Assembly: GCA_016432445.1 (NCBI GenBank) | Contig: CP066689.1 | Span: 990,001 to 1,022,000, forward strand | DNA from: Candidatus Saccharimonadota bacterium | GTDB lineage: Bacteria; Patescibacteriota; Microgenomatia; UBA1406; GWC2-37-13 | Length of the DNA: 32,000 bases | Reading direction: 5' to 3' | Shown: positions 1 through 32,000 of the stretch, piece after piece | Layout of the letters: each line of letters starts with the position of its first letter | Numbering within the stretch: position 1 is the first letter of the stretch | Made by a program: the position numbers and the translations under genes | The notes under the pieces: model-generated | Databases searched by the model: none | The model's input: the letters and a program-made list of their open reading frames with translations, nothing else | What the model was told of the DNA's origin: nothing

Positions 1-615
1 CGAAATAAATATGGATTTGTATTTAGCCAAAATGGTTATTATGAAGTCGCAAGTATCGGTAATGTAAGAGAAAGATACGGATTACCTATGGCCATCGAAC
101 ATTCAGGCAATCACGCAAAGCTCGTTTTAAAAATATTTAAAGATCAAGATCAATGGAAAATGATTTATTGGAATCCATATAATAGTGATGAATTAACTGG
201 CGATCTTAATCGCGCGCCAATAAAAATTGAGACAATTGATGGATTAGAAAAAGTAACAGATTCTTCAACAGATGAAGAAGTAAAAGGAATACTAGAAGCT
301 AATAATTTAGCGATTGATCGGGAAATTTTAGGAAAAATCATCAGTGACCCCAATTATAACTACGATCTTACTTTCGCTGATGATCGAAATCTTACTGATT
401 CAGTAAAAGCCGCCAAATCAGGGTATCTACAACCTCATAGTGATGCCCAAAACTGTGTTGTTTTTTGCGTTTTTAATGCTGTCTTAAGAGCCGCAGCTAA
501 ATGGCCTGAAGGAAAGTGTCCACCTGAGTTTGCAGAGTTTCAAAAAACCGGCCGGAAAAAATTTGAAGAAGATTTTGGCATCACCATAGCTACTAGAGAA
601 CAACTCACTTCATAA
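1..615 (+). CDS. Partial CDS (5' end outside window): C-terminal CE-clan (Ulp1/SENP/adenain-type) cysteine-protease-like domain
   Basis: Frame 1 is open from nt 1 (RNKYGFVFSQNGYYEVASIGNVRERYGLPMAIEHSGNH...), so the ATG at 88 is probably internal. Ordered candidate catalytic residues are His (112-114, GNHAKLVLKI), Asn in the Asp position (172-174, MIYWNPY) and Gln-x7-Cys (LQPHSDAQNCVVF, Cys 454-456). It is clearly paralogous to residues ~330-500 of the 17205..20717 product (ERYxLPMAI; KKFE[EQ]DFGI[TR]I). Confidence 0.6.
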   Translation, partial: RNKYGFVFSQNGYYEVASIGNVRERYGLPMAIEHSGNHAKLVLKIFKDQDQWKMIYWNPYNSDELTGDLNRAPIKIETIDGLEKVTDSSTDEEVKGILEANNLAIDREILGKIISDPNYNYDLTFADDRNLTDSVKAAKSGYLQPHSDAQNCVVFCVFNAVLRAAAKWPEGKCPPEFAEFQKTGRKKFEEDFGITIATREQLTS

Positions 616-666
616 ATCTTGACTCAACCTACAAAGTTGCCTCTGCATTAATACTTATTGTCTCAA

Positions 667-1164
667 TTAGTTAAACTTTTCTTCAGGACTGGGAGGGACT
701 GGGGCAGGAGGCGGAGGCGGAGGTGGAGCCATATCAACTGGATTAATGGAAACCGGCTCCTCTACTTTTTGAGCTGATTGGACTTGCCCTGAGCTTGCTT
801 GCAGTGAGCCTGTCGAATCTGCCGAAGGGGTAACTGGCAAAAGATAGGCCGTGCGGAAGTTTAAAAGAACTGCGGCAATCTCTACGTCAAGATTAGGAAT
901 TTTATCCATGAAAAATTTATTTAGCTCATCATCCGTCGGATTTTTATCCAAAAATTCATCAAGAGCAATCTGGTCTTTTTTAGACAGAAGATTTAAAAGA
1001 TGCAGGTTGATATCTTCATTTATTTGCTTTAAAAGTTCTTCTCTAACCAGATTTTTATTTTGATCGTTGACATGAGGATCTTTTCGATCGCGAATTAAAT
1101 CATCAACATAACTTAAAAGAGCCGCCTGATCCATCGCCGCCTTATCATTTGAATTGTTTTGCAT
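667..1164 (-). CDS. Small helical protein with a C-terminal polyproline tail; resembles DUF5663-type small proteins of Patescibacteria (from memory of the family pattern)
   Basis: 165-aa ORF. The pattern LLNLLSKKDQIALDEFL...DDELNKFFMDKIPNLDVEIAAVLLNFRTAYL matches my recollection of DUF5663. The tail is MAPPPPPPPAPVPPSPEEKFN. A good promoter candidate lies upstream. Confidence 0.6.
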   Translation of the reverse strand: MQNNSNDKAAMDQAALLSYVDDLIRDRKDPHVNDQNKNLVREELLKQINEDINLHLLNLLSKKDQIALDEFLDKNPTDDELNKFFMDKIPNLDVEIAAVLLNFRTAYLLPVTPSADSTGSLQASSGQVQSAQKVEEPVSINPVDMAPPPPPPPAPVPPSPEEKFN

Positions 1165-1204
1165 AAGTGTATATAAACTTGTCCCTCCGAAGGGGAATGA
1201 TTTT

Positions 1205-1233
1205 ATAATAAGTTAAATTTTAAATATTGTCAA
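1205..1233 (-). promoter_or_regulatory. Sigma70-like promoter candidate for the 667..1164 gene
   Basis: On the minus strand: TTGACA (complement of 1228-1233), a 17-nt spacer, then TATTAT (complement of 1205-1210). It lies ~40 nt upstream of the ATG at 1164. Confidence 0.45.
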
Positions 1234-1240
1234 ATTAATT

Positions 1241-4200
1241 TCAAGCTGGCACAGTTTTATCCCCCACTTTATTATCTCTCCAATTTGGATCAGCCGCTTC
1301 ATGTTCAGAATATCCTGGTTTGTTATTATAATTTAGTGATCTAAATTCATTCAGCTTATATTTTAAAGCATTTGTGCCTGGCCGTCTTGGAGCATTTTCA
1401 GGCTTACCTCCACTTTTTTTAATCCTGTTGTTTTCAAATTCTTGCCATCGAGGATCGTCAGCTAGTCTTTTTAAAATTTCTTCTATTTCTACCTGCGAAT
1501 CTCCATAAATTGCCACCCGCGCATCAGTCGGAAGTAATCCATCATATTTACCTAATTCTTTGTTTGTTTCGCCAACCTTATAAGCTCCCATTAACCATTT
1601 GAAGTCTAATCGGTCATGTCTTTTTTTCCTTTCCTCGCCAACCTTCATCAAAAGATCCAGCACTCCTGGAAAATCTTCAGGTTCAATCATAAGGTAACCT
1701 CTAAAAGCATGATCGCTATCACTTTTTATTGGAGATCCATAAACTATCCTTTGCCACTTAAATTTGTTATCCACTCCCGTTGAAAATAAATTTTCTTGTA
1801 TCTCCCCGTTTCTCGCTTTCTCTTCAAATTGATCATAACGGTCTCTTATAACCTCTTTCAAATCACCAGGGTTGTCTTCTATCACTGATTGAGCTTCTTC
1901 TGTTTCGTTTTCTGATGGCTTAGTTTGCGGTAAAGGGGCTTTTTGTTCTCTTAATGTTTTTAAAAGCCCAGCTACATCAACGCTGTGGGACAAGAACTCA
2001 ATCCAGCGGATTTGATAGCCAGTCAATTTCCCAGCATTCAAACTCTCTTGCAAACTTTTGATTCTTTCCGACCACATTGTCTTTAATCCTTCATTGTTTA
2101 CTGTTAGTACCTGCTTCCCTGGCTCAAGCGAATTATAAGATAATAAAACATTATTAGCTTCATGATTCTTAAATGATTCAACATCATTTATTTTAAAGAG
2201 AAGTAATGATGATGGTTCCATTTCCGGCACATCATCTCCTTGCGCCTTTAACCACTCGCCCAATAGAGCTGGATTATTTTTATGAACTTGCAAAACCACA
2301 TCAGCTAGGTGTTTATAAAGCAAGGCTTGTTTAGCTGCAGTTTCAGCTGAAGCGGCTGATACAGCCAATAGTCCTGAATCATTTTTAGTTACGGCCTCAC
2401 CATTTATAAATCTTTGATCATTTTTGCCTCTTTCTGGAGTATCAGTCAAATCCCAAGCCCACGGCACAACCTTATCATTAGTCTTCCATTCTAGTTTTTC
2501 CTGACCCTCTTCAGTCTTCTTTTCAACTATAAAAAAAGGCTGTTTAGACTCAAGAGCTTTTATTTGCTCACCAGCTAAATTAAATCTGTCCGGAACATTT
2601 TCAATATAATATCCATTTTCTTTATTAACCGGTCCTGTGATTCTTTCAAAAATTGCCTGCAGCTGCAGCTCTTCGGAACTCTTAATTTCCGGCTTTTCTT
2701 CCTTTTTCTCTTTCAGACTTGATTCCAACTCTTGCAACTCGTTTTCTATTTCTTCAAGTTTTTTTTCTTCTTCTTTAGTTCGGTTAGGTTTCTTTCTTAA
2801 TTTTTCAGCTGCTTCCTGCAGATCTTTCATTTTTTTCTCCTGGTCGGAAGGACCTGGTTTAGGAGGATTAGGTTTTCCTGTTTGTCCTGGCCGGCCAGTC
2901 TGATCTGAAGGTGTACTTGTTTCCGGAGGTACCTCACCGACTCCAACACTTCTTTCAATATTTTGTCTGGCAGGGAAAGGAACAAAGAACATATCATCAA
3001 AATTTAGCTGATCCAATCCAAAGATTGGAGGACGAAGATTAACAATAGGTGTAGTTACTGTCACATTATCTTTTATAGAATCATTAAGATCAATTATTGA
3101 AAATCCTCCTGGTCCCTCAATACTGACTCCTCCTGCGCCTCTTATTGTGGCAAAAGCCTGTAAAGTCGGATAACCATCCCAAGTAGTTATACTGCCATCA
3201 GGATTGTGGATTTGACCTCCATTTGCTACTAAGCGGCCCGCTTCAATAAACCCCATCTTGCCATCAGCCCCTATATTAAATACATCTTGTCTACTATTAA
3301 GTTCAGTCGCAATATTTCCATCAGACAGACTGGAAAAAGCCTTTTTATTTATCAGCATATTACCGATTTCGCTCATTGATACAGATTGTCCATTTGGCAA
3401 AGCAACCATATGAGTATGATCATTAAGATCAATTGTTACCTTACCATCAATTACTCCATCGGCGCCATCAGGTATCCAAAATGGCTTACTCGCAAGCCCC
3501 GGAACGCTAATAGCCATACCTGCTTGACCATCTTTAATAACCTGCCCAACATCTATTGGATTAGGATTCAAACCTGTTTGGGTTGCTGTCCCCATCTTAC
3601 TCATATCTAATATCAACGTATCTCCTTCTTTAAAGGTATAAAGTCTTAACTCATTGCCTTGTGATTCTGGCTGGTCATAAGAATACCATTCGCGGTGATC
3701 AATTTTTGTTCCCATTTTTTCCCACTCAGCGGCGGCAGCCGGACCATTTATCACTTCTCCACCTCCAGTTTTAGAAAGATCGATTTTTAAAGCCGCATTC
3801 ATTGAATCAGCTCCGGTTATTTTGCCAGCTGCATCAAAGTGAGTGTTGTCTATGAGAATTTTTCCCTTACCCGGGCCATTGGCCACAATCAAATCCCAGT
3901 TGCCTTGAGTATCTTTCGTCCAAGCAGTACCTTCTGGTATTTGCGTATGGATTGTTTTTCCGCTTGCCAAAGTAATATCACTGTCAACTAATTTATTATT
4001 ATCCGCCAAAATTACTTCTTCTCTTGTTTCTGTAACCGGAGTTCCAGGAGATGAAGCAAAATCTTTTAAAGGCGAAGCCGGATCATTTAATCCAATTGTC
4101 GCTCCTGTTTTTTCATTAACTAAAGCAATATTAGGAACTCCATTATTATCAACTTTGGTAAAATGATAATCTGTCAGATCGTAGACATTGCCCGTCTTAG

Positions 4201-7200
4201 TATCAACCAAGTAATCGCCTCCACCTGGCAACTGTTCGTGTCTTACTCCAGCTCCTAGATTGATATCGACGCCATCTATAGTCTCGCGATGGAGCGGTAA
4301 TTCATCAATCGGCCAGTGTGGTACTTCAACAAAGCCTCTCACCTCTAATACTCCTTTTTGCAAAGGTGTCAAATCAGAGACAGCATGCCCGCCTAGATTG
4401 CGGATCGGTACATGTCCCCCCAGCACATCTCCCCAGTTTTTAGTGTACTGCTGAAAACCCTCTTGCAATAAATGCTGCCCTTCGGCTATAACTGGCACAG
4501 CCGCTAATGAAGCCCCCCCTCCCATAATCGCTGTTTTGGCAACCGTTTTTCCAAATCCCCGCCAATGTAATCTATTTGATATGCGTGATGCTTCACGTAG
4601 TGATCTACCATCATCAACGGTAATACGAAATTTTGGAAGGTCAGTCATAACACTATTAATATCAGCCTCTGACATATTCAATCCATTTCTCAGCCATCCT
4701 CTGATATTTTTCTCATCGTTACCCATTCTCAGTTGAGCTTCAATTACCGCAACTGACCTGTCAAAGACACCTAATCTCTGCTGTGCTCGAGGACGATACT
4801 GAATGTCTCCCCAGGTATCACCGGCCAGAAGGGTTTGAGATAATTTACTTCGACCATTCAAAACAGCGCTTTCTAAACGGCGTTGTTGTTCAACTAATTT
4901 TCCTTCCTCAAAACCAACAAAATTTTGAGTCATGTAGCCTAATTCGCGCGTATTAGATAGTTGAGTTAAGCGCATTCTGGCGCGAATCTCAGCGACCCGG
5001 GCAAAAAGTTGTTGCTGTTCTTCCTGACTTAATTGCTGTTTTTTAAGAAGTCCATTATCACCCTCCAAACCTTGCAGTAATTCTTCTGCCGATTTCATCC
5101 CCACCAATGCCCGAGACAATTCCAATCTAATGCGGGCGTCATTCGGAGTTATCCGACCTTCGGCCATTTCTTTTGATAACTGACTTAATTCCCTAGTTAA
5201 TCTTCCTCCAACGCCAAATTTTCCTACTCTAAATCCTGATTCTTTAAAACCGGCCATGAAGCTTACTCCAACCACACCACCGGCACTACGAACTAACGTA
5301 CTTGTTCCAAACATGGCTCCTGAAGCCACCCATCCAAGAGCATAAGCTCCTCCATACGTTCCAATATCTTTAACTGCAGCTAGTGCTCCAGCAAAACCTC
5401 CCCGTCCATCATACCATCGGTTTTCTCTGTTAACCAATCTTCGAGCCAGTCTTTCCACTAAAAATCCCGATTCTACTCCGCCTCTAACATTTCCAAATTC
5501 TCCTCTTCCATAAAGAATATTCAATTTGAGTTCTTCCCATTTGGTTTTGCCGCTTTCCCCTTTTTCAGTTTGATATTGGTTCCAGTTATTTTTTACAGCT
5601 TCGGCAATGTCTAAAATATTTCCACCTGCTCCAGGAGCATTTATTTCGTTTCTTAAATTAGCCGGAACCAAATTTCTAAAATCAGCAGATAAAAAATAGT
5701 TATCTACTTCAGCGACCAATTGTTCATCGGTTAAAGTACCAGCTGAATAACGGGCAATCATATCTTTTATTCTTCTATTTACCTCTATACTCGCTTCAGA
5801 GGGAAGTTGATAGCGAGACTCAGTTCTTGGGTCTAAAATTCTGTTGGCTTCAGTTAATGTTAGTCCACTTAAATTGGCATATCGCCTTCCTAATTCAGTC
5901 TGTTCTTTTAATATTCCTTTAGTATCCAATCCAATCTGATCTTTCCATTGATCTTTATTAATACTTCTTAACCATTTTTTAGCAAAAACTTGTTCAGAAT
6001 TTTGACCAATACCAAATAAACCATTTAAGGTTGAATCCCAAGCTTTCCATAAACCCCTTTGCAAAAATCCTTGACGACCCCTCATTGATCTTCCTTCAAC
6101 TAAAGCCTTGTCCATAATATCGTTTGATACGTCAACAGGGATAGCTCTGGAGCCCATTTTATCTTTAAGGATGCTATCGAAATCAGCGGAAAAACGGGTA
6201 TGCTGCATCTCAAAAACTGTCCTCAAAATTGAATTTTGCCAAATAGCTTTTATTGGGTGTCTTAACCCCCACAAGATACCTCCAACTAAAGGTCTGTTCG
6301 GAGGCACTCCTATACGACGAATATCCTCTGCCATATAGTGCTTACCTCCTCTAAGCGCAGTATAAGTAGACTGATTTTGCAAAGCCACAAGCGCCAAATT
6401 CATCTCAGTTTTTAGTCCTTCTCCAGGTTTAATAGGCGCCGGAGGTATCGGCTTTGGTTCTGGATTTGGTTTTTCTCCGTCTCCATCACCTGGAGCTGGA
6501 TTAATATCTTCAGGACCTTTTTCTTTCTTTTTCTTTTCATCTTCATCATCTTGTTCAGTCTTTTTCTTCTTTTTCTTTTCATCATCGTCTTCATCGTCCT
6601 GTTCGGTTTTTTTCTTTTTCTTTTTTTCGTCCTCATCTTCATCATCTTGTTCAGTCTTCTTCTTCTTTTTCTTTTCATCATCGTCTTCAATCACTTCCTC
6701 AAGTGAGCTTGGACCCTGTCTTCTTGCTTTAAAGTAAATTTTTTCTTGACTGCCACCGCCTTGACTTTGAGACTCGGATGTATAAGATATACGCCTTTGC
6801 ATAAGATCAGCGCCTTTTAAAGCAAAATCAAGAATATTCAATTCTTTATCTTTCAGTAAATTCTTCATTTCCTCAAGTCTAACTGTTTTCAGTTTCTTTC
6901 TTAAATTTTTTTCCTCTTCATCTGTTTTAATTTCGCCTTTTGCTTTACGATCTTTAATCTCTTTATCAATTCTTTTATCACTCCATCCTTCTCTGAAACC
7001 GGTCGTCTGAACTCCTTTATACTGTTCCACCAACCCTCCAACACCTTTTTGTCTTAATGTTTCTCTTACTTCATTTAGCTTTCCATACATTTGAGTTAAA
7101 ACTTGATCTTTGGCTGACTGCGTCGAAGGATCTGGATTTACGTATTTTGGTTGATCAAGAGTTCTTATTGCCTCAATCATCATTGTGTAAAAATGAGATC

Positions 7201-7951
7201 GCAGCGAAACTAAAGCTCGGCCTGCCTGATTTTTCTCAACTTTAGAAGACTTATCGGAATTCATTGTTTCTTCTAATTTTTTCATTTGATCCCGGTAAGT
7301 TTGTGTTTCTCCAGCTTTCTGAGTGGCGGGATCAGCAATATCAAGTAGCCGGTCAGCCACCAAAGTCATTGAGTACAAATCGCCTTGAGGCATCTCACTC
7401 GGATGTCCATTTTCATCAAAGTAATGATCGTATGGTCCCTCAACATAAGAAGGCTGACCTACATGAGCAACCTGTTTTTTTACGTCTCTTCTAAAAACTT
7501 GTCCTAATTCACTGGCTTCCTCCTCTTTTCTTATCCGATCATTTTCAACCTGAGTACCAATTATTTTGTGAGCCTCAACACCCATTAAAACAAATGGGTC
7601 GCGGTTGGCATCAATATTTGTGGTTACGAAATCAAATATTTTGTCATTTTTACCAATATACTTTTCCCCGTGACGTAATCTATCTTCGACTTCTTTCATT
7701 ACTCTAAGTTCATAGGCAGATTGTGATTCACCACTATTTTTAGGAATTAAGGATTGAACGTTAGTTATTATTTCACCTGCAGCCTTAAAGTCTTTTGAAA
7801 ATTTTGCTTTAAATTCCTGAGCTGTAACTGCAGGTTCGTCTTTTTTGTCAATTAAATTTAAATAAAGTTGGCGTTTTTTTTCCGTAGAGGGAACTCCTGG
7901 TTTTATATCCGGAGCAGGAAGTGGTAAGCCTTGTCCTTCTGTTGGTTTCAT
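1241..7951 (-). CDS. Giant (2236 aa) multidomain protein of unknown function, probably envelope-associated
   Basis: Uninterrupted 6.7-kb ORF. It has no N-terminal signal peptide. It contains a charged K/D/E tandem repeat, two Gly/Ala-rich hydrophobic segments (nt ~5245-5405 and ~4475-4550), a beta-rich Gly/Asp/Asn/Thr region (nt ~2990-4470), a Pro-rich linker, a coiled coil and a C-terminal module shared with the 1170-aa protein. Confidence 0.85.
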   Translation of the reverse strand: MKPTEGQGLPLPAPDIKPGVPSTEKKRQLYLNLIDKKDEPAVTAQEFKAKFSKDFKAAGEIITNVQSLIPKNSGESQSAYELRVMKEVEDRLRHGEKYIGKNDKIFDFVTTNIDANRDPFVLMGVEAHKIIGTQVENDRIRKEEEASELGQVFRRDVKKQVAHVGQPSYVEGPYDHYFDENGHPSEMPQGDLYSMTLVADRLLDIADPATQKAGETQTYRDQMKKLEETMNSDKSSKVEKNQAGRALVSLRSHFYTMMIEAIRTLDQPKYVNPDPSTQSAKDQVLTQMYGKLNEVRETLRQKGVGGLVEQYKGVQTTGFREGWSDKRIDKEIKDRKAKGEIKTDEEEKNLRKKLKTVRLEEMKNLLKDKELNILDFALKGADLMQRRISYTSESQSQGGGSQEKIYFKARRQGPSSLEEVIEDDDEKKKKKKTEQDDEDEDEKKKKKKTEQDDEDDDEKKKKKKTEQDDEDEKKKKEKGPEDINPAPGDGDGEKPNPEPKPIPPAPIKPGEGLKTEMNLALVALQNQSTYTALRGGKHYMAEDIRRIGVPPNRPLVGGILWGLRHPIKAIWQNSILRTVFEMQHTRFSADFDSILKDKMGSRAIPVDVSNDIMDKALVEGRSMRGRQGFLQRGLWKAWDSTLNGLFGIGQNSEQVFAKKWLRSINKDQWKDQIGLDTKGILKEQTELGRRYANLSGLTLTEANRILDPRTESRYQLPSEASIEVNRRIKDMIARYSAGTLTDEQLVAEVDNYFLSADFRNLVPANLRNEINAPGAGGNILDIAEAVKNNWNQYQTEKGESGKTKWEELKLNILYGRGEFGNVRGGVESGFLVERLARRLVNRENRWYDGRGGFAGALAAVKDIGTYGGAYALGWVASGAMFGTSTLVRSAGGVVGVSFMAGFKESGFRVGKFGVGGRLTRELSQLSKEMAEGRITPNDARIRLELSRALVGMKSAEELLQGLEGDNGLLKKQQLSQEEQQQLFARVAEIRARMRLTQLSNTRELGYMTQNFVGFEEGKLVEQQRRLESAVLNGRSKLSQTLLAGDTWGDIQYRPRAQQRLGVFDRSVAVIEAQLRMGNDEKNIRGWLRNGLNMSEADINSVMTDLPKFRITVDDGRSLREASRISNRLHWRGFGKTVAKTAIMGGGASLAAVPVIAEGQHLLQEGFQQYTKNWGDVLGGHVPIRNLGGHAVSDLTPLQKGVLEVRGFVEVPHWPIDELPLHRETIDGVDINLGAGVRHEQLPGGGDYLVDTKTGNVYDLTDYHFTKVDNNGVPNIALVNEKTGATIGLNDPASPLKDFASSPGTPVTETREEVILADNNKLVDSDITLASGKTIHTQIPEGTAWTKDTQGNWDLIVANGPGKGKILIDNTHFDAAGKITGADSMNAALKIDLSKTGGGEVINGPAAAAEWEKMGTKIDHREWYSYDQPESQGNELRLYTFKEGDTLILDMSKMGTATQTGLNPNPIDVGQVIKDGQAGMAISVPGLASKPFWIPDGADGVIDGKVTIDLNDHTHMVALPNGQSVSMSEIGNMLINKKAFSSLSDGNIATELNSRQDVFNIGADGKMGFIEAGRLVANGGQIHNPDGSITTWDGYPTLQAFATIRGAGGVSIEGPGGFSIIDLNDSIKDNVTVTTPIVNLRPPIFGLDQLNFDDMFFVPFPARQNIERSVGVGEVPPETSTPSDQTGRPGQTGKPNPPKPGPSDQEKKMKDLQEAAEKLRKKPNRTKEEEKKLEEIENELQELESSLKEKKEEKPEIKSSEELQLQAIFERITGPVNKENGYYIENVPDRFNLAGEQIKALESKQPFFIVEKKTEEGQEKLEWKTNDKVVPWAWDLTDTPERGKNDQRFINGEAVTKNDSGLLAVSAASAETAAKQALLYKHLADVVLQVHKNNPALLGEWLKAQGDDVPEMEPSSLLLFKINDVESFKNHEANNVLLSYNSLEPGKQVLTVNNEGLKTMWSERIKSLQESLNAGKLTGYQIRWIEFLSHSVDVAGLLKTLREQKAPLPQTKPSENETEEAQSVIEDNPGDLKEVIRDRYDQFEEKARNGEIQENLFSTGVDNKFKWQRIVYGSPIKSDSDHAFRGYLMIEPEDFPGVLDLLMKVGEERKKRHDRLDFKWLMGAYKVGETNKELGKYDGLLPTDARVAIYGDSQVEIEEILKRLADDPRWQEFENNRIKKSGGKPENAPRRPGTNALKYKLNEFRSLNYNNKPGYSEHEAADPNWRDNKVGDKTVPA
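6518..6690. repeat. In-frame 48-nt (16-aa) tandem repeat, about 3.5 copies, encoding EKKKKKKTEQDDED[DE]D
   Basis: The TTGTTC[AG]G landmark recurs at 6551, 6599 and 6647 (period 48). The protein reads DDDEKKKKKKTEQDDEDEDEKKKKKKTEQDDEDDDEKKKKKKTEQDDEDEKKKKEKG. The copies differ at several nucleotide positions. Confidence 0.9.
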
Positions 7952-7992
7952 TTTTATTTATCCCTTATTATTGGTATTGGTGGTATAGATTA

Positions 7993-8021
7993 ATTCTTAT
8001 AAAGATAAGAGAGAAAGTCAA
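7993..8021 (-). promoter_or_regulatory. Weak sigma70-like promoter candidate for the 2236-aa gene, within the 160-nt divergent intergenic region
   Basis: On the minus strand: TTGACT (complement of 8016-8021), a 17-nt spacer, then AAGAAT (complement of 7993-7998). AAGGGA lies ~11 nt before the ATG at 7951. Confidence 0.3.
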
Positions 8022-8111
8022 CAGCAATATTATTAAAAATTATTAAAATCATTTGCTTTTTTTTATCAGATTGTTTATTTTTAAATTTAAGGTTAAATTA
8101 TTAATAACTTT

Positions 8112-11100
8112 ATGACAGAAGCAATTAATCCCTCCCAGGAAAATAAAACTCCGTCTCTAGAAAATACTGTCAATCGGATCGTCTCTCCCCTTTCAGCATC
8201 AACCGAAGGAGGATTACGTCTTACACCGTTAAATAAAGAGCTAACTATTGATCAAGTTAAAAAAGCCACAGCTTTTAAAGTTGGAGATAAAGAAACTAAT
8301 GTCCCTGACTATTTAAAAGAAAATTTGCAAAGAATATTAGGACTTCGGCCTAATACACCAATCAGTAGTCAAGATCAGCTAAAAATAGTTGAACATCTTC
8401 TTGAAGAAATCGCCAAAAACCCGATTGCAGTTGAAAAGGATATCAAATCAAAGCTTCCGGATATAGGCTATAAAATTAATATCCCTGAGATAATTGCTTC
8501 ACTTCAAGTTGTTGGAGTTGAGGCTGCACAACAAGAATATCTTTCAACTCAATCTACGTTTACTACTAAAGAGGTGTCTGCCGGTTGGAAAACAACTGAC
8601 AACACATTTGGAAAAGGCAGCCGGAGAAAACTTTATACCGAAATGAGCGGTTTTGGAGACGAGGTTGTTTTGGGAGGCGAGAGCATGAAAGGAATAACTA
8701 AAGTTGGAGAAAAGGTTGTTATAGAGCCTACAGTTGAAATGGATTTACGTCTGGCTCAAGTTTTATTTAATACTGCCTTACCTCCAGAATATTCAGTCAA
8801 GGTTGCCCAACTTCAACAACAAGTTGCAGCAGAAAAAGACCCTCAGCTTAAAGATCAAAAAGCTCATGAACTAACACTACTCCGGCAAAAGCTTTATAAA
8901 TCAGTATTGGTCGCTTTCAATACGCAAACGGAAAAAGCTGGCGAGATTAAAGCTGAAAACAACGAAAAAGATGAAATTAACAGCATTGCTGACCAAATAA
9001 AAAAAAGAATGACAGAGGTCAAAAAAGGCGGTTTAAGTCTTCAACACATGGATATCCAAGAAGCCAATAGAGCTAGTATTTCTGAGACGGCAAATTATTT
9101 GGGTGTTTCTACTGAAGGACAAAACTTAATAGATAAAGGATGGGAAAATATTTTGATGAGTGTCCATGCCGGTGAAAAAATGAATGTTGCCGTACACAGA
9201 TTTTTGCAAGATCTTGCTTTTGAAAATGTTTCTGCTGATAACAAAAATATTTTTGAAAAAATATTAGCTAACCGTTTAAGGACGGCCATGAGTATAAGCG
9301 GTATTGAAAATTATTACAAAGAATATAATGTTGGCATTAAGCCGGAAAATATCAGCCTTTCTCTCTTTTTATCAATGGGAGTAAAAGGAACGGAACTCCT
9401 TTACAGAAGAACCCAGGGTGAAGAAATTATAGTAAAAACTCCAGAACCAGTAAAACCAGAACTTCCTGAATGGCTTAATCCAAAGATCAAACTTTTAAAA
9501 ACTGAACAACCAGAACAGATGGCTGATATCTTAAAGAAGCTTAAGGAAAAAAGCAAAGACGATGAGTCAGGTATTGATGAAGCTACTGCTGTAGCCAAAC
9601 CTGAGATTGAAGAAGCCATCCCAATCGTTCAGACAGCGAGCTCTGAAGCTGACTCAAATAAGTTTAACTATCGTACCCTAGACTTAACTTTTGAACGTCA
9701 TTTGCCATCTAATATACCAGAAACAGAAAAATCATCCGTTCATGAGATAGGCAGAAACATAGTTAAAGCAATTGTAACTGAGACTGAACTTGGTAACTTA
9801 ACAGAAAACTATAGAAACGTCATTCTTAATGCCGCTGCCCTAAATTCAGCAAACTTACTTACTCCCCTGATTCCTGGTGATGAAAGAGGTAAAAGACTAG
9901 TAACTTCCAAGTCTCAAGCAAATAAAGCTTTAGCCGAAAAAGTTCTTCAAGCTTACACAGAGGCTGAACCAGAAAGGATCGCCCATGAGGGACGTAAATT
10001 AAGTATTGAAGATTTTGTTGAAATAAAAAGAACTTACGATTCTTTAAACTACACTCCACCGACTATTGAATCTCTTTTAGAAGGGCCTTTAAAGGGTGGA
10101 GCTATTCCTCAGCAACTACTCCGAGGACTAGTATTGCAAAGAGAATTTAATCGACGGTTTTTGGATAATTCAATTTCCCTACTTTCTCTCCCCCATGAAG
10201 ATAGAAATTTTGAGAGTCTCAATCTTATCGCTCAAATGACGGCTTTGCAAATTTTTAAAGAGATAGATTTGAAAACTTATCATTTAACATCACACGGCCC
10301 AGTTCCTTTAACGCCAAATAATACTGATTTATTTTTAACTTGGGATAGAGTAAAAAATACCCCAGCCATCGAAGTAGTGAGATTTTACAACCGTCCCCGC
10401 GAACCCATTACTGAAGCCTCCTCCTCAGCCGGCCCGACTATTGCAGTAGCTGATCAAACAGAAGGTGAAACTACGGGTGAGGAAGCAGTAACATATATTC
10501 CAGATGAAACTGAAGAACCTTATTTTGACGATCAACATGCTGTAAGAAGAGAAACAAATAGACAAAGACGGGCAGAAAGAGAAGGAAAAAATAAAAGAGA
10601 ACGCCAAAAAATAAGACGACCAAGAAGAGGTCCGGAAGAAGAGGTCTCTCCCGTAAATCCTCCTGTAGTTGAAGCCACTGAGGAAGCTTCTGCGGCGGTA
10701 TCCGCACCATCAACCGAACGTAAGCTTCCTGATTGGCTTTTTATGAAAGAGCCTGAATCTTCAGCTGAAACTAATGCCACAGTTACAACGGCTGAAAAAA
10801 GAGAACTACCAAGCTGGCTCACGGATGAAGAGCTAATTGCTAAAGATCGAAAAATTGCAGAAGCTCAAGCGGCAGTAGCAACTCCAACCGAAGCCGCTGA
10901 AGATATATTTGCCAAGCTAAGACGGGAATTAGATGAAACTGATAAAAAAGTTGCTTCCCCTGACGATGGGGAACTCCCGGCCTTCTTGAGAAACCGCGCT
11001 CAACCATCTCCTGAAGAACACAAAGAAACAAGCGCGCCAGCAGAAGCAGAAGCCGCTGTAACTATACCAAGCAATGAAATTAAAGCTAACGAAACAAAAC

Positions 11101-12347
11101 AAATTTCAGACATTGAATTTATAGCTACAGACACTAATAAAGGCAATTTATCTCTTTTAGATAAAAGCTCAGCCGATATCACTTTAAATCAAGGTCTTAT
11201 TCAAGGGTGGAACGAGTCCTCAACCCACATAGATATTAATGAAGGCACTGTTGTTGGAAGTCAGTCGAGTTCTTTTTATGTTGCTGATGACAGGGGCGGA
11301 GAGTATACCTTCTCAGACAGCGATGCTCTTCTTTTTGCAGGAGAAACTTTTAATAAATCAAAAGTTGATAGACCAAACGCAATCTTTACACTCCCCTCTC
11401 TTCCTAATGCAGAGGATATATTAACTACCGATGTCCCAAGTTTTAATGCCTATTATGCCGGTTTAGGCCGCATGATTTATGAAACACGCGGAACAAGATA
11501 TTTATTTGAAGAGGCAGTCAACGATAAACAAAAAGCCATAGCTATATTTGAAATTAGAGAGACTATTAATGAAGACGGAAAAAAAGAACATAAATTAACC
11601 TTTGTTGACGGAAGAAGAGTTGAAGATAAAGATGATCTAGTCGAAAGATTTATGTCTAAAACTAATGCTAATCTGCTTCAGCCTGAGTTGGAAGTAGCTT
11701 TAAATGATCTCTCTGCTCCTAAAGTAGAACCTAGTCCAGCTGCTAAAACTGAAGATAAGGATAAAGAAAGATTATCCCTTCGCCAACGGTTGGCAGGAAA
11801 ATTAAGATTAAGATTCGGAAGCCACGATTCTGAAGAAACACCTGAAAGGAAACAATTAAAAAAAGGCATAAAAAGTTTAGATGAACTTGCTGCCGTAATC
11901 GATCAAAACACAGAAAAATTTCATTTAACTAAAGAGCAGGAAGATCAATTAATTGAAGTTGACTATCCTAAGCATATTAATGATGGTTATCCAATCGAAG
12001 TTTTAGGAGACGTATTAATCAGCTGGACTCGCCTTTTTGAACCCCAAGTAGAAAACCATGAAGTGATTGAAAGAAAAAACGCTATTCTTCATGATTTAAT
12101 AGACAAAGTTTTTGGTGATAATCCGCCTGATCACCCCGCCATAGTAGCAGATCTTTTGGTTGATTTGTTTAAGGACGATATTATAAGTAAAAGATATAAA
12201 AAAGTAGCTGAGTATATAGAAAAAATTAATAAACCAGGCGTAAAATACGAACCTAACTCCAGTACTAAGAAGGAACTTCAGGCATTATTAAGTGCTTTGG
12301 ATATTACTTCAAAATATATTCCTTTTAGGTCTTCAACCCCTATTTAA
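8112..12347 (+). CDS. Giant (1411 aa) protein with no predicted TM segment, carrying repeated [LV]P-x-[WFY]-L motifs including an FtsZ C-terminal-peptide-like sequence; function unknown
   Basis: Uninterrupted 4.2-kb ORF with no hydrophobic segment. An acidic/Ala/Thr-rich, disordered-looking region (~nt 10380-11100) contains an Arg-rich stretch and the motifs KLPDWLF, ELPSWL and DDGELPAFLRNR. Further copies are ELPEWL (9459-9476) and NVPDYLK (8298-8318). Confidence 0.85.
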   Translation: MTEAINPSQENKTPSLENTVNRIVSPLSASTEGGLRLTPLNKELTIDQVKKATAFKVGDKETNVPDYLKENLQRILGLRPNTPISSQDQLKIVEHLLEEIAKNPIAVEKDIKSKLPDIGYKINIPEIIASLQVVGVEAAQQEYLSTQSTFTTKEVSAGWKTTDNTFGKGSRRKLYTEMSGFGDEVVLGGESMKGITKVGEKVVIEPTVEMDLRLAQVLFNTALPPEYSVKVAQLQQQVAAEKDPQLKDQKAHELTLLRQKLYKSVLVAFNTQTEKAGEIKAENNEKDEINSIADQIKKRMTEVKKGGLSLQHMDIQEANRASISETANYLGVSTEGQNLIDKGWENILMSVHAGEKMNVAVHRFLQDLAFENVSADNKNIFEKILANRLRTAMSISGIENYYKEYNVGIKPENISLSLFLSMGVKGTELLYRRTQGEEIIVKTPEPVKPELPEWLNPKIKLLKTEQPEQMADILKKLKEKSKDDESGIDEATAVAKPEIEEAIPIVQTASSEADSNKFNYRTLDLTFERHLPSNIPETEKSSVHEIGRNIVKAIVTETELGNLTENYRNVILNAAALNSANLLTPLIPGDERGKRLVTSKSQANKALAEKVLQAYTEAEPERIAHEGRKLSIEDFVEIKRTYDSLNYTPPTIESLLEGPLKGGAIPQQLLRGLVLQREFNRRFLDNSISLLSLPHEDRNFESLNLIAQMTALQIFKEIDLKTYHLTSHGPVPLTPNNTDLFLTWDRVKNTPAIEVVRFYNRPREPITEASSSAGPTIAVADQTEGETTGEEAVTYIPDETEEPYFDDQHAVRRETNRQRRAEREGKNKRERQKIRRPRRGPEEEVSPVNPPVVEATEEASAAVSAPSTERKLPDWLFMKEPESSAETNATVTTAEKRELPSWLTDEELIAKDRKIAEAQAAVATPTEAAEDIFAKLRRELDETDKKVASPDDGELPAFLRNRAQPSPEEHKETSAPAEAEAAVTIPSNEIKANETKQISDIEFIATDTNKGNLSLLDKSSADITLNQGLIQGWNESSTHIDINEGTVVGSQSSSFYVADDRGGEYTFSDSDALLFAGETFNKSKVDRPNAIFTLPSLPNAEDILTTDVPSFNAYYAGLGRMIYETRGTRYLFEEAVNDKQKAIAIFEIRETINEDGKKEHKLTFVDGRRVEDKDDLVERFMSKTNANLLQPELEVALNDLSAPKVEPSPAAKTEDKDKERLSLRQRLAGKLRLRFGSHDSEETPERKQLKKGIKSLDELAAVIDQNTEKFHLTKEQEDQLIEVDYPKHINDGYPIEVLGDVLISWTRLFEPQVENHEVIERKNAILHDLIDKVFGDNPPDHPAIVADLLVDLFKDDIISKRYKKVAEYIEKINKPGVKYEPNSSTKKELQALLSALDITSKYIPFRSSTPI

Positions 12348-12352
12348 CAATA

Positions 12353-13561
12353 ATGGAAAATTCTTCATCAACTTTATCTAGTACTGATAAAGGAGAAGTT
12401 CGTCGAGTCTTATCAATAGCAGAAAGGCTAAAAAATAATCCACCAAAAACTAAAGGGGAAAATCATTTTTCAGGTAGGTTTCGGCCGATTTATTCAGCCA
12501 AAGAAGAAAAAGAAAGAAATGCGGTGGTTGACCAGCCTAATAAAAGGCTTTTATTGAAGGCTATTGGCGCGGGCGCTATTCTTGCAGTTAGTGGAGGTTT
12601 AGCATTAAAAGCACTCGGTTCCGATAATACCCCCTCCGTAAGGGCCGAACCAAACCCATCAGCCATACCTTCACCCGCAGCAGAAACTACTGCTATAGCC
12701 GCAACTGAGAAACCTGAAACGACACCGGAGCCGCCTAAAGAAAGAGGCGGTATCCTTACCCCGGAAGAACTTGTTGACTATAGTCAGGTCATAGAATTCG
12801 TTGGCAAACTCCGGAATAGCCATGATTCGGTTTTATCCGAATCGCTTTTTACCAAAGAACTGGCAGGATTTTCTACTGAAAAACGTCAAGAAGTATTGAA
12901 AGCCATAGCCAAAGCTCATGCGCAAGCTCTTGTTGAATATTATGGAGATAATGAAGCTATTATTGGCCTTGATCCGGGTCATGGCTCATCTGATGTAGGT
13001 TCATCCGGAACAACCCCAGAAGGGAAAACTATCGCTGAAAAAGAACTCACCTGGGAAGTAAGTCAAATGTTAGCTGAAGAACTTAAAACTTTAAGCCATA
13101 ACCGTTATTTCATTGTTATTTTACGGCCTCACGATCCTCAAGACCGGGATTTAGATGGCGATGGAACAATTGCGCCGGTTGAAAGAATCCAAAAACGCAA
13201 GGCTTTACTTATGAAAATGGAACAAAAACTGCGCGATAAACCGGAAGATATAGGCAAAAATATTCTTTATTTATCAATGCATTTTAACGGATCATCCGAT
13301 CCAAATCAGGGCGGAGCCGAAATGTATTGGCCAAACAGCTTTGCCGTCAAAGATGATAATCATCGCCAAGCCAGTGAAGCACTAGCTAAAAGTATTCAAG
13401 ATAAAACCGTGACCGCAATTAGAAAAACTGGCTATAATACATTTGACCGCAAGGCAAAAGAAGATCCTGACAAAAATATGCCTACCGGTAACATAAGTCA
13501 AGTGGGGCCTTACCTAGTTCTGGGATCACCTCGTCTTGATAATCTTCTTCAAAAAGCCTAA
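12353..13561 (+). CDS. Membrane-anchored N-acetylmuramoyl-L-alanine amidase (Amidase_3 family)
   Basis: Amidase_3 signature: IGLDPGHGSSDVG (Zn His), EKELTWEV (Glu), YLSMHFNGS (Zn His), GAEMYW. It has an N-terminal cytoplasmic peptide, one TM segment (LLLKAIGAGAILAVSGGLALKAL) and a Pro/Thr/Ala linker. It starts 5 nt after the upstream gene. Confidence 0.85.
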   Translation: MENSSSTLSSTDKGEVRRVLSIAERLKNNPPKTKGENHFSGRFRPIYSAKEEKERNAVVDQPNKRLLLKAIGAGAILAVSGGLALKALGSDNTPSVRAEPNPSAIPSPAAETTAIAATEKPETTPEPPKERGGILTPEELVDYSQVIEFVGKLRNSHDSVLSESLFTKELAGFSTEKRQEVLKAIAKAHAQALVEYYGDNEAIIGLDPGHGSSDVGSSGTTPEGKTIAEKELTWEVSQMLAEELKTLSHNRYFIVILRPHDPQDRDLDGDGTIAPVERIQKRKALLMKMEQKLRDKPEDIGKNILYLSMHFNGSSDPNQGGAEMYWPNSFAVKDDNHRQASEALAKSIQDKTVTAIRKTGYNTFDRKAKEDPDKNMPTGNISQVGPYLVLGSPRLDNLLQKA

Positions 13562-13570
13562 ATTTAAATA

Positions 13571-14968
13571 ATGGAATACTCTGAGCGAGTCTTATCTATT
13601 GCTGAAAGATTAAAACAACCTCCGACTCCGCCAACTACGGCCGAAAGATTGAAACAAAGACAACAAGAAGGTCAAAGATCTTTACCTCAACTAAACCGTA
13701 TCTATTCAAAGGAAGAGTTAAAGCGGATGAATTACACTCCAATTCATCCAAAAACAGGAATAAAGATTGCTTTAGCTGGAATGACACTGCTGACGATTGG
13801 CTTAGCGGCCGAGGCTTCCCTTAATCCAACCGTCCCCACCGTAAGCGCTAATCCTGAACCAACACGACCCGCTCTAACCGCGACAGCCACCGCCTATAAA
13901 CCTCCTTTAGATATTATCTATCCCCCATCTTCCCCCACGGCTATCGCTGAAACTGCTGCCGCAGTCAATACACCTGAAATCAAAAAAAAGAAAGATCTTC
14001 TCAGTGAAGCCGCTCATTCATTTTATGCGAAAGCTCAAGCAAAACGAAATGAACGCGCAAAAAAAGATCCTGATTATCTTACCCGGATCAATCCTGAGTT
14101 AAATAAAAACCGGATTAATTTTCTGTCTCTGGGTATAGGTAAAGAAGGAGCTTTAACTGACTCCATTCAAGTTATATCTTATGATCTTACTTCAGGAAAT
14201 TTATCAATGATTTCCTTGCCGCGTGACCTTCAATCACCTGAAGTTCTTAAAGCTTATGGAGGAGACGAACGCAATTCCCGTATCAATCAGGCTTTAACCA
14301 AAGGCGGTATAGATCTTTCCCAGCTGGCGGTTGAAAATGCAACCGGCTTGTCTATGGATTTTGTGATGGTTAACCGCTTTGAAATCCTTACGAAAATTAT
14401 TGATAAAATTGGCGGGATAGAAGTCGATGTAGACAAGGATATTGATGATAATAACTATCCCGCTCTTGAAGGCGACGGCTATGACCCTTTCCATATTACC
14501 AAAGGCCATCACCTTTTAAATGGTTATGACGCTTTAAGATATTCCCGATCCCGTTACAGCACCAGTGATTATGACCGGTCTAAAAGACAACAAAAAGTGC
14601 TGGAAGCCCTTATTAAAAAATATGCCGAAGAAATGAAAAAAAATCCCTTAAAAGCAGCTGGCCTCATAAAAGATACTCTTGGCATCATTAATGAAGAAGT
14701 AAATAGCGGAAAACTGAAGGCTGATTTTGATATCGGCGATATTTCCGGACCCATTATTTCACTTATTCCCTCGCTTATTGGAGGCGCTCGTTTTGAAATG
14801 CCGCCAACCGCCCACTTTACGGTTGATACTTCAAACTTTGTCGTTAGCGCCTCTCTCCCGGGCATAGCCATAACCAAGATTAAGGGAGGCAATGCTCACT
14901 CTGGCAACCCACGGCAAGATTATTGGGGTCCATTACGTCCGGCTGTTAAAGAATTTCTTACACGCTAA
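13571..14968 (+). CDS. LytR-CpsA-Psr (LCP) family cell-envelope polymer transferase, membrane-anchored
   Basis: LCP core pattern: INFLSLGIGKEGALTDSIQVISYDLTSGNLSMISLPRDL...INQA...GG...VNRF...IGGIEVDV...LNGYDALRYSRSRY..SDYDRSKRQQKVL. It has an N-terminal peptide and one TM segment (IKIALAGMTLLTIGLAA). It starts 9 nt after the amidase stop. Confidence 0.85.
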   Translation: MEYSERVLSIAERLKQPPTPPTTAERLKQRQQEGQRSLPQLNRIYSKEELKRMNYTPIHPKTGIKIALAGMTLLTIGLAAEASLNPTVPTVSANPEPTRPALTATATAYKPPLDIIYPPSSPTAIAETAAAVNTPEIKKKKDLLSEAAHSFYAKAQAKRNERAKKDPDYLTRINPELNKNRINFLSLGIGKEGALTDSIQVISYDLTSGNLSMISLPRDLQSPEVLKAYGGDERNSRINQALTKGGIDLSQLAVENATGLSMDFVMVNRFEILTKIIDKIGGIEVDVDKDIDDNNYPALEGDGYDPFHITKGHHLLNGYDALRYSRSRYSTSDYDRSKRQQKVLEALIKKYAEEMKKNPLKAAGLIKDTLGIINEEVNSGKLKADFDIGDISGPIISLIPSLIGGARFEMPPTAHFTVDTSNFVVSASLPGIAITKIKGGNAHSGNPRQDYWGPLRPAVKEFLTR

Positions 14969-14969
14969 A

Positions 14970-15950
14970 CTACCCTTGCTGTCCACCACTATCTTTGGAG
15001 CTTTTATAAGCCATCCACATCATCATAAGAAGACCTGCTAAACCTATACCGCCGCCCTTTAGTATTCTTTTATTCCAATCTGGAATTTCAATTCTTAAGT
15101 CATTGTTAAGTTGTTTTGCCTGTTTATTATCCAAAATGCCCTTTTTTTTAAGTCCCTCTATTAAAGCTTTCCTGCTTTTCTCATCAGCTACGGCACTGTC
15201 TATAATATCATTAAGCAGTTTTAAAGGTCTATTTCTCCTATCCGCTGTTATCTCTCCGGCTATTTCTTCAACAAACTGGACTAACCGATCTGGAATATCT
15301 TGACCGTCTTTTTTAATTTCTTTTCTTTGAGTTTCAAGATTCTTTAGATTCTCATCCTCTTTGTTTTTTTTAGCAGTAAGTTCAAACAATCTTTTTTCTG
15401 CTACAGCTTTTTTTTCTGGAGTCTGATCAGGAAGATCACGCGCTTTTTCAACAAGCTGAATATTCTCATTAATCTGTATCAAACGTTCTCTTACTGAATG
15501 GATCTCAACATCGTATCCCAAAGCCTTATTTAGAGGATCAGAATCATTCTTCAGCTCATTAATTTGCGCGTCGGCAGCTTTTACTTTTTCCTCAAGCAGT
15601 TTATACCTTTGCTCTTGTTCCTTAGTTACGTTTTTCTTTCCGCTAATTTCTGCCATAGTGGCTTCTGCCGCCGCTCTAGTAATTACCGCCTCAAGCGGGG
15701 TAAATTTTTTTCCAGCAGCTTCTGCCTGATTTGTTTCAGCAGGAATTTCTGTTTGATCAATCTCCGTGAGACTTCCTCTTGCTTTATCTGGATCTTTAGT
15801 TCCTTCCTCGCATGCTTTTATCCATCTTTTTGTTACCGGATCTCTTTCTCGTTTCTTGGCATTTTCGCTCATCTTAGCTCTTGTTTCAGGTGATAACTCG
15901 CGCTTTGGTTTTGCTTCAGTTGTAAGCGGTCTTCCTGGTGTTTCTGCCAT
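14970..15950 (-). CDS. Tail-anchored coiled-coil protein with a basic N-terminus (NUMOD3-like LSPETRAKMSENAKKR motif)
   Basis: 326-aa ORF with a long heptad-like K/E-rich centre and a single C-terminal hydrophobic segment (GGGIGLAGLLMMMWMAY) followed by KSSKDSGGQQG. Its start lies 2 nt after the stop of the upstream 126-aa gene. Confidence 0.7.
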   Translation of the reverse strand: MAETPGRPLTTEAKPKRELSPETRAKMSENAKKRERDPVTKRWIKACEEGTKDPDKARGSLTEIDQTEIPAETNQAEAAGKKFTPLEAVITRAAAEATMAEISGKKNVTKEQEQRYKLLEEKVKAADAQINELKNDSDPLNKALGYDVEIHSVRERLIQINENIQLVEKARDLPDQTPEKKAVAEKRLFELTAKKNKEDENLKNLETQRKEIKKDGQDIPDRLVQFVEEIAGEITADRRNRPLKLLNDIIDSAVADEKSRKALIEGLKKKGILDNKQAKQLNNDLRIEIPDWNKRILKGGGIGLAGLLMMMWMAYKSSKDSGGQQG

Positions 15951-15952
15951 AA

Positions 15953-16333
15953 TTAGTTAGTGATTTTGAACATTAATACTTTTTTAACCATATCCTGAGC
16001 TTCATTATACTGGCCATTTTTAATCAAATGAGAGACCATCTCAATGGCTTTCTGCGAATATTTTTCTTCATACTCTTTCATCAGTTTATAAACCACTGGA
16101 GAAAGCTCTGAATATTGATCATCTAGCTTAACTGCATTTTGATACATCTCCTGAAGAGTCATCTCAGGTTTAACCAGCTCAAGGGTAGTATGGGCGATAG
16201 CTTGTATTCTTTCTTTGGGAGTGTCGCCCTTTTCCGCCAGCTGTTGAATGATTTTTAAAACTTCTACCTCAACAAATTTCCTAAAATCATCCTTATTTCC
16301 TGAAGTATTAACCTGTGCCTGAGAATCAGCCAT
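15953..16333 (-). CDS. Small (126 aa) helical protein of unknown function, co-oriented and apparently co-transcribed with 14970..15950
   Basis: The ORF has typical coding composition and is tightly spaced with the downstream gene. I recognise no family motif. Confidence 0.55.
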   Translation of the reverse strand: MADSQAQVNTSGNKDDFRKFVEVEVLKIIQQLAEKGDTPKERIQAIAHTTLELVKPEMTLQEMYQNAVKLDDQYSELSPVVYKLMKEYEEKYSQKAIEMVSHLIKNGQYNEAQDMVKKVLMFKITN

Positions 16334-16358
16334 AGAAACACTTTATATTAATTAAATC

Positions 16359-16449
16359 TAAATGTCAAAGCTCAAATGTCAAAATAAATCCAAATTACAA
16401 AATCCAAATCATTTGTCATTTGACATTTGAACTTTGGATTTTGGATTTC
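16359..16449. repeat. Intergenic 'word' palindrome, family A copy 1 (words AAATGTCAAA/TTTGACATTT and AAATCCAAA/TTTGGATTT)
   Basis: AAATGTCAAA at 16360-16369 and 16375-16384 is complementary to TTTGACATTT at 16419-16428. CAAAATCCAAA (16398-16408) is complementary to TTTGGATTTTG (16433-16443). It shares AAATGTCAAAGCTCAAAT exactly with copy 2. It lies between divergent genes. Confidence 0.85.
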
Positions 16450-16457
16450 AATATAAG

Positions 16458-16466
16458 TGATATACT
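16458..16466 (+). promoter_or_regulatory. Extended -10 promoter candidate (TGaTATACT), 6 nt upstream of the ATG at 16473; possible leaderless transcript
   Basis: TGA+TATACT at 16458-16466. There is no Shine-Dalgarno sequence, and the ATG begins at 16473. Confidence 0.3.
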
Positions 16467-16472
16467 TTTCTT

Positions 16473-17201
16473 ATGTCTTGTCCCAACTGCAGCACCAGTT
16501 TAACTCCAGTAGACTTTCACCATTTGGAAATTCTCCATTGTAAAAACTGCGGATGTACGTTTTTTGAGGATTATGCAATCAATAGAATTGATGTGAGTTT
16601 TGCCAATAAACTAGCTTTTGATAAACTCAGCGATTATATCTCAGGTAGCGAAAAATTATGCCCGCGTGATCAGTCTCCCCTATCTCAGATGTCTACTGAG
16701 TCTATACCTCAAGATGTTCAGCTTCTCCAGTGCGGCAAATGTAAAGGAATATTTGCTTATCCTGATGATCTTATGAGGTTTAAACTCGCCCAGAATGCCA
16801 AGATTAATTATTTTAAAGCCTGGAATATACCACCTGCATTAAGATCTTTGCTTGTTTTAAGCCTCATTGCTACTGTATCAATGGCTGTTTTCGGCAAATC
16901 AGTACTCTTTAATAACAAACCTACCAAAGCTGATGATATCGTAAAAAGCATTAACACATCCGTATCTGGAAGATTATTGTTTGTTTCCTTTAGAACTCAA
17001 GTTCCTTACTCTTCCCGAATAATTTTTCTTGATAAAACCTCAAACTCAAAAAATGAGAAAGTAATAAGCGCCGCTCAAACAAAGCTTCATTATTTAGTTG
17101 TCAGCGATATTGACATTTCTCACGACATTTTTTATCAAATCATTGTCACTGATAAATCAGGTAAAGAGGTTAAAACGAGCGAACTCAAACTCCGTAGATA
17201 A
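16473..17201 (+). CDS. Membrane protein with two N-terminal zinc-ribbon motifs (zf-TFIIB-like), one TM segment and a C-terminal extracytoplasmic domain
   Basis: First ribbon: CPNC-x17-CKNCGCTFF. Second, degenerate ribbon: LCPRD...CGKCKGIFAYPDDL. TM segment: LRSLLVLSLIATVSMAVFG. A beta-rich tail follows. Confidence 0.7.
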   Translation: MSCPNCSTSLTPVDFHHLEILHCKNCGCTFFEDYAINRIDVSFANKLAFDKLSDYISGSEKLCPRDQSPLSQMSTESIPQDVQLLQCGKCKGIFAYPDDLMRFKLAQNAKINYFKAWNIPPALRSLLVLSLIATVSMAVFGKSVLFNNKPTKADDIVKSINTSVSGRLLFVSFRTQVPYSSRIIFLDKTSNSKNEKVISAAQTKLHYLVVSDIDISHDIFYQIIVTDKSGKEVKTSELKLRR

Positions 17202-17204
17202 AGG

Positions 17205-20200
17205 CTATTTTGTTTCCTCAAACAACAAACCGGGCATGTGTTTTCTTCTTAAAGGTTTTGATAAAGTGTCAACATTCTGGAAAGTTTCAGTACGACTAGG
17301 TGTAAAACGGCGCATCTTTTTATATAAGGGTTCTATTCCATCTTTAAACGTATTTATACTAACAAACTGGCCTGTTGCTGGATCTTTTTCAAAATGTTTT
17401 CCGTAAAATTGAGTTCCCATTATCTCCGCACCCATTTTAGGAAGATCATTGGAGTCGTAACTAACTATCGAAGGCATCTCAACTAAACCTGTAGATTCAT
17501 CAAGCGGGATATTAAAATGGACCATTAAGTTAGACCTTACTTTTGCCTTTTCCTGCGGATTAGTAATCCAATACTCAGGATGTTTTTCCTTAGCTCTTTC
17601 CACTGCAGCCGCAATCTTTTTCATTGCTTTTGGATCTTTACCACGATTGTAAATTATTATATTATTGTTGTTGTAATGACTTTCTGGAGACTCTTGTAAC
17701 GCTCCATAGTATAAAGCTAAAGTCGTATAGGCCCAAACATCTTCGTTTTTTAACTCCTCAAATAAAGACAAATATGCTTCTGGAGCGTGGCGATTATGGA
17801 CATAAAAATAAACTCGGGTTATCGGCCGCTCTTTTTTTGTTTCTTCAGTTAATCCGCCAATTTGTAATTTTTCAACCTCCGTTGCATCACGACAAACAAA
17901 GGGAAGTTTTTTGTCAGCTCCATATTCTTGTGGCATTTCTTTTCTTAGTTTTTCAACTCTGTCTAAAGCTTCTTTGTTAAGCCTAACTACTTCATCTTTC
18001 TCTATTGGCGACGGATCGCCTGTTTCTGCTTTTAATCTGTTTATCTCAGCCATTTGGTATTCAATCATTTGGGCATACGATATATTATTTAAAGCTCTTC
18101 GATATTTTTCATAGCCAACCCTTTGGATCTCCTCAAAGCCCCGACCGGCGATAACATTTTCCATATCAACTTCATCTTTAAACTCAGGAAAAATAGATTC
18201 GGCAATGGCAATGGTTTTCTCCCAATACTCTTTCATTTTCACCTCATCATCCAAACCATAGCCTCGTCCAAATTGGCGCAAGTTCTTTTTTTGTTCTTCA
18301 GTAATAGTCTTTGATCTTAGGAATTTATTAAGTATAGGAATTACTTCTTTTTGTTTAGCCAATGGTAAACCATCAAACTTTTGACGAAGTTCCTTTAAAC
18401 GATCTTCATAAAAACCCAATGTTTGGTCATTAATTGATAATGTATAACCGCCATCTCTTAAATATTGGGTAATGGCCAGTGAATCATCTATTTTCATTAA
18501 TTTTTCAACATTGGGCTCATTTGTTACCTTTTGATAAAGAGGATAACCATTCTTATACGGGTAAAGAGGGTCATCAGATTTTTTAGGTTTAATTAAATTC
18601 TTAAACCCGATTATATCTTGATTAAGATATTGTGTAGGCACCCAATGTATAAACCCTCCTAAGGCTAACTGCTTTAAAATATTCCCATGAGATTCTACAG
18701 CCCAAATATTACCAGGTACAGAATCACTGTCTTGAGTCCTTCCAAAAGGCGTTGGGGCTTTAATAATTGTAAAAGCGTTACCATTTTCAATCTCTTGAGG
18801 AGTAAATTTAGTAGCATCTTCAGCGTACATAACAACAGTCCTTTCTCTCCCGCCCCAATCAAATTTAACTACTCTTTTTCCCCCTTTACCTAAAATTCCT
18901 TCTGTTTCATCTGAAATTATTTTTCCACCAATTTTTTGTATTGTTTCATCAGGAAGATAATCATTCCTTAAAGAACCATCTTCATTTATATACACATAAT
19001 CAGTAAAGACAAACTTATCAGCATTAGTAAATGCTAGAGAATAGGCGATATCGCGTCCTGAGCCGGGATAGTAAACCGGTAAACCATTTTTTATAACCTC
19101 AGAATTAGCCGCAATATCTCTGATTTGAGAAGCATTTTCCCATAATTCTTTCGTCGTAAACCATGAAGGATTATCCTTTAGTTTTTCCCAATCAGCATCT
19201 GGTGTTTCTTTATATTCTCTTCGTGGTTTGATTCTGATTCCAAAGTCCTGCTCGAATTTTTTCAATCCCTCTATCTCTTCAGGTTTCAAATCAGATCTAA
19301 AACCATTACAAAGTAGCCCCATATACAATGAATACCCTACGCAGTTAATATTATCGTGCGGCTTTTGAAGTACTGGAAAAGCGTTATCTGGCAAATCTTG
19401 GATTAAATCATAACTTTCGCCTGAACAAATCTTTTCAATTAATTTTGGATTAGTCTTTATTTCCCACTCCTTTCTATCAATTTTAATATTTAGGTTTAGG
19501 CCACGATATACGCCATCCGCTTGTTTATGCGCATGGACAAAAGGATTATGAGCTTCATCAAATTCATCAGCTATTAGCTCCGTTTTACCCTTATATGGGT
19601 CATAAGTTATCAATCTCCATTTGCCGTTAACATCCTTCGTCGGTGCCTTTAATAGAAAAGTCTGATGCCACATTCGTTGTCCCTGACCATTCAATATAGC
19701 CATAGGAAGATTGTATCTTTCAGCTGCATTAAATACTGCGTTTTGATCCATTAATCCCCGCGGATTAGGCACTAACCATCTATTAATAAAAGCTCCAACA
19801 TCAGTTATTTCATCACTATTTCTTAATTGTTGGATAAAGGCTTCTGCTCCGCGCTTAATACTTTCCGGATCATCAGCGGAGATCTCAATAATCTCCTTTT
19901 TTGTTTCATCTTCTTTTGTTTTCGTTCGATTTTCTTTTTGCTGAGTTTTTGATGTCGTAATCTCTCCCGTTCTACCATTCCATACGAAAGTTAGTAATCT
20001 TTTTTCTTCATCTGTTAATCTATTGATTTTAGATTTTTCTTGGGTTTCAACTTGAGTCTTTTCATTAACTTGGGTGATAAATGCTTGGCGTAAATCAGTT
20101 TTTTGAACTTTAACTTCAGCATCAATAAGCTGAGTTAAAACTTCAGATGACGTACCCCCAAAGATTTTGGCTATCCATTTGATAGCCGGAAGATCTTGTT

Positions 20201-20717
20201 TTAACTTCTCATAATCTATATTTTGCCCATCAGCATAGGCCTGAACCACCTTACTAATAAATGTTTGAACTTGAGACGCTTTATTATCCCCTTGGAAATA
20301 AGTTGAGTATAGATTTTCAGCGTCATTAATTGTAAATTGCTGTGAGTTTATTCCTATCTTCTCAAAAAATTTATCCCATCCAGCATTGTTGAAATACTCT
20401 TTTGAAGTTTGAAAAGCTGAGGTAGTTTGTTCAAGCCATAATTTCTTTTGCGCTTCAAAACCTTGTACATTTTGACCTCTCCAATAATCTTTTCTTTCCC
20501 TAGTTGAAGCAGTAGATAAATATTTGTAAGTGGTTTGTTCTCTTACCACAAGACTAACTGAGAGTGAGTTCTCATCCAAGTCAGGCATATCATGATCTGG
20601 ATTTAGTGCTTGTCCTCCAAGAAGCAGTCTTGACTGTAAACCAATTAACCCTTTTTTAAACTGAAGCCGTTCAGGTATTTTTAATGCATCAGGAGCTGGA
20701 ACAGGATTCTCTGACAT
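17205..20717 (-). CDS. Giant (1170 aa) multidomain protein: central CE-clan cysteine-protease-like domain, a Rossmann-like GxG module, and a C-terminal module shared with the 2236-aa protein
   Basis: Uninterrupted 3.5-kb ORF. Candidate catalytic residues are His351 (MWHQTFLLK), Asp373 (LITYDPY), Gln451 and Cys459 (LQKPHDNINCVGYSLYMG; Cys codon = complement of 19341-19343). The Rossmann-like motif is VYYPGSGRDIAYSLAFTNADKFVFTDY. The C-terminal module begins ITRVYFYVHNRHAPEAY...IIIYNRGKD. Confidence 0.85.
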   Translation of the reverse strand: MSENPVPAPDALKIPERLQFKKGLIGLQSRLLLGGQALNPDHDMPDLDENSLSVSLVVREQTTYKYLSTASTRERKDYWRGQNVQGFEAQKKLWLEQTTSAFQTSKEYFNNAGWDKFFEKIGINSQQFTINDAENLYSTYFQGDNKASQVQTFISKVVQAYADGQNIDYEKLKQDLPAIKWIAKIFGGTSSEVLTQLIDAEVKVQKTDLRQAFITQVNEKTQVETQEKSKINRLTDEEKRLLTFVWNGRTGEITTSKTQQKENRTKTKEDETKKEIIEISADDPESIKRGAEAFIQQLRNSDEITDVGAFINRWLVPNPRGLMDQNAVFNAAERYNLPMAILNGQGQRMWHQTFLLKAPTKDVNGKWRLITYDPYKGKTELIADEFDEAHNPFVHAHKQADGVYRGLNLNIKIDRKEWEIKTNPKLIEKICSGESYDLIQDLPDNAFPVLQKPHDNINCVGYSLYMGLLCNGFRSDLKPEEIEGLKKFEQDFGIRIKPRREYKETPDADWEKLKDNPSWFTTKELWENASQIRDIAANSEVIKNGLPVYYPGSGRDIAYSLAFTNADKFVFTDYVYINEDGSLRNDYLPDETIQKIGGKIISDETEGILGKGGKRVVKFDWGGRERTVVMYAEDATKFTPQEIENGNAFTIIKAPTPFGRTQDSDSVPGNIWAVESHGNILKQLALGGFIHWVPTQYLNQDIIGFKNLIKPKKSDDPLYPYKNGYPLYQKVTNEPNVEKLMKIDDSLAITQYLRDGGYTLSINDQTLGFYEDRLKELRQKFDGLPLAKQKEVIPILNKFLRSKTITEEQKKNLRQFGRGYGLDDEVKMKEYWEKTIAIAESIFPEFKDEVDMENVIAGRGFEEIQRVGYEKYRRALNNISYAQMIEYQMAEINRLKAETGDPSPIEKDEVVRLNKEALDRVEKLRKEMPQEYGADKKLPFVCRDATEVEKLQIGGLTEETKKERPITRVYFYVHNRHAPEAYLSLFEELKNEDVWAYTTLALYYGALQESPESHYNNNNIIIYNRGKDPKAMKKIAAAVERAKEKHPEYWITNPQEKAKVRSNLMVHFNIPLDESTGLVEMPSIVSYDSNDLPKMGAEIMGTQFYGKHFEKDPATGQFVSINTFKDGIEPLYKKMRRFTPSRTETFQNVDTLSKPLRRKHMPGLLFEETK

Positions 20718-20733
20718 AAAATAAATATAACAT

Positions 20734-20763
20734 AGATATTCGATGATCGAATGTCGAATATCT
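20734..20763. promoter_or_regulatory. Perfect 10-bp inverted repeat (AGATATTCGA-n10-TCGAATATCT) between the galT stop and the 1170-aa gene start; a terminator or an operator
   Basis: Arms at 20734-20743 and 20754-20763, with an extra TCGAAT copy at 20747-20752. On the minus strand it is followed by the T-rich CTATGTTATATTTATTTT, which runs directly into the ATG at 20717. Confidence 0.4.
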
Positions 20764-20783
20764 AAGATTTTAAGATTAAAGAT

Positions 20784-21668
20784 CTAATATCTTTTTAGTT
20801 TTTTCATCACATCCGCCACTCTCTCATCCTCTCCCCTAAGTGCTGATGCCGCATCAATAGGATCAATGACATTAACCGATAAACCTGTGCCAAGTTCAAA
20901 ACCGGCCCGATGAATAAATCGCGGAATGACCCGAAGATACCAATTTTCTTTTGGATAAATGTAAAAATTGTAACCAAAAGGAATGATATTCCATTTACTG
21001 TCCTCTTTATGAATTTTTTTTAAACGTTTGATTATTTTTTTTAAAAGTTCAGCAATATCTTCGATTTCCTTATCATCAATATCACCAAAAACTCCCTCCT
21101 TTTTTTTGGGTGCCAGCCAAACCTCATAAGGCCATTGAGAAAATTCCGGACAATAAACATGGAAATATTTGTTTTCATTAATAACATTATGCAAAGGTTC
21201 ACTTGAGACCAAGTCCAAATTTATCTGAAAAGGAATAACCACAAGCTGTGAATGAGAATGTTTCACCGAAGCTCCAGCATGCTCCCCATGATTACAAAAG
21301 ATCATTACCTCTCCTTTTTCTTTGTAAAAATTAAATCGTGCTTTATAGGTTTGAAAAATGAGGGTAATCTCACTTAAAGAAAAGCTGTCAATATCTTTTT
21401 CATGATCTGGCGAATGAATAATGACTTCATGAAAATCCGTAATCGGAAATTTATTGGGAATGACTCTAACTTTCCATCCTGGTTTGTCTTTTTCCCCCTC
21501 CCCCATACGAAAAACTTCAGGGCCAGTCACCTTTTCATTGCCTGGACAAAAAGGACAGTTTAATTTAGAGTCATCAGACTCACTGGGGCGATGCAATCTA
21601 TCTGACGCAATTAAAGCCCACCTTCGCGAGGATATATCAGGAACATATTTAGACATAATAAATTTCAA
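20784..21668 (-). CDS. galT: Galactose-1-phosphate uridylyltransferase-like (GalT/HIT superfamily) nucleotidyltransferase
   Basis: Zn-site CPFCPGNE and active-site HSHSQL (the HxHxQ motif of GalT). The start is ambiguous: the first 4 codons overlap repeat copy 2, so the ATG at 21656 (MSKYVPD) may be the true start. Confidence 0.75.
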   Translation of the reverse strand: MKFIMSKYVPDISSRRWALIASDRLHRPSESDDSKLNCPFCPGNEKVTGPEVFRMGEGEKDKPGWKVRVIPNKFPITDFHEVIIHSPDHEKDIDSFSLSEITLIFQTYKARFNFYKEKGEVMIFCNHGEHAGASVKHSHSQLVVIPFQINLDLVSSEPLHNVINENKYFHVYCPEFSQWPYEVWLAPKKKEGVFGDIDDKEIEDIAELLKKIIKRLKKIHKEDSKWNIIPFGYNFYIYPKENWYLRVIPRFIHRAGFELGTGLSVNVIDPIDAASALRGEDERVADVMKKLKRY

Positions 21669-21746
21669 ATGTCAAAGCTCAAATTTAAAAATCCAAATTC
21701 CAAACATTCATTTGATATTTGTCATTTGACATTTGGATTTGACATT
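21665..21746. repeat. Intergenic 'word' palindrome, family A copy 2
   Basis: AAATGTCAAA (21667-21676) is complementary to TTTGACATTT (21725-21734). AAATCCAAAT (21689-21698) is complementary to ATTTGGATTT (21731-21740). The two right arms overlap, so the two pairings are mutually exclusive. It lies between divergent genes. Confidence 0.85.
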
Positions 21747-21803
21747 CTGACTATATTTTAACCTTACCTAAAATAATTTTTAAAATCAATTATAATTTGC
21801 TTT

Positions 21804-22379
21804 ATGAAACTGCTTATCGGTTTAGGTAATCCAGGAAAAAAATATATAAATAACCGTCATAATGTGGGGTTTATGTTTGTTGATTACATCATTAACTCTG
21901 TTAACCAAAATTTTGACTTAAAAAAAGATAACAAACTTAAAGCTAACGTTTATAAACTCAAGTTTAATGGTGAAGATTTCATTGTTGCTAAGCCTCAAAC
22001 TTTCATGAATCTTTCAGGTAATGCCGTTCAAAAAATAATTTCAAATTTCAAATTACAAATTTCAAATTTAATCGTTGTTCACGATGATTTGGACATTCCT
22101 TTAGGTAAATTTAAAATCCAAAAAGGAGTTGGTCCTAAACTTCATAACGGCTTAACGTCAATTGAAGAAAGCCTAAAAACAAAGGATTTCTTAAGAATCC
22201 GCATTGGTGTTGAAAATAGATCTGAAGAAAATAGATTGCCCGGAGAAGCCTATGTTCTCCAAGACTTTACTACTGAAGAGAAGGAAATAATTACTAAAGT
22301 CTTTGAAGAAATACGTAAAAAGCTAATTGATTCAAGATTCATGATTCAGGATTCAAGAGGTTTTATTCATGAATCGTAA
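21804..22379 (+). CDS. pth: Peptidyl-tRNA hydrolase
   Basis: Canonical Pth motifs: LIGLGNPGKKYINNRHNVGF, MNLSGNAV, VVHDDLDIPLGKFKIQKG, HNGLTSI. TATAAT at 21791-21796 lies 7 nt before the ATG. The last ~16 codons (DSRFMIQDSRGFIHES) are encoded by a palindromic repeat. Confidence 0.9.
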   Translation: MKLLIGLGNPGKKYINNRHNVGFMFVDYIINSVNQNFDLKKDNKLKANVYKLKFNGEDFIVAKPQTFMNLSGNAVQKIISNFKLQISNLIVVHDDLDIPLGKFKIQKGVGPKLHNGLTSIEESLKTKDFLRIRIGVENRSEENRLPGEAYVLQDFTTEEKEIITKVFEEIRKKLIDSRFMIQDSRGFIHES

Positions 22380-22396
22380 ATCTTGAATCATGAATC
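22329..22396 (+). terminator. Imperfect AT-rich hairpin built from GATTCA/TGAATC words, spanning the pth stop codon; candidate terminator
   Basis: GATTCATGAT (22336-22345) pairs with ATCATGAATC (22387-22396), and TCAAGA (22353-22358) pairs with TCTTGA (22381-22386). An ATTCATGAAT palindrome sits in the loop. The pth stop is at 22377-22379. The downstream sequence is moderately T-rich. Confidence 0.35.
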
Positions 22397-22462
22397 ATCT
22401 TACCTTTCTCTTACCCACTTCTTATTGAAAAACTAACATTTTTTTTTATAGTTTCTCAACAT

Positions 22463-23683
22463 ATGAAAATACTTTATCTTTACATGTTTCCCTTATGGGG
22501 TAATGGCTCAGGCGCTTGGCTAACCAGACTCGTACATAAACTCAAGCTCCTTTATGAACAAGATTTTGAAGCCGCTATCATTGCACCTGATCATAGGACT
22601 CTTGATGACGCTAAAATCTTTAGAGCCATACCTCCTTTTACTGGCGTATTTGTAGGTAATCCCGAGCTCCCCAATGCCAAAAGATATATGGACATCTCTA
22701 ACTCTCAGCATCTTTTTATTTATAACTACTATCTCCAACTAACTACTAAATCTATTGAAAAATTTAAACCTGACCTCATTCATGCTTTTCATACTGCTTT
22801 TCTTCCTCCGCTTGCCAGACAGATAAGTGATTTTTACAAAATTCCCTTTATTATCTCCACTCACGGCAGTGATCTTTACTATTTTAAAGAAGATTATCGC
22901 TGGCGATCACAGGTAAAAGATGCATCAATCCGTGCCAAATTCATTATTGCCAACAGCAACTTTACAAGAAACTGGTATCTGCAGATGTTTGGCCGCGATC
23001 TATATCGAAAAATGAAAACTATCCCTGCCGGTATTGATAACAATATTGATTTTTCCAAAGATGTTTCCTGGATAGATGAAAAATATCATTTTACTTTTCA
23101 AAAGATGGTTCTTTTTACAGGCAGACTAACCAAACACAAAGGTGTCGATTACCTTATCAAAGCCGCAAGACAGATCAAAGCTGAGATTGTAATCTTAGGT
23201 GATGGACCTGAAAGGGGATATCTTGAGAAACTTATTAAGCAATGCAACCTGCAAAATGTTCATATGCTTGGATACTTCTCTCAACGACTTGGTGCCATAA
23301 ATGACTTTTATCTTAGGGCTGATGTTTACGTTGCTCCAAGTGTCTGGGATGAACCCCTGGGTTTAGTAATCCTAGAGGCTATGGCTTATAAAACTCCTGT
23401 TATTGTCACAAGAAAAGGCGGCGTCACTACTATTGTTAAAGATGGATTAAATGGACTTTTAGTTAGACCAAGAAGCGCAAACATTATTGCCCAACAAGTC
23501 AACTATTTGCTTAAAAATGATAAAATACGTCTGAAAATGAGTGAAAACGCTTATAAAACCGTGCTTAATAAATTCAGCTGGGAAAAAATCGCCGCCAAAT
23601 TTTACCATCTTTACCAAAAATCAACAAATCTAAAAAATATAACGATTATAACTTTTATAACAATTATAACCGTTATACGATGA
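22463..23683 (+). CDS. Glycosyltransferase family 4 (GT-B, retaining type)
   Basis: GT4 pattern: FTGRLTKHKGVDYLIKA...ILGDGPE...VYVAPSVWDEPLGLVILEAMAYKTPVIVTRKGG...DGLNGLLV. The C-terminal tail NITIITFITIITVIR is encoded by the TTATAAC repeat. It has an ATGA overlap with the next gene. Confidence 0.85.
   Translation: MKILYLYMFPLWGNGSGAWLTRLVHKLKLLYEQDFEAAIIAPDHRTLDDAKIFRAIPPFTGVFVGNPELPNAKRYMDISNSQHLFIYNYYLQLTTKSIEKFKPDLIHAFHTAFLPPLARQISDFYKIPFIISTHGSDLYYFKEDYRWRSQVKDASIRAKFIIANSNFTRNWYLQMFGRDLYRKMKTIPAGIDNNIDFSKDVSWIDEKYHFTFQKMVLFTGRLTKHKGVDYLIKAARQIKAEIVILGDGPERGYLEKLIKQCNLQNVHMLGYFSQRLGAINDFYLRADVYVAPSVWDEPLGLVILEAMAYKTPVIVTRKGGVTTIVKDGLNGLLVRPRSANIIAQQVNYLLKNDKIRLKMSENAYKTVLNKFSWEKIAAKFYHLYQKSTNLKNITIITFITIITVIR
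23633..23679. repeat. TTATAAC-word element, copy 1 (24 nt identical to 30906-30929)
   Basis: The sequence is AAAAATATAACGATTATAACTTTTATAACAATTATAACCGTTATACG. TTATAACAATTATAACCGTTATAC at 23655-23678 equals 30906-30929. It ends immediately before the ATG at 23680. Confidence 0.85.
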
Positions 23684-25167
23684 TTAAATATTTATTTATC
23701 ACCTACGGACAAGCTGGATGGCGCGGTGTTCAGATGAGAGCTTTGCGAATAGCCAATTATTTTAACAAAAGTGAGGTTCTTTTTTGGAATCTTTATGACA
23801 GCAGTCTGATTGAAGAATGGGGCTTTGCAGTAGAAAACAAGCCCTCTGGTTTAGTTTTGTCTAACGATATTGTTTTTCCTAAAGAAACAGAAGTAGTAAT
23901 TTTTGCGGATATTCCCACTAACGAATTTTTTCAGTATAGCGTTTATCAGGCCGCTATTCAAAAAAAGATTAAGATTGTTATCTGCGATCAGCTTTACCGG
24001 CGCGAACAGATGAAAGAAGGTGTCTTTAAAATGCTTGCTGAAAACTGTGATTTATTTCTCCTTAATTCACTTTCTTTTTTAAATAACGAATCAAACTCAA
24101 ACATAAAAATTCTACCTCCTCAGATTGAACATAATTTCAAGAAAAAGGATAAAAATTACATTTGTCAAAAATACGGAATTCCCTTAAATGCAACGATATT
24201 ATTCGGGTCAGGTTATCATCCAAGATTATATAAAAAGATCAAGTTATTTACTCAAAGGCTTTCTGTCTATTATAAGCAATTTTATACGATAGTCTCTGCA
24301 CCTAAAAGTTTGCAGAAAGTTAAAAAAGAAGGCCATTTGATTACTATTCCTTTTGTCAACGGTGAAGAATATTTTAAACTGCTTTATGCTGTCGATATCG
24401 TTCTTGTTAAATTTGGCTTTCTACAGATCCTTGAATCGCTGGCGTTAAATAAACCCACTGTTGTTTTAGGAGAAGCCGGTAAACTTTTACAAGATAAGTC
24501 GGTAATTGACCCTACTTTGCGAAGAGCTCTTAAACTGAATTTAAAAAATGACGATGAACTATTCAATTATCTTAAAAAATTAGTTATAGATCAAAGCTAT
24601 CGGAAAAAAGTTATCCAGGAAAATAAAAAACTTCATAATGGAGTTTTCTTTGGAGCTAAAAAAGCCGCGTCAGAAATTAAAAAGCTTGTTGAAAATAAAC
24701 AGTTTTTAAGAAAAATCTACCCAAATAAAATTGCTATTCTTATCAATCAAGAGATATTTGAATACAAACAATGGCTTGCTGAGGAAAAAAATATTTATCC
24801 TTTGTGCATTTTATGGTCAATGCCTAACGGTTTGGAAGTTATCAAACGCCTGCCTAAACCTTTGCTAAATAAAACCGTAAAAGATTTTCAAATAAAACAA
24901 AAAGACGAGATTCTTCCTCATTCATTTAAAAATATTTTTATTTTCTCACCCCGCAAATATGACGGCTTTACCAGTATCCCTTCCTGGTACAATCATTGGC
25001 TAGAACAAATTCATTCCTCCATCTTAAAAGCCGATGAAATATATATCTCAAAAGACGGATTGAAAATTTTTAATGGAATGCTCAATAGCTTTAAAGACAG
25101 ACTCAAACTTTTAGATAACAAAATAAAAATTACCAATGACAGTTTCAGTAATTATTCCAGCTTATAA
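23680..25167 (+). CDS. Hypothetical protein (495 aa), possibly GT-B-fold glycosyltransferase-like; family not recognised
   Basis: Long ORF, translationally coupled (ATGA) to the upstream GT4 and overlapping the downstream GT2 by 32 nt. I see only a vague GT-B-like pattern (ILESLALNKPTVVL). Confidence 0.6.
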   Translation: MIKYLFITYGQAGWRGVQMRALRIANYFNKSEVLFWNLYDSSLIEEWGFAVENKPSGLVLSNDIVFPKETEVVIFADIPTNEFFQYSVYQAAIQKKIKIVICDQLYRREQMKEGVFKMLAENCDLFLLNSLSFLNNESNSNIKILPPQIEHNFKKKDKNYICQKYGIPLNATILFGSGYHPRLYKKIKLFTQRLSVYYKQFYTIVSAPKSLQKVKKEGHLITIPFVNGEEYFKLLYAVDIVLVKFGFLQILESLALNKPTVVLGEAGKLLQDKSVIDPTLRRALKLNLKNDDELFNYLKKLVIDQSYRKKVIQENKKLHNGVFFGAKKAASEIKKLVENKQFLRKIYPNKIAILINQEIFEYKQWLAEEKNIYPLCILWSMPNGLEVIKRLPKPLLNKTVKDFQIKQKDEILPHSFKNIFIFSPRKYDGFTSIPSWYNHWLEQIHSSILKADEIYISKDGLKIFNGMLNSFKDRLKLLDNKIKITNDSFSNYSSL

Positions 25168-26068
25168 CAGAATCAAACAAACTCTTAAAACGGTTGATCT
25201 CGTCATTTCTTCGTATGTAAAAGATTATCAGATGGAAGTTATTGTTACCGACTGTTCTCCTGATGATAAACTGAAACAAGCCTTAACTAAAAAATTTAAT
25301 AACAAAATTATCTATACCAGACCAACAAAACCTGGTATTTCAACCAATAAAAATCAAGGCGCAAAAAAAGCCAAAGGAGAAATCTTAATCTTCTGCGACT
25401 CAGATATCGAGGTTGAAAACGAAACTATACATAATACTTTGCAGGCTTTTAAACAACACCCGCGGGGTGCTGGAGTAGGCGGTCTGGTGATTTGGAAGGG
25501 CGGAAAAAAAGATGGAGAAGTTGACCGGCCAGAAAAAAACGACCGTATTTTTAAGTATAAAAATACCTCTTATATTGAAGTTATTTACTCCCGCTATTTT
25601 GCGACTTATAAAGATATCTTTCATAAAGTCGGAGGCTATGATGAGGTACTTTTTAATATGAGAGGCGAAGGCGCTGATTTATCAACCCGCTATTGGCGCG
25701 CTGGTTTTCCACTTGTTTATAATAAATTAATTAAAGTCTTTCACCGTTATAATTTAAACGATTCCCAAGCCACAAGGACTCCTTATCCTCAACAGGATAT
25801 TGCCAAAGATTTTCTGATTTTAGCCTACAAATATAATATGCATGAGAAACCTTATCCTCATTTTTCCTTGGTTATGCACCGCTATTTTAAACAGTTTGGC
25901 ATCAATAACCAGGCTGAGTTTTTAAAAGGCATCTTAAAACATCTTGATCTCATAGCTTCAGTTAAACCGTACTTAGATGAAAACAAATTAAAAAATGATT
26001 TATATGATTTTAAATTTTTAGAAGTTTTCTCTAATAAAAAACTCTTGAGAGAATGCCTTAATTTATGA
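25136..26068 (+). CDS. Glycosyltransferase family 2
   Basis: N-terminal VSVIIPAYNR, a DxD motif (FCDSDIEV) and GGYDE: the classic GT2 layout. Confidence 0.85.
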   Translation: MTVSVIIPAYNRIKQTLKTVDLVISSYVKDYQMEVIVTDCSPDDKLKQALTKKFNNKIIYTRPTKPGISTNKNQGAKKAKGEILIFCDSDIEVENETIHNTLQAFKQHPRGAGVGGLVIWKGGKKDGEVDRPEKNDRIFKYKNTSYIEVIYSRYFATYKDIFHKVGGYDEVLFNMRGEGADLSTRYWRAGFPLVYNKLIKVFHRYNLNDSQATRTPYPQQDIAKDFLILAYKYNMHEKPYPHFSLVMHRYFKQFGINNQAEFLKGILKHLDLIASVKPYLDENKLKNDLYDFKFLEVFSNKKLLRECLNL

Positions 26069-26697
26069 ATGATTTAAAAGAGTTTACAACTCATATCTGG
26101 ACTTTACGTCATGCCCCTACCCTTTTTACTATCCAAGGAAGACTGCAGGGGACAAAAGACGTGGATATTTTACCTAATAAAACTGATGCCTATTTTAACA
26201 AAATCAAAATTAAACGGCTTCCTAAACCCGATGTTATCATTACTTCATCTTTAAAAAGAACTAAACAAACTGCTAAAGCTTTAAAAAAATATCTAAACTG
26301 GCCAAAAACTATTCCTGTTATAAAAAAAAAGAATTTAAATGAAAGATCTTTGGGAATTCTCGAGATCAAAACTCACTTCCAGGTAAAAAAGCTTATTCTT
26401 TACGGTATTATAACTGTATCTCAGCCTTTAAGCTATATTGAAAAGCTAGAAGATTTATCTGAAATTTTAGAAACTCCTCATTTTAAGTTTGTGGGTATAG
26501 AGTCAATGGATGAAGTACGAATCCGCGGCGAAAAAGCTTTGTTTGAAATAGCGTCCCTTTATCCCAATACAAAAATTGTATTGATAAATCATTACGCTGT
26601 CCTTAAATCACAAGGACTAAATCCGCACAAAATTTGCCACCTTATAATCTCCAAAGACTCACAAGGCATATTTCACAAAAAGATTACGAACTGTTAA
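26065..26697 (+). CDS. Histidine phosphatase superfamily (phosphoglycerate-mutase-like) protein
   Basis: RHG-type motif IWTLRHAPT, ITSSLKRTKQTAKAL, and a distal His in LINHYAVL. It has an ATGA overlap with the upstream GT2. Confidence 0.7.
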   Translation: MNDLKEFTTHIWTLRHAPTLFTIQGRLQGTKDVDILPNKTDAYFNKIKIKRLPKPDVIITSSLKRTKQTAKALKKYLNWPKTIPVIKKKNLNERSLGILEIKTHFQVKKLILYGIITVSQPLSYIEKLEDLSEILETPHFKFVGIESMDEVRIRGEKALFEIASLYPNTKIVLINHYAVLKSQGLNPHKICHLIISKDSQGIFHKKITNC

Positions 26698-26698
26698 A

Positions 26699-26795
26699 TA
26701 ATGTCAAAATCCAAATGTCAAATGTCAAATGTTTTGAAATTTGAAATTGGGATTTTGGATTTGATTTGATATTTGGATTTTGACATTTGGATTTT
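26699..26795. repeat. Intergenic 'word' palindrome, family A copy 3; candidate bidirectional terminator between convergent genes
   Basis: A perfect 15-bp inverted repeat: ATGTCAAAATCCAAA (26701-26715) and TTTGGATTTTGACAT (26772-26786). More AAATGTCAAA and TTTGGATTT words lie between the arms. It overlaps the stop codon of the GH1 gene (26794-26796). Confidence 0.85.
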
Positions 26796-28176
26796 ACAAA
26801 TGAAGCGTGTTTGTCTTTATCAGTTGCTGATACCACAAGGCGCTTTTTTTCAATACTCTTTTCATACTTTTTCTATCAACATAAATAATTCCAAAGACGA
26901 CTTCAGGATTATAAGCCCACTGCCACTCATAATTATCCATTAAAGTCCATAAGAAATAACCTTTGACAGGTACTCCGCTTTCTATAGCCTTGTGAACCTG
27001 ACGGATATGTTCTTTAAGAAAAGATATCCTTCTCTCATCAGCAATAACCTCCGATTTGCCATCCCATGAATCTTTCATCGCCATACCGTTTTCTGCAACA
27101 TATAAGCGTTTTAAACCAAAATTTTTGTAAGAATAATAAGTTTGTCTTAAAATGTCATAAAACCCTTCAAGATACAAAGACGGAACAAAAATCACCCAGC
27201 CGCGACCGGTGATCTCGCTTCCCTTTTTAATTACCGGCTTAAACTTAAAAAAACTTTTTTCATCGTACTCAACTATATTGCTGAAATAGTAATTGAGCCC
27301 GAAGGAATAAAGCTTAGCGCCAACTTTTATGAGATTCATATCGGCATTACTTATCTTAGGCATATTGACGCCGTAAAGTTCAACCATATCTTCAGGATAT
27401 TTTCCTAAAAAAAGCGGGTCCATAAACCAACGGTTCATCTGTCCATCAGCAATTCTAGCCGCCAAAATATCTTTTTTATCGGCTGAGGCGGCATAAAAAC
27501 CTGAAGTATTGTAAACCGTACTTAGCTTAACCTCAGAGTCAAGAGATGACAAAATTCGATACACCGCCCCTTGGGTTAGAAGCATATTATGACCGGCCTC
27601 AAGTGCTCCTTTAAGATTAGTTTCACCCGGGGCATTTATTCCCATATAATAACCTCGTATGGCCGCGATCCAAGGTTCATTAAGAATAAAATATTCTTCA
27701 ACGTACTCGCCTAAGTATCCATAAACTACCTCACTATGCTTGACTAAAAACTCAATGACGCTTGAATTTCTCCAGCCGCCCTTTTCGCTAAAATACTGAG
27801 GCAATTCCCAATGGTATAAAGTTACGTATATAGTAATACCGGCATTTCTTAAAGCTTTAAAATATTCTTTGTACCAGTTAATTGCTTTTTTATTGATCTC
27901 ACCGTTTTTTTTAAAAATCCTGGCAATTGAAACTGAGGTACGGTAATGTTTAACGCCAAGTCTTTTCATTATCTCCAGATCTTCTTTCCACAAGGAATAA
28001 CGGTTTATGCCTTGACCTGGAGGTTGATTTTTGTATACCTTACCTGAAGTTTTGGCAAAATGCTCCCACATTGAAGATTCAGCTTTTTCAAACTTTTTTG
28101 GCTCATCATCTCCAACAACCTGCAAATCAGCATCAGCCACCCCAAAGATAAAGGATGAAGGAAACTTTAAATTCAT
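26794..28176 (-). CDS. Glycoside hydrolase family 1 beta-glucosidase
   Basis: GH1 signatures: N-terminal FIFGVADADLQVVG, acid/base LNEPW, nucleophile YVAENGMA, and C-terminal WTLMDNYEW. Confidence 0.9.
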   Translation of the reverse strand: MNLKFPSSFIFGVADADLQVVGDDEPKKFEKAESSMWEHFAKTSGKVYKNQPPGQGINRYSLWKEDLEIMKRLGVKHYRTSVSIARIFKKNGEINKKAINWYKEYFKALRNAGITIYVTLYHWELPQYFSEKGGWRNSSVIEFLVKHSEVVYGYLGEYVEEYFILNEPWIAAIRGYYMGINAPGETNLKGALEAGHNMLLTQGAVYRILSSLDSEVKLSTVYNTSGFYAASADKKDILAARIADGQMNRWFMDPLFLGKYPEDMVELYGVNMPKISNADMNLIKVGAKLYSFGLNYYFSNIVEYDEKSFFKFKPVIKKGSEITGRGWVIFVPSLYLEGFYDILRQTYYSYKNFGLKRLYVAENGMAMKDSWDGKSEVIADERRISFLKEHIRQVHKAIESGVPVKGYFLWTLMDNYEWQWAYNPEVVFGIIYVDRKSMKRVLKKSALWYQQLIKTNTLHL

Positions 28177-28256
28177 AAACCAAGTCTAAGAGAAGCACAT
28201 TAAAAAACTGTAAGATTAAGGTAAGTATAAAGTAAGGCCAGAACGCCTCTGGCGGC

Positions 28257-28285
28257 TTGACTTAAAAAATAGATTTTGGTATATT
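28257..28285 (+). promoter_or_regulatory. Sigma70-like promoter with extended -10, for the DUF218 gene
   Basis: TTGACT (28257-28262), a 17-nt spacer ending in TGG, then TATATT (28280-28285). The ATG at 28309 lies 24 nt downstream. Confidence 0.5.
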
Positions 28286-28308
28286 AATATTCTCACCTTA
28301 AAATCTTT

Positions 28309-29373
28309 ATGCAATCTATTGATATCACCATTGTTTTTGGTCAAGGACCTGTAAAACCGGTTCTTCTTGAAGAAGAACTTAATCTTGCGCAAAAAAAAGA
28401 ATGGCATAAATATAAAAATAGTAAAAAAGTACCTGAGCCTGAATTTTTCTGCATGAAACAGAGAAAGTATTTGTTGGAACTTGAAAAAGCCAAACTGAAA
28501 GAGGAACAACGTCAGCAATGGCAAAGCAACGGTTTCTTTGCCCTAAAACAGTTGGGAATTCAAAATGCTCTGGCCGCTGGCTACGCGCTCTATAAAGGAA
28601 AAACAAAAAAAATAATTTTGTCAGGAGGCAAAACTATTCCCCGCTTCGTTAAAAACTTGCTTCCCCAAAGACGCCTTAAAAGTTGGCCATCTGAAGCTTA
28701 CCTTATGAAAGATGTGATAACATCCTGCTACGGAAGCTTCTTTGAAAAAAAATGTGGTTTTCCCATTGATAAAGCAATTATTTTGGAAGAGTCATCTACC
28801 AATACTTTAGAAAATTTTGCTTTTACTATTAATGATAATCCGGAAATTTTGGATCCCAACTTAAAAATCGGATTTATTACTTCTAGCTTCCACCTTAAAA
28901 GGGTAAACCATATTGCCAGAATTTTTTCAATTTTTACCAACCATGAGCAAAAGACCGCTCAAGATTTATTAAAAGAACTTAAATCCGAAAAAAAATTAAT
29001 AGATAATCTTATTTGGCCAAATATTAAAAATATTAGCAACTTACAAACAGACATAATAAATCAGCATGAAAAAAGATGGCTTCTCGGGCTTTCCCACCCG
29101 GACTATTTAGCGTATTGGCTGGGATATTTAGGATTAGTTAAACATCCGGCAGTCATTCAAAATGCTCTAAACTTGCTTAATAGTGATCCCTGGATTGAAA
29201 CTGCAAGAATTGTTTTTAAAAACATGGGGTTAAATTTTGATGATTATAAAAACGAAGACTTGATGCATTTATCAAAAAATAATCAGGCAAGATACAACCT
29301 TCTTATCGAAAATCTGCAAAAATTAAAAACTCCCTCCCTGCGCCGTTTACCACCTTTTCTCATCTCTATCTGA
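28309..29373 (+). CDS. DUF218 (YdcF/ElyC/SanA-like) domain protein with an N-terminal extension
   Basis: DUF218 pattern: KIILSGGKTIP...SEAYLMKD...EESSTNTLENFAFT...IGFITSSFHLKRV. Confidence 0.7.
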   Translation: MQSIDITIVFGQGPVKPVLLEEELNLAQKKEWHKYKNSKKVPEPEFFCMKQRKYLLELEKAKLKEEQRQQWQSNGFFALKQLGIQNALAAGYALYKGKTKKIILSGGKTIPRFVKNLLPQRRLKSWPSEAYLMKDVITSCYGSFFEKKCGFPIDKAIILEESSTNTLENFAFTINDNPEILDPNLKIGFITSSFHLKRVNHIARIFSIFTNHEQKTAQDLLKELKSEKKLIDNLIWPNIKNISNLQTDIINQHEKRWLLGLSHPDYLAYWLGYLGLVKHPAVIQNALNLLNSDPWIETARIVFKNMGLNFDDYKNEDLMHLSKNNQARYNLLIENLQKLKTPSLRRLPPFLISI

Positions 29374-29420
29374 CCATTTACTATTTTTTAATATATTGTT
29401 ATATAATAGTCTTCAGCACT

Positions 29421-30884
29421 ATGATTACAGCCGACGATCTATTGCGATTAACCAAAAGAGCTCTTAAGAACAAACGTTTAATCGTTGGGATTCAACGTGA
29501 GCCGTATATGCATGTCAAAACTGATGACGGCATTAAAGTTGAAAAAACCGCCGGAGGCGCCCATACTCTGCTTGACGGCATTTTAAAACAAGTAAACGGA
29601 GTTATGGTTGCCTTGGCTTCTGGAGACGCTGATAAACTTGTTGTTGATGAAAAAGGCCGAATCAAGATTCCTCCTAAAGAAAAAAACTACACTCTAAAAA
29701 GAATTTTTCTTTCTAAAAAAGACTATGACGGTTTTTATTACGGCTTTGCCAATCAAACTTTATGGCCGCTTTGCCATGTCGTTTTTATAAAACCTGTATT
29801 TTCTCATGAGTGGTGGAATGCTTATGTTAAGGTAAATCAGGAATTTACCAATGCTATTTTGGATGAAGTTGGCGCTGAGGAAGCCTTAGTCTGGATAAAT
29901 GATTACCATCTTGCACTGGTTCCGCAAATGCTCAAAGAAAAAAATCCCAAGATTAGAATCGGTACTTTCTGGCATATCCCCTGGCCAACCTATGAAGTCT
30001 TTCGTATCTGCCCGTGGAGAAAACAGATAATTGAAGGACTTTTAGGTTCAGACTTTATTGGATTTCACCGAGGCTATCATGTTGAGAACTTTATCGAATG
30101 CTCAAGACGAGAACTTGAGGTTATTGTTGACTCTGAACCCCGCTCTGTTACTTATAAAAATCATCATACCAAACTTGAAAATATTCCTGCCGGTATTGAT
30201 TATCATGAAATTAAAGCTAGGCTGGAAAATCAAAAGCCGCCAACTGAAAAATTAATTAAAAAAGATTTTGGTTTTGATTATGAGTTTTTAGCCATTGGCG
30301 TTGATCGGATTGATTATACAAAAGGATTAATTGAGCGGTTAAACATAATAGACAGATTTTTAGAAAAATATCCAAAGTTTAAAGAAAAATTTGTTTATCT
30401 TTCTATTGCCGCACCGTCAAGAACTCGTATTCCAGCCTACAAAGATTTAAATAAACAGATTGAGGAAAAAATTGAGGAAATTAACGCCAAATACTCAATT
30501 GGTGGCTGGAAACCAATTCATTTTATAAACAAAATATTTCTAAGAGAAAAAATATTTAGCTACTACCAGCTGGCAGATCTTTGTATGGTAACTTCACTTG
30601 ATGACGGCATGAATCTTGTAGCTAAGGAATATGTTATCTGCGCTCCAGCTGAAAAAGGAGCTCTTCTTTTATCAAAATTCACAGGAGCAGCCAAAGACTT
30701 AAGATCTGCTTTTCTTATCAATCCTTATGATATTGATGGCACTGTTGATGCGCTCCTTCAAGCCTTAACTATGAAAAAAGAAGAAAGAGCCAAACGGATG
30801 AATGAAATGAAAGCCGTTGTTAAAGAAAATAATATTTACGATTGGGCAATGAAATTTATCGAAAAAACAGTATCGGATTTTTGA
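29421..30884 (+). CDS. otsA: Alpha,alpha-trehalose-phosphate synthase (GT20)
   Basis: GT20 signatures: FYYGFANQTLWPLCH, WINDYHLALVP, GFHRGYHVENF, GVDRIDYTKG, LDDGMNLVAKEY. Confidence 0.85.
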   Translation: MITADDLLRLTKRALKNKRLIVGIQREPYMHVKTDDGIKVEKTAGGAHTLLDGILKQVNGVMVALASGDADKLVVDEKGRIKIPPKEKNYTLKRIFLSKKDYDGFYYGFANQTLWPLCHVVFIKPVFSHEWWNAYVKVNQEFTNAILDEVGAEEALVWINDYHLALVPQMLKEKNPKIRIGTFWHIPWPTYEVFRICPWRKQIIEGLLGSDFIGFHRGYHVENFIECSRRELEVIVDSEPRSVTYKNHHTKLENIPAGIDYHEIKARLENQKPPTEKLIKKDFGFDYEFLAIGVDRIDYTKGLIERLNIIDRFLEKYPKFKEKFVYLSIAAPSRTRIPAYKDLNKQIEEKIEEINAKYSIGGWKPIHFINKIFLREKIFSYYQLADLCMVTSLDDGMNLVAKEYVICAPAEKGALLLSKFTGAAKDLRSAFLINPYDIDGTVDALLQALTMKKEERAKRMNEMKAVVKENNIYDWAMKFIEKTVSDF

Positions 30885-30932
30885 TTATTATAATTTTTAT
30901 AATCGTTATAACAATTATAACCGTTATACAAG
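30883..30932. repeat. TTATAAC-word element, copy 2, containing two TATAAT hexamers
   Basis: The sequence is GATTATTATAATTTTTATAATCGTTATAACAATTATAACCGTTATACAAG. TATAAT occurs at 30889-30894 and 30898-30903. The 24-nt core at 30906-30929 is identical to 23655-23678. It ends 5 nt before the ATG at 30936. Confidence 0.85.
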
Positions 30933-30935
30933 CTT

Positions 30936-32000
30936 ATGAAAATCGCTCAGGTTGCGCCTTTGTGGGAAAGTATTCCGCCGCCCAAATATGGCGGGACTGA
31001 AAGAATTGTTTATTATCTTACTGAAGGTTTAGTTAAAAAAGGCCATGACGTAACCCTTTTTGCCAGCGGAGACTCGCAAACTTCAGCCAAACTCGTCTCG
31101 GTTTATCCTCGGCCATTATTCCGCGATAATATCCCCTGGACTAATATCATGTATCCTCTTCTTAATATCACCGAGGTTTTTGACCGCCAGGAACAGTTTG
31201 ATATCATTCATATTCATCTAAACAAATCCAGCGATTATATTGCTCTTCCCATGGCTGTTCCTATCAAAAAAAAGGTTCTCTTTACTTTCCATTTCCCCTA
31301 TCCTATAGCCAATAACCACAAGGATCGCCATACGGTTTTACAGAAATATAAAGATCTCCAATACACTTCCATTTCCAACTCCCAGCGCCAAGGAGGAGAA
31401 AACTTAAATTGGATAAAAACTGTTTACAACGGTATTGACATTAACCTTTACAAGGTTCATGAAAATAAAGGCGAGTATCTCCTATGGCTGGGCAAGTTTA
31501 ATCCTGATAAAGGCACTAAAGATGCTATCTTAACCGCTAAAAAACTGGGAATGAAAATTTTTCTTGCTGGGAAAATTGATGAACTGGAAAACGCAGATTC
31601 TAACTATTATCATCAAGAAATTAAACCGCTTATTGATAATAAGCAAGTAGTTCCTTTAGGTGAACTTTGCGACAAAGATAAGAATAAAATTTATGGAGAT
31701 GCTCTGGCTTTTTTAAATCCTATTAAATGGAATGAACCATTCGGATTAGTGATGGCAGAAGCTCAAGCATCAGGTACACCAGTCATCTCTTATGCCAATG
31801 GAGCAGCTCCTGAAATTATTAAAGATGGAATTAATGGATTTTTGGTCAATGAATCTGAAGGAATTGATGGTTTAACCAAGGCTGTAGAGAAACTTCGTTC
31901 ATTAAGTGATGAAGAATATATACATATGCGCCAAGCCGCGCGCAAGAACATAGAAGAAAACTTTAGCATCAAACGCATGGTTAATGAATATGAAAAAGCG
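30936..32000 (+). CDS. Glycosyltransferase family 4 (3' end outside window); not present in the supplied ORF track
   Basis: I translated it by hand from the ATG at 30936: MKIAQVAPLWESIPPPKYGGTERIVYYLTEGLVKKGHDVTLFASGDS...LWLGKFNPDKG...NPIKWNEPFGLVMAEAQASGTPVISYANGAAPEIIKDGINGFLV. It runs 355 codons with no stop to the window end, and shows the EX7E-type GT4 motif. Confidence 0.85.
   Translation, partial: MKIAQVAPLWESIPPPKYGGTERIVYYLTEGLVKKGHDVTLFASGDSQTSAKLVSVYPRPLFRDNIPWTNIMYPLLNITEVFDRQEQFDIIHIHLNKSSDYIALPMAVPIKKKVLFTFHFPYPIANNHKDRHTVLQKYKDLQYTSISNSQRQGGENLNWIKTVYNGIDINLYKVHENKGEYLLWLGKFNPDKGTKDAILTAKKLGMKIFLAGKIDELENADSNYYHQEIKPLIDNKQVVPLGELCDKDKNKIYGDALAFLNPIKWNEPFGLVMAEAQASGTPVISYANGAAPEIIKDGINGFLVNESEGIDGLTKAVEKLRSLSDEEYIHMRQAARKNIEENFSIKRMVNEYEKA

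Follow-up and report, generated by a model that had tools for sequence, protein, structure and literature searches.

Modular giant proteins with exchanged cargo, possible effectors, in a hypervariable island of a Microgenomatia bacterium

Gene content of the island

The window analysed here comprises 32,000 nt of contig CP066689.1 (positions 990,001 to 1,022,000). Its positions 1-20717, together with two genes located just upstream, constitute a hypervariable island. Its large proteins are modular and effector-like and probably combine several enzymes. One of them, J, belongs to a MAG of Candidatus Roizmanbacteria (Microgenomatia, CPR), where it is listed as a hypothetical protein. An original prediction made from this DNA had proposed mosaic proteins, perhaps of a CPR genome, with cargo swapped between constant parts. 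Homologues strongly support this central idea: In each large protein, cargo modules follow a constant N-terminal domain. All ORF positions were borne out, and so were the interleaved small proteins (B, G, H and I).

Gene A is represented by its 3' end (1-615, + strand), an ORF for residues 588-791 of a 791 aa protein (full sequence L001:4657-7032). The part of A beyond the window includes an N-domain at aa 8-265 and, at aa 286-520, a JAMM-like module. Its part within the window carries a Cys-peptidase-like module (nt 16-603, + strand) that matches aa 306-505 of J (19203-19802, − strand). This common domain had been predicted and was confirmed by BLASTP (window aa 6-201 of A versus aa 315-501 of J, E=8e-8) as well as by a Smith-Waterman score of 105 compared to a shuffle mean of 32±5 (z=13.4). 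The characteristic order is His … Asp/Asn/Glu … Gln … Cys. All four positions are aligned in six of six copies, and His, Gln and Cys are each kept in 21-22 of 24 copies. In the structure model of the J module, the Cys is located at a helix start. These conserved motifs suggest a Cys-peptidase-like domain. The domain resembles clan CE (Ulp1/SENP/YopJ-type) and permuted papain-like enzymes (PPPDE/LRAT-type) in that His, Asp/Asn, Gln and Cys follow one another in this order, an 'NC' motif is present and the Cys lies at the helix N-terminus. In contrast to them, it has no match in Pfam, in PDB sequence profiles or in Foldseek comparisons with solved CE/papain-like structures.

J is encoded on the − strand and starts with a constant, all-helical N-terminal domain (aa 1-261; 19935-20717), ahead of which a Pro/Glu-rich tail with PVPAPD is found. 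The Cys-peptidase-like module is followed by the Jmid module (aa 507-849; 18171-19199), a Rossmann-like alpha/beta core with a helical bundle and the motif LPVYYPGSGxDI…FVFVDY…YAEDA. Jmid is carried by 29 proteins including stand-alone proteins and giants. The C-terminal module (aa 851-1170; 17208-18167) is present in 21 proteins, often as a stand-alone protein. It is a HopA1-like, putative pSer/pThr lyase: Its relatives P0018 and P0054 pass the Pfam cut-off for PF17914 (HopA1), as does the cargo of P0036, a further N-domain protein, whereas J itself reaches 13.3 bits (cut-off 22.7). The HopA1/LanY family includes a plant-pathogen T3SS effector and phospho-Ser/Thr lyases of lanthipeptide pathways (PMC9486802). 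Unlike in this family, the module of J is fused to other modules and an N-domain.

C, a 2236-aa giant (1241-7951, − strand), is composed of its own constant N-terminal domain, a conserved core and two shuffled cargo modules, all on the same strand. The N-terminal domain (aa ~12-414; 6710-7918), whose Pro-rich tail contains the hexapeptide PLPAPD (7907-7924), is also found on giants that differ in the remainder, namely on P0016 (44% identity), on P0019 and on those in L011, L012 and L014. A tandem repeat with a period of 48 bp (6522-6689, − strand; listed by TRF in overlapping rows, 6522-6593 and 6540-6689, with 3.1 copies in the one of 48 bp) codes for acidic and lysine-rich blocks in alternation (…DDEDEKKKKKKTEQ…). 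The core (aa ~510-1690; 2882-6424) consists of Gly/Ala-rich, weakly hydrophobic segments and a subsequent beta-rich region. Its identity over ~1200 aa amounts to 30-38% with the L012, L014 and L017 giants and to 29% with the L004 giant. The first cargo module, 'GPVNK' (aa 1736-2015; 1907-2746), is elsewhere located directly behind the J-type N-domain (P0067, P0076, P0089, P0100, P0124, P0141, L008, L009). The C-terminal one (aa 2041-2236; 1244-1831) is also carried by P0065, which has the N-domain (52% identity), and by the L014 and L016 giants (40-47%). B (667-1164, − strand) is DUF5663-like, small and helical and ends in a Pro-rich C-terminal tail, and DUF5663 matches are found in the syntenic genes. 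A gene of this kind always adjoins a C-type giant, with 54-73% identity in L004, L012, L014 and L017.

D (1411 aa; 8112-12347, + strand) is the first gene of an operon with E and F. Its constant N-terminal domain (aa 10-515; nt 8139-9656, + strand) is common to P0153 and P0154, whose remainders differ. Four short ELPxWL motifs are present at aa 451, 872, 899 and 955. E (12353-13561, + strand) is a membrane-anchored N-acetylmuramoyl-L-alanine amidase (Amidase_3), F (13571-14968, + strand) a membrane-anchored LytR-CpsA-Psr (LCP) enzyme. E and F really share an N-terminal cytoplasmic peptide, RVLSIAERLK, plus a TM segment (z=8.6). The peptides that D was thought to have in common with both enzymes are due to chance: D versus E yielded z=-1, D versus F z=2.6 confined to low-complexity P/T/A/E linkers, and the best match of D to RVLSIAERLK has P=0.08. 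D is tied to the cell-wall enzymes by position (operon, synteny), not by sequence. In syntenic loci, D is not conserved.

G (14970-15950, − strand) is a coiled-coil protein anchored by a C-terminal TM segment, and H (15953-16333, − strand) is small and helical. The membrane protein I (16473-17201, + strand) has one TM segment and two zinc ribbons. Homologues of G and H were not found in syntenic loci, and I is not conserved there.

Three unrelated N-terminal domains and one cargo pool

The original prediction had assumed a common N-terminal tag and a common C-terminal module. Instead, there are three unrelated types of constant N-terminal carrier domains, J/A (~260 aa), C (~400 aa) and D (~500 aa), and everything behind them varies. 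When segments were aligned against shuffled controls, neither the D-E/F peptides nor the presumed C-terminal module of C and J withstood the comparison. The last 230 aa of C and J gave z=0.24, and a profile-profile alignment (hhalign) of JCmod versus CCterm a probability of 0.1%. Judged by sequence, the two C-terminal ends are unrelated, yet each is a genuine mobile module.

The all-helical J/A-type domain is common to J and A as well as to the gene immediately upstream of the window and has no match in Pfam, NCBIfam or PDB. An exhaustive phmmer search with J as query yielded 353 representative clusters at E<=1e-3. Among the ~150 best cluster representatives, the domain is present in 124, and in all but one of these (123) its start lies among the first 50 residues. 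The same ~150 representatives display 39 architectures, 30 of which open with this domain, and at least 30 different cargo combinations are found behind it. C was considered as a member of this family and rejected (hhalign probability 0.5%).

A PxPAPD hexapeptide is indeed present in both C (aa 10-15, PLPAPD) and J (aa 5-10, PVPAPD), as had been noticed, but it is not a constant tag. The N-termini of C and J score only z=1.95 in pairwise comparison, and the motif is missing from the closest relatives of J. PAP[DE] occurs within the first 22 residues of 7 out of 112 family representatives (0.7 expected from shuffled tails), and one of them, P0029, has exactly the PLPAPD of C. The N-terminal tails of the representatives are enriched 3.1x in Pro and 1.7x in Glu. 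PxPAPD is best described as a recurrent element of a common kind of Pro/Glu-rich N-terminal tail.

Cargo modules are swapped not only among proteins but also across the three carrier classes and across genomes. The GPVNK and C-terminal modules of C are found behind the J-type N-domain, Jmid in the C-type giants P0016 and P0019, and in L006 the N-domain is fused directly to the C-terminal module of J. This recurrence on other carriers supports the predicted module shuffling. Behind the J/A-type domain, cargo includes Cys-peptidase-like, JAMM-like, HExxH, HopA1-like, Rossmann/MTase-like, PP2C and DEAH helicase modules. A JAMM-like isopeptidase (motif E…HxH…S..D, invariant in 10 of 10 sequences), an HExxH zincin (motif invariant in 18 of 18) and a Rossmann/MTase-like domain are predicted. 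The first two gave no significant match in Pfam, PDB sequence profiles or Foldseek. Relatives would add PP2C, a calcineurin-like phosphatase, a Ser/Thr kinase and a DEAH helicase (Pfam matches PP2C, Metallophos, Pkinase and DEAH helicase) as well as a weak GNAT-like match. Motifs and weak matches suggest that the cargo comprises mostly enzymes editing proteins or phospho-signalling. A DEAH helicase would be unusual in an effector that acts on a host, which counts against such a role.

Genomic neighbourhood in related genomes

N-domain genes are followed by a DUF5663-like gene and a C-type giant in at least five related genomes (L004, L012/L021, L014, L017, L020), and L011 and L016 exhibit variants of this arrangement. 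A recurrent neighbourhood and module exchange are both found in relatives, in agreement with the overall prediction. The gene set adjoins T4SS genes in four related genomes, and for two of these a position between a VirB2-like pilin array and PrgI is demonstrable. The gene order is pilin array, N-domain gene, giants, PrgI, TraC-like, VirB4-like, CHAP, dnaN, dnaA in L012/L021; pilins, three N-domain genes, giant, N-domain gene, PrgI in L014; TrbL, pilins, N-domain gene, giants in L016; and pilins, N-domain genes, giants in L011, where a fused LCP-amidase homologue adjoins the giants. In the genome investigated here, the island has an alternative context (cohesin/dockerin, HTH_17), like in L005 and L017. 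The T4SS of Patescibacteria is essential for epibiotic growth, lacks relaxases and has no known substrates (PMC12857230, PMC12102498). Because the genes of the relatives sit inside the T4SS locus, the island proteins are good candidates for its cargo.

Possible function of the island

The explanation favoured here, to which we assign about an even chance, is that the island proteins are host-directed modular effectors and probably T4SS substrates. The constant N-domain, perhaps together with the Pro/Glu-rich tail, would be the part recognised for export, and the variable cargo would act in or on the host cell on which the episymbiont lives. The Patescibacteria T4SS would be the most likely export route, since the same gene set adjoins T4SS genes in four related genomes. 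DUF5663-like B may serve the giant as a chaperone or adaptor, and the D-E-F operon with amidase and LCP enzyme might remodel the wall locally. Signals of known T4SS substrates are usually C-terminal, not N-terminal, which counts against the N-domain as export signal. The alternative context of the island in this genome and the lack of conservation of D, G, H and I in syntenic loci are further points against the explanation. Xanthomonas X-Tfe/XVIPCD and Bartonella Bep/BID effectors combine a common recognition domain with diverse catalytic domains, and their genes, like those of the island family, are found both in the T4SS locus and in satellite loci, but their conserved domain is C-terminal. 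No sequence or fold relationship to the island family was found. Unlike the X-Tfe/Bep systems, the T4SS of Patescibacteria is monoderm, conjugation-derived and has no known substrate (PMC12857230, PMC12102498).

Alternatively, the proteins might be self-directed and intracellular, with the N-domain docking diverse enzymes on a structure of the CPR cell for regulation or quality control and nothing being exported. A, J, D and P0004 lack a signal peptide or strong TM segment, helicase cargo suits an internal role, and J is co-directional with the housekeeping gene K. Furthermore, no secretion system adjoins the island in this genome: A T4SS gene was found neither in the window nor in the readable 6.4 kb upstream. 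However, the extreme architectural diversity (39), tandem paralogues and rapid module exchange speak against this proposal, as do effector-type cargo, e.g. HopA1-like, and the embedding of related loci in T4SS loci. The distribution is very narrow and patchy, too: A motif scan of 185,579 species genomes yielded only 4 loci. On balance, such an internal role is unlikely.

The giants could also be structural or adhesive T4SS or envelope parts, divergent VirB6/PrgH-like or PrgB-like proteins with the N-domain proteins as accessory subunits. This corresponds to the 'envelope apparatus' option of the original prediction. Giants with Gly/Ala-rich hydrophobic segments and a beta-rich region lie directly beside PrgI/VirB4, and the operon of D contains cell-wall enzymes. 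VirB6 homologues have been reported to be scarce in Microgenomatia, suggesting extreme divergence (PMC12102498). Yet neither swappable enzymatic ends (kinase, PP2C, Metallophos, GT9, HopA1-like) nor 2-4 divergent paralogues per locus are expected of subunits, the hydrophobic segments score low (Kyte-Doolittle about 1.5), and Pfam T4SS families do not match C, D or J. We consider this very unlikely.

Polyvalent proteins of phages and conjugative elements, reportedly described by Iyer et al. in 2017, and MARTX-type multi-effector toxins are delivered into another cell and, like the island proteins, are long chains of enzymatic domains that are not related to each other, e.g. peptidases, helicases and modifying enzymes. 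Accordingly designed multi-enzyme proteins, zincin and helicase among their domains, might be co-transferred with DNA to disarm a recipient. An excisionase-type HTH_17 gene upstream in six loci, nearby PIN and AbiEii toxin-antitoxin, transposase and integrase-like genes in some loci and the origin of the CPR T4SS from conjugation machinery (PMC12102498) fit this scenario. It is nevertheless highly improbable: The window contains no relaxase, integrase, capsid or terminase gene, PHROGs yielded zero matches, the IMG/VR scan no N-domain relative and BFVD no fold match. Moreover, the T4SS-linked loci adjoin dnaA/dnaN, the reported chromosomal position of the native CPR T4SS (PMC12102498). In contrast to polyvalent proteins, the island lacks a mobile-element context and MuF or other polyvalent-associated domains, and unlike MARTX toxins, it has neither MARTX repeats nor a CPD autoprocessing domain.

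Polymorphic toxin systems (LXG, Rhs, CDI, MafB; Zhang & Aravind framework) are likewise lineage-restricted families with several paralogues per genome and a constant N-domain in front of variable, recombining C-terminal enzymatic modules; 39 architectures among ~150 representatives support the proposed likeness. Classical toxins for interbacterial competition, neutralised by cognate immunity proteins, have only a slim probability here, although this layout defines them and the small genes B and H are interleaved, as no immunity-type small ORF follows the variable ends (P0004-A and the three tandem genes of L014 directly adjoin each other), nuclease, deaminase, NADase, pore-forming or lipase toxin domains are not found among the cargo, up to four or five enzyme modules are arranged in series, three unrelated carriers draw on one cargo pool, and known trafficking domains are absent (RHS/LXG/WXG/PT-HINT/T6SS markers, upheld at the Pfam/NCBIfam/PADLOC/PHROGs level).

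Gene content of the island

The ORF map of the original prediction was reproduced with agreeing positions. A (1-615, + strand) is incomplete at the window edge; its full protein comprises 791 aa. B (667-1164, - strand) encodes a DUF5663-like protein of 165 aa, C (1241-7951, - strand) a giant protein of 2236 aa and D (8112-12347, + strand) a protein of 1411 aa. E (12353-13561, + strand) and F (13571-14968, + strand) code for an Amidase_3 and a LytR_cpsA_psr protein. They are followed by G (14970-15950, - strand), a coiled-coil protein with a C-terminal TM segment, H (15953-16333, - strand), a helical protein, and I (16473-17201, + strand) with two zinc ribbons and a TM segment. J (17205-20717, - strand, 1170 aa) lies on a 1.1-Mb contig and carries the annotation of a hypothetical protein from a Candidatus Roizmanbacteria MAG. 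Searches of Pfam, NCBIfam, PADLOC, PHROGs and PDB sequences gave no significant match for A, C, D or J. From 20784 on, genes of ordinary metabolism are found: GalT/HIT, Pth, glycosyltransferases, GH1 and trehalose-6-P synthase. The G+C content is 0.35-0.44 in the island (1-21000, peaks in C and E/F) versus 0.31-0.37 in the housekeeping half (21000-32000). Short intergenic tandem repeats with a 14-bp period at 21708-21746 (2.9 copies, between genes K and L) and 26740-26795 (4.2 copies, between P and Q) could have a regulatory role. Gene N (23680-25167, 495 aa) lies between GT4 and GT2 glycosyltransferase genes and overlaps both with its ends. It has no Pfam match and is probably an uncharacterised member of a GT4/GT2 glycan operon.

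Relationships among the large island proteins

The original prediction had linked the large proteins by shared pieces. One of these, a domain common to A and J, was confirmed (BLASTP E=8e-8; Smith-Waterman z=13.4 versus shuffles), and with further copies from relatives added, the His, the Asp/Asn/Glu position, the Gln and the Cys still align. A supposed common C-terminal end of C and J was not recovered (Smith-Waterman z=0.24; hhalign probability 0.1%). Similarly, D proved to have nothing significant in common with E and F, with which it had been thought to share short peptides. A short motif, ERLSLRQRLA in D and RVLSIAERLK in E/F, was attractive post hoc and was discarded after a fair scan (P=0.08). 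E and F have their own common N-terminal cytoplasmic peptide plus TM segment (z=8.6). RVLSIAERLK lies in this short cytoplasmic peptide of the two consecutive membrane-anchored enzymes (12353-12600 and 13571-13810), and an analogous gene pair on contig L011 of a relative (23196-23450 and 25674-25930) carries a duplicated PDFSRVNPDTL…AAFRE peptide instead. These common peptides suggest that the wall enzymes of a locus have a docking peptide specific to it.

The predicted P[LV]PAPD motif is present as PLPAPD in C and PVPAPD in J, but the pair signal is weak (z=1.95) and the nearest relatives of J lack it. In residues 2-21 of 112 family representatives, Pro is enriched 3.1-fold and Glu 1.7-fold; PAP[DE] occurs seven times versus 0.7 expected and exact PLPAPD in one member. 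PxPAPD recurs as part of a shared style of N-terminal tail and is not a tag defining a family of C and J. The N-terminus of G, MAETPGRPLTTEAKPKRELSPETRAK, is similar to the Pro/Glu-rich tails of the pattern 'M-A/S-E…P…SPE' in this family, although G lacks the N-terminal domain described below.

A constant N-terminal domain followed by exchangeable modules

In the first homologue search, the similarity of relatives to J was confined to its ~260 N-terminal residues, beyond which they diverged. The contigs from this search revealed that the full-length A and P0004, encoded upstream of the window in the same MAG, also start with this N-domain. Word-indexed searches under-reported the family badly (4, 1 and 2 matches), so that an exhaustive search was needed: phmmer with J against 1.84 billion cluster representatives yielded 353 proteins at E<=1e-3. 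Modules were counted by iterative profile searches in the best 150 of the 353 proteins plus the locus proteins. In this set, the N-domain is present in 124 proteins, in 123 cases with its start among the first 50 residues. An HExxH module occurs in 35 proteins, Jmid (J aa 507-849) in 29, the C-terminal module of J in 21, the Cys-peptidase-like module of A and J in 19, a JAMM-like module from the middle of A in 16 and the 'GPVNK' module of C in nine; the C-terminal module of C was detected in two proteins of the set and two more in the loci. All-against-all hhalign comparisons found the modules mutually unrelated. Altogether, they form 39 architectures, 30 of which begin with the N-domain, and another 57 segments without an assignment could be sorted into at least 11 additional recurrent groups including PP2C and DEAH/HA2 helicase.

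The assignments from the profile searches therefore give the domain make-up of three of the proteins: J consists of N-domain, Cys-peptidase-like module, Jmid and HopA1-like module, A of N-domain, JAMM-like and Cys-peptidase-like module, and P0004 of N-domain and HExxH module. An ABC1 kinase-like match inside the N-domain of one member, P0074 (24.4 bits), was set aside: It was not seen in any other member, and the AF2 model is all-helical. A motif scan of 185,579 species genomes found only four loci, and the scan of the JGI metagenomes 11. No relatives of the N-domain were found in IMG/VR viral contigs. The family is a lineage-restricted superfamily of mosaic proteins.

Cargo modules and their predicted structures

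J was modelled with AF2 in two parts, 1-505 and 505-850. In the model of the first part (11 sequences, pLDDT 76), the N-domain is all-helical and the peptidase-like module an alpha/beta domain with the conserved Cys at a helix start. Foldseek searches (PDB, BFVD) and PDB profile searches with every module returned nothing significant. The A/J module has the residue order His, Asp/Glu/Asn, (Gln), Cys, which is the order of the clan CE (Ulp1-like) cysteine peptidases; these residues are aligned in 6/6 copies, and His, Gln and Cys are each kept in 21-22 of 24. It does not match Pfam C48, C55 or C57. Its best PDB profile match, the papain-type staphopain (E=0.14), has the matched segments in reverse order relative to the query, and Foldseek against PDB gave no match at E<0.3. 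The middle module of A, located outside the window, contains a JAMM motif E…HxH…S-x-x-D (E364, H441, H443, S456, D459) with the spacing HxH-x12-S-xx-D, invariant in 10/10 sequences; no JAB/MPN profile of Pfam or PDB matches it. Likewise, the HExxH motif is invariant in 18/18 sequences, and profile-level support for this module is absent.

The C-terminal module of J (aa 851-1170) scores 13.3 bits (E=0.078) against HopA1 PF17914, whose gathering threshold is 22.7 bits. Two of its relatives, P0018 (22.9 bits) and P0054 (24.6 bits), pass this threshold; P0036, another N-domain protein, reaches 23.9 bits with a match outside the module as delimited. A PDB profile search found no match. By these profile scores, the module is a putative HopA1-like one. 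The HopA1 family comprises, among others, an effector of a plant pathogen and CaoY, a phospho-Ser/Thr lyase (PMC9486802).

Jmid, one of the newly defined modules, has a confident predicted fold (pLDDT 89.5, pTM 0.87): a Rossmann-like core accompanied by a helical bundle, with the conserved motifs YPGSGxD and FVFVD. Class I SAM-dependent methyltransferases combine a Rossmann-like fold with a Gly-rich motif I and an acidic residue that closes beta-2. Foldseek found only weak class I MTase matches (probability 0.69 for RNMT, 0.60 for PRMT8, 0.57 for NNMT; none at E<=1e-3), and no Pfam methyltransferase matches. In total, at least eight protein modules have been defined for which Pfam, NCBIfam and PDB offer no match, apart from the borderline Pfam HopA1 match of one.

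Two further carrier domains

The first ~400 residues of C are common to giants with different remainders: a Ser/Thr kinase and Jmid in P0016, Jmid in P0019. The core of C (aa ~510-1690) is kept in the giants of L004, L012, L014 and L017, where PP2C, Metallophos or GT9 replace the end of C. The two terminal modules of C are also found attached to the J-type N-domain: GPVNK in this position in eight proteins, the C-terminal module of C in P0065 (52% identity). D residues 10-515 are common to two otherwise different proteins of 1016 and 1898 aa. The J-, C- and D-type N-domains are mutually unrelated (hhalign). D had been considered a divergent J-type member because of a Smith-Waterman signal (D 82-351 versus J 4-298, z=7.5). 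Neither hmmsearch with the J-type family profile nor hhalign with the homologues of D (probability 0.2%) found a match, and the signal is treated as a compositional artefact. The three carrier domains, unrelated to one another, take their cargo from a single pool.

Between constant N-domain and core, C contains a 48-bp tandem repeat (6522-6689, aa ~421-476; ~3 copies, 79% matches) encoding alternating acidic and oligo-lysine blocks (DDEDEKKKKKKTEQ), which could be a charged linker of variable length. D carries four copies of [EK]LP[EDSA][WF]L at aa 451, 872, 899 and 955 (9462-9476 and 10725-10991) in acidic, Pro-rich disordered sequence. A scan of the other window proteins, A and three related giants did not find this motif.

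Genomic neighbourhood and T4SS loci

The contig of this genome was read to 6.4 kb upstream of the window (L001) and compared with loci of relatives. N-domain genes, a small DUF5663-like gene and a C-type giant follow one another in this order in L004, L012/L021, L014, L017 and L020, with variants in L011 and L016. The slot of D is occupied by an N-domain protein in L014 and L017 and by another giant in L012. Two settings can be distinguished. The first is that of the island in the window and is seen in L001, L005 and L017: cohesin/dockerin genes come first, then HTH_17, and after it N-domain genes, a B-like gene and a giant. The short contigs L010, L018 and L028 likewise have an HTH_17 gene ahead of the N-domain gene. 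In the second, the genes adjoin or are embedded in a T4SS locus (L011, L012/L021, L014, L016). L021/L012 comprise Trans_reg_C, a VirB2-like pilin array, a 226-aa gene, an N-domain gene, Fic, a B-like gene, a giant, the giant P0016, PrgI, TraC-like, VirB4-like, CHAP, dnaN and dnaA. L014 has pilins, three N-domain genes, a B-like gene, a giant, an N-domain gene and PrgI; L016 TrbL, pilins, an N-domain gene and twice DUF5663 plus giant; L011 pilins, two N-domain genes, giants and a fused LCP-amidase 46-49% identical to F and E. The neighbourhood is conserved among loci, and physical embedding in T4SS loci is frequent. The dnaA-adjacent position and the pilin arrays agree with the published native Microgenomatia T4SS, a system without relaxases for which no substrate is known (PMC12102498, PMC12857230).

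Several other features of these loci were observed. The HTH_17/MerR-type (excisionase-like) gene of 71-73 aa (L001:2202-2417, L005:3804-4025, L017:7944-8165) is 85% identical between genomes and a candidate local regulator; six loci have it immediately ahead of their first N-domain gene. The cohesin/dockerin proteins encoded upstream of it (L001:646-2058, L005:596-1285, L017:4251-7854) have Thr/Pro-rich linkers and hint at a cellulosome-like surface scaffold encoded beside the island. The Fic-domain protein between N-domain gene and B-like gene (L012:840-1889) is another effector-type enzyme in a T4SS-embedded locus, without any of the three N-domains. Genes for 23S_rRNA_IVP-type four-helix bundles are interspersed with the VirB2-like pilin genes (L014:979-3566, L016:3849-9172), and this array is flanked by the Trans_reg_C regulator and the conserved 226-aa gene. 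L007 (N-domain genes, DUF5663-like gene, giant) and L010 (HTH_17 and N-domain gene) are TPA records labelled 'uncultured Gammaproteobacteria bacterium'; because of the gene content, this label is probably wrong.

Possible export to the host versus other functions

The principle that cargo is shuffled behind a constant trafficking part is already known. In the libraries and literature searched, no description of the domains, their three-carrier use or the link to the Patescibacteria T4SS was found. The N-domains may be export or recognition modules, the cargo would act on the host, B might be an adaptor, and E and F might remodel the wall for the apparatus. That the proteins are exported host-directed effectors has, in our view, an even chance. 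The T4SS as the specific export route is a more tentative proposal. T4SS effectors are encoded in or next to the T4SS cluster, which is the case in four related genomes but not in the window or in L017 and L005 with their HTH_17/cohesin context. Of the known translocation signals or coupling-protein binding domains of T4SS effectors (C-terminal charged tail, BID, XVIPCD), no Pfam match was found, and the conserved part is N-terminal here.

The main rival, an intracellular role, is rather improbable. The embedding of related loci in T4SS loci speaks against it. That the proteins are structural components of the T4SS or the envelope is unlikely: The same embedding would suit them, the wide exchange of enzyme-like modules less so. 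Equally unlikely are polyvalent proteins of a mobile element. Mosaic make-up is in keeping with these, but such proteins are encoded by phages or conjugative elements and have MuF or other polyvalent-associated domains, which is not so here; neither PHROGs nor the IMG/VR scan gave a match, and the chromosomal neighbours are housekeeping genes. Classical polymorphic toxins, an equally weak candidate, also exchange variable C-terminal domains behind a constant N-terminus (here 30 architectures, modules common with the giants), but have a recognised N-terminal trafficking domain, of which, as predicted, none was found in A, P0004, C, D and J (LXG, WXG100, Rhs/YD, PT-HINT, MafB, PAAR, TPS etc.; Pfam, NCBIfam and PADLOC scans), and an immunity gene directly downstream, which was not found: Tandem N-domain genes abut, J is followed convergently by I, and no conserved small partner gene was detected except B beside the giants.

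Implications for Patescibacteria

CPR/Patescibacteria account for a large part of the diversity of bacteria. They live on the surface of host cells, and little has been described of how they manipulate these. In the sole genetically tractable species, the T4SS is essential for epibiotic growth; it has no relaxases and no assigned substrate, and import of DNA or another macromolecule has been hypothesized (PMC12857230, PMC12102498). A lineage-specific modular multi-enzyme family in the T4SS locus provides a concrete candidate substrate set, and the N-domain is a candidate recognition domain open to reporter fusions, complex structure prediction and metaproteomics, so that the T4SS substrate question becomes testable. 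It is possible, if somewhat doubtful, that the J-type and the analogous C- and D-type N-domains are the recognition/translocation module of this essential T4SS and that the island encodes its first identified substrates, injected to reprogramme the host. Together, these isopeptidases, proteases, phospho-lyases, kinases and phosphatases would form a rapidly evolving arsenal. If this is true, the CPR T4SS would export proteins, instead of or besides importing DNA.

Follow-up and report, generated by a model that had tools for sequence, protein, structure and literature searches.

A rare Patescibacteria protein family with repeated LP-x-aromatic-L motifs, one resembling the FtsZ C-terminal peptide, encoded beside cell-wall enzymes

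A 1411-aa protein of Candidatus Roizmanbacteria carries five copies of a short LP-x-aromatic-L motif, three of them clustered in a linker predicted to be disordered and one of these three closely similar to the C-terminal peptide of the division protein FtsZ. The protein belongs to a small family whose genes are mostly linked to peptidoglycan and cell-wall enzymes, and we consider it moderately probable that the motifs are binding sites. Our leading reading, held tentatively, is a lineage-specific scaffold that works with wall enzymes through docking peptides in its linker, with FtsA and/or SepF as the likeliest partners.

Results

The gene lies in a 32,000-nucleotide stretch of a Candidatus Roizmanbacteria contig, hereafter the window. 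The protein has the following parts, all on the forward strand:

8112..12347, + strand: ORF of the 1411-aa cytoplasmic multidomain protein (QQG44217.1, "hypothetical protein HYW86_05155", Candidatus Roizmanbacteria, CPR)
8112..9566, + strand: conserved N-terminal domain, aa 1 to ~485, mainly helices plus a small alpha/beta subdomain at the N-terminus (family alignment)
10362..11111, + strand: disorder-like linker, aa ~751-1000, bearing motifs 3-5 (composition, AF2)
10452..10631, + strand: adjoining charge blocks in the linker, acidic at aa 781-810 (net -11), then basic at aa 811-840 (net +11; RRETNRQRRAEREGKNKRERQKIRRPRRG)
11112..11711, + strand: beta-rich domain, aa ~1001-1200, closing on a "...FVDGRR" signature (sequence comparison, AF2)
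11829..12344, + strand: C-terminal helical region, aa ~1240-1411, with an "L..V/ILxD/E..I.W" signature (sequence inspection)

Profile searches of the protein against Pfam-A and NCBIfam returned no family in either collection, the Tubulin/FtsZ domain included, and neither a signal peptide nor a transmembrane segment was predicted. Judged by its sequence, the protein is not an FtsZ and is at most the bearer of a look-alike peptide. An exhaustive search of 1.84 billion representative proteins yielded only 18 relatives, some fused to cytoplasmic kinase, PP2C or methyltransferase modules, and together with these the protein forms a rare, previously undescribed family, as defined by homology. A whole-protein word-index search with the 1411-aa query recovered at least two homologues, and a profile of 15 N-domains recovered at least one among its best 8000 candidates. 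Pattern scans of genome and metagenome contigs gave matches to the patterns, and no family relative was confirmed among them; divergence within the homologue alignment (A1) was too high for deriving search patterns. The protein is a candidate for a new cytoplasmic scaffold of the cell envelope, particular to the Patescibacteria/CPR lineage.

Only the N-terminal domain is common to the whole family in the alignment. Its AF2 model is fairly confident (mean pLDDT 78), and Foldseek found no significant match to it in the PDB (best E 0.75), nor to a model of aa 1-1200 (best E 0.16), which includes the beta-rich domain. The latter is shared with P0002, P0008, P0012, P0013 and P0019 and is modeled with pLDDT 74-89 at aa 1090-1200. 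The C-terminal region gives a weak BLAST alignment to P0001, and its signature can be recognized by eye at the C-terminal ends of P0001 and P0015. The linker of ~240 aa has disorder-type composition over aa 751-990 and pLDDT of 26-46 over most of aa 785-1000, in agreement with the original prediction of an acidic, Ala/Thr/Ser/Pro-rich disordered segment before the FtsZ-like copy. A low-confidence helix is modeled at aa 808-825, within the charge blocks, and no alignable orthologue of the linker was found among the homologues.

Scanning the protein with the expression [LVI]P.[WFY]L returned exactly five sites, all precisely where the original prediction had placed them:

8298-8318, + strand: motif 1, NVPDYLK, aa 63-69 (core at aa 64); structural, a strand and then a helix start
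9459-9476, + strand: motif 2, ELPEWL, aa 450-455 (core at aa 451); C-terminal edge of the N-domain, with strand PKIKLLK next
10722-10742, + strand: motif 3, KLPDWLF, aa 871-877 (core at aa 872); in the disordered linker
10803-10820, + strand: motif 4, ELPSWL, aa 898-903 (core at aa 899); in the disordered linker, directly before a predicted helix at aa 905-921
10962-10997, + strand: motif 5, DDGELPAFLRNR, aa 951-962 (core at aa 955); the copy in the linker that resembles the FtsZ C-terminal peptide

Composition alone would give 0.09 such sites, and four or more occurred in none of 200,000 shuffles. The claim that three LPxWL sites are unlikely by chance was upheld: 0.004 are expected, and no shuffle of the 200,000 contained two or more. 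Of eight Trp residues in the protein, three belong to the motif, and motifs 3-5 pack three LPx[WF]L copies into 85 residues. In the remaining 18 ORFs of the window (~8,600 aa) there is a single strict match, located at the C-terminal end of a DUF218 protein, and the motif is absent from the window's other giant proteins. We rejected the DUF218 site ("RRLPPFLISI") as a sixth copy; it is unconserved in the orthologue at locus L086. Recent internal duplication was likewise rejected as the origin of the copies: codons and flanks differ, and similarity at the DNA level is confined to the 15-nt cores of motifs 2 and 3 (14/15 nt). Since the DNA of the copies does not reflect a recent duplication, the peptide itself appears to have been selected.

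Structural setting divides the five copies. Motif 1 is conserved across the family as N-[LV]-P-D-[FY]-L-[RK], with Val or Tyr for Pro in distant members, and is modeled as a strand (aa 60-63) followed by a helix (aa 64-70) in a folded alpha/beta subdomain with pLDDT ~85-88. Motif 2 is conserved as [EK][IL]P[DEP][WY]L-x-[PL]-KI within the close subfamily P0001-P0004 alone, with LPPE[IL]A-type sequence at the site in other members, and is modeled as docked at the N-domain edge (pLDDT 83-84). Because both lie within the confidently folded, conserved N-domain, they are best regarded as structural elements and not as free peptides. Motifs 3 and 5 are each modeled as a one-turn helix, at aa 874-876 (pLDDT ~30) and aa 957-959, respectively. 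Placement in a disordered linker, unstructured when unbound, therefore describes motifs 3-5 and does not describe motifs 1 and 2; on this point the original prediction, which took folding of the motif regions as counting against it, was right for the former and wrong for the latter. Motifs 3-5 are short, enriched over chance and located in disorder, as are the motifs of SLiM scaffolds.

The FtsZ C-terminal peptide (CTC) serves the bacterial divisome as its central hub. It lies at the extreme C-terminus of the tubulin/FtsZ GTPase, followed only by a short variable tail, and its partners are FtsA, SepF, ZipA, ZapD, MinC, SlmA and similar proteins. In the CTC core of ~8 residues, D-[IVL]-P-x-F-[LM]-[RK], the Asp, the Pro and the Phe are conserved, Asp and Phe fully so according to a review, and the CTC forms a short helix on FtsA and ZapD (PMC9939409). 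For comparison we used the E. coli FtsZ C-terminus (KEPDYLDIPAFLRKQAD) and the B. subtilis tail, DIPTFLR+NRNKRG (bioRxiv 10.1101/459685). When the 1411-aa protein was scanned ungapped with both tails under BLOSUM62 (shuffle maxima averaging 17.6 +/- 3.6), motif 5 ranked first with a score of 34 (P = 0.0006-0.0012); this P of ~0.001 is per protein and corresponds to ~0.007 per window, and over many scanned windows one match of this kind could arise by chance. Motifs 1-4 all scored as background (13-15 for the Trp copies).

Motif 5, E-L-P-A-F-L-R-N-R, has the Pro, Phe, Leu and Arg of the CTC with conservative D-to-E and I-to-L replacements, whereas motifs 1-4 have Y or W for the CTC Phe and N, E or K for its Asp. 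Five FtsZ mimics, as originally predicted, is too high a count: a close likeness to real FtsZ tails was borne out for motif 5, whereas motifs 1 and 2 are predicted to be folded (pLDDT 83-88) and the Trp variants are background beyond the L-P-x-aromatic-L core. Like the CTC of E. coli (DYLDIPAFLRKQAD) and B. subtilis (DIPTFLRNRNKRG), motif 5 has an aliphatic-Pro-x-Phe-Leu-Arg core preceded by acidic and trailed by basic residues, comes after a disordered linker rich in A/T/S/P/E and is predicted to form a short helix, and gene context links the protein that bears it to septal-type wall enzymes. Unlike the CTC, it belongs to a protein that is no tubulin/FtsZ homologue, is internal (450 residues from the C-terminus), is one of several copies and has Glu for Asp; the other copies have Trp or Tyr for Phe, and often Lys or Asn for the acidic residue.

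A phmmer search of PDB sequences with the motif-5 peptide gave no matches, a result that does not inform, given the low sensitivity for peptides; the control with the E. coli tail recovered only E. coli-like and P. aeruginosa FtsZ. Our literature search for FtsZ-tail mimics or strings of the peptide in non-FtsZ proteins found none, and to our knowledge no non-FtsZ protein has been described with copies of the FtsZ C-terminal peptide. The C-terminal tip of SSB (…DDDIPF) is another hub peptide, which needs an extreme C-terminus with a free carboxylate. The 1411-aa protein resembles it in that a stretch of acidic residues precedes aliphatic-Pro-(x)-Phe (PDDGELPAF); this reading was rejected since the motif is internal and runs on into LRNR. 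Neither ftsZ nor ftsA was found near the family loci, and tblastn with E. coli FtsZ over the retrieved loci gave no match. CPR bacteria, e.g., TM7x, encode both ftsZ and ftsA (PMC10768705).

Across the family, 24 strict motifs were counted against 2.8 expected. Copies in linkers occur in the distant members P0015 and P0019 (two each) and P0006, P0007 and P0012 (one each); P0001-P0004, which are the four closest homologues, have none, and the same is true of P0008-P0011 and P0013. Since P0001-P0004 lack them, linker motifs are not universal in the family. Those of P0019 are "RDIPAFLIE" (BLOSUM62 score 27) and "VGVPDFLKG", and those of P0015 are "SELPPFLEDRRR" and "QPLPDFLSK", so that distant positional orthologues have acidic-prefixed F-type copies (DIPAFL, ELPPFLEDRRR) at non-homologous linker positions. 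P0015 is encoded at the syntenic locus L086 and is only 26% identical across aa 192-434, the part of the N-domain that aligns. The expectation that the motifs would be conserved in homologues thus holds for motifs 1 and 2 and, in the form of independent linker copies, for P0015 and P0019, and fails for the linkers of P0001-P0004.

Three neighbors of the gene bear on its putative function:

12353..13561, + strand: membrane-anchored N-acetylmuramoyl-L-alanine amidase (Amidase_3; QQG44218.1), downstream operon gene, with RRVLSIAERLKNNPP in its cytoplasmic N-tail
13571..14968, + strand: membrane-anchored LytR-CpsA-Psr (LCP) protein (QQG44219.1), downstream operon gene, with the same peptide (ERVLSIAERLKQPP) in its cytoplasmic N-tail
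1241..7951, - strand: divergently transcribed 2236-aa giant protein of a conserved family, whose pairing in divergent orientation with the 1411-aa family gene is also conserved

Both downstream enzymes have a cytoplasmic tail of ~60 aa, at aa 1-65 in the amidase and aa 1-60 in the LCP protein, and the two tails have one peptide in common, RVLSIAERLK. The N-part of the 2236-aa protein shows weak profile similarity to the N-domain of the 1411-aa family (hhalign E 6.7e-4). A cell-wall or membrane-anchored gene lies directly 3' of the family gene in five of seven related loci, the other two contigs being uninformative. In the window the family gene is followed by Amidase_3 and LCP genes; at other loci it is directly followed by an LCP gene (L004), an LCP-Amidase_3 fusion (L088), a 1872-aa Transgly/Transpeptidase/Amidase_2 protein, i.e., a class A PBP (L089), or an unannotated 841-aa protein with one transmembrane segment (L086). 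No secretion-system genes adjoin the 1411-aa gene. Because the gene is linked to peptidoglycan or cell-wall enzymes in most related loci, a role in division or the envelope fits.

Discussion

In the scaffold that we tentatively favor, a folded N-domain and a C-terminal beta-rich/helical module would be joined by the ~240-aa disordered linker, which would display three docking peptides, [E/K]-L-P-x-[W/F]-L. Each would form one helical turn whose two Leu and one aromatic residue face a hydrophobic groove on the partner, and three copies within 85 residues could provide avidity. Since the third linker copy is of the FtsZ-CTC type, the likeliest class of partner is the readers of the FtsZ tail, FtsA and/or SepF, and FtsZ-tail mimicry is in this sense plausible, though we hold it less likely than not. 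Bound to FtsA or SepF, the scaffold might bring the downstream membrane-anchored amidase and LCP protein to the division site; alternatively, it might vie with FtsZ for the FtsZ anchors.

The proposed arrangement resembles multivalent SLiM scaffolds in its short motifs of 5-7 residues repeated in the disordered region of one protein, in apparent motif gain and loss at non-homologous positions among orthologues and in the predicted conditional one-turn helix. It differs in that no receptor domain was identified, and docking in the 1411-aa family is a prediction. In E. coli, the cytoplasmic Z-ring is coupled to periplasmic wall hydrolases by FtsEX-EnvC-amidase and by the FtsA-FtsN logic. As in those systems, a cytoplasmic component proposed to read the FtsZ/FtsA layer would be tied by gene linkage to wall enzymes, among them cell-separation amidases of the Amidase_3 type. 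However, there is no relation in sequence or fold, the protein is a soluble giant and neither an ABC transporter nor a bitopic protein, and coupling through the enzymes' own cytoplasmic tails would be particular to our proposal.

Alternatively, the motifs may mediate self-association. LP-x-aromatic-L peptides could bind a groove on the family N-domain, or one on the N-part, perhaps paralogous, of the 2236-aa neighbor; motif 2 would fill this groove in cis, and the linker copies would drive oligomerization, condensates or autoregulation without FtsZ readers. Motif 2, with the same L-P-x-W-L core, is indeed modeled with high confidence as docked at the N-domain edge (pLDDT ~83, after low-confidence aa 437-446), motif 1 is likewise an integral strand-helix element, the Trp copies are far closer to motif 2 than to FtsZ tails, and the neighbor's weak similarity to the N-domain is in keeping with a second receptor. 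However, the AF2 model of aa 1-1200 docks motifs 3-5 nowhere and shows no rise in pLDDT there (a weak negative, given the shallow alignment), their flanks are unlike the PKIKLL strand that flanks motif 2, and P0015 and P0019 bear linker copies yet lack an aromatic motif 2. The N-domain groove is itself a supposition, and we judge self-association a minority possibility.

We give similarly modest credence to docking motifs for some other partner, such as a protein particular to the lineage or a cytoplasmic tail or domain of a neighboring envelope protein, with the FtsZ likeness of motif 5 convergent or coincidental. Significant likeness to FtsZ is limited to one of the three linker copies, and the gene is conserved beside another giant protein and envelope enzymes. 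Lineage-specific partners are plausible because the N-domain and the beta-rich domain have no known fold. Against this, no candidate with a recognizable peptide-binding domain was found, and the acidic-prefixed F-type copies recurring in distant orthologues (DIPAFL, ELPPFLEDRRR) would have to be a repeated coincidence.

The linker copies might instead lack a specific function, being fortuitous or neutrally drifting helix starts in a fast-evolving, low-complexity linker, so that only motifs 1 and 2 matter, structurally. The closest homologues (P0001-P0004) lack such copies, no homologue conserves the linker and the pattern was set post hoc. We nevertheless find this rather improbable: three LPx[WF]L copies occur within 85 residues against an expectation of 0.004-0.09, the copies differ in codons and flanks and are not a recent duplication, and three instances of the strict acidic-prefixed pattern (in P0006, P0015 and P0019, excluding the window protein and the N-domain columns) stand against ~0.3 by a rough composition-based estimate. 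Finally, the proposal of a host-directed effector, delivered by an epibiont to titrate host FtsA or ZipA and block division, draws on the FtsZ likeness of motif 5 and on the epibiont life of some CPR bacteria, such as TM7x (PMC10768705), and found no support: a protein with no signal peptide or transmembrane segment, encoded in one operon with a membrane-anchored amidase and LCP protein of the cell itself, with relatives fused to cytoplasmic kinase, PP2C and methyltransferase modules and with no adjacent secretion-system genes, is very improbable in that role.

Extended to its fullest form, the favored scaffold becomes a lineage-specific divisome/envelope organizer of Patescibacteria such as Roizmanbacteria, consisting of the conserved divergent pair of fast-evolving giant cytoplasmic scaffolds. 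One of the pair would plug multivalent FtsZ-tail mimics into FtsA/SepF and hold tail peptides of the downstream amidase, LCP protein and class A PBP, coupling Z-ring position to wall hydrolysis and synthesis in place of couplers of the FtsN and FtsEX-EnvC types. We offer this as speculation that is unlikely to be correct.

Patescibacteria are small and have reduced genomes, some live as epibionts, and their cell division is largely unstudied. If the linker peptides do bind FtsA or SepF, they would represent the first known case of endogenous FtsZ-tail mimicry, would hint at how a minimal cell couples its Z-ring to wall-remodeling enzymes and would supply natural Trp-for-Phe variants for probing or inhibiting the interface between FtsZ and its anchors. 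Even with a different partner, the 1411-aa protein and its relatives represent a new, rare family with a conserved gene neighborhood tied to peptidoglycan enzymes.

Motifs of the 1411-aa protein

The protein under discussion is encoded as follows:

8112-12347, plus strand: 1411-aa protein, 'hypothetical protein HYW86_05155' (exact look-up QQG44217.1, Candidatus Roizmanbacteria bacterium MAG, CPR/Patescibacteria)

It has no family matches in Pfam or NCBIfam and contains no hydrophobic stretch of TM-helix or signal-peptide length, and is therefore treated as cytoplasmic. A regex scan for [LVI]P.[WFY]L returned exactly five sites: NVPDYLK (motif 1, aa 64), ELPEWL (motif 2, aa 451), KLPDWLF (motif 3, aa 872), ELPSWL (motif 4, aa 899) and ELPAFLRNR (motif 5, aa 955). 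All nucleotide coordinates matched the original prediction exactly, which had proposed these sites as mimics of the FtsZ C-terminal peptide. Composition would yield 0.09 such sites, and at least four arose in 0 of 200,000 shuffles; for LPxWL, three were observed against 0.004 expected. The DNA of the copies differs in codons and flanks, the one likeness being between motifs 2 and 3 over a 15-nt core, which rules out recent duplication as their source. Elsewhere in the window, across 18 further ORFs that encode two more giants (2236 and 1170 aa), the lone strict match is an LPxFL at the true C-terminus ('...SLRRLPPFLISI') of a DUF218 protein (28309-29373, plus strand); it is missing from the orthologue in the related locus L086 and so is probably due to chance.

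Likeness to FtsZ tails

The 1411-aa protein is not itself an FtsZ, since it lacks a tubulin domain and its motifs are internal and repeated; by kind, it is probably a multivalent short linear motif (SLiM) scaffold. The FtsZ CTC comprises 8 residues, with Asp, Pro and Phe fully conserved (review, PMC9939409), and the B. subtilis tail reads DIPTFLR then NRNKRG (bioRxiv 10.1101/459685); the E. coli C-terminus, verified as reference peptide, is KEPDYLDIPAFLRKQAD. In an ungapped BLOSUM62 scan of the real E. coli and B. subtilis tails against the protein, motif 5 ranked first with a score of 34 (shuffle maxima 17.6 +/- 3.6; P = 0.0006-0.0012), whereas the Trp motifs scored 13-15, within noise. The proposed resemblance is thus borne out for motif 5 but not for the Trp variants. 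Motif 5, which has most CTC sequence features and only putative partner binding, is on sequence grounds a genuine FtsZ-tail look-alike and the single copy of this type, while the remaining motifs have only the L-P-x-aromatic-L core in common with the FtsZ tail. Once the size of the whole window (roughly 10,000 aa) is allowed for, the motif 5 match alone has P ~0.007, which is suggestive but not decisive where many windows are scanned.

Folded and disordered surroundings

An AlphaFold2 model of aa 1-500, built on a family alignment of 15 sequences, had a mean pLDDT of 78. Motif 1 belongs to a small alpha/beta subdomain (pLDDT ~85-88), where it begins a helix (64-70) right after a strand (60-63), and motif 2 forms a single helical turn (453-455) followed by a strand (459-465) in a block of pLDDT 83-84, with a low-confidence segment ahead of it. 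This confidence and this placement indicate that both motifs are part of, or docked on, the predicted folded N-domain (the N-terminal ~480 aa). In a second model, of aa 1-1200, pLDDT was 26-46 across most of aa 785-1000, which is weak evidence of disorder given the shallow alignment beyond the N-domain, but the disorder-like composition of residues 751-990 agrees. This model places isolated one-turn helices exactly at DWL (874-876) and AFL (957-959), where confidence was not raised. Judged by the original prediction's own standard, under which a folded setting counts against mimicry, motifs 3-5 pass as apparently disordered and motifs 1 and 2, being folded, fail. Neither model had a significant PDB fold match. 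The composition of the linker that holds motifs 3-5 includes opposed charge blocks:

10452-10631: acidic aa 781-810 (net -11) directly followed by basic aa 811-840 (net +11), RRETNRQRRAEREGKNKRERQKIRRPRRG

The linker also contains a weak three-fold repeat (10680-10710, 10857-10887 and 11040-11070; ~60-aa, 177/183-nt spacing) encoding 'EEASAAVSAPS', 'AEAQAAVATPT' and 'AEAEAAVTIPS', with 65-74% DNA identity to the reference copy; either an old triplication within the linker or a bias in Ala codons could account for it.

Family and motif conservation

With 18 representatives among 1.84 billion proteins, this is a rare family, and only the N-terminal ~480 aa is common to all members. Motif 1 is kept family-wide as N-[LV]-P-D-[FY]-L-[RK], Val or Tyr replacing Pro in its most distant members, which is consistent with a structural role. 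For motif 2, the form [EK][IL]P[DEP][WY]L-x-[PL]-KI is confined to the close subfamily made up of the four closest homologues (P0001-P0004); elsewhere its position holds an LPPE[IL]A-type sequence. The linker with motifs 3-5 has no alignable counterpart among family homologues. Across all 20 family proteins, 24 strict motifs were found versus 2.8 expected; copies beyond the N-domain number three in the window protein, two each in the relatives P0015 ('SELPPFLEDRRR' and 'QPLPDFLSK') and P0019 ('RDIPAFLIE' and 'VGVPDFLKG'), one each in P0006, P0007 and P0012, and zero in P0001-P0004. The linker copies of P0015 and P0019 are set in Pro-rich or charged linker sequence and do not occupy positions homologous to the window's, the pattern expected of evolutionarily plastic SLiMs. 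Relatives also carry varied enzymatic modules (protein kinase, PP2C, metallophosphatase, FkbM methyltransferase), which support a cytoplasmic scaffold-like architecture. In P0002 (locus L003), a Trp-containing peptide of its own, unlike LPxWL, is repeated in the linker at aa ~560-600 and 915-940 ('KPGESYPPGWPNLL', 'KPGESFPPEWPNPP'), which suggests that family linkers generally evolve lineage-specific short motifs.

Gene neighbourhood

The neighbouring features are:

1241-7951, minus strand: 2236-aa protein, divergent to the 1411-aa gene
12353-13561: membrane-anchored Amidase_3, downstream of the 1411-aa gene (gap 5 nt)
12404-12442: amidase tail peptide, aa 18-30
13571-14968: LCP protein, downstream of the Amidase_3 gene (gap 9 nt)
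13583-13621: LCP tail peptide, aa 5-17
17205-20717, minus strand: third giant, 1170 aa, no Pfam

This arrangement of downstream wall genes and a divergent neighbour recurs in most of seven related loci. Downstream lie an LCP gene (P0001), an LCP-Amidase_3 fusion (P0004), a 1872-aa Transgly/Transpeptidase/Amidase_2 protein (P0013) and an 841-aa one-TM protein (P0015). The other three loci are uninformative on downstream genes: the P0002 contig runs on into a PIN/RHH/integrase cluster, the sole gene downstream of P0019 is a convergent PaaX_M, and the P0008 gene extends to its contig end. A divergent upstream gene is present in five of the seven, as a giant (P0004, P0013, P0015, P0008) or a 173-aa truncated fragment (P0001); the P0002 and P0019 contigs begin too near the family gene to reveal one. 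Synteny between the window and L086, the locus of P0015, extends over the Zn-ribbon, GalT-like, Pth and GT4 genes (47-70% identity), yet P0015 shares only 26% identity with the 1411-aa protein (aligned N-domain stretch aa 192-434), which marks it as a fast-evolving positional orthologue. L005 and L006 (the latter on an 804-kb contig) share the same synteny (52-64% identity) though labelled 'uncultured Gammaproteobacteria', and P0013 with its class A PBP neighbour was deposited under 'Candidatus Aenigmatarchaeota archaeon'; taxonomic labels of related records (L005, L006, L007, L089) look unreliable.

The 2236-aa protein represents its own conserved family, with a 2680-aa PP2C_2 protein in L089 (the P0013 locus) and partial members in L088, L004 and L090, all divergent to the 1411-family gene and homologous by BLAST to the 2236-aa protein, directly or via the 2680-aa protein; the 1784-aa divergent neighbour in L086 gave no BLAST match. 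Its N-part echoes the 1411-family N-domain (DLYSMTLVADRLLD vs VEMDLRLAQVLFN; LRSHFYTMMIEAI vs LRQKLYKSVLVAF; LDFALKGADLMQRR vs FLSMGVKGTELLYRR; hhalign E 6.7e-4, 27% probability), which suggests a possible ancient paralogue pair. The 1170-aa protein has a ~240-aa N-terminal segment in common with an 838-aa L086 protein, and aa 1781-2012 of the 2236-aa giant match that 838-aa protein as well; the region's giants therefore exchange modules.

Both downstream enzymes carry a near-identical cytoplasmic N-terminal peptide (amidase RRVLSIAERLKNNPP, LCP ERVLSIAERLKQPP), and in each a single TM helix comes ~40-60 aa further on (amidase 66-89, LCP 62-84); the LCP tail has a second copy, 'TAERLKQR'. Doubled tail peptides of their own occur in the downstream enzyme of L004 ('TFDFSGIK...VLDFSGII') and the downstream protein of L086 ('ELRFAELDL...SKLDFSALKF'). 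These tail peptides may serve for docking on the cytoplasmic scaffold.

Possible partners and role

In the best-supported scenario, the 1411-aa protein would be a cytoplasmic scaffold whose disordered linker presents a docking peptide, a single helical turn, in three copies. Tentatively, their partner may be an FtsZ-tail reader (FtsA or SepF, putative binding), because the F-type copies in P0015 and P0019, like motif 5, conform to the FtsZ CTC type; CPR bacteria such as TM7x encode ftsZ and ftsA (PMC10768705), which also favors this possibility. Self-association is a rather doubtful alternative: the family's own N-domain seems to bind motif 2 in cis and could therefore take up the linker copies too. 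A different, lineage-specific partner seems doubtful to the same degree. Absence from the closest homologues is consistent with linker copies that have no function, but motif enrichment makes this improbable, and a host-directed competitor is very unlikely.

For the scaffold itself, the genomic ties to peptidoglycan amidases, LCP enzymes and a class A PBP speak for a role of this previously undescribed family in cell-envelope growth or division. For the possible mimicry of the FtsZ tail by a non-FtsZ protein, our literature search found no precedent.

Follow-up and report, generated by a model that had tools for sequence, protein, structure and literature searches.

Three co-oriented genes with an operon-like layout

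The window, a 32,000-nucleotide stretch of contig CP066689.1 (positions 990,001 to 1,022,000) from a Candidatus Roizmanbacteria (CPR) genome, contains three consecutive open reading frames on the plus strand, which encode a giant protein of 1411 aa (8112-12347; hereafter G), a membrane-anchored Amidase_3 protein of 402 aa (12353-13561; NCBI QQG44218.1) and a predicted LytR-CpsA-Psr (LCP) glycopolymer transferase of 465 aa (13571-14968; NCBI QQG44219.1). All features within these genes that are described below are on the same strand. ORF coordinates and junction sequences confirmed the tight co-oriented arrangement reported in the first-pass annotation, with a 5-nt spacer between G and the amidase gene (TAA-CAATA-ATG) and a 9-nt spacer between the amidase and LCP genes (TAA-ATTTAAATA-ATG). 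That annotation had also seen neither promoters nor terminators between the genes. Terminator-like sites are absent from both junctions. Promoter-like hexamers are present within the coding regions, for example at 13536-13564, immediately 5' of the LCP start. Such hexamers are frequent in the AT-rich DNA of the window (31 found versus 18.9 ± 4.5 in shuffles), and those within coding regions occur at roughly chance level, so internal promoters are neither proven nor excluded by them. Given the common strand, the very short spacers and the lack of a terminator between the genes, the layout is operon-like and we infer that the three genes are co-transcribed.

G is oriented divergently to the gene for a second giant protein, U (2236 aa, 1241-7951, minus strand), which holds its place adjoining G in 12 loci according to tblastn (27-42% identity) and gene tables. 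The 160-nt AT-rich intergenic region between them (7952-8111) is presumed to be a shared promoter region. Downstream, the LCP gene faces a convergent pair (14970-16333, minus strand) that is also syntenic with G. One of the two encodes a 326-aa coiled-coil protein whose C-terminus bears a membrane segment; the product of the other has 126 aa and shares 60-70% identity across loci.

G belongs to a small family with a conserved N-terminal domain

Searches of G against Pfam and NCBIfam yielded no match, with no Pfam family at E ≤ 0.01. Its peak hydropathy is 1.27 (19-residue window), neither a membrane segment nor a signal peptide was found, and the protein is predicted to be soluble and cytoplasmic. 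A profile search placed G in a small, unannotated family with 26 representatives, in which a conserved N-terminal domain of ~480 aa is followed by C-terminal parts that vary by lineage. This family-defining N-domain (aa 1 to ~480, 8112-9551; alignments A1 and A2) is mostly helical and features invariant blocks that include TVEMDLRLAQ, RQKLYKA, EAN and MGLKGTELLYRR, while an AlphaFold2 (AF2) model of it (pLDDT 61) returned no structural neighbour. BLASTP of G against family members revealed a second domain (aa ~1028-1188, 11193-11675), common to P0002, P0010 and P0012, which has no Pfam match. Structure and Pfam searches assigned no fold or function to any domain of G, and no homologues were detectable for the C-terminal half of the protein encoded in the window. 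Relatives of G variously feature a protein kinase domain, a PP2C phosphatase domain together with a metallophosphatase domain, or a methyltransferase domain, which is consistent with a cytoplasmic regulatory hub. Composition per 50 aa further delimited a linker of low hydrophobicity (aa ~760-1000, 10389-11111) that is probably disordered and includes a highly basic stretch (aa 812-840) as well as three motifs resembling FtsZ's C-terminal tail.

An apparently permuted amidase and an LCP transferase follow G

The amidase is organised as a cytoplasmic tail (aa 1-65), a membrane segment (aa 66-84) and an outside domain (aa ~130-402). It matches PF01520 (6.3e-14, 52.8 bits, gathering cut-off 27) across profile positions 1-119 of 174 only. 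Pfam and structure-sequence alignment locate the Amidase_3 core at aa 203-395 (12959-13537), where the candidate zinc ligands are H210 (DPGHG), E229/E231 (EKE) and H310 (SMHFN); the blocks that carry them align with LytH, 4RN7 and 7RAG and are invariant in the clade. The last strand, which bears the catalytic Glu, and the C-terminal helix of the canonical domain are absent from the C-terminus of the protein. Their counterpart appears to be the N-terminal segment of the outside domain (aa 155-200, HDSVLSESLF...ALVEYYG, 12815-12952), which would place the candidate catalytic Glu, E163, ahead of the core. When this segment was relocated to the C-terminus, the PF01520 match grew from positions 1-120 in the native order to 1-172 of 174, and relocation added 5-9 bits to the PF01520 score in four of the five proteins tested. 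An AF2 model (pLDDT 85) likewise has a strand and a helix preceding the DPGHG strand. The amidase domain thus appears to be circularly permuted. Structure searches with the domain recovered no convincing amidase fold, and the top match among solved structures is a weak one to LytH (7TJ4, E 0.009). Like LytH and CwlD, which are Amidase_3 enzymes with an N-terminal anchor, the window amidase is membrane-anchored, but it differs from them in its apparent permutation. LytH reportedly depends on a membrane partner, ActH, that has cytoplasmic domains; in contrast, the window encodes no ActH-like protein, and the partner proposed below, G, is soluble and unrelated.

The LCP protein comprises a tail (aa 1-61), a single membrane segment (aa 62-80) and an LCP domain (aa 196-352), as determined by hydropathy and by matches to PF03816 (LytR_cpsA_psr; 8.5e-29, 101.1 bits, cut-off 24.6) and TIGR00350 (92.3 bits, cut-off 62.3). 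From its predicted orientation, the LCP domain would lie outside the cell, as in TagT, TagU and TagV of Bacillus subtilis, which are also single-pass membrane proteins. Unlike those enzymes, the LCP domain is here encoded beside an amidase domain, or fused to one in relatives, and the protein has a longer conserved cytoplasmic tail and is genetically linked to G. In LCP enzymes, the pyrophosphate-lipid substrate is bound by conserved arginines. LCP enzymes were first found as partners of cytoskeletal MreB (PMC7831098), and LCP loss alters the need for wall hydrolases (PMC11888478).

The two enzymes share a tail and are fused in relatives

The cytoplasmic tails of the amidase and LCP proteins are homologous (35% identity over 109 aa, E 7e-8) and contain an identical 10-mer, RVLSIAERLK, at aa 18-27 of the amidase (12404-12433) and aa 6-15 of the LCP protein (13586-13615), where it is followed by a partial second copy, TAERLKQ. 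The two coding sequences of the 10-mer differ by five synonymous and no non-synonymous changes, which argues for purifying selection on the peptide. Homologous enzymes of other lineages do not conserve RVLSIAERLK in their tails.

The amidase has 49% identity to the C-terminal half of a fusion protein encoded in a related locus (L005), and the LCP protein has 27% identity to its N-terminal half. Judged by these alignments, the window amidase and LCP genes are a split and re-ordered form of the fusion gene of relatives, and both products retain a homologous N-terminal tail and membrane anchor. The link between amidase and LCP drawn in the first-pass annotation is therefore borne out by the fusion genes of relatives, and fusion suggests a mechanistic coupling of polymer attachment and stem-peptide removal.

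An unusually long N-terminal region ahead of the catalytic domain is a wider feature of the enzymes encoded after G. In the LCP-type enzymes, 60-290 aa precede the membrane anchor. In the enzymes of the class A penicillin-binding protein (PBP) type, the transglycosylase domain starts only at aa ~860-1400 and roughly 390-850 aa lie before the membrane segment, where a segment is callable. At one locus (L008), the C-terminal domain of G has a duplicate at the cytoplasmic end of the downstream LCP-amidase, where aa 18-222 show 72% identity to the final 205 aa of G.

Pairing of G with a wall enzyme is conserved

Conservation of the neighbourhood was assessed across 13 informative loci, including the window, by identifying the gene directly downstream of G on the same strand. 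This gene encodes an LCP protein, with or without an amidase domain, in six loci (the window, L001, L011, L005, L008 and L017), three of which have this amidase and the LCP domain in one fusion protein. In three more (L007, L019 and L020), its product is a class A PBP or transglycosylase. The remaining 4/13 loci have something else or nothing in this position: synteny is kept in L018 with no wall enzyme after G, toxin-antitoxin or transposase genes follow G in L002 and L016, and unrelated genes follow it in L013. Junctions between G and the next gene are tight: the two overlap by 8 nt in L001 and by 1 nt in L005, where the final base of G is also the first of the downstream gene, and they are 3 nt apart in L017 and 36 nt apart in L008. 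The first-pass annotation had made its proposal dependent on conservation of the three-gene arrangement. The pairing of giant and wall enzyme is indeed conserved (9/13 loci), but the exact three-gene order was found only in copies of the same contig. Relatives have a two-gene form, in which G is followed by an LCP enzyme with or without a fused amidase, or carry a PBP in that slot.

Synteny extends over the whole ~20-kb region, from p165 to Pth, in these genomes, so part of the adjacency between G and the enzyme could reflect inherited gene order without functional coupling. The occurrence of differing wall enzymes in the same slot between syntenic flanks points to the pairing being under selection, as opposed to synteny that is merely passive. 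The association of G with wall enzyme genes is real, conserved and novel.

G contains motifs that resemble the FtsZ tail

The FtsZ C-terminal peptide, whose receptors are FtsA, ZipA, SepF, ZapD, MinC, SlmA and ClpX, has the core DIPAFLR in Escherichia coli and, for B. subtilis, DIPTFLR. A scan of G for [LIV]P.[FW]L identified four motifs versus 0.05 expected from composition: LPEWL at aa 451-455 (9462-9476), at the end of the N-domain, and LPDWL at aa 872 (10725-10739; ERKLPDWLFMK), LPSWL at aa 899 (10806-10820; KRELPSWLTDE) and LPAFL at aa 955 (10974-10988; DDGELPAFLRNRAQ), all three in the linker. The aa 955 motif (DDGELPAFLRNR, ELPAFLRNR) is the nearest match of G to FtsZ C-terminal peptides, such as those of E. 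coli (DYLDIPAFLRKQAD) and B. subtilis (DIPTFLRNRNKRG) (PMC4117426, bioRxiv 10.1101/459685), while the aa 872 and 899 motifs are looser. G thus displays, in a probably flexible stretch, the pattern (acidic)-(I/L/V)-P-x-(F/W)-(L/M)-(basic). A related motif, VPDYL at aa 64-68 (8301-8315), occupies the position of a conserved LPDFLR motif of the N-domain; P65, D66 and L68 are invariant in alignment A1, and the motif reads NLPDFLRENL in P0006-P0011 and P0016. The aa 451 motif is kept as (I/L)P(D/P)(W/Y)LxPKI, only in close relatives. Both copies are inside the conserved N-domain or border on it, and their role may be structural.

Across 29 G-family proteins, 21 motifs were found versus 1.65 expected, and ~19,000 aa of neighbouring proteins yielded one loose match only. 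Non-homologous copies are also present in linkers of relatives (EDLDIPAFLRRRAG in P0022, ELPPFLEDRRR in P0015 and EEVPPFLKERK in the L013 giant), and many family members have no linker copy. The motifs that were flagged in the first-pass annotation are therefore statistically real and recur in relatives. DDGELPAFLRNR and the ELP(D/S/E)WL motifs resemble the FtsZ core, and three of the four copies share with the FtsZ peptide a location in a probably disordered linker. Unlike the FtsZ tail, the motifs of G are internal, multiple and without an attached tubulin-like domain, and three of the four have W in place of F. A connection between these motifs and FtsA/SepF-type readers of the FtsZ tail is a speculative hypothesis, and neither ftsZ nor ftsA was found in the window or in any of the relatives' loci retrieved.

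A proposed docking role for G

We lean, with slightly better than even confidence, towards a model in which G is a docking and regulatory partner of membrane wall enzymes in a conserved two-part module of Microgenomates-type CPR bacteria. One part would be the soluble giant, with its conserved N-domain and lineage-variable C-terminal parts, and the other a single-pass membrane enzyme that would act on peptidoglycan outside the cell and carry a cytoplasmic N-terminal extension. In this lineage, the second part would be represented by the LCP transferase and the apparently permuted Amidase_3, which form one polypeptide in relatives and are split here. On the cytoplasmic side, G would dock the tails of the enzymes, in this case via the shared tail containing RVLSIAERLK, and would thereby set the place or timing of polymer attachment and stem-peptide cleavage. 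In favour of this model are the tight spacing in the window and in relatives, the recurrence of wall enzymes after G, the fusion genes, the long N-terminal regions of the enzymes, the domain duplicated in L008, the homologous enzyme tails, the soluble character of G and the regulatory domains of its relatives. Weighing against it are the synteny of the region as a whole, the loci in which no wall enzyme follows G, the restriction of the tail peptide to this lineage, and the searches that yielded neither homologues for the C-terminal half of G nor a fold or function for its domains. The FtsZ-tail-like motifs may further tie this hub to FtsA or SepF. The scaffold role of G is plausible, while coupling to the Z-ring is speculative. 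We consider it distinctly unlikely that G is a new, CPR-specific hub joining division to the wall, which would display FtsZ-tail-like peptides while holding the cytoplasmic tails of enzymes of the LCP-amidase or class A PBP type. Here, the multiple peptides of G would occupy or bridge FtsA/SepF receptors, polymer attachment, peptide trimming or synthesis would be activated where the division machinery sits, and G would take the place of GpsB, FtsN or FtsEX-type links without being homologous to them.

Three other explanations were weighed against the docking model. The original proposal, that G mimics the FtsZ tail so that its motifs dock on FtsA/SepF and recruit both the amidase and the LCP enzyme to the site of division in place of FtsEX/EnvC/FtsN-type control, draws on the excess of motifs in G and its family over both expectation and neighbouring proteins, their position in the low-hydrophobicity linker, the closeness of DDGELPAFLRNRAQ to the E. 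coli and B. subtilis tails and the non-homologous linker copies of relatives. We regard it as unlikely, given the many family members that lack a linker copy, the possibly structural nature of the position-conserved motifs and the finding that in some relatives the enzyme paired with G is not a hydrolase but a class A PBP, which indicates that amidase regulation is not the common theme. It is also quite improbable that G is unrelated to the wall and simply resides in a rarely rearranged region, its short spacers reflecting a compact CPR genome. Synteny from p165 to Pth would fit this, as would the missing enzyme slot of L018 and the mobile or toxin-antitoxin genes found there in other loci, but non-orthologous wall enzymes fill the slot in 9/13 loci while G itself is down to 25-48% identity, several loci have start and stop codons that adjoin or overlap, and in L008 a domain is common to G and the downstream enzyme.

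CPR bacteria are generally host-associated, and G might instead be an exported polymorphic effector of an episymbiotic cell, with an N-domain for trafficking and C-terminal modules that act on the host. In that case, division proteins of the host could be what the FtsZ-tail mimicry targets, and the wall enzymes would be mere neighbours or would aid passage of G through the wall. The combination of a conserved N-domain with swappable kinase, PP2C, metallophosphatase and methyltransferase modules is in keeping with such a role, and type IV secretion-like genes (PrgI, TraC-like and VirB4-like) follow the module, only in L008. We judge this highly improbable, since G has no signal peptide or known secretion signal and a core syntenic chromosomal location beside housekeeping genes, the window has no secretion genes, and G is followed by wall enzymes instead of an immunity-like gene; moreover, LCP transferases and PBPs are builders rather than wall-breaching enzymes.

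The docking role proposed for G, as a cytoplasmic hub for wall-enzyme tails that is possibly FtsZ-linked, would be comparable to that of GpsB, the DivIVA-domain cytosolic adaptor of Firmicutes, which in Staphylococcus aureus also binds FtsZ (bioRxiv 10.1101/427823, PMC11062636). Membership of G in the GpsB/DivIVA family was ruled out, as it has no DivIVA-type domain or other Pfam match. G differs from GpsB in being more than 10 times larger, without sequence relationship and with variable enzymatic modules in its family, and, instead of binding the FtsZ tail, it would offer peptides that resemble it. The partners of G would include LCP and amidase enzymes to which it is genetically linked, whereas gpsB is generally not linked to its partners.

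CPR bacteria, which are tiny and uncultured, represent a large share of bacterial diversity, and their wall building and division are almost entirely uncharacterised. The conserved pair of an unannotated giant and a membrane wall enzyme with a long cytoplasmic tail provides a testable entry point to CPR walls. If G does dock these tails, it would define a new adaptor family for a GpsB, RodZ or FtsN-type job, and if its FtsZ-like peptides are functional, G would be, to our knowledge, the first cellular protein that copies the FtsZ tail to join the division machinery. The apparently permuted amidase is a structural curiosity in itself, of which current domain models recognise half.

Organization of the three-gene set

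Three open reading frames share the forward strand of the window, at 8112-12347 (G, the 1411-aa giant protein), 12353-13561 (402 aa) and 13571-14968 (465 aa), and their coordinates and junction sequences confirmed the co-orientation and the 5-nt and 9-nt spacers of the first-pass annotation. The first junction reads TAA-CAATA-ATG and the second TAA-ATTTAAATA-ATG. The reported lack of a terminator signal between the three genes also held, as no terminator-like site was detected at either junction, and promoter-like hexamers within the coding regions occurred near chance level for DNA this AT-rich. Neither an Rfam nor a tRNA scan of the window returned a match. Pfam analysis assigned the second gene to Amidase_3 (PF01520, 6.3e-14) and the third to the LytR-CpsA-Psr (LCP) family (LytR_cpsA_psr, PF03816, 8.5e-29; also TIGR00350). 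Exact-sequence look-up matched the amidase and LCP protein to deposited proteins QQG44218.1 and QQG44219.1, respectively, and the Pth of the window to QQG44225.1; these entries belong to a Candidatus Roizmanbacteria MAG, which places the window in a CPR (Microgenomates-group) bacterium. Each enzyme features a single hydrophobic segment (aa 66-84 of the amidase, aa 62-80 of the LCP protein), and we infer that both cross the membrane once, with a short tail in the cytoplasm and the catalytic domain outside.

G defines a divergent protein family

Pfam and NCBIfam scans of G gave no match and a word-based search retrieved just two relatives, but a profile of its first ~480 residues (the N-domain), searched against 1.84 billion representatives, identified 26 proteins of 230-2457 aa. 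The N-domain is common to the family and contains the invariant blocks TVEMDLRLAQ, RQKLYKA, EAN and MGLKGTELLYRR; past this domain the proteins are almost wholly different. Extra domains include a protein kinase (P0009), a metallophosphatase with PP2C (P0015) and an FkbM methyltransferase (P0008). The AF2 model of the G N-domain is helical and of low confidence (pLDDT 61), and a Foldseek search of the PDB with this model found no structural neighbour, with nothing below E 0.4. Pfam scans of the middle and C-terminal segments of G at E up to 1 yielded nothing usable, and a word-based homologue search with aa 990-1411 found no match. Paralogy of G with either U, the divergently encoded 2236-aa giant, or a 1170-aa giant was unconvincing (hhalign probabilities 11% and 0.3%, respectively). 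No description of the G family was found in the literature searched.

Wall enzymes recur downstream of G

Gene neighbourhoods were compared across 13 loci with a readable gene after G, the window included. An LCP-type enzyme follows G in six of these: an amidase and then an LCP gene in the window, an LCP gene only, overlapping or abutting G, in L001 and L011, and one protein of 851-1028 aa with both LytR_cpsA_psr and Amidase_3 domains in L005, L008 and L017. A further three loci (L007, L019 and L020) encode a PBP-type enzyme, either a class A PBP or a transglycosylase of 1316-2258 aa. The other four have no wall enzyme at this position, which is empty with intact flanking synteny in L018, occupied by toxin-antitoxin or transposase genes in L002 and L016, and by unrelated genes in L013. 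Conservation of the arrangement in relatives, on which the first-pass annotation had hinged its scaffold hypothesis, was therefore borne out for a wall enzyme after G (9/13 loci), but not for the exact order of G, amidase and LCP, which was found only in copies of the window's own contig. The association between G and wall enzymes is conserved, and no description of it was found in the literature searched.

The region is syntenic throughout across the loci (tblastn), with a 165-aa gene, a divergent giant of 1500-2900 aa (U), G and the enzyme slot, followed by a convergent pair (~300 and ~125 aa), a GalT/HIT-like gene and pth. Four loci (L010-L013) derive from MAGs titled 'uncultured Gammaproteobacteria bacterium', a label that is probably wrong and was set aside as a taxonomic guide, as their gene content and the names under which the window's proteins are deposited point to CPR (Roizmanbacteria/Levybacteria); a close homologue of the amidase is deposited as Levybacteria.

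Several minor features were observed at these loci. The class A PBP of L019 (13072-18501) spans two ORFs, one of 1316 aa, whose end falls within the transglycosylase domain, and one of 478 aa for the transpeptidase; the division could be genuine or stem from a frameshift or assembly error. In L008, PrgI, TraC-like and VirB4/TraG-like (type IV secretion-type) genes lie directly after the G-LCP-amidase pair (13506-17360), together with a gene for a 1243-aa Peptidase_S11 protein. Genes of the bAvd / 23S_rRNA_IVP type, which encode accessory proteins of diversity-generating retroelements, are located near the module in L007 (17761-18204) and L017 (15041-15412).

A split LCP-amidase with a putatively permuted domain

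Over aa 107-395, the window amidase shares 49% identity with the C-terminal half of the L005 fusion, whose N-terminal half aligns with aa 26-464 of the window LCP protein. The two window genes thus represent a single LCP-amidase gene that has been split and re-ordered. The literature searched contained no description of an LCP-amidase fusion in CPR.

The Pfam Amidase_3 match of the window amidase is limited to positions 1-119 of 174, and the sequence ends where the last strand, bearing the catalytic Glu, and the last helix would be expected. All relatives, fused and standalone, share this ending. A conserved segment ahead of the domain (aa 155-200, HDSVLSESLFTKEL...AKAHAQALVEYYG) resembles the missing strand and helix, and when this was moved to the C-terminus, PF01520 matched over positions 1-172 of 174 and scored 5-9 bits higher, an outcome obtained in the window protein and three of four homologues (4/5 proteins tested). 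In the AF2 model of the amidase (pLDDT 85), the DPGHG strand is preceded by a strand and a long helix. The Amidase_3 domain (12815-13537, aa 155-395) is thus probably a circular permutant, with H210, E229/E231 and H310 as candidate zinc ligands and E163 as the candidate catalytic residue, and if so the enzyme is likely active. A Foldseek search of the PDB with this confident model recovered no amidase fold, for no evident reason, a viral structure library gave only a weak match to a phage autolysin (prob 0.90, E 0.025), and phmmer of the re-permuted protein against the PDB left the moved segment unaligned. As the structure searches gave no confirmation, the case for permutation is built on sequence evidence. 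No description of a permuted Amidase_3 was found in the literature searched.

Candidate docking sites on the enzymes

The tail, anchor and linker of the amidase and LCP protein are homologous (35% identity over 109 aa, E 7e-8), and the tails contain an identical 10-mer, RVLSIAERLK (12404-12433 in the amidase, 13586-13615 in the LCP protein). Its codons differ between the two genes by five synonymous and no non-synonymous changes, which indicates that selection acts on the peptide itself. A partial second copy, TAERLKQ, is present in the LCP tail. For a cytoplasmic docking site common to both enzymes, the tail containing this peptide is the obvious candidate. This tail is lineage-specific: in L001 and L011 its place is taken by a repeated FDFSGI motif, and the tails of the fusion proteins differ again. 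The tail sequence ERVLSIAERLK resembles ERLSLRQRL at aa 1219 of G, a similarity that is short and not kept in relatives and hence carries no evidential weight.

A link on the cytoplasmic side is further hinted at by the enlarged N-terminal regions of all the enzymes encoded after G, such that the transglycosylase domain of the PBP types begins only at aa 859, 1184 and ~1400, and by a domain shared in L008. In that locus, the last 205 aa of the G protein (P0008 aa 1311-1515, 9645-10259) match the cytoplasmic N-terminal domain of the LCP-amidase encoded next (aa 18-222, 10359-10973) at 72% identity (E 4e-91), and a Pfam scan of this domain (E up to 1) yielded nothing usable. The same soluble domain on both partners invites a pairing of G with the LCP-amidase. 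Such sharing is not general, as no domain common to G and the downstream PBP was found in L007.

FtsZ-tail-like motifs in the G family

G contains the motifs LPEWL (aa 451), LPDWL (aa 872), LPSWL (aa 899) and LPAFL (aa 955), where 0.05 would be expected, and the last three all fall within a low-hydrophobicity, probably disordered linker. A strongly basic run, RRETNRQRRAEREGKNKRERQKIRRPRRG (aa 812-840, 10545-10631), lies in this linker just upstream of the three motifs. The sequence DDGELPAFLRNRAQ of G is close to the FtsZ tails of E. coli (DYLDIPAFLRKQAD) and B. subtilis (DIPTFLR-NRNKRG), and FtsZ tails bind ZipA, FtsA, MinC, ZapD, ClpX and SlmA (PMC4117426; bioRxiv 10.1101/459685). Across 29 family proteins, the motif pattern was observed 21 times versus 1.65 expected. 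Part of this excess reflects a position-conserved N-domain motif, (N/T)LPDFLR (aa ~65-72), and independent linker copies include EDLDIPAFLRRRAG in P0022, ELPPFLEDRRR in P0015 and EEVPPFLKERK in the L013 giant. Neighbouring proteins, totalling ~19,000 aa, contain one loose match only. As the motif is enriched in the family and near-absent from its neighbours, we consider it to be real and specific to the G family, with receptor binding hypothetical.

G as a putative cytoplasmic partner of wall enzymes

The best supported interpretation is that G serves in the cytoplasm as a partner, whether adaptor or regulator, to the single-pass wall enzyme whose gene follows; in this lineage, that enzyme would be the LCP-amidase pair. 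The hydropathy of G peaks at 1.27 (19-residue window) and the protein has no hydrophobic segment, so a cytoplasmic location is the simplest reading; export of G in an effector-like role is highly improbable. Synteny by itself could account for the adjacency of G and these enzymes in a region whose gene order is kept throughout. The slot is nevertheless filled by non-orthologous wall enzymes even though G has diverged to 25-48% identity between loci, a pattern we take to mean that "G plus a wall enzyme" is under selection, and passive synteny is an unlikely explanation.

The first-pass annotation had proposed a cytoplasmic scaffold coupling the Z-ring machinery to wall remodelling, which is partly supported through the conserved association of G with wall enzymes. 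Coupling of these enzymes to the Z-ring by G, as a substitute for FtsEX/EnvC/FtsN, is a hypothesis of low probability with which the FtsZ-tail-like motifs are consistent. Neither ftsZ nor ftsA was found in any of the loci retrieved. As a partner of wall enzymes, G would be functionally closest to GpsB, to which it is unrelated; GpsB is an adaptor in the cytosol that serves the cytoplasmic mini-domains of wall synthases and, in S. aureus, also binds FtsZ (bioRxiv 10.1101/427823; PMC11062636). LCP enzymes have precedents both for a cytoskeleton link, via MreB (PMC7831098), and for an influence on wall hydrolases (PMC11888478). G and its enzymes would join the cytoplasmic hubs for wall enzymes, here built from an undescribed protein family.

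Flanking genes

U (1241-7951, reverse strand) shares a 160-nt intergenic region with G, and 12 loci have a homologue of 1480-2892 aa at the equivalent position. Pfam gave no match to U, which features moderately hydrophobic stretches rich in glycine and a repeat region rich in lysine, glutamate and aspartate (KKKKKKTEQDDED). On the other side, the stop codons of the LCP gene and a convergent gene for a 326-aa protein (14970-15950, reverse strand) are 1 nt apart (14966-14972) with no detectable terminator-like structure on either strand, so the converging transcripts would be expected to overlap. The 326-aa protein forms a long coiled-coil and has the layout of a tail-anchored protein, its one hydrophobic segment lying at the C-terminus and immediately preceded by IEIPDW; its sole database match is a weak one to an HlyD-type coiled-coil. 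The adjacent 126-aa protein (15953-16333, reverse strand) matched no known family and is the product of the most conserved gene of the cluster, with 60-70% identity across loci where G has 25-48%. Beyond this pair, a 242-aa protein (16473-17201, forward strand) bears zinc ribbons (PF13453) at its N-terminus as well as a predicted membrane segment; it is kept in the syntenic region, with 48% identity to its counterpart in L018 (15566-16282).

Follow-up and report, generated by a model that had tools for sequence, protein, structure and literature searches.

A predicted cysteine-peptidase domain among the exchangeable modules of a protein family in Roizmanbacteria

Staphopains (MEROPS C47, clan CA; PDB 1CV8, 1Y4H, 8OIG) are Sec-secreted zymogens with staphostatin inhibitors, and in their sequence the block with Gln and Cys is N-terminal to the one with His and Asn. 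PPPDE/DeSI (C97), YiiX/YaeF (C92) and LRAT-type NlpC/P60 proteins have His ahead of the catalytic Cys, as does the domain described here, and they generally have Cys-His dyads or His-His-Cys without a Gln-x5-Cys oxyanion motif. In the papain-like core the Cys invariably occupies the N-terminus of a helix, and the order His-Asp-Gln-Cys marks the 'permuted helix' version of the fold, as in clan CE (PMC10318531). That clan, with Ulp1/SENP (C48), adenain (C5), YopJ (C55), ElaD/SseL (C79) and ChlaDUB, is cluster VI of the papain-like superfamily, in which helix permutation arose repeatedly and in which an oxyanion-hole residue is typical of peptidase/DUB clusters and usually absent in deamidase/transglutaminase clusters (PMC10318531).

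For the protein described here the systems to keep in mind are the polymorphic toxins and modular effectors, namely LXG-T7SS toxins, MARTX and T6SS effectors with an N-terminal delivery domain (10.1101/2023.07.16.549128). Arrays of VirB2 genes are abundant in Microgenomatia, and a relaxase-less chromosomal T4SS, for which there are no known substrates, is required for epibiotic growth in the single species examined (PMC12102498).

The window, that is the whole stretch of 32,000 nucleotides that was analysed, is from a Candidatus Roizmanbacteria MAG and includes a large ORF whose product, P0001, is laid out as an N-domain followed by a cysteine-peptidase-like domain, module A and module B:

17205..20717, minus strand: P0001 (HYW86_05185), ORF of 1170 aa
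19953..20717, minus strand: N-terminal 'carrier' domain, residues ~1-255, all-alpha
19203..19865, minus strand: predicted cysteine-peptidase domain, residues 285-505, with the order H-D/N-Q-C
18168..19196, minus strand: module A, residues ~508-850
17208..18167, minus strand: module B, residues ~851-1170, HopA1-like

Residues and predicted fold of the domain

The whole of P0001 has just 4 Cys and 15 His, and neither a signal peptide nor a TM segment. An earlier note on this DNA had picked out His351, Asp373, Gln451 and Cys459 within residues 300-500, which correspond exactly to 19218..19820, and the motifs GQRMWHQTFLLK, WRLITYDPY and LQKPHDNINCVGYSLYMG are present with the four residues where it had put them, including the spacing of 22 from H351 to D373. 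Their codons are:

19665..19667, minus strand: His351, predicted general base, in strand 66-71 of the domain model
19599..19601, minus strand: Asp373, which is Asp, Asn or Glu in the family, ends the next strand and is followed by a near-invariant Pro374
19365..19367, minus strand: Gln451, predicted oxyanion-hole residue
19341..19343, minus strand: Cys459, predicted nucleophile, with which helix 175-188 of the domain model begins

Conservation was assessed in 45 full copies of the domain, drawn from 1.84 billion representative proteins and 20-35% identical to one another. The four positions are kept in 44-45 of the 45. The top conserved columns are C459, Q451, H351, P374 and P338 (44 copies each), position 373 is D in 32 copies, N in 12 and E in one, and H, P, Q and C alone are invariant in a MAFFT alignment of 32 sequences. 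Tight spacings from His to Asp/Asn (20-23 in 43 of the 45) and from Gln to Cys (6 in 34 copies, 7 in 2 and 8 in 9, with P0001 having 8) flank a segment from D to Q whose length, in contrast, varies from 51 to 120 residues. There is a single deviant copy, P0126, and there H, P374, Q and C are all gone together. A further motif, F..DFG, is C-terminal and specific to the family.

An AlphaFold AF2 model of the domain (pLDDT 88.7, pTM 0.87) has Cys459, residue 175 in the model's numbering, at the start of helix 175-188, Asp373 (Asp89) at the end of strand 83-89, and His351 (His67) in strand 66-71, which fits the beta-strand-like context earlier given for this His; the flanking strands are 56-61 and 93-102. 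The model thus matches the papain-like core in having Cys at a helix N-terminus, His on a strand and the third polar residue (Asn, Asp, Glu or Gln in that core; here Asp) on the next strand of an antiparallel sheet, and the remaining feature, an oxyanion Gln shortly before the Cys, is found in 44 of the 45 copies. These data support the view that the four residues are the conserved catalytic-type set of a cysteine hydrolase, with His, Asp/Asn, an oxyanion Gln and a nucleophile Cys, and the domain is predicted from its model to be a papain-type cysteine protease of a new family in which the Cys helix has moved behind the sheet. By analogy with the papain paradigm, Cys459 at its helix N-terminus would be the nucleophile and His351 on its beta-strand the general base, while Asp373, on the strand after it and with Asp or Asn as its counterpart in relatives, would orient His351, and Gln451 would form the oxyanion hole.

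Relation to described papain-like families

Curated collections offer no name for the domain. A Pfam scan of P0001 at E<=10 returned DUF6865 and HopA1 alone, no significant match to the cysteine-peptidase domain came from Pfam, NCBIfam, PADLOC or PHROGs, either for P0001 or for its relatives, and a phmmer search of PDB sequences with P0001 gave no match. With Foldseek, a sequential aligner of which the best 50 matches per database were inspected, the domain model has no match at E<=1e-3 in the PDB (best 0.074) or in BFVD.

The earlier note had seen in the four residues a signature of clan CE. The likeness that it noticed is real as far as it goes, since the domain shares with that clan the order His, Asp/Asn/Glu, Gln, Cys, a Gln about 6 residues before the Cys, a Cys helix that comes after the sheet, hence the permuted-helix topology, and also the habit of occurring as a module, as CE enzymes often do in bacterial effectors. 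Membership is another matter. Neither P0001 nor any of 32 family members is matched, even at E<=10, by the CE models Peptidase_C48 (PF02902), C5 (PF00770), C55 (PF03421) and C57 (PF03290), no CE protein is found at E<=10 when 177,635 PDB sequences are compared with the family profile, and a CE protease is absent from the best 50 matches of the sequential aligner Foldseek in the PDB and in BFVD alike. In contrast to CE enzymes, in which His and Asp are about 17 residues apart, the spacing here is 20-23, and there is the F..DFG motif; as no CE sequence aligned to the family, no CE counterpart is identifiable. Membership of clan CE was rejected for want of Pfam, PDB-sequence or Foldseek support, and the function of a Ulp1-type protease or deubiquitinase that had been suggested along with it is not supported, there being neither a CE profile match nor a CE structure match.

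The sole PDB sequences that resemble the family profile are the staphopains, which are its top three matches, at marginal E-values of 0.004, 0.11 and 0.14. Two blocks align, '..Q..D..C......LLNA.K..DT' and 'HA...(~20)..(Y/W)(D/N)P', the oxyanion Gln is 6 residues before the Cys in both, and the staphopain His-Asn spacing of 21 (as read from the profile alignment) falls within the range here and is closer to it than is the 17 of Ulp1 (the earlier note's figure). The two blocks, however, are in reversed order in the present family, and so the relation would be one of circular permutation. When the family profile is itself circularly permuted it aligns a staphopain colinearly, but the E-value is unchanged and the link remains suggestive only. 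The staphopain model PF05543 matches none of 32 family members, no staphopain is among the Foldseek matches, and unlike staphopains the family lacks a signal peptide and no inhibitor-like neighbouring gene was noticed. HMM models for PPPDE/DeSI C97, YiiX/YaeF C92 and LRAT-type NlpC/P60 also gave no match. The family cannot be assigned to CE or to another known family.

The modular family and its gene neighbourhoods

A novel N-domain defines a modular family in which the cysteine-peptidase domain is one of several exchangeable payloads. At E<=1e-3 the family has 339 representatives, with the N-domain in at least 122, the cysteine-peptidase domain in 46 and both in 30; the other 16 of the 46 are stand-alone proteins of ~250-330 aa. 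The N-domain is N-terminal in every case and starts within the first 20 residues in 117 of the 122, and its AF2 model is all-alpha (pLDDT 92.8); it has no match in Pfam, none in PDB sequences by profile and none by Foldseek of the model, and a pattern scan of the genome collection for it found only 7 loci. The peptidase domain is C-terminal in most proteins that have it (P0002, P0005, P0007 and P0008 among them), or present in 2-3 tandem copies.

Module A, recognizable by invariant LPVYYPG..D and FVF.D motifs, recurs in P0039, P0035, P0066, P0022, P0093 and P0025, and in P0039 modules A and B are in the opposite order. Residues 960-1046 of P0001, within module B, score 13.3 bits against HopA1 (PF17914), for which the gathering threshold is 22.7 bits; the homologous modules of P0038 (24.4 bits) and P0076 (22.9 bits), 37-38% identical to that of P0001, pass the threshold over the same region of the profile, and HopA1 matches are found in 5 of 70 family members (best E=7.7e-8). 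Other payloads are modules with HExxH or JAMM motifs, alongside the HopA1-like ones, and, in single members, helicase (DEAD/HA2) and kinase (ABC1) domains. Altogether at least six payload modules are recombined in varied combinations and orders and are joined by low-complexity linkers. Profiles of modules A and B, the N-domain and the JAMM-motif and HExxH modules gave no credible match among PDB sequences.

A paralogue with its own copy of the peptidase domain is at the left edge of the window, together with two further genes that are relevant here:

1..615, plus strand: C-terminal end of HYW86_05140 (P0008), a 791-aa paralogue, with a second copy of the cysteine-peptidase-like domain
112-114, 172-174, 430-432 and 454-456, plus strand: codons in P0008 for His, Asn (in place of Asp), Gln and Cys
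667..1164, minus strand: conserved small partner of 165 aa
1241..7951, minus strand: leaderless giant protein of 2236 aa, syntenic with giant ORFs in loci L013, L014 and L016

Homologues of the small partner adjoin N-domain genes in L009, L011, L013, L014, L016 and L017, and this small neighbour of the paralogues is 27-62% identical across loci whatever the payload; one homologue has a weak DUF5663 match. Residues ~1760-2005 and 2047-2234 of the giant protein are modules that it shares with N-domain proteins. The N-domain genes are in tandem arrays, and the conserved gene order is N-domain genes, small partner, giant protein. Directly upstream of the N-domain genes in L007, L016 and L017 are 3-4 T4SS_pilin (VirB2-like) genes, and L016 also has a PrgI gene. 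Of about 7 loci whose flanks are long enough, 3 show such adjacency; no T4SS_pilin array was seen in L013, L010 or L004, nor in the 2.5 kb on the upstream side of the paralogue pair in the present genome. The gene for P0001 is itself surrounded by ordinary genes, its downstream neighbour being a convergent zinc-ribbon/TM gene, and no immunity-like gene was found after it. The window has no integrase or tRNA gene, and relatives were not found in IMG/VR (pattern scan), INPHARED phages or PLSDB plasmids.

The constant N-terminal domain with recombining C-terminal enzymatic cassettes, the tandem arrays of paralogues, the conserved small accessory gene and the sharing of cassettes with other large proteins are all as in polymorphic toxins. 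Unlike in these, the N-domain has a new fold, there is no cassette-specific immunity gene downstream, the bacterium is one of the CPR, and the apparatus with which the family would be associated is a VirB2-like pilin array or T4SS rather than T5/T6/T7SS.

Possible roles of the domain in Roizmanbacteria

The best explanation, at a probability of roughly one half, is that residues ~285-505 are a catalytically competent cysteine hydrolase of a new family and serve as an exported, trans-acting payload that acts on another cell. The leaderless proteins would be exported, most plausibly by the patescibacterial type IV secretion apparatus as pilin arrays are often adjacent, and the peptidase module would cleave peptide or isopeptide bonds in proteins of the host or of a competitor cell. 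The ultra-small Roizmanbacteria probably deploy these large modular proteins against other cells. Several observations weigh against this explanation: Foldseek finds neither a papain-like nor any other structure for a model that is confident, the likeness to staphopains is marginal, pilin arrays adjoin only 3 of about 7 loci and P0001 is encoded among ordinary genes. T4SS substrates usually have C-terminal signals, whereas there is no recognizable secretion signal here and the conserved part is N-terminal. A wider and more tentative proposal is that the domain is a protease payload aimed at the host, belonging to a polymorphic repertoire of T4SS-associated effectors that has so far gone unrecognised in Microgenomatia (CPR/Patescibacteria). 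That repertoire would take in leaderless proteins in over 120 sequence clusters, alike in a novel all-alpha N-terminal delivery domain and differing in the shuffled enzymatic cassettes that follow. Among these cassettes, most of which have no match in Pfam, the PDB or Foldseek, would be three putative peptidase types, a HopA1-like one and module A. The genes would be accompanied by those for a small conserved adaptor and for giant multi-enzyme proteins, and would be downstream of arrays of VirB2-like pilin genes.

Judged by the alignments, the H-D-Q-C pattern of P0001 is not due to chance. That no curated protease model matched could be expected of a fortuitous pattern or of a non-catalytic scaffold, but the four residues stand out as the best conserved columns among sequences with otherwise ~25% identity, they are lost jointly in the degenerate copy P0126 and their placement on secondary-structure elements is canonical; a chance motif was rejected on these grounds, and the conservation data effectively refute the scaffold along with it. 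An activity in cis, in which the protease cuts the multi-module protein after delivery like the CPD of MARTX and TcdB or the pre-toxin peptidases of polymorphic toxins, would suit the position of the domain in P0001, between the N-domain and two further payloads, and the build of these proteins from independent modules on low-complexity linkers. It is improbable, and as the main role it was rejected, given that P0039, P0035, P0022 and P0025 have several payloads and lack the domain, and that the domain is mostly C-terminal or tandem elsewhere and stands alone in over a third of its proteins (16/46). Removal of ubiquitin-like modifiers, from bacterial Ubl conjugates or in a eukaryotic host, by a true clan CE isopeptidase or acetyltransferase of the Ulp1/SENP/ChlaDUB kind has in its favour, besides the residue order, the Gln 6 residues ahead of the Cys in most members and the shared topology class (PMC10318531), that the paralogue and 12 other proteins have a module with an invariant JAMM-like E..HxH..SxxD, as in JAB isopeptidases, and that the HopA1 family, of which there is a payload here, is known from effectors aimed at eukaryotes. 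With the searches by Pfam, PDB sequence and Foldseek all empty of CE proteins, the His-Asp spacing nearer that of staphopains, and no ubiquitin-like, E1 or E2 genes seen in the window, it too has little likelihood.

The logic of a conserved domain with variable enzymatic modules is also that of defence systems and polyvalent proteins, and the family might instead stay inside the cell, as a conflict or mobile-element system (anti-phage defence, or polyvalent proteins borne by conjugative elements or phages) in which a conserved sensor or packaging domain is joined to variable effector modules, this protease among them. The absence of signal peptides, the helicase and kinase payloads of single members, an HTH_17/MerR gene upstream of P0004 and the GC content, which is 0.36-0.42 in the module-rich left of the window versus 0.33-0.36 in the right, are all consistent with this. 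It is nevertheless unlikely, as PADLOC and PHROGs gave no matches, relatives are absent from IMG/VR (by pattern scan), INPHARED and PLSDB, integrase and tRNA genes are absent from the window, no NTPase or sensor domain was found, and the loci, which are chromosomal, keep their synteny between genomes. Still less probable is a cell-wall amidase or endopeptidase of NlpC/P60, CHAP or T6SS Tae type acting on the peptidoglycan peptide stems of either host or producer. The NlpC/P60 cluster does include papain-like amidases of permuted topology (PMC10318531), Amidase_3 and LytR genes are 4-7 kb away within the window, and the gene for the stand-alone P0134 adjoins those for Peptidase_M23, SH3_3, MurB and VanW/PG_binding proteins; yet models for NlpC_P60, CHAP, Peptidase_C92 and LRAT do not match, P0001 has no signal peptide with which to reach its own wall, the neighbouring genes vary between loci, and the 'GD' strand motif of that cluster (PMC10318531) is, by eye, absent from the alignment of 32 sequences.

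For annotation there is a warning in this, as the residue order H-D-Q-C alone is insufficient for labelling proteins 'Ulp1-like deubiquitinases'. The cysteine-peptidase module, the N-domain and several other cassettes have confident models or conserved catalytic motifs and no Pfam, PDB or Foldseek match; the papain-like superfamily would gain new families from them, and possibly a helix permutation of independent origin. Host exploitation by CPR/Patescibacteria is poorly understood, and a T4SS-adjacent family whose payloads are dominated by putative proteases provides concrete, testable candidates; should the proposal of an effector repertoire be true, the substrates that are still missing for the relaxase-less patescibacterial T4SS would be found among these proteins.

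A conserved putative catalytic set in an unannotated domain

The 1170-aa protein (P0001), annotated as hypothetical in a Candidatus Roizmanbacteria MAG where it lies on a 1.1-Mb contig, has 4 cysteines and 15 histidines in its whole length, and is laid out in the window as follows.

17205..20717, minus strand: the complete ORF, HYW86_05185
19218..19820, minus strand: residues 300-500, an exact correspondence, the flagged region
18168-19196, minus strand: residues ~508-850, module A, present in six other proteins
17208-18167, especially 17580-17840, minus strand: residues ~851-1170, module B, HopA1-like, present in four other proteins

A Pfam scan of the protein at E<=10 gave DUF6865 and a weak HopA1 match far downstream, with no match in the flagged region; the NCBIfam scan yielded noise alone and PDB sequences no match. 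An initial homologue search found three relatives, one of which (P0002) matches it over ~260 N-terminal residues and again over the flagged region, where all four of H, D, Q and C line up, and two of which (P0003 and P0004) match in the N-terminal part only. Exhaustive HMMER searching of 1.84 billion representative proteins, with a profile made from the P0001 domain together with P0002, brought 339 proteins at E<=1e-3. Among the matches listed, a local domain HMM located the domain in 46 of 150 proteins, with 45 full copies, at 20-35% identity.

His351, Asp373, Gln451 and Cys459, which the earlier note had picked out, lie in the motifs it quoted, and the family bears the observation out. His351, Gln451, Cys459 and also Pro374 are each kept in 44 of the 45 copies, position 373 is Asp in 32, Asn in 12 and Glu in one, and no column of the domain is better conserved than these and Pro338; in a 32-sequence alignment only H, P, Q and C are invariant. 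The His-to-Asp/Asn spacing is 20-23 in 43 of 45 copies and that of Gln to Cys is 6 in 34 of them (8 in P0001), with the segment from Asp to Gln variable at 51 to 120 residues. The sole deviant copy, P0126 residues 388-627, has Gln for His, Leu for Gln and Ser for Cys and has also lost the Pro after Asp. Joint loss would be expected of residues that function as a single unit, and this copy is probably a pseudo-enzyme that arose from the peptidase domain.

A predicted papain-like fold with the helix after the sheet

The AlphaFold2 model of residues 285-505, for which a 35-sequence alignment was the input, is confident (pLDDT 88.7, pTM 0.87). Three helices are followed by strands 56-61, 66-71, 83-89 and 93-102, with His67 (His351) within strand 66-71 and Asp89 (Asp373) closing strand 83-89; then come a variable insert, a loop bearing Gln167, a helix (175-188) that opens with Cys175 (Cys459), and a final helix. 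A papain-like core is defined by a nucleophile at a helix N-terminus, with His on one strand and the third residue on the next, and the predicted domain fits this. The 'permuted helix' group comprises the families in which the helix comes after the sheet, and clan CE belongs to it as cluster VI (PMC10318531). From this placement, the H-D-Q-C reasoning of the earlier note was correct on the type of active site and on the topology class; the further step, membership of clan CE, is not demonstrable. In the deamidase and transglutaminase clusters the element that forms the oxyanion hole has typically been lost (PMC10318531), and so retention of the oxyanion Gln argues for peptidase or isopeptidase chemistry.

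The CE/deubiquitinase label is unsupported by Pfam, PDB-profile or Foldseek comparison. None of the CE families in Pfam matched P0001 or any of 32 members at E<=10, and the family profile, run against all PDB sequences with the same cut-off, matched no CE protein. With the domain model, Foldseek returned nothing at E<=1e-3 from PDB (best 0.074, unrelated folds) or from BFVD, and Ulp1, SENP, ChlaDUB, adenain and the poxvirus and ASFV proteases are absent from the top 50 in both. The only sequence echo of the family profile in PDB is from staphopains, which supply its best three matches (1Y4H E=0.004, 1CV8 0.11, 8OIG 0.14). The staphopain N-terminal Gln-Cys block corresponds to the family's Gln-Cys block through '..LLNA.K..DT', and the C-terminal 'HA...WNP' block to the family's 'HA...YDP', but the order of the blocks is swapped. 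A re-permuted family profile aligns colinearly with staphopain, at an E-value no better, which hints at, rather than proves, circular permutation of a C47-like ancestor. Given the CE and Foldseek negatives and an echo from staphopains only, the domain is placed within the papain-like superfamily as a new family of permuted-helix order, not assignable to CE.

A modular family with interchangeable cassettes

In the search of representative proteins P0002 resolved into three blocks, each of which recurs independently. An N-terminal domain (N-domain) of ~250 aa, by local HMMs and among the matches listed, occurs in 122 of 150 proteins and starts within 20 residues of the N-terminus in 117 of the 122. 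Its model is all-alpha and very confident (pLDDT 92.8), with no PDB match by Foldseek or sequence. Among the same matches, 30 proteins have both the N-domain and the Cys-peptidase-like domain, and 16 consist of the latter as a stand-alone protein of ~250-330 aa; elsewhere it is internal, C-terminal, or in two or three tandem copies (P0006, P0019, P0069). An M-x-E start, then a Pro-rich stretch, often 'SPE(R/K)', is present in 82 of the 150 proteins listed, and the stand-alone proteins, which lack the N-domain, begin 'MPEGES...'. The start of P0001 (window 20676-20717) has 'PVPAPD' and a 2236-aa giant protein encoded in the window has 'LPLPAPD', with PxPAPD in common. The conserved start may be a short N-terminal recognition signal.

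The payloads are shuffled. The commonest is a ~400-aa module in 32 proteins, including P0004, with an invariant PHEYTH (HExxH) and a downstream RG..L.E that supplies a Glu; it looks like a gluzincin-type metallopeptidase, and has no Pfam or PDB match. Another, in 13 proteins including the 791-aa paralogue of P0001, P0025, P0034, P0036 and P0006, has the invariant pattern E...HxH...(12)...SxxD. This resembles the Glu/His-x-His/Ser-x-x-Asp motif of JAMM/JAB metalloisopeptidases, and the cassette goes unrecognised by Pfam and by PDB profile search; the paralogue and P0006 combine it with the Cys-peptidase-like domain. Module A has invariant motifs, 'LPVYYPG..D' and then 'FVF.D.Y', which by eye recall a Rossmann-type nucleotide- or SAM-binding loop and the acidic end of beta2, and it has no database match. 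The HopA1 family consists of type III effectors from plant pathogens. Two homologues of module B (P0038 and P0076, 37-38% identical) exceed the Pfam HopA1 gathering threshold and the P0001 copy, below it, matches the same region of the profile; HopA1 matches were found in five of 70 family members (best E=7.7e-8). P0039 has the order B-A, opposite to that of P0001. Modules A and B and the HExxH and JAMM-like cassettes have no relative among PDB sequences. DEAD/HA2 helicase, ABC1 kinase and M54/M13-like domains each occur in single members.

Neighbourhood, possible secretion and likely role

The left part of the window and the adjoining sequence of the same locus (L004) hold further members and companions.

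Window 1-615, plus strand: second copy of the Cys-peptidase-like domain (tblastn nt 16-603), the C-terminus of the 791-aa paralogue P0008 (HYW86_05140)
L004:4657-7032: the paralogue gene, next after P0004 and with its start upstream of the window; its JAMM-like cassette (residues ~280-550) is just upstream of the window
L004:2505-4598: P0004 (HYW86_05135), immediately upstream of the window
Window 667-1164, minus strand: 165-aa small partner, helical with a Pro-rich tail
Window 1241-7951, minus strand: 2236-aa giant ORF, leaderless, no Pfam match
Window 8112-12347, plus strand: 1411-aa giant ORF, leaderless, no Pfam match

In the paralogue the active-site codons are H (nt 112-114), N in place of Asp (172-174), Q (430-432) and C (454-456). 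Adjacent paralogous N-domain genes, as here, are also present in L007, L008/L014, L013 and L016. Homologues of the 165-aa protein (27-62% identity, one with a weak DUF5663 match) adjoin N-domain genes at six further loci, irrespective of payload; rather than conferring immunity, it could serve as an adaptor or chaperone. The 2236-aa giant has syntenic counterparts among the giant ORFs of L013, L014 and L016 (the L016 one 30% identical over 1341 aa), and two cassettes are common to it and N-domain proteins; giant ORFs adjoining N-domain genes in L014 and L017 have PP2C, Metallophos or APH domains. The 1411-aa ORF gave no match of any kind. GC is 0.36-0.42 in the module-rich window 1-16000 against 0.33-0.36 in 20000-32000, where housekeeping genes (Pth, glycosyltransferases, GH1, trehalose-6-P synthase) lie, and this may reflect distinct origin or amino-acid composition. 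There is no tRNA or integrase within the window.

Named family members are all from Roizmanbacteria, which belong to the class Microgenomatia. This locus has its nearest relatives in MAGs labelled 'uncultured Gammaproteobacteria bacterium (binchicken...)' (L007-L010, L012, L014), where the small partner is 54-62% identical to the window's, as against 27-29% in named Roizmanbacteria; probably the label is wrong, or transfer was recent. No relatives were found in viral contigs, phage genomes or plasmids, and the family has no defence-system or phage-family matches.

The most informative part of the genomic context is upstream of the N-domain arrays on three independent contigs, where three to four tandem T4SS_pilin genes (PF18895, VirB2-like) are immediately adjacent, each array preceded by a Trans_reg_C gene.

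L007:1577-4527: T4SS_pilin array
L016:2759-4717: T4SS_pilin array; a PrgI-domain protein is also encoded, 22606 onward
L017:7288-9233: T4SS_pilin array

VirB2 arrays are especially abundant in Microgenomatia, relaxases are mostly missing from patescibacterial T4SS, and in the single species studied epibiotic growth required T4SS components; the same paper names no protein substrates of this system (PMC12102498). In L010 cohesin/dockerin/fn3 surface proteins are divergently upstream of N-domain genes (L010:1419-5590), and here a 470-aa gene upstream of P0004 (L004:646-2058) has a weak, below-threshold dockerin match (20.2 bits). Family proteins have no signal peptide or TM segment, with a TM-like stretch in only three of 152.

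Directly shown are how well the catalytic set is kept and where it falls on the predicted structural elements, the shuffling of cassettes, the synteny, and the T4SS pilin arrays adjoining N-domain genes in three loci. The best-supported reading is that the domain would be an active thiol peptidase with a papain mechanism, riding as one of several payloads on what we infer to be an exported, effector-like protein family. A T4SS is the most plausible candidate for the export route, and the peptidase would then act in trans on proteins of what is presumed to be another cell. That its main role is instead to process its own polypeptide is unlikely, since there are multi-cassette proteins that lack the domain, and it often lies at a terminus, in tandem copies or on its own. 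The presence of cell-wall genes close to P0001, and also to P0134, a stand-alone member, brings to mind a peptidoglycan amidase, but with neither a family match nor a conserved neighbourhood this is improbable. A role in intracellular conflict, or as part of a polyvalent protein, is a real rival to action on another cell.

Neither the catalytic logic nor the modular-effector architecture is of a new kind. Pfam, NCBIfam and PDB contain no description of the Cys-peptidase family, the N-domain or most of the cassettes, and the models of the Cys-peptidase-like domain and the N-domain, both confident, have no fold match. The system around the flagged domain is more interesting than the CE/deubiquitinase label.
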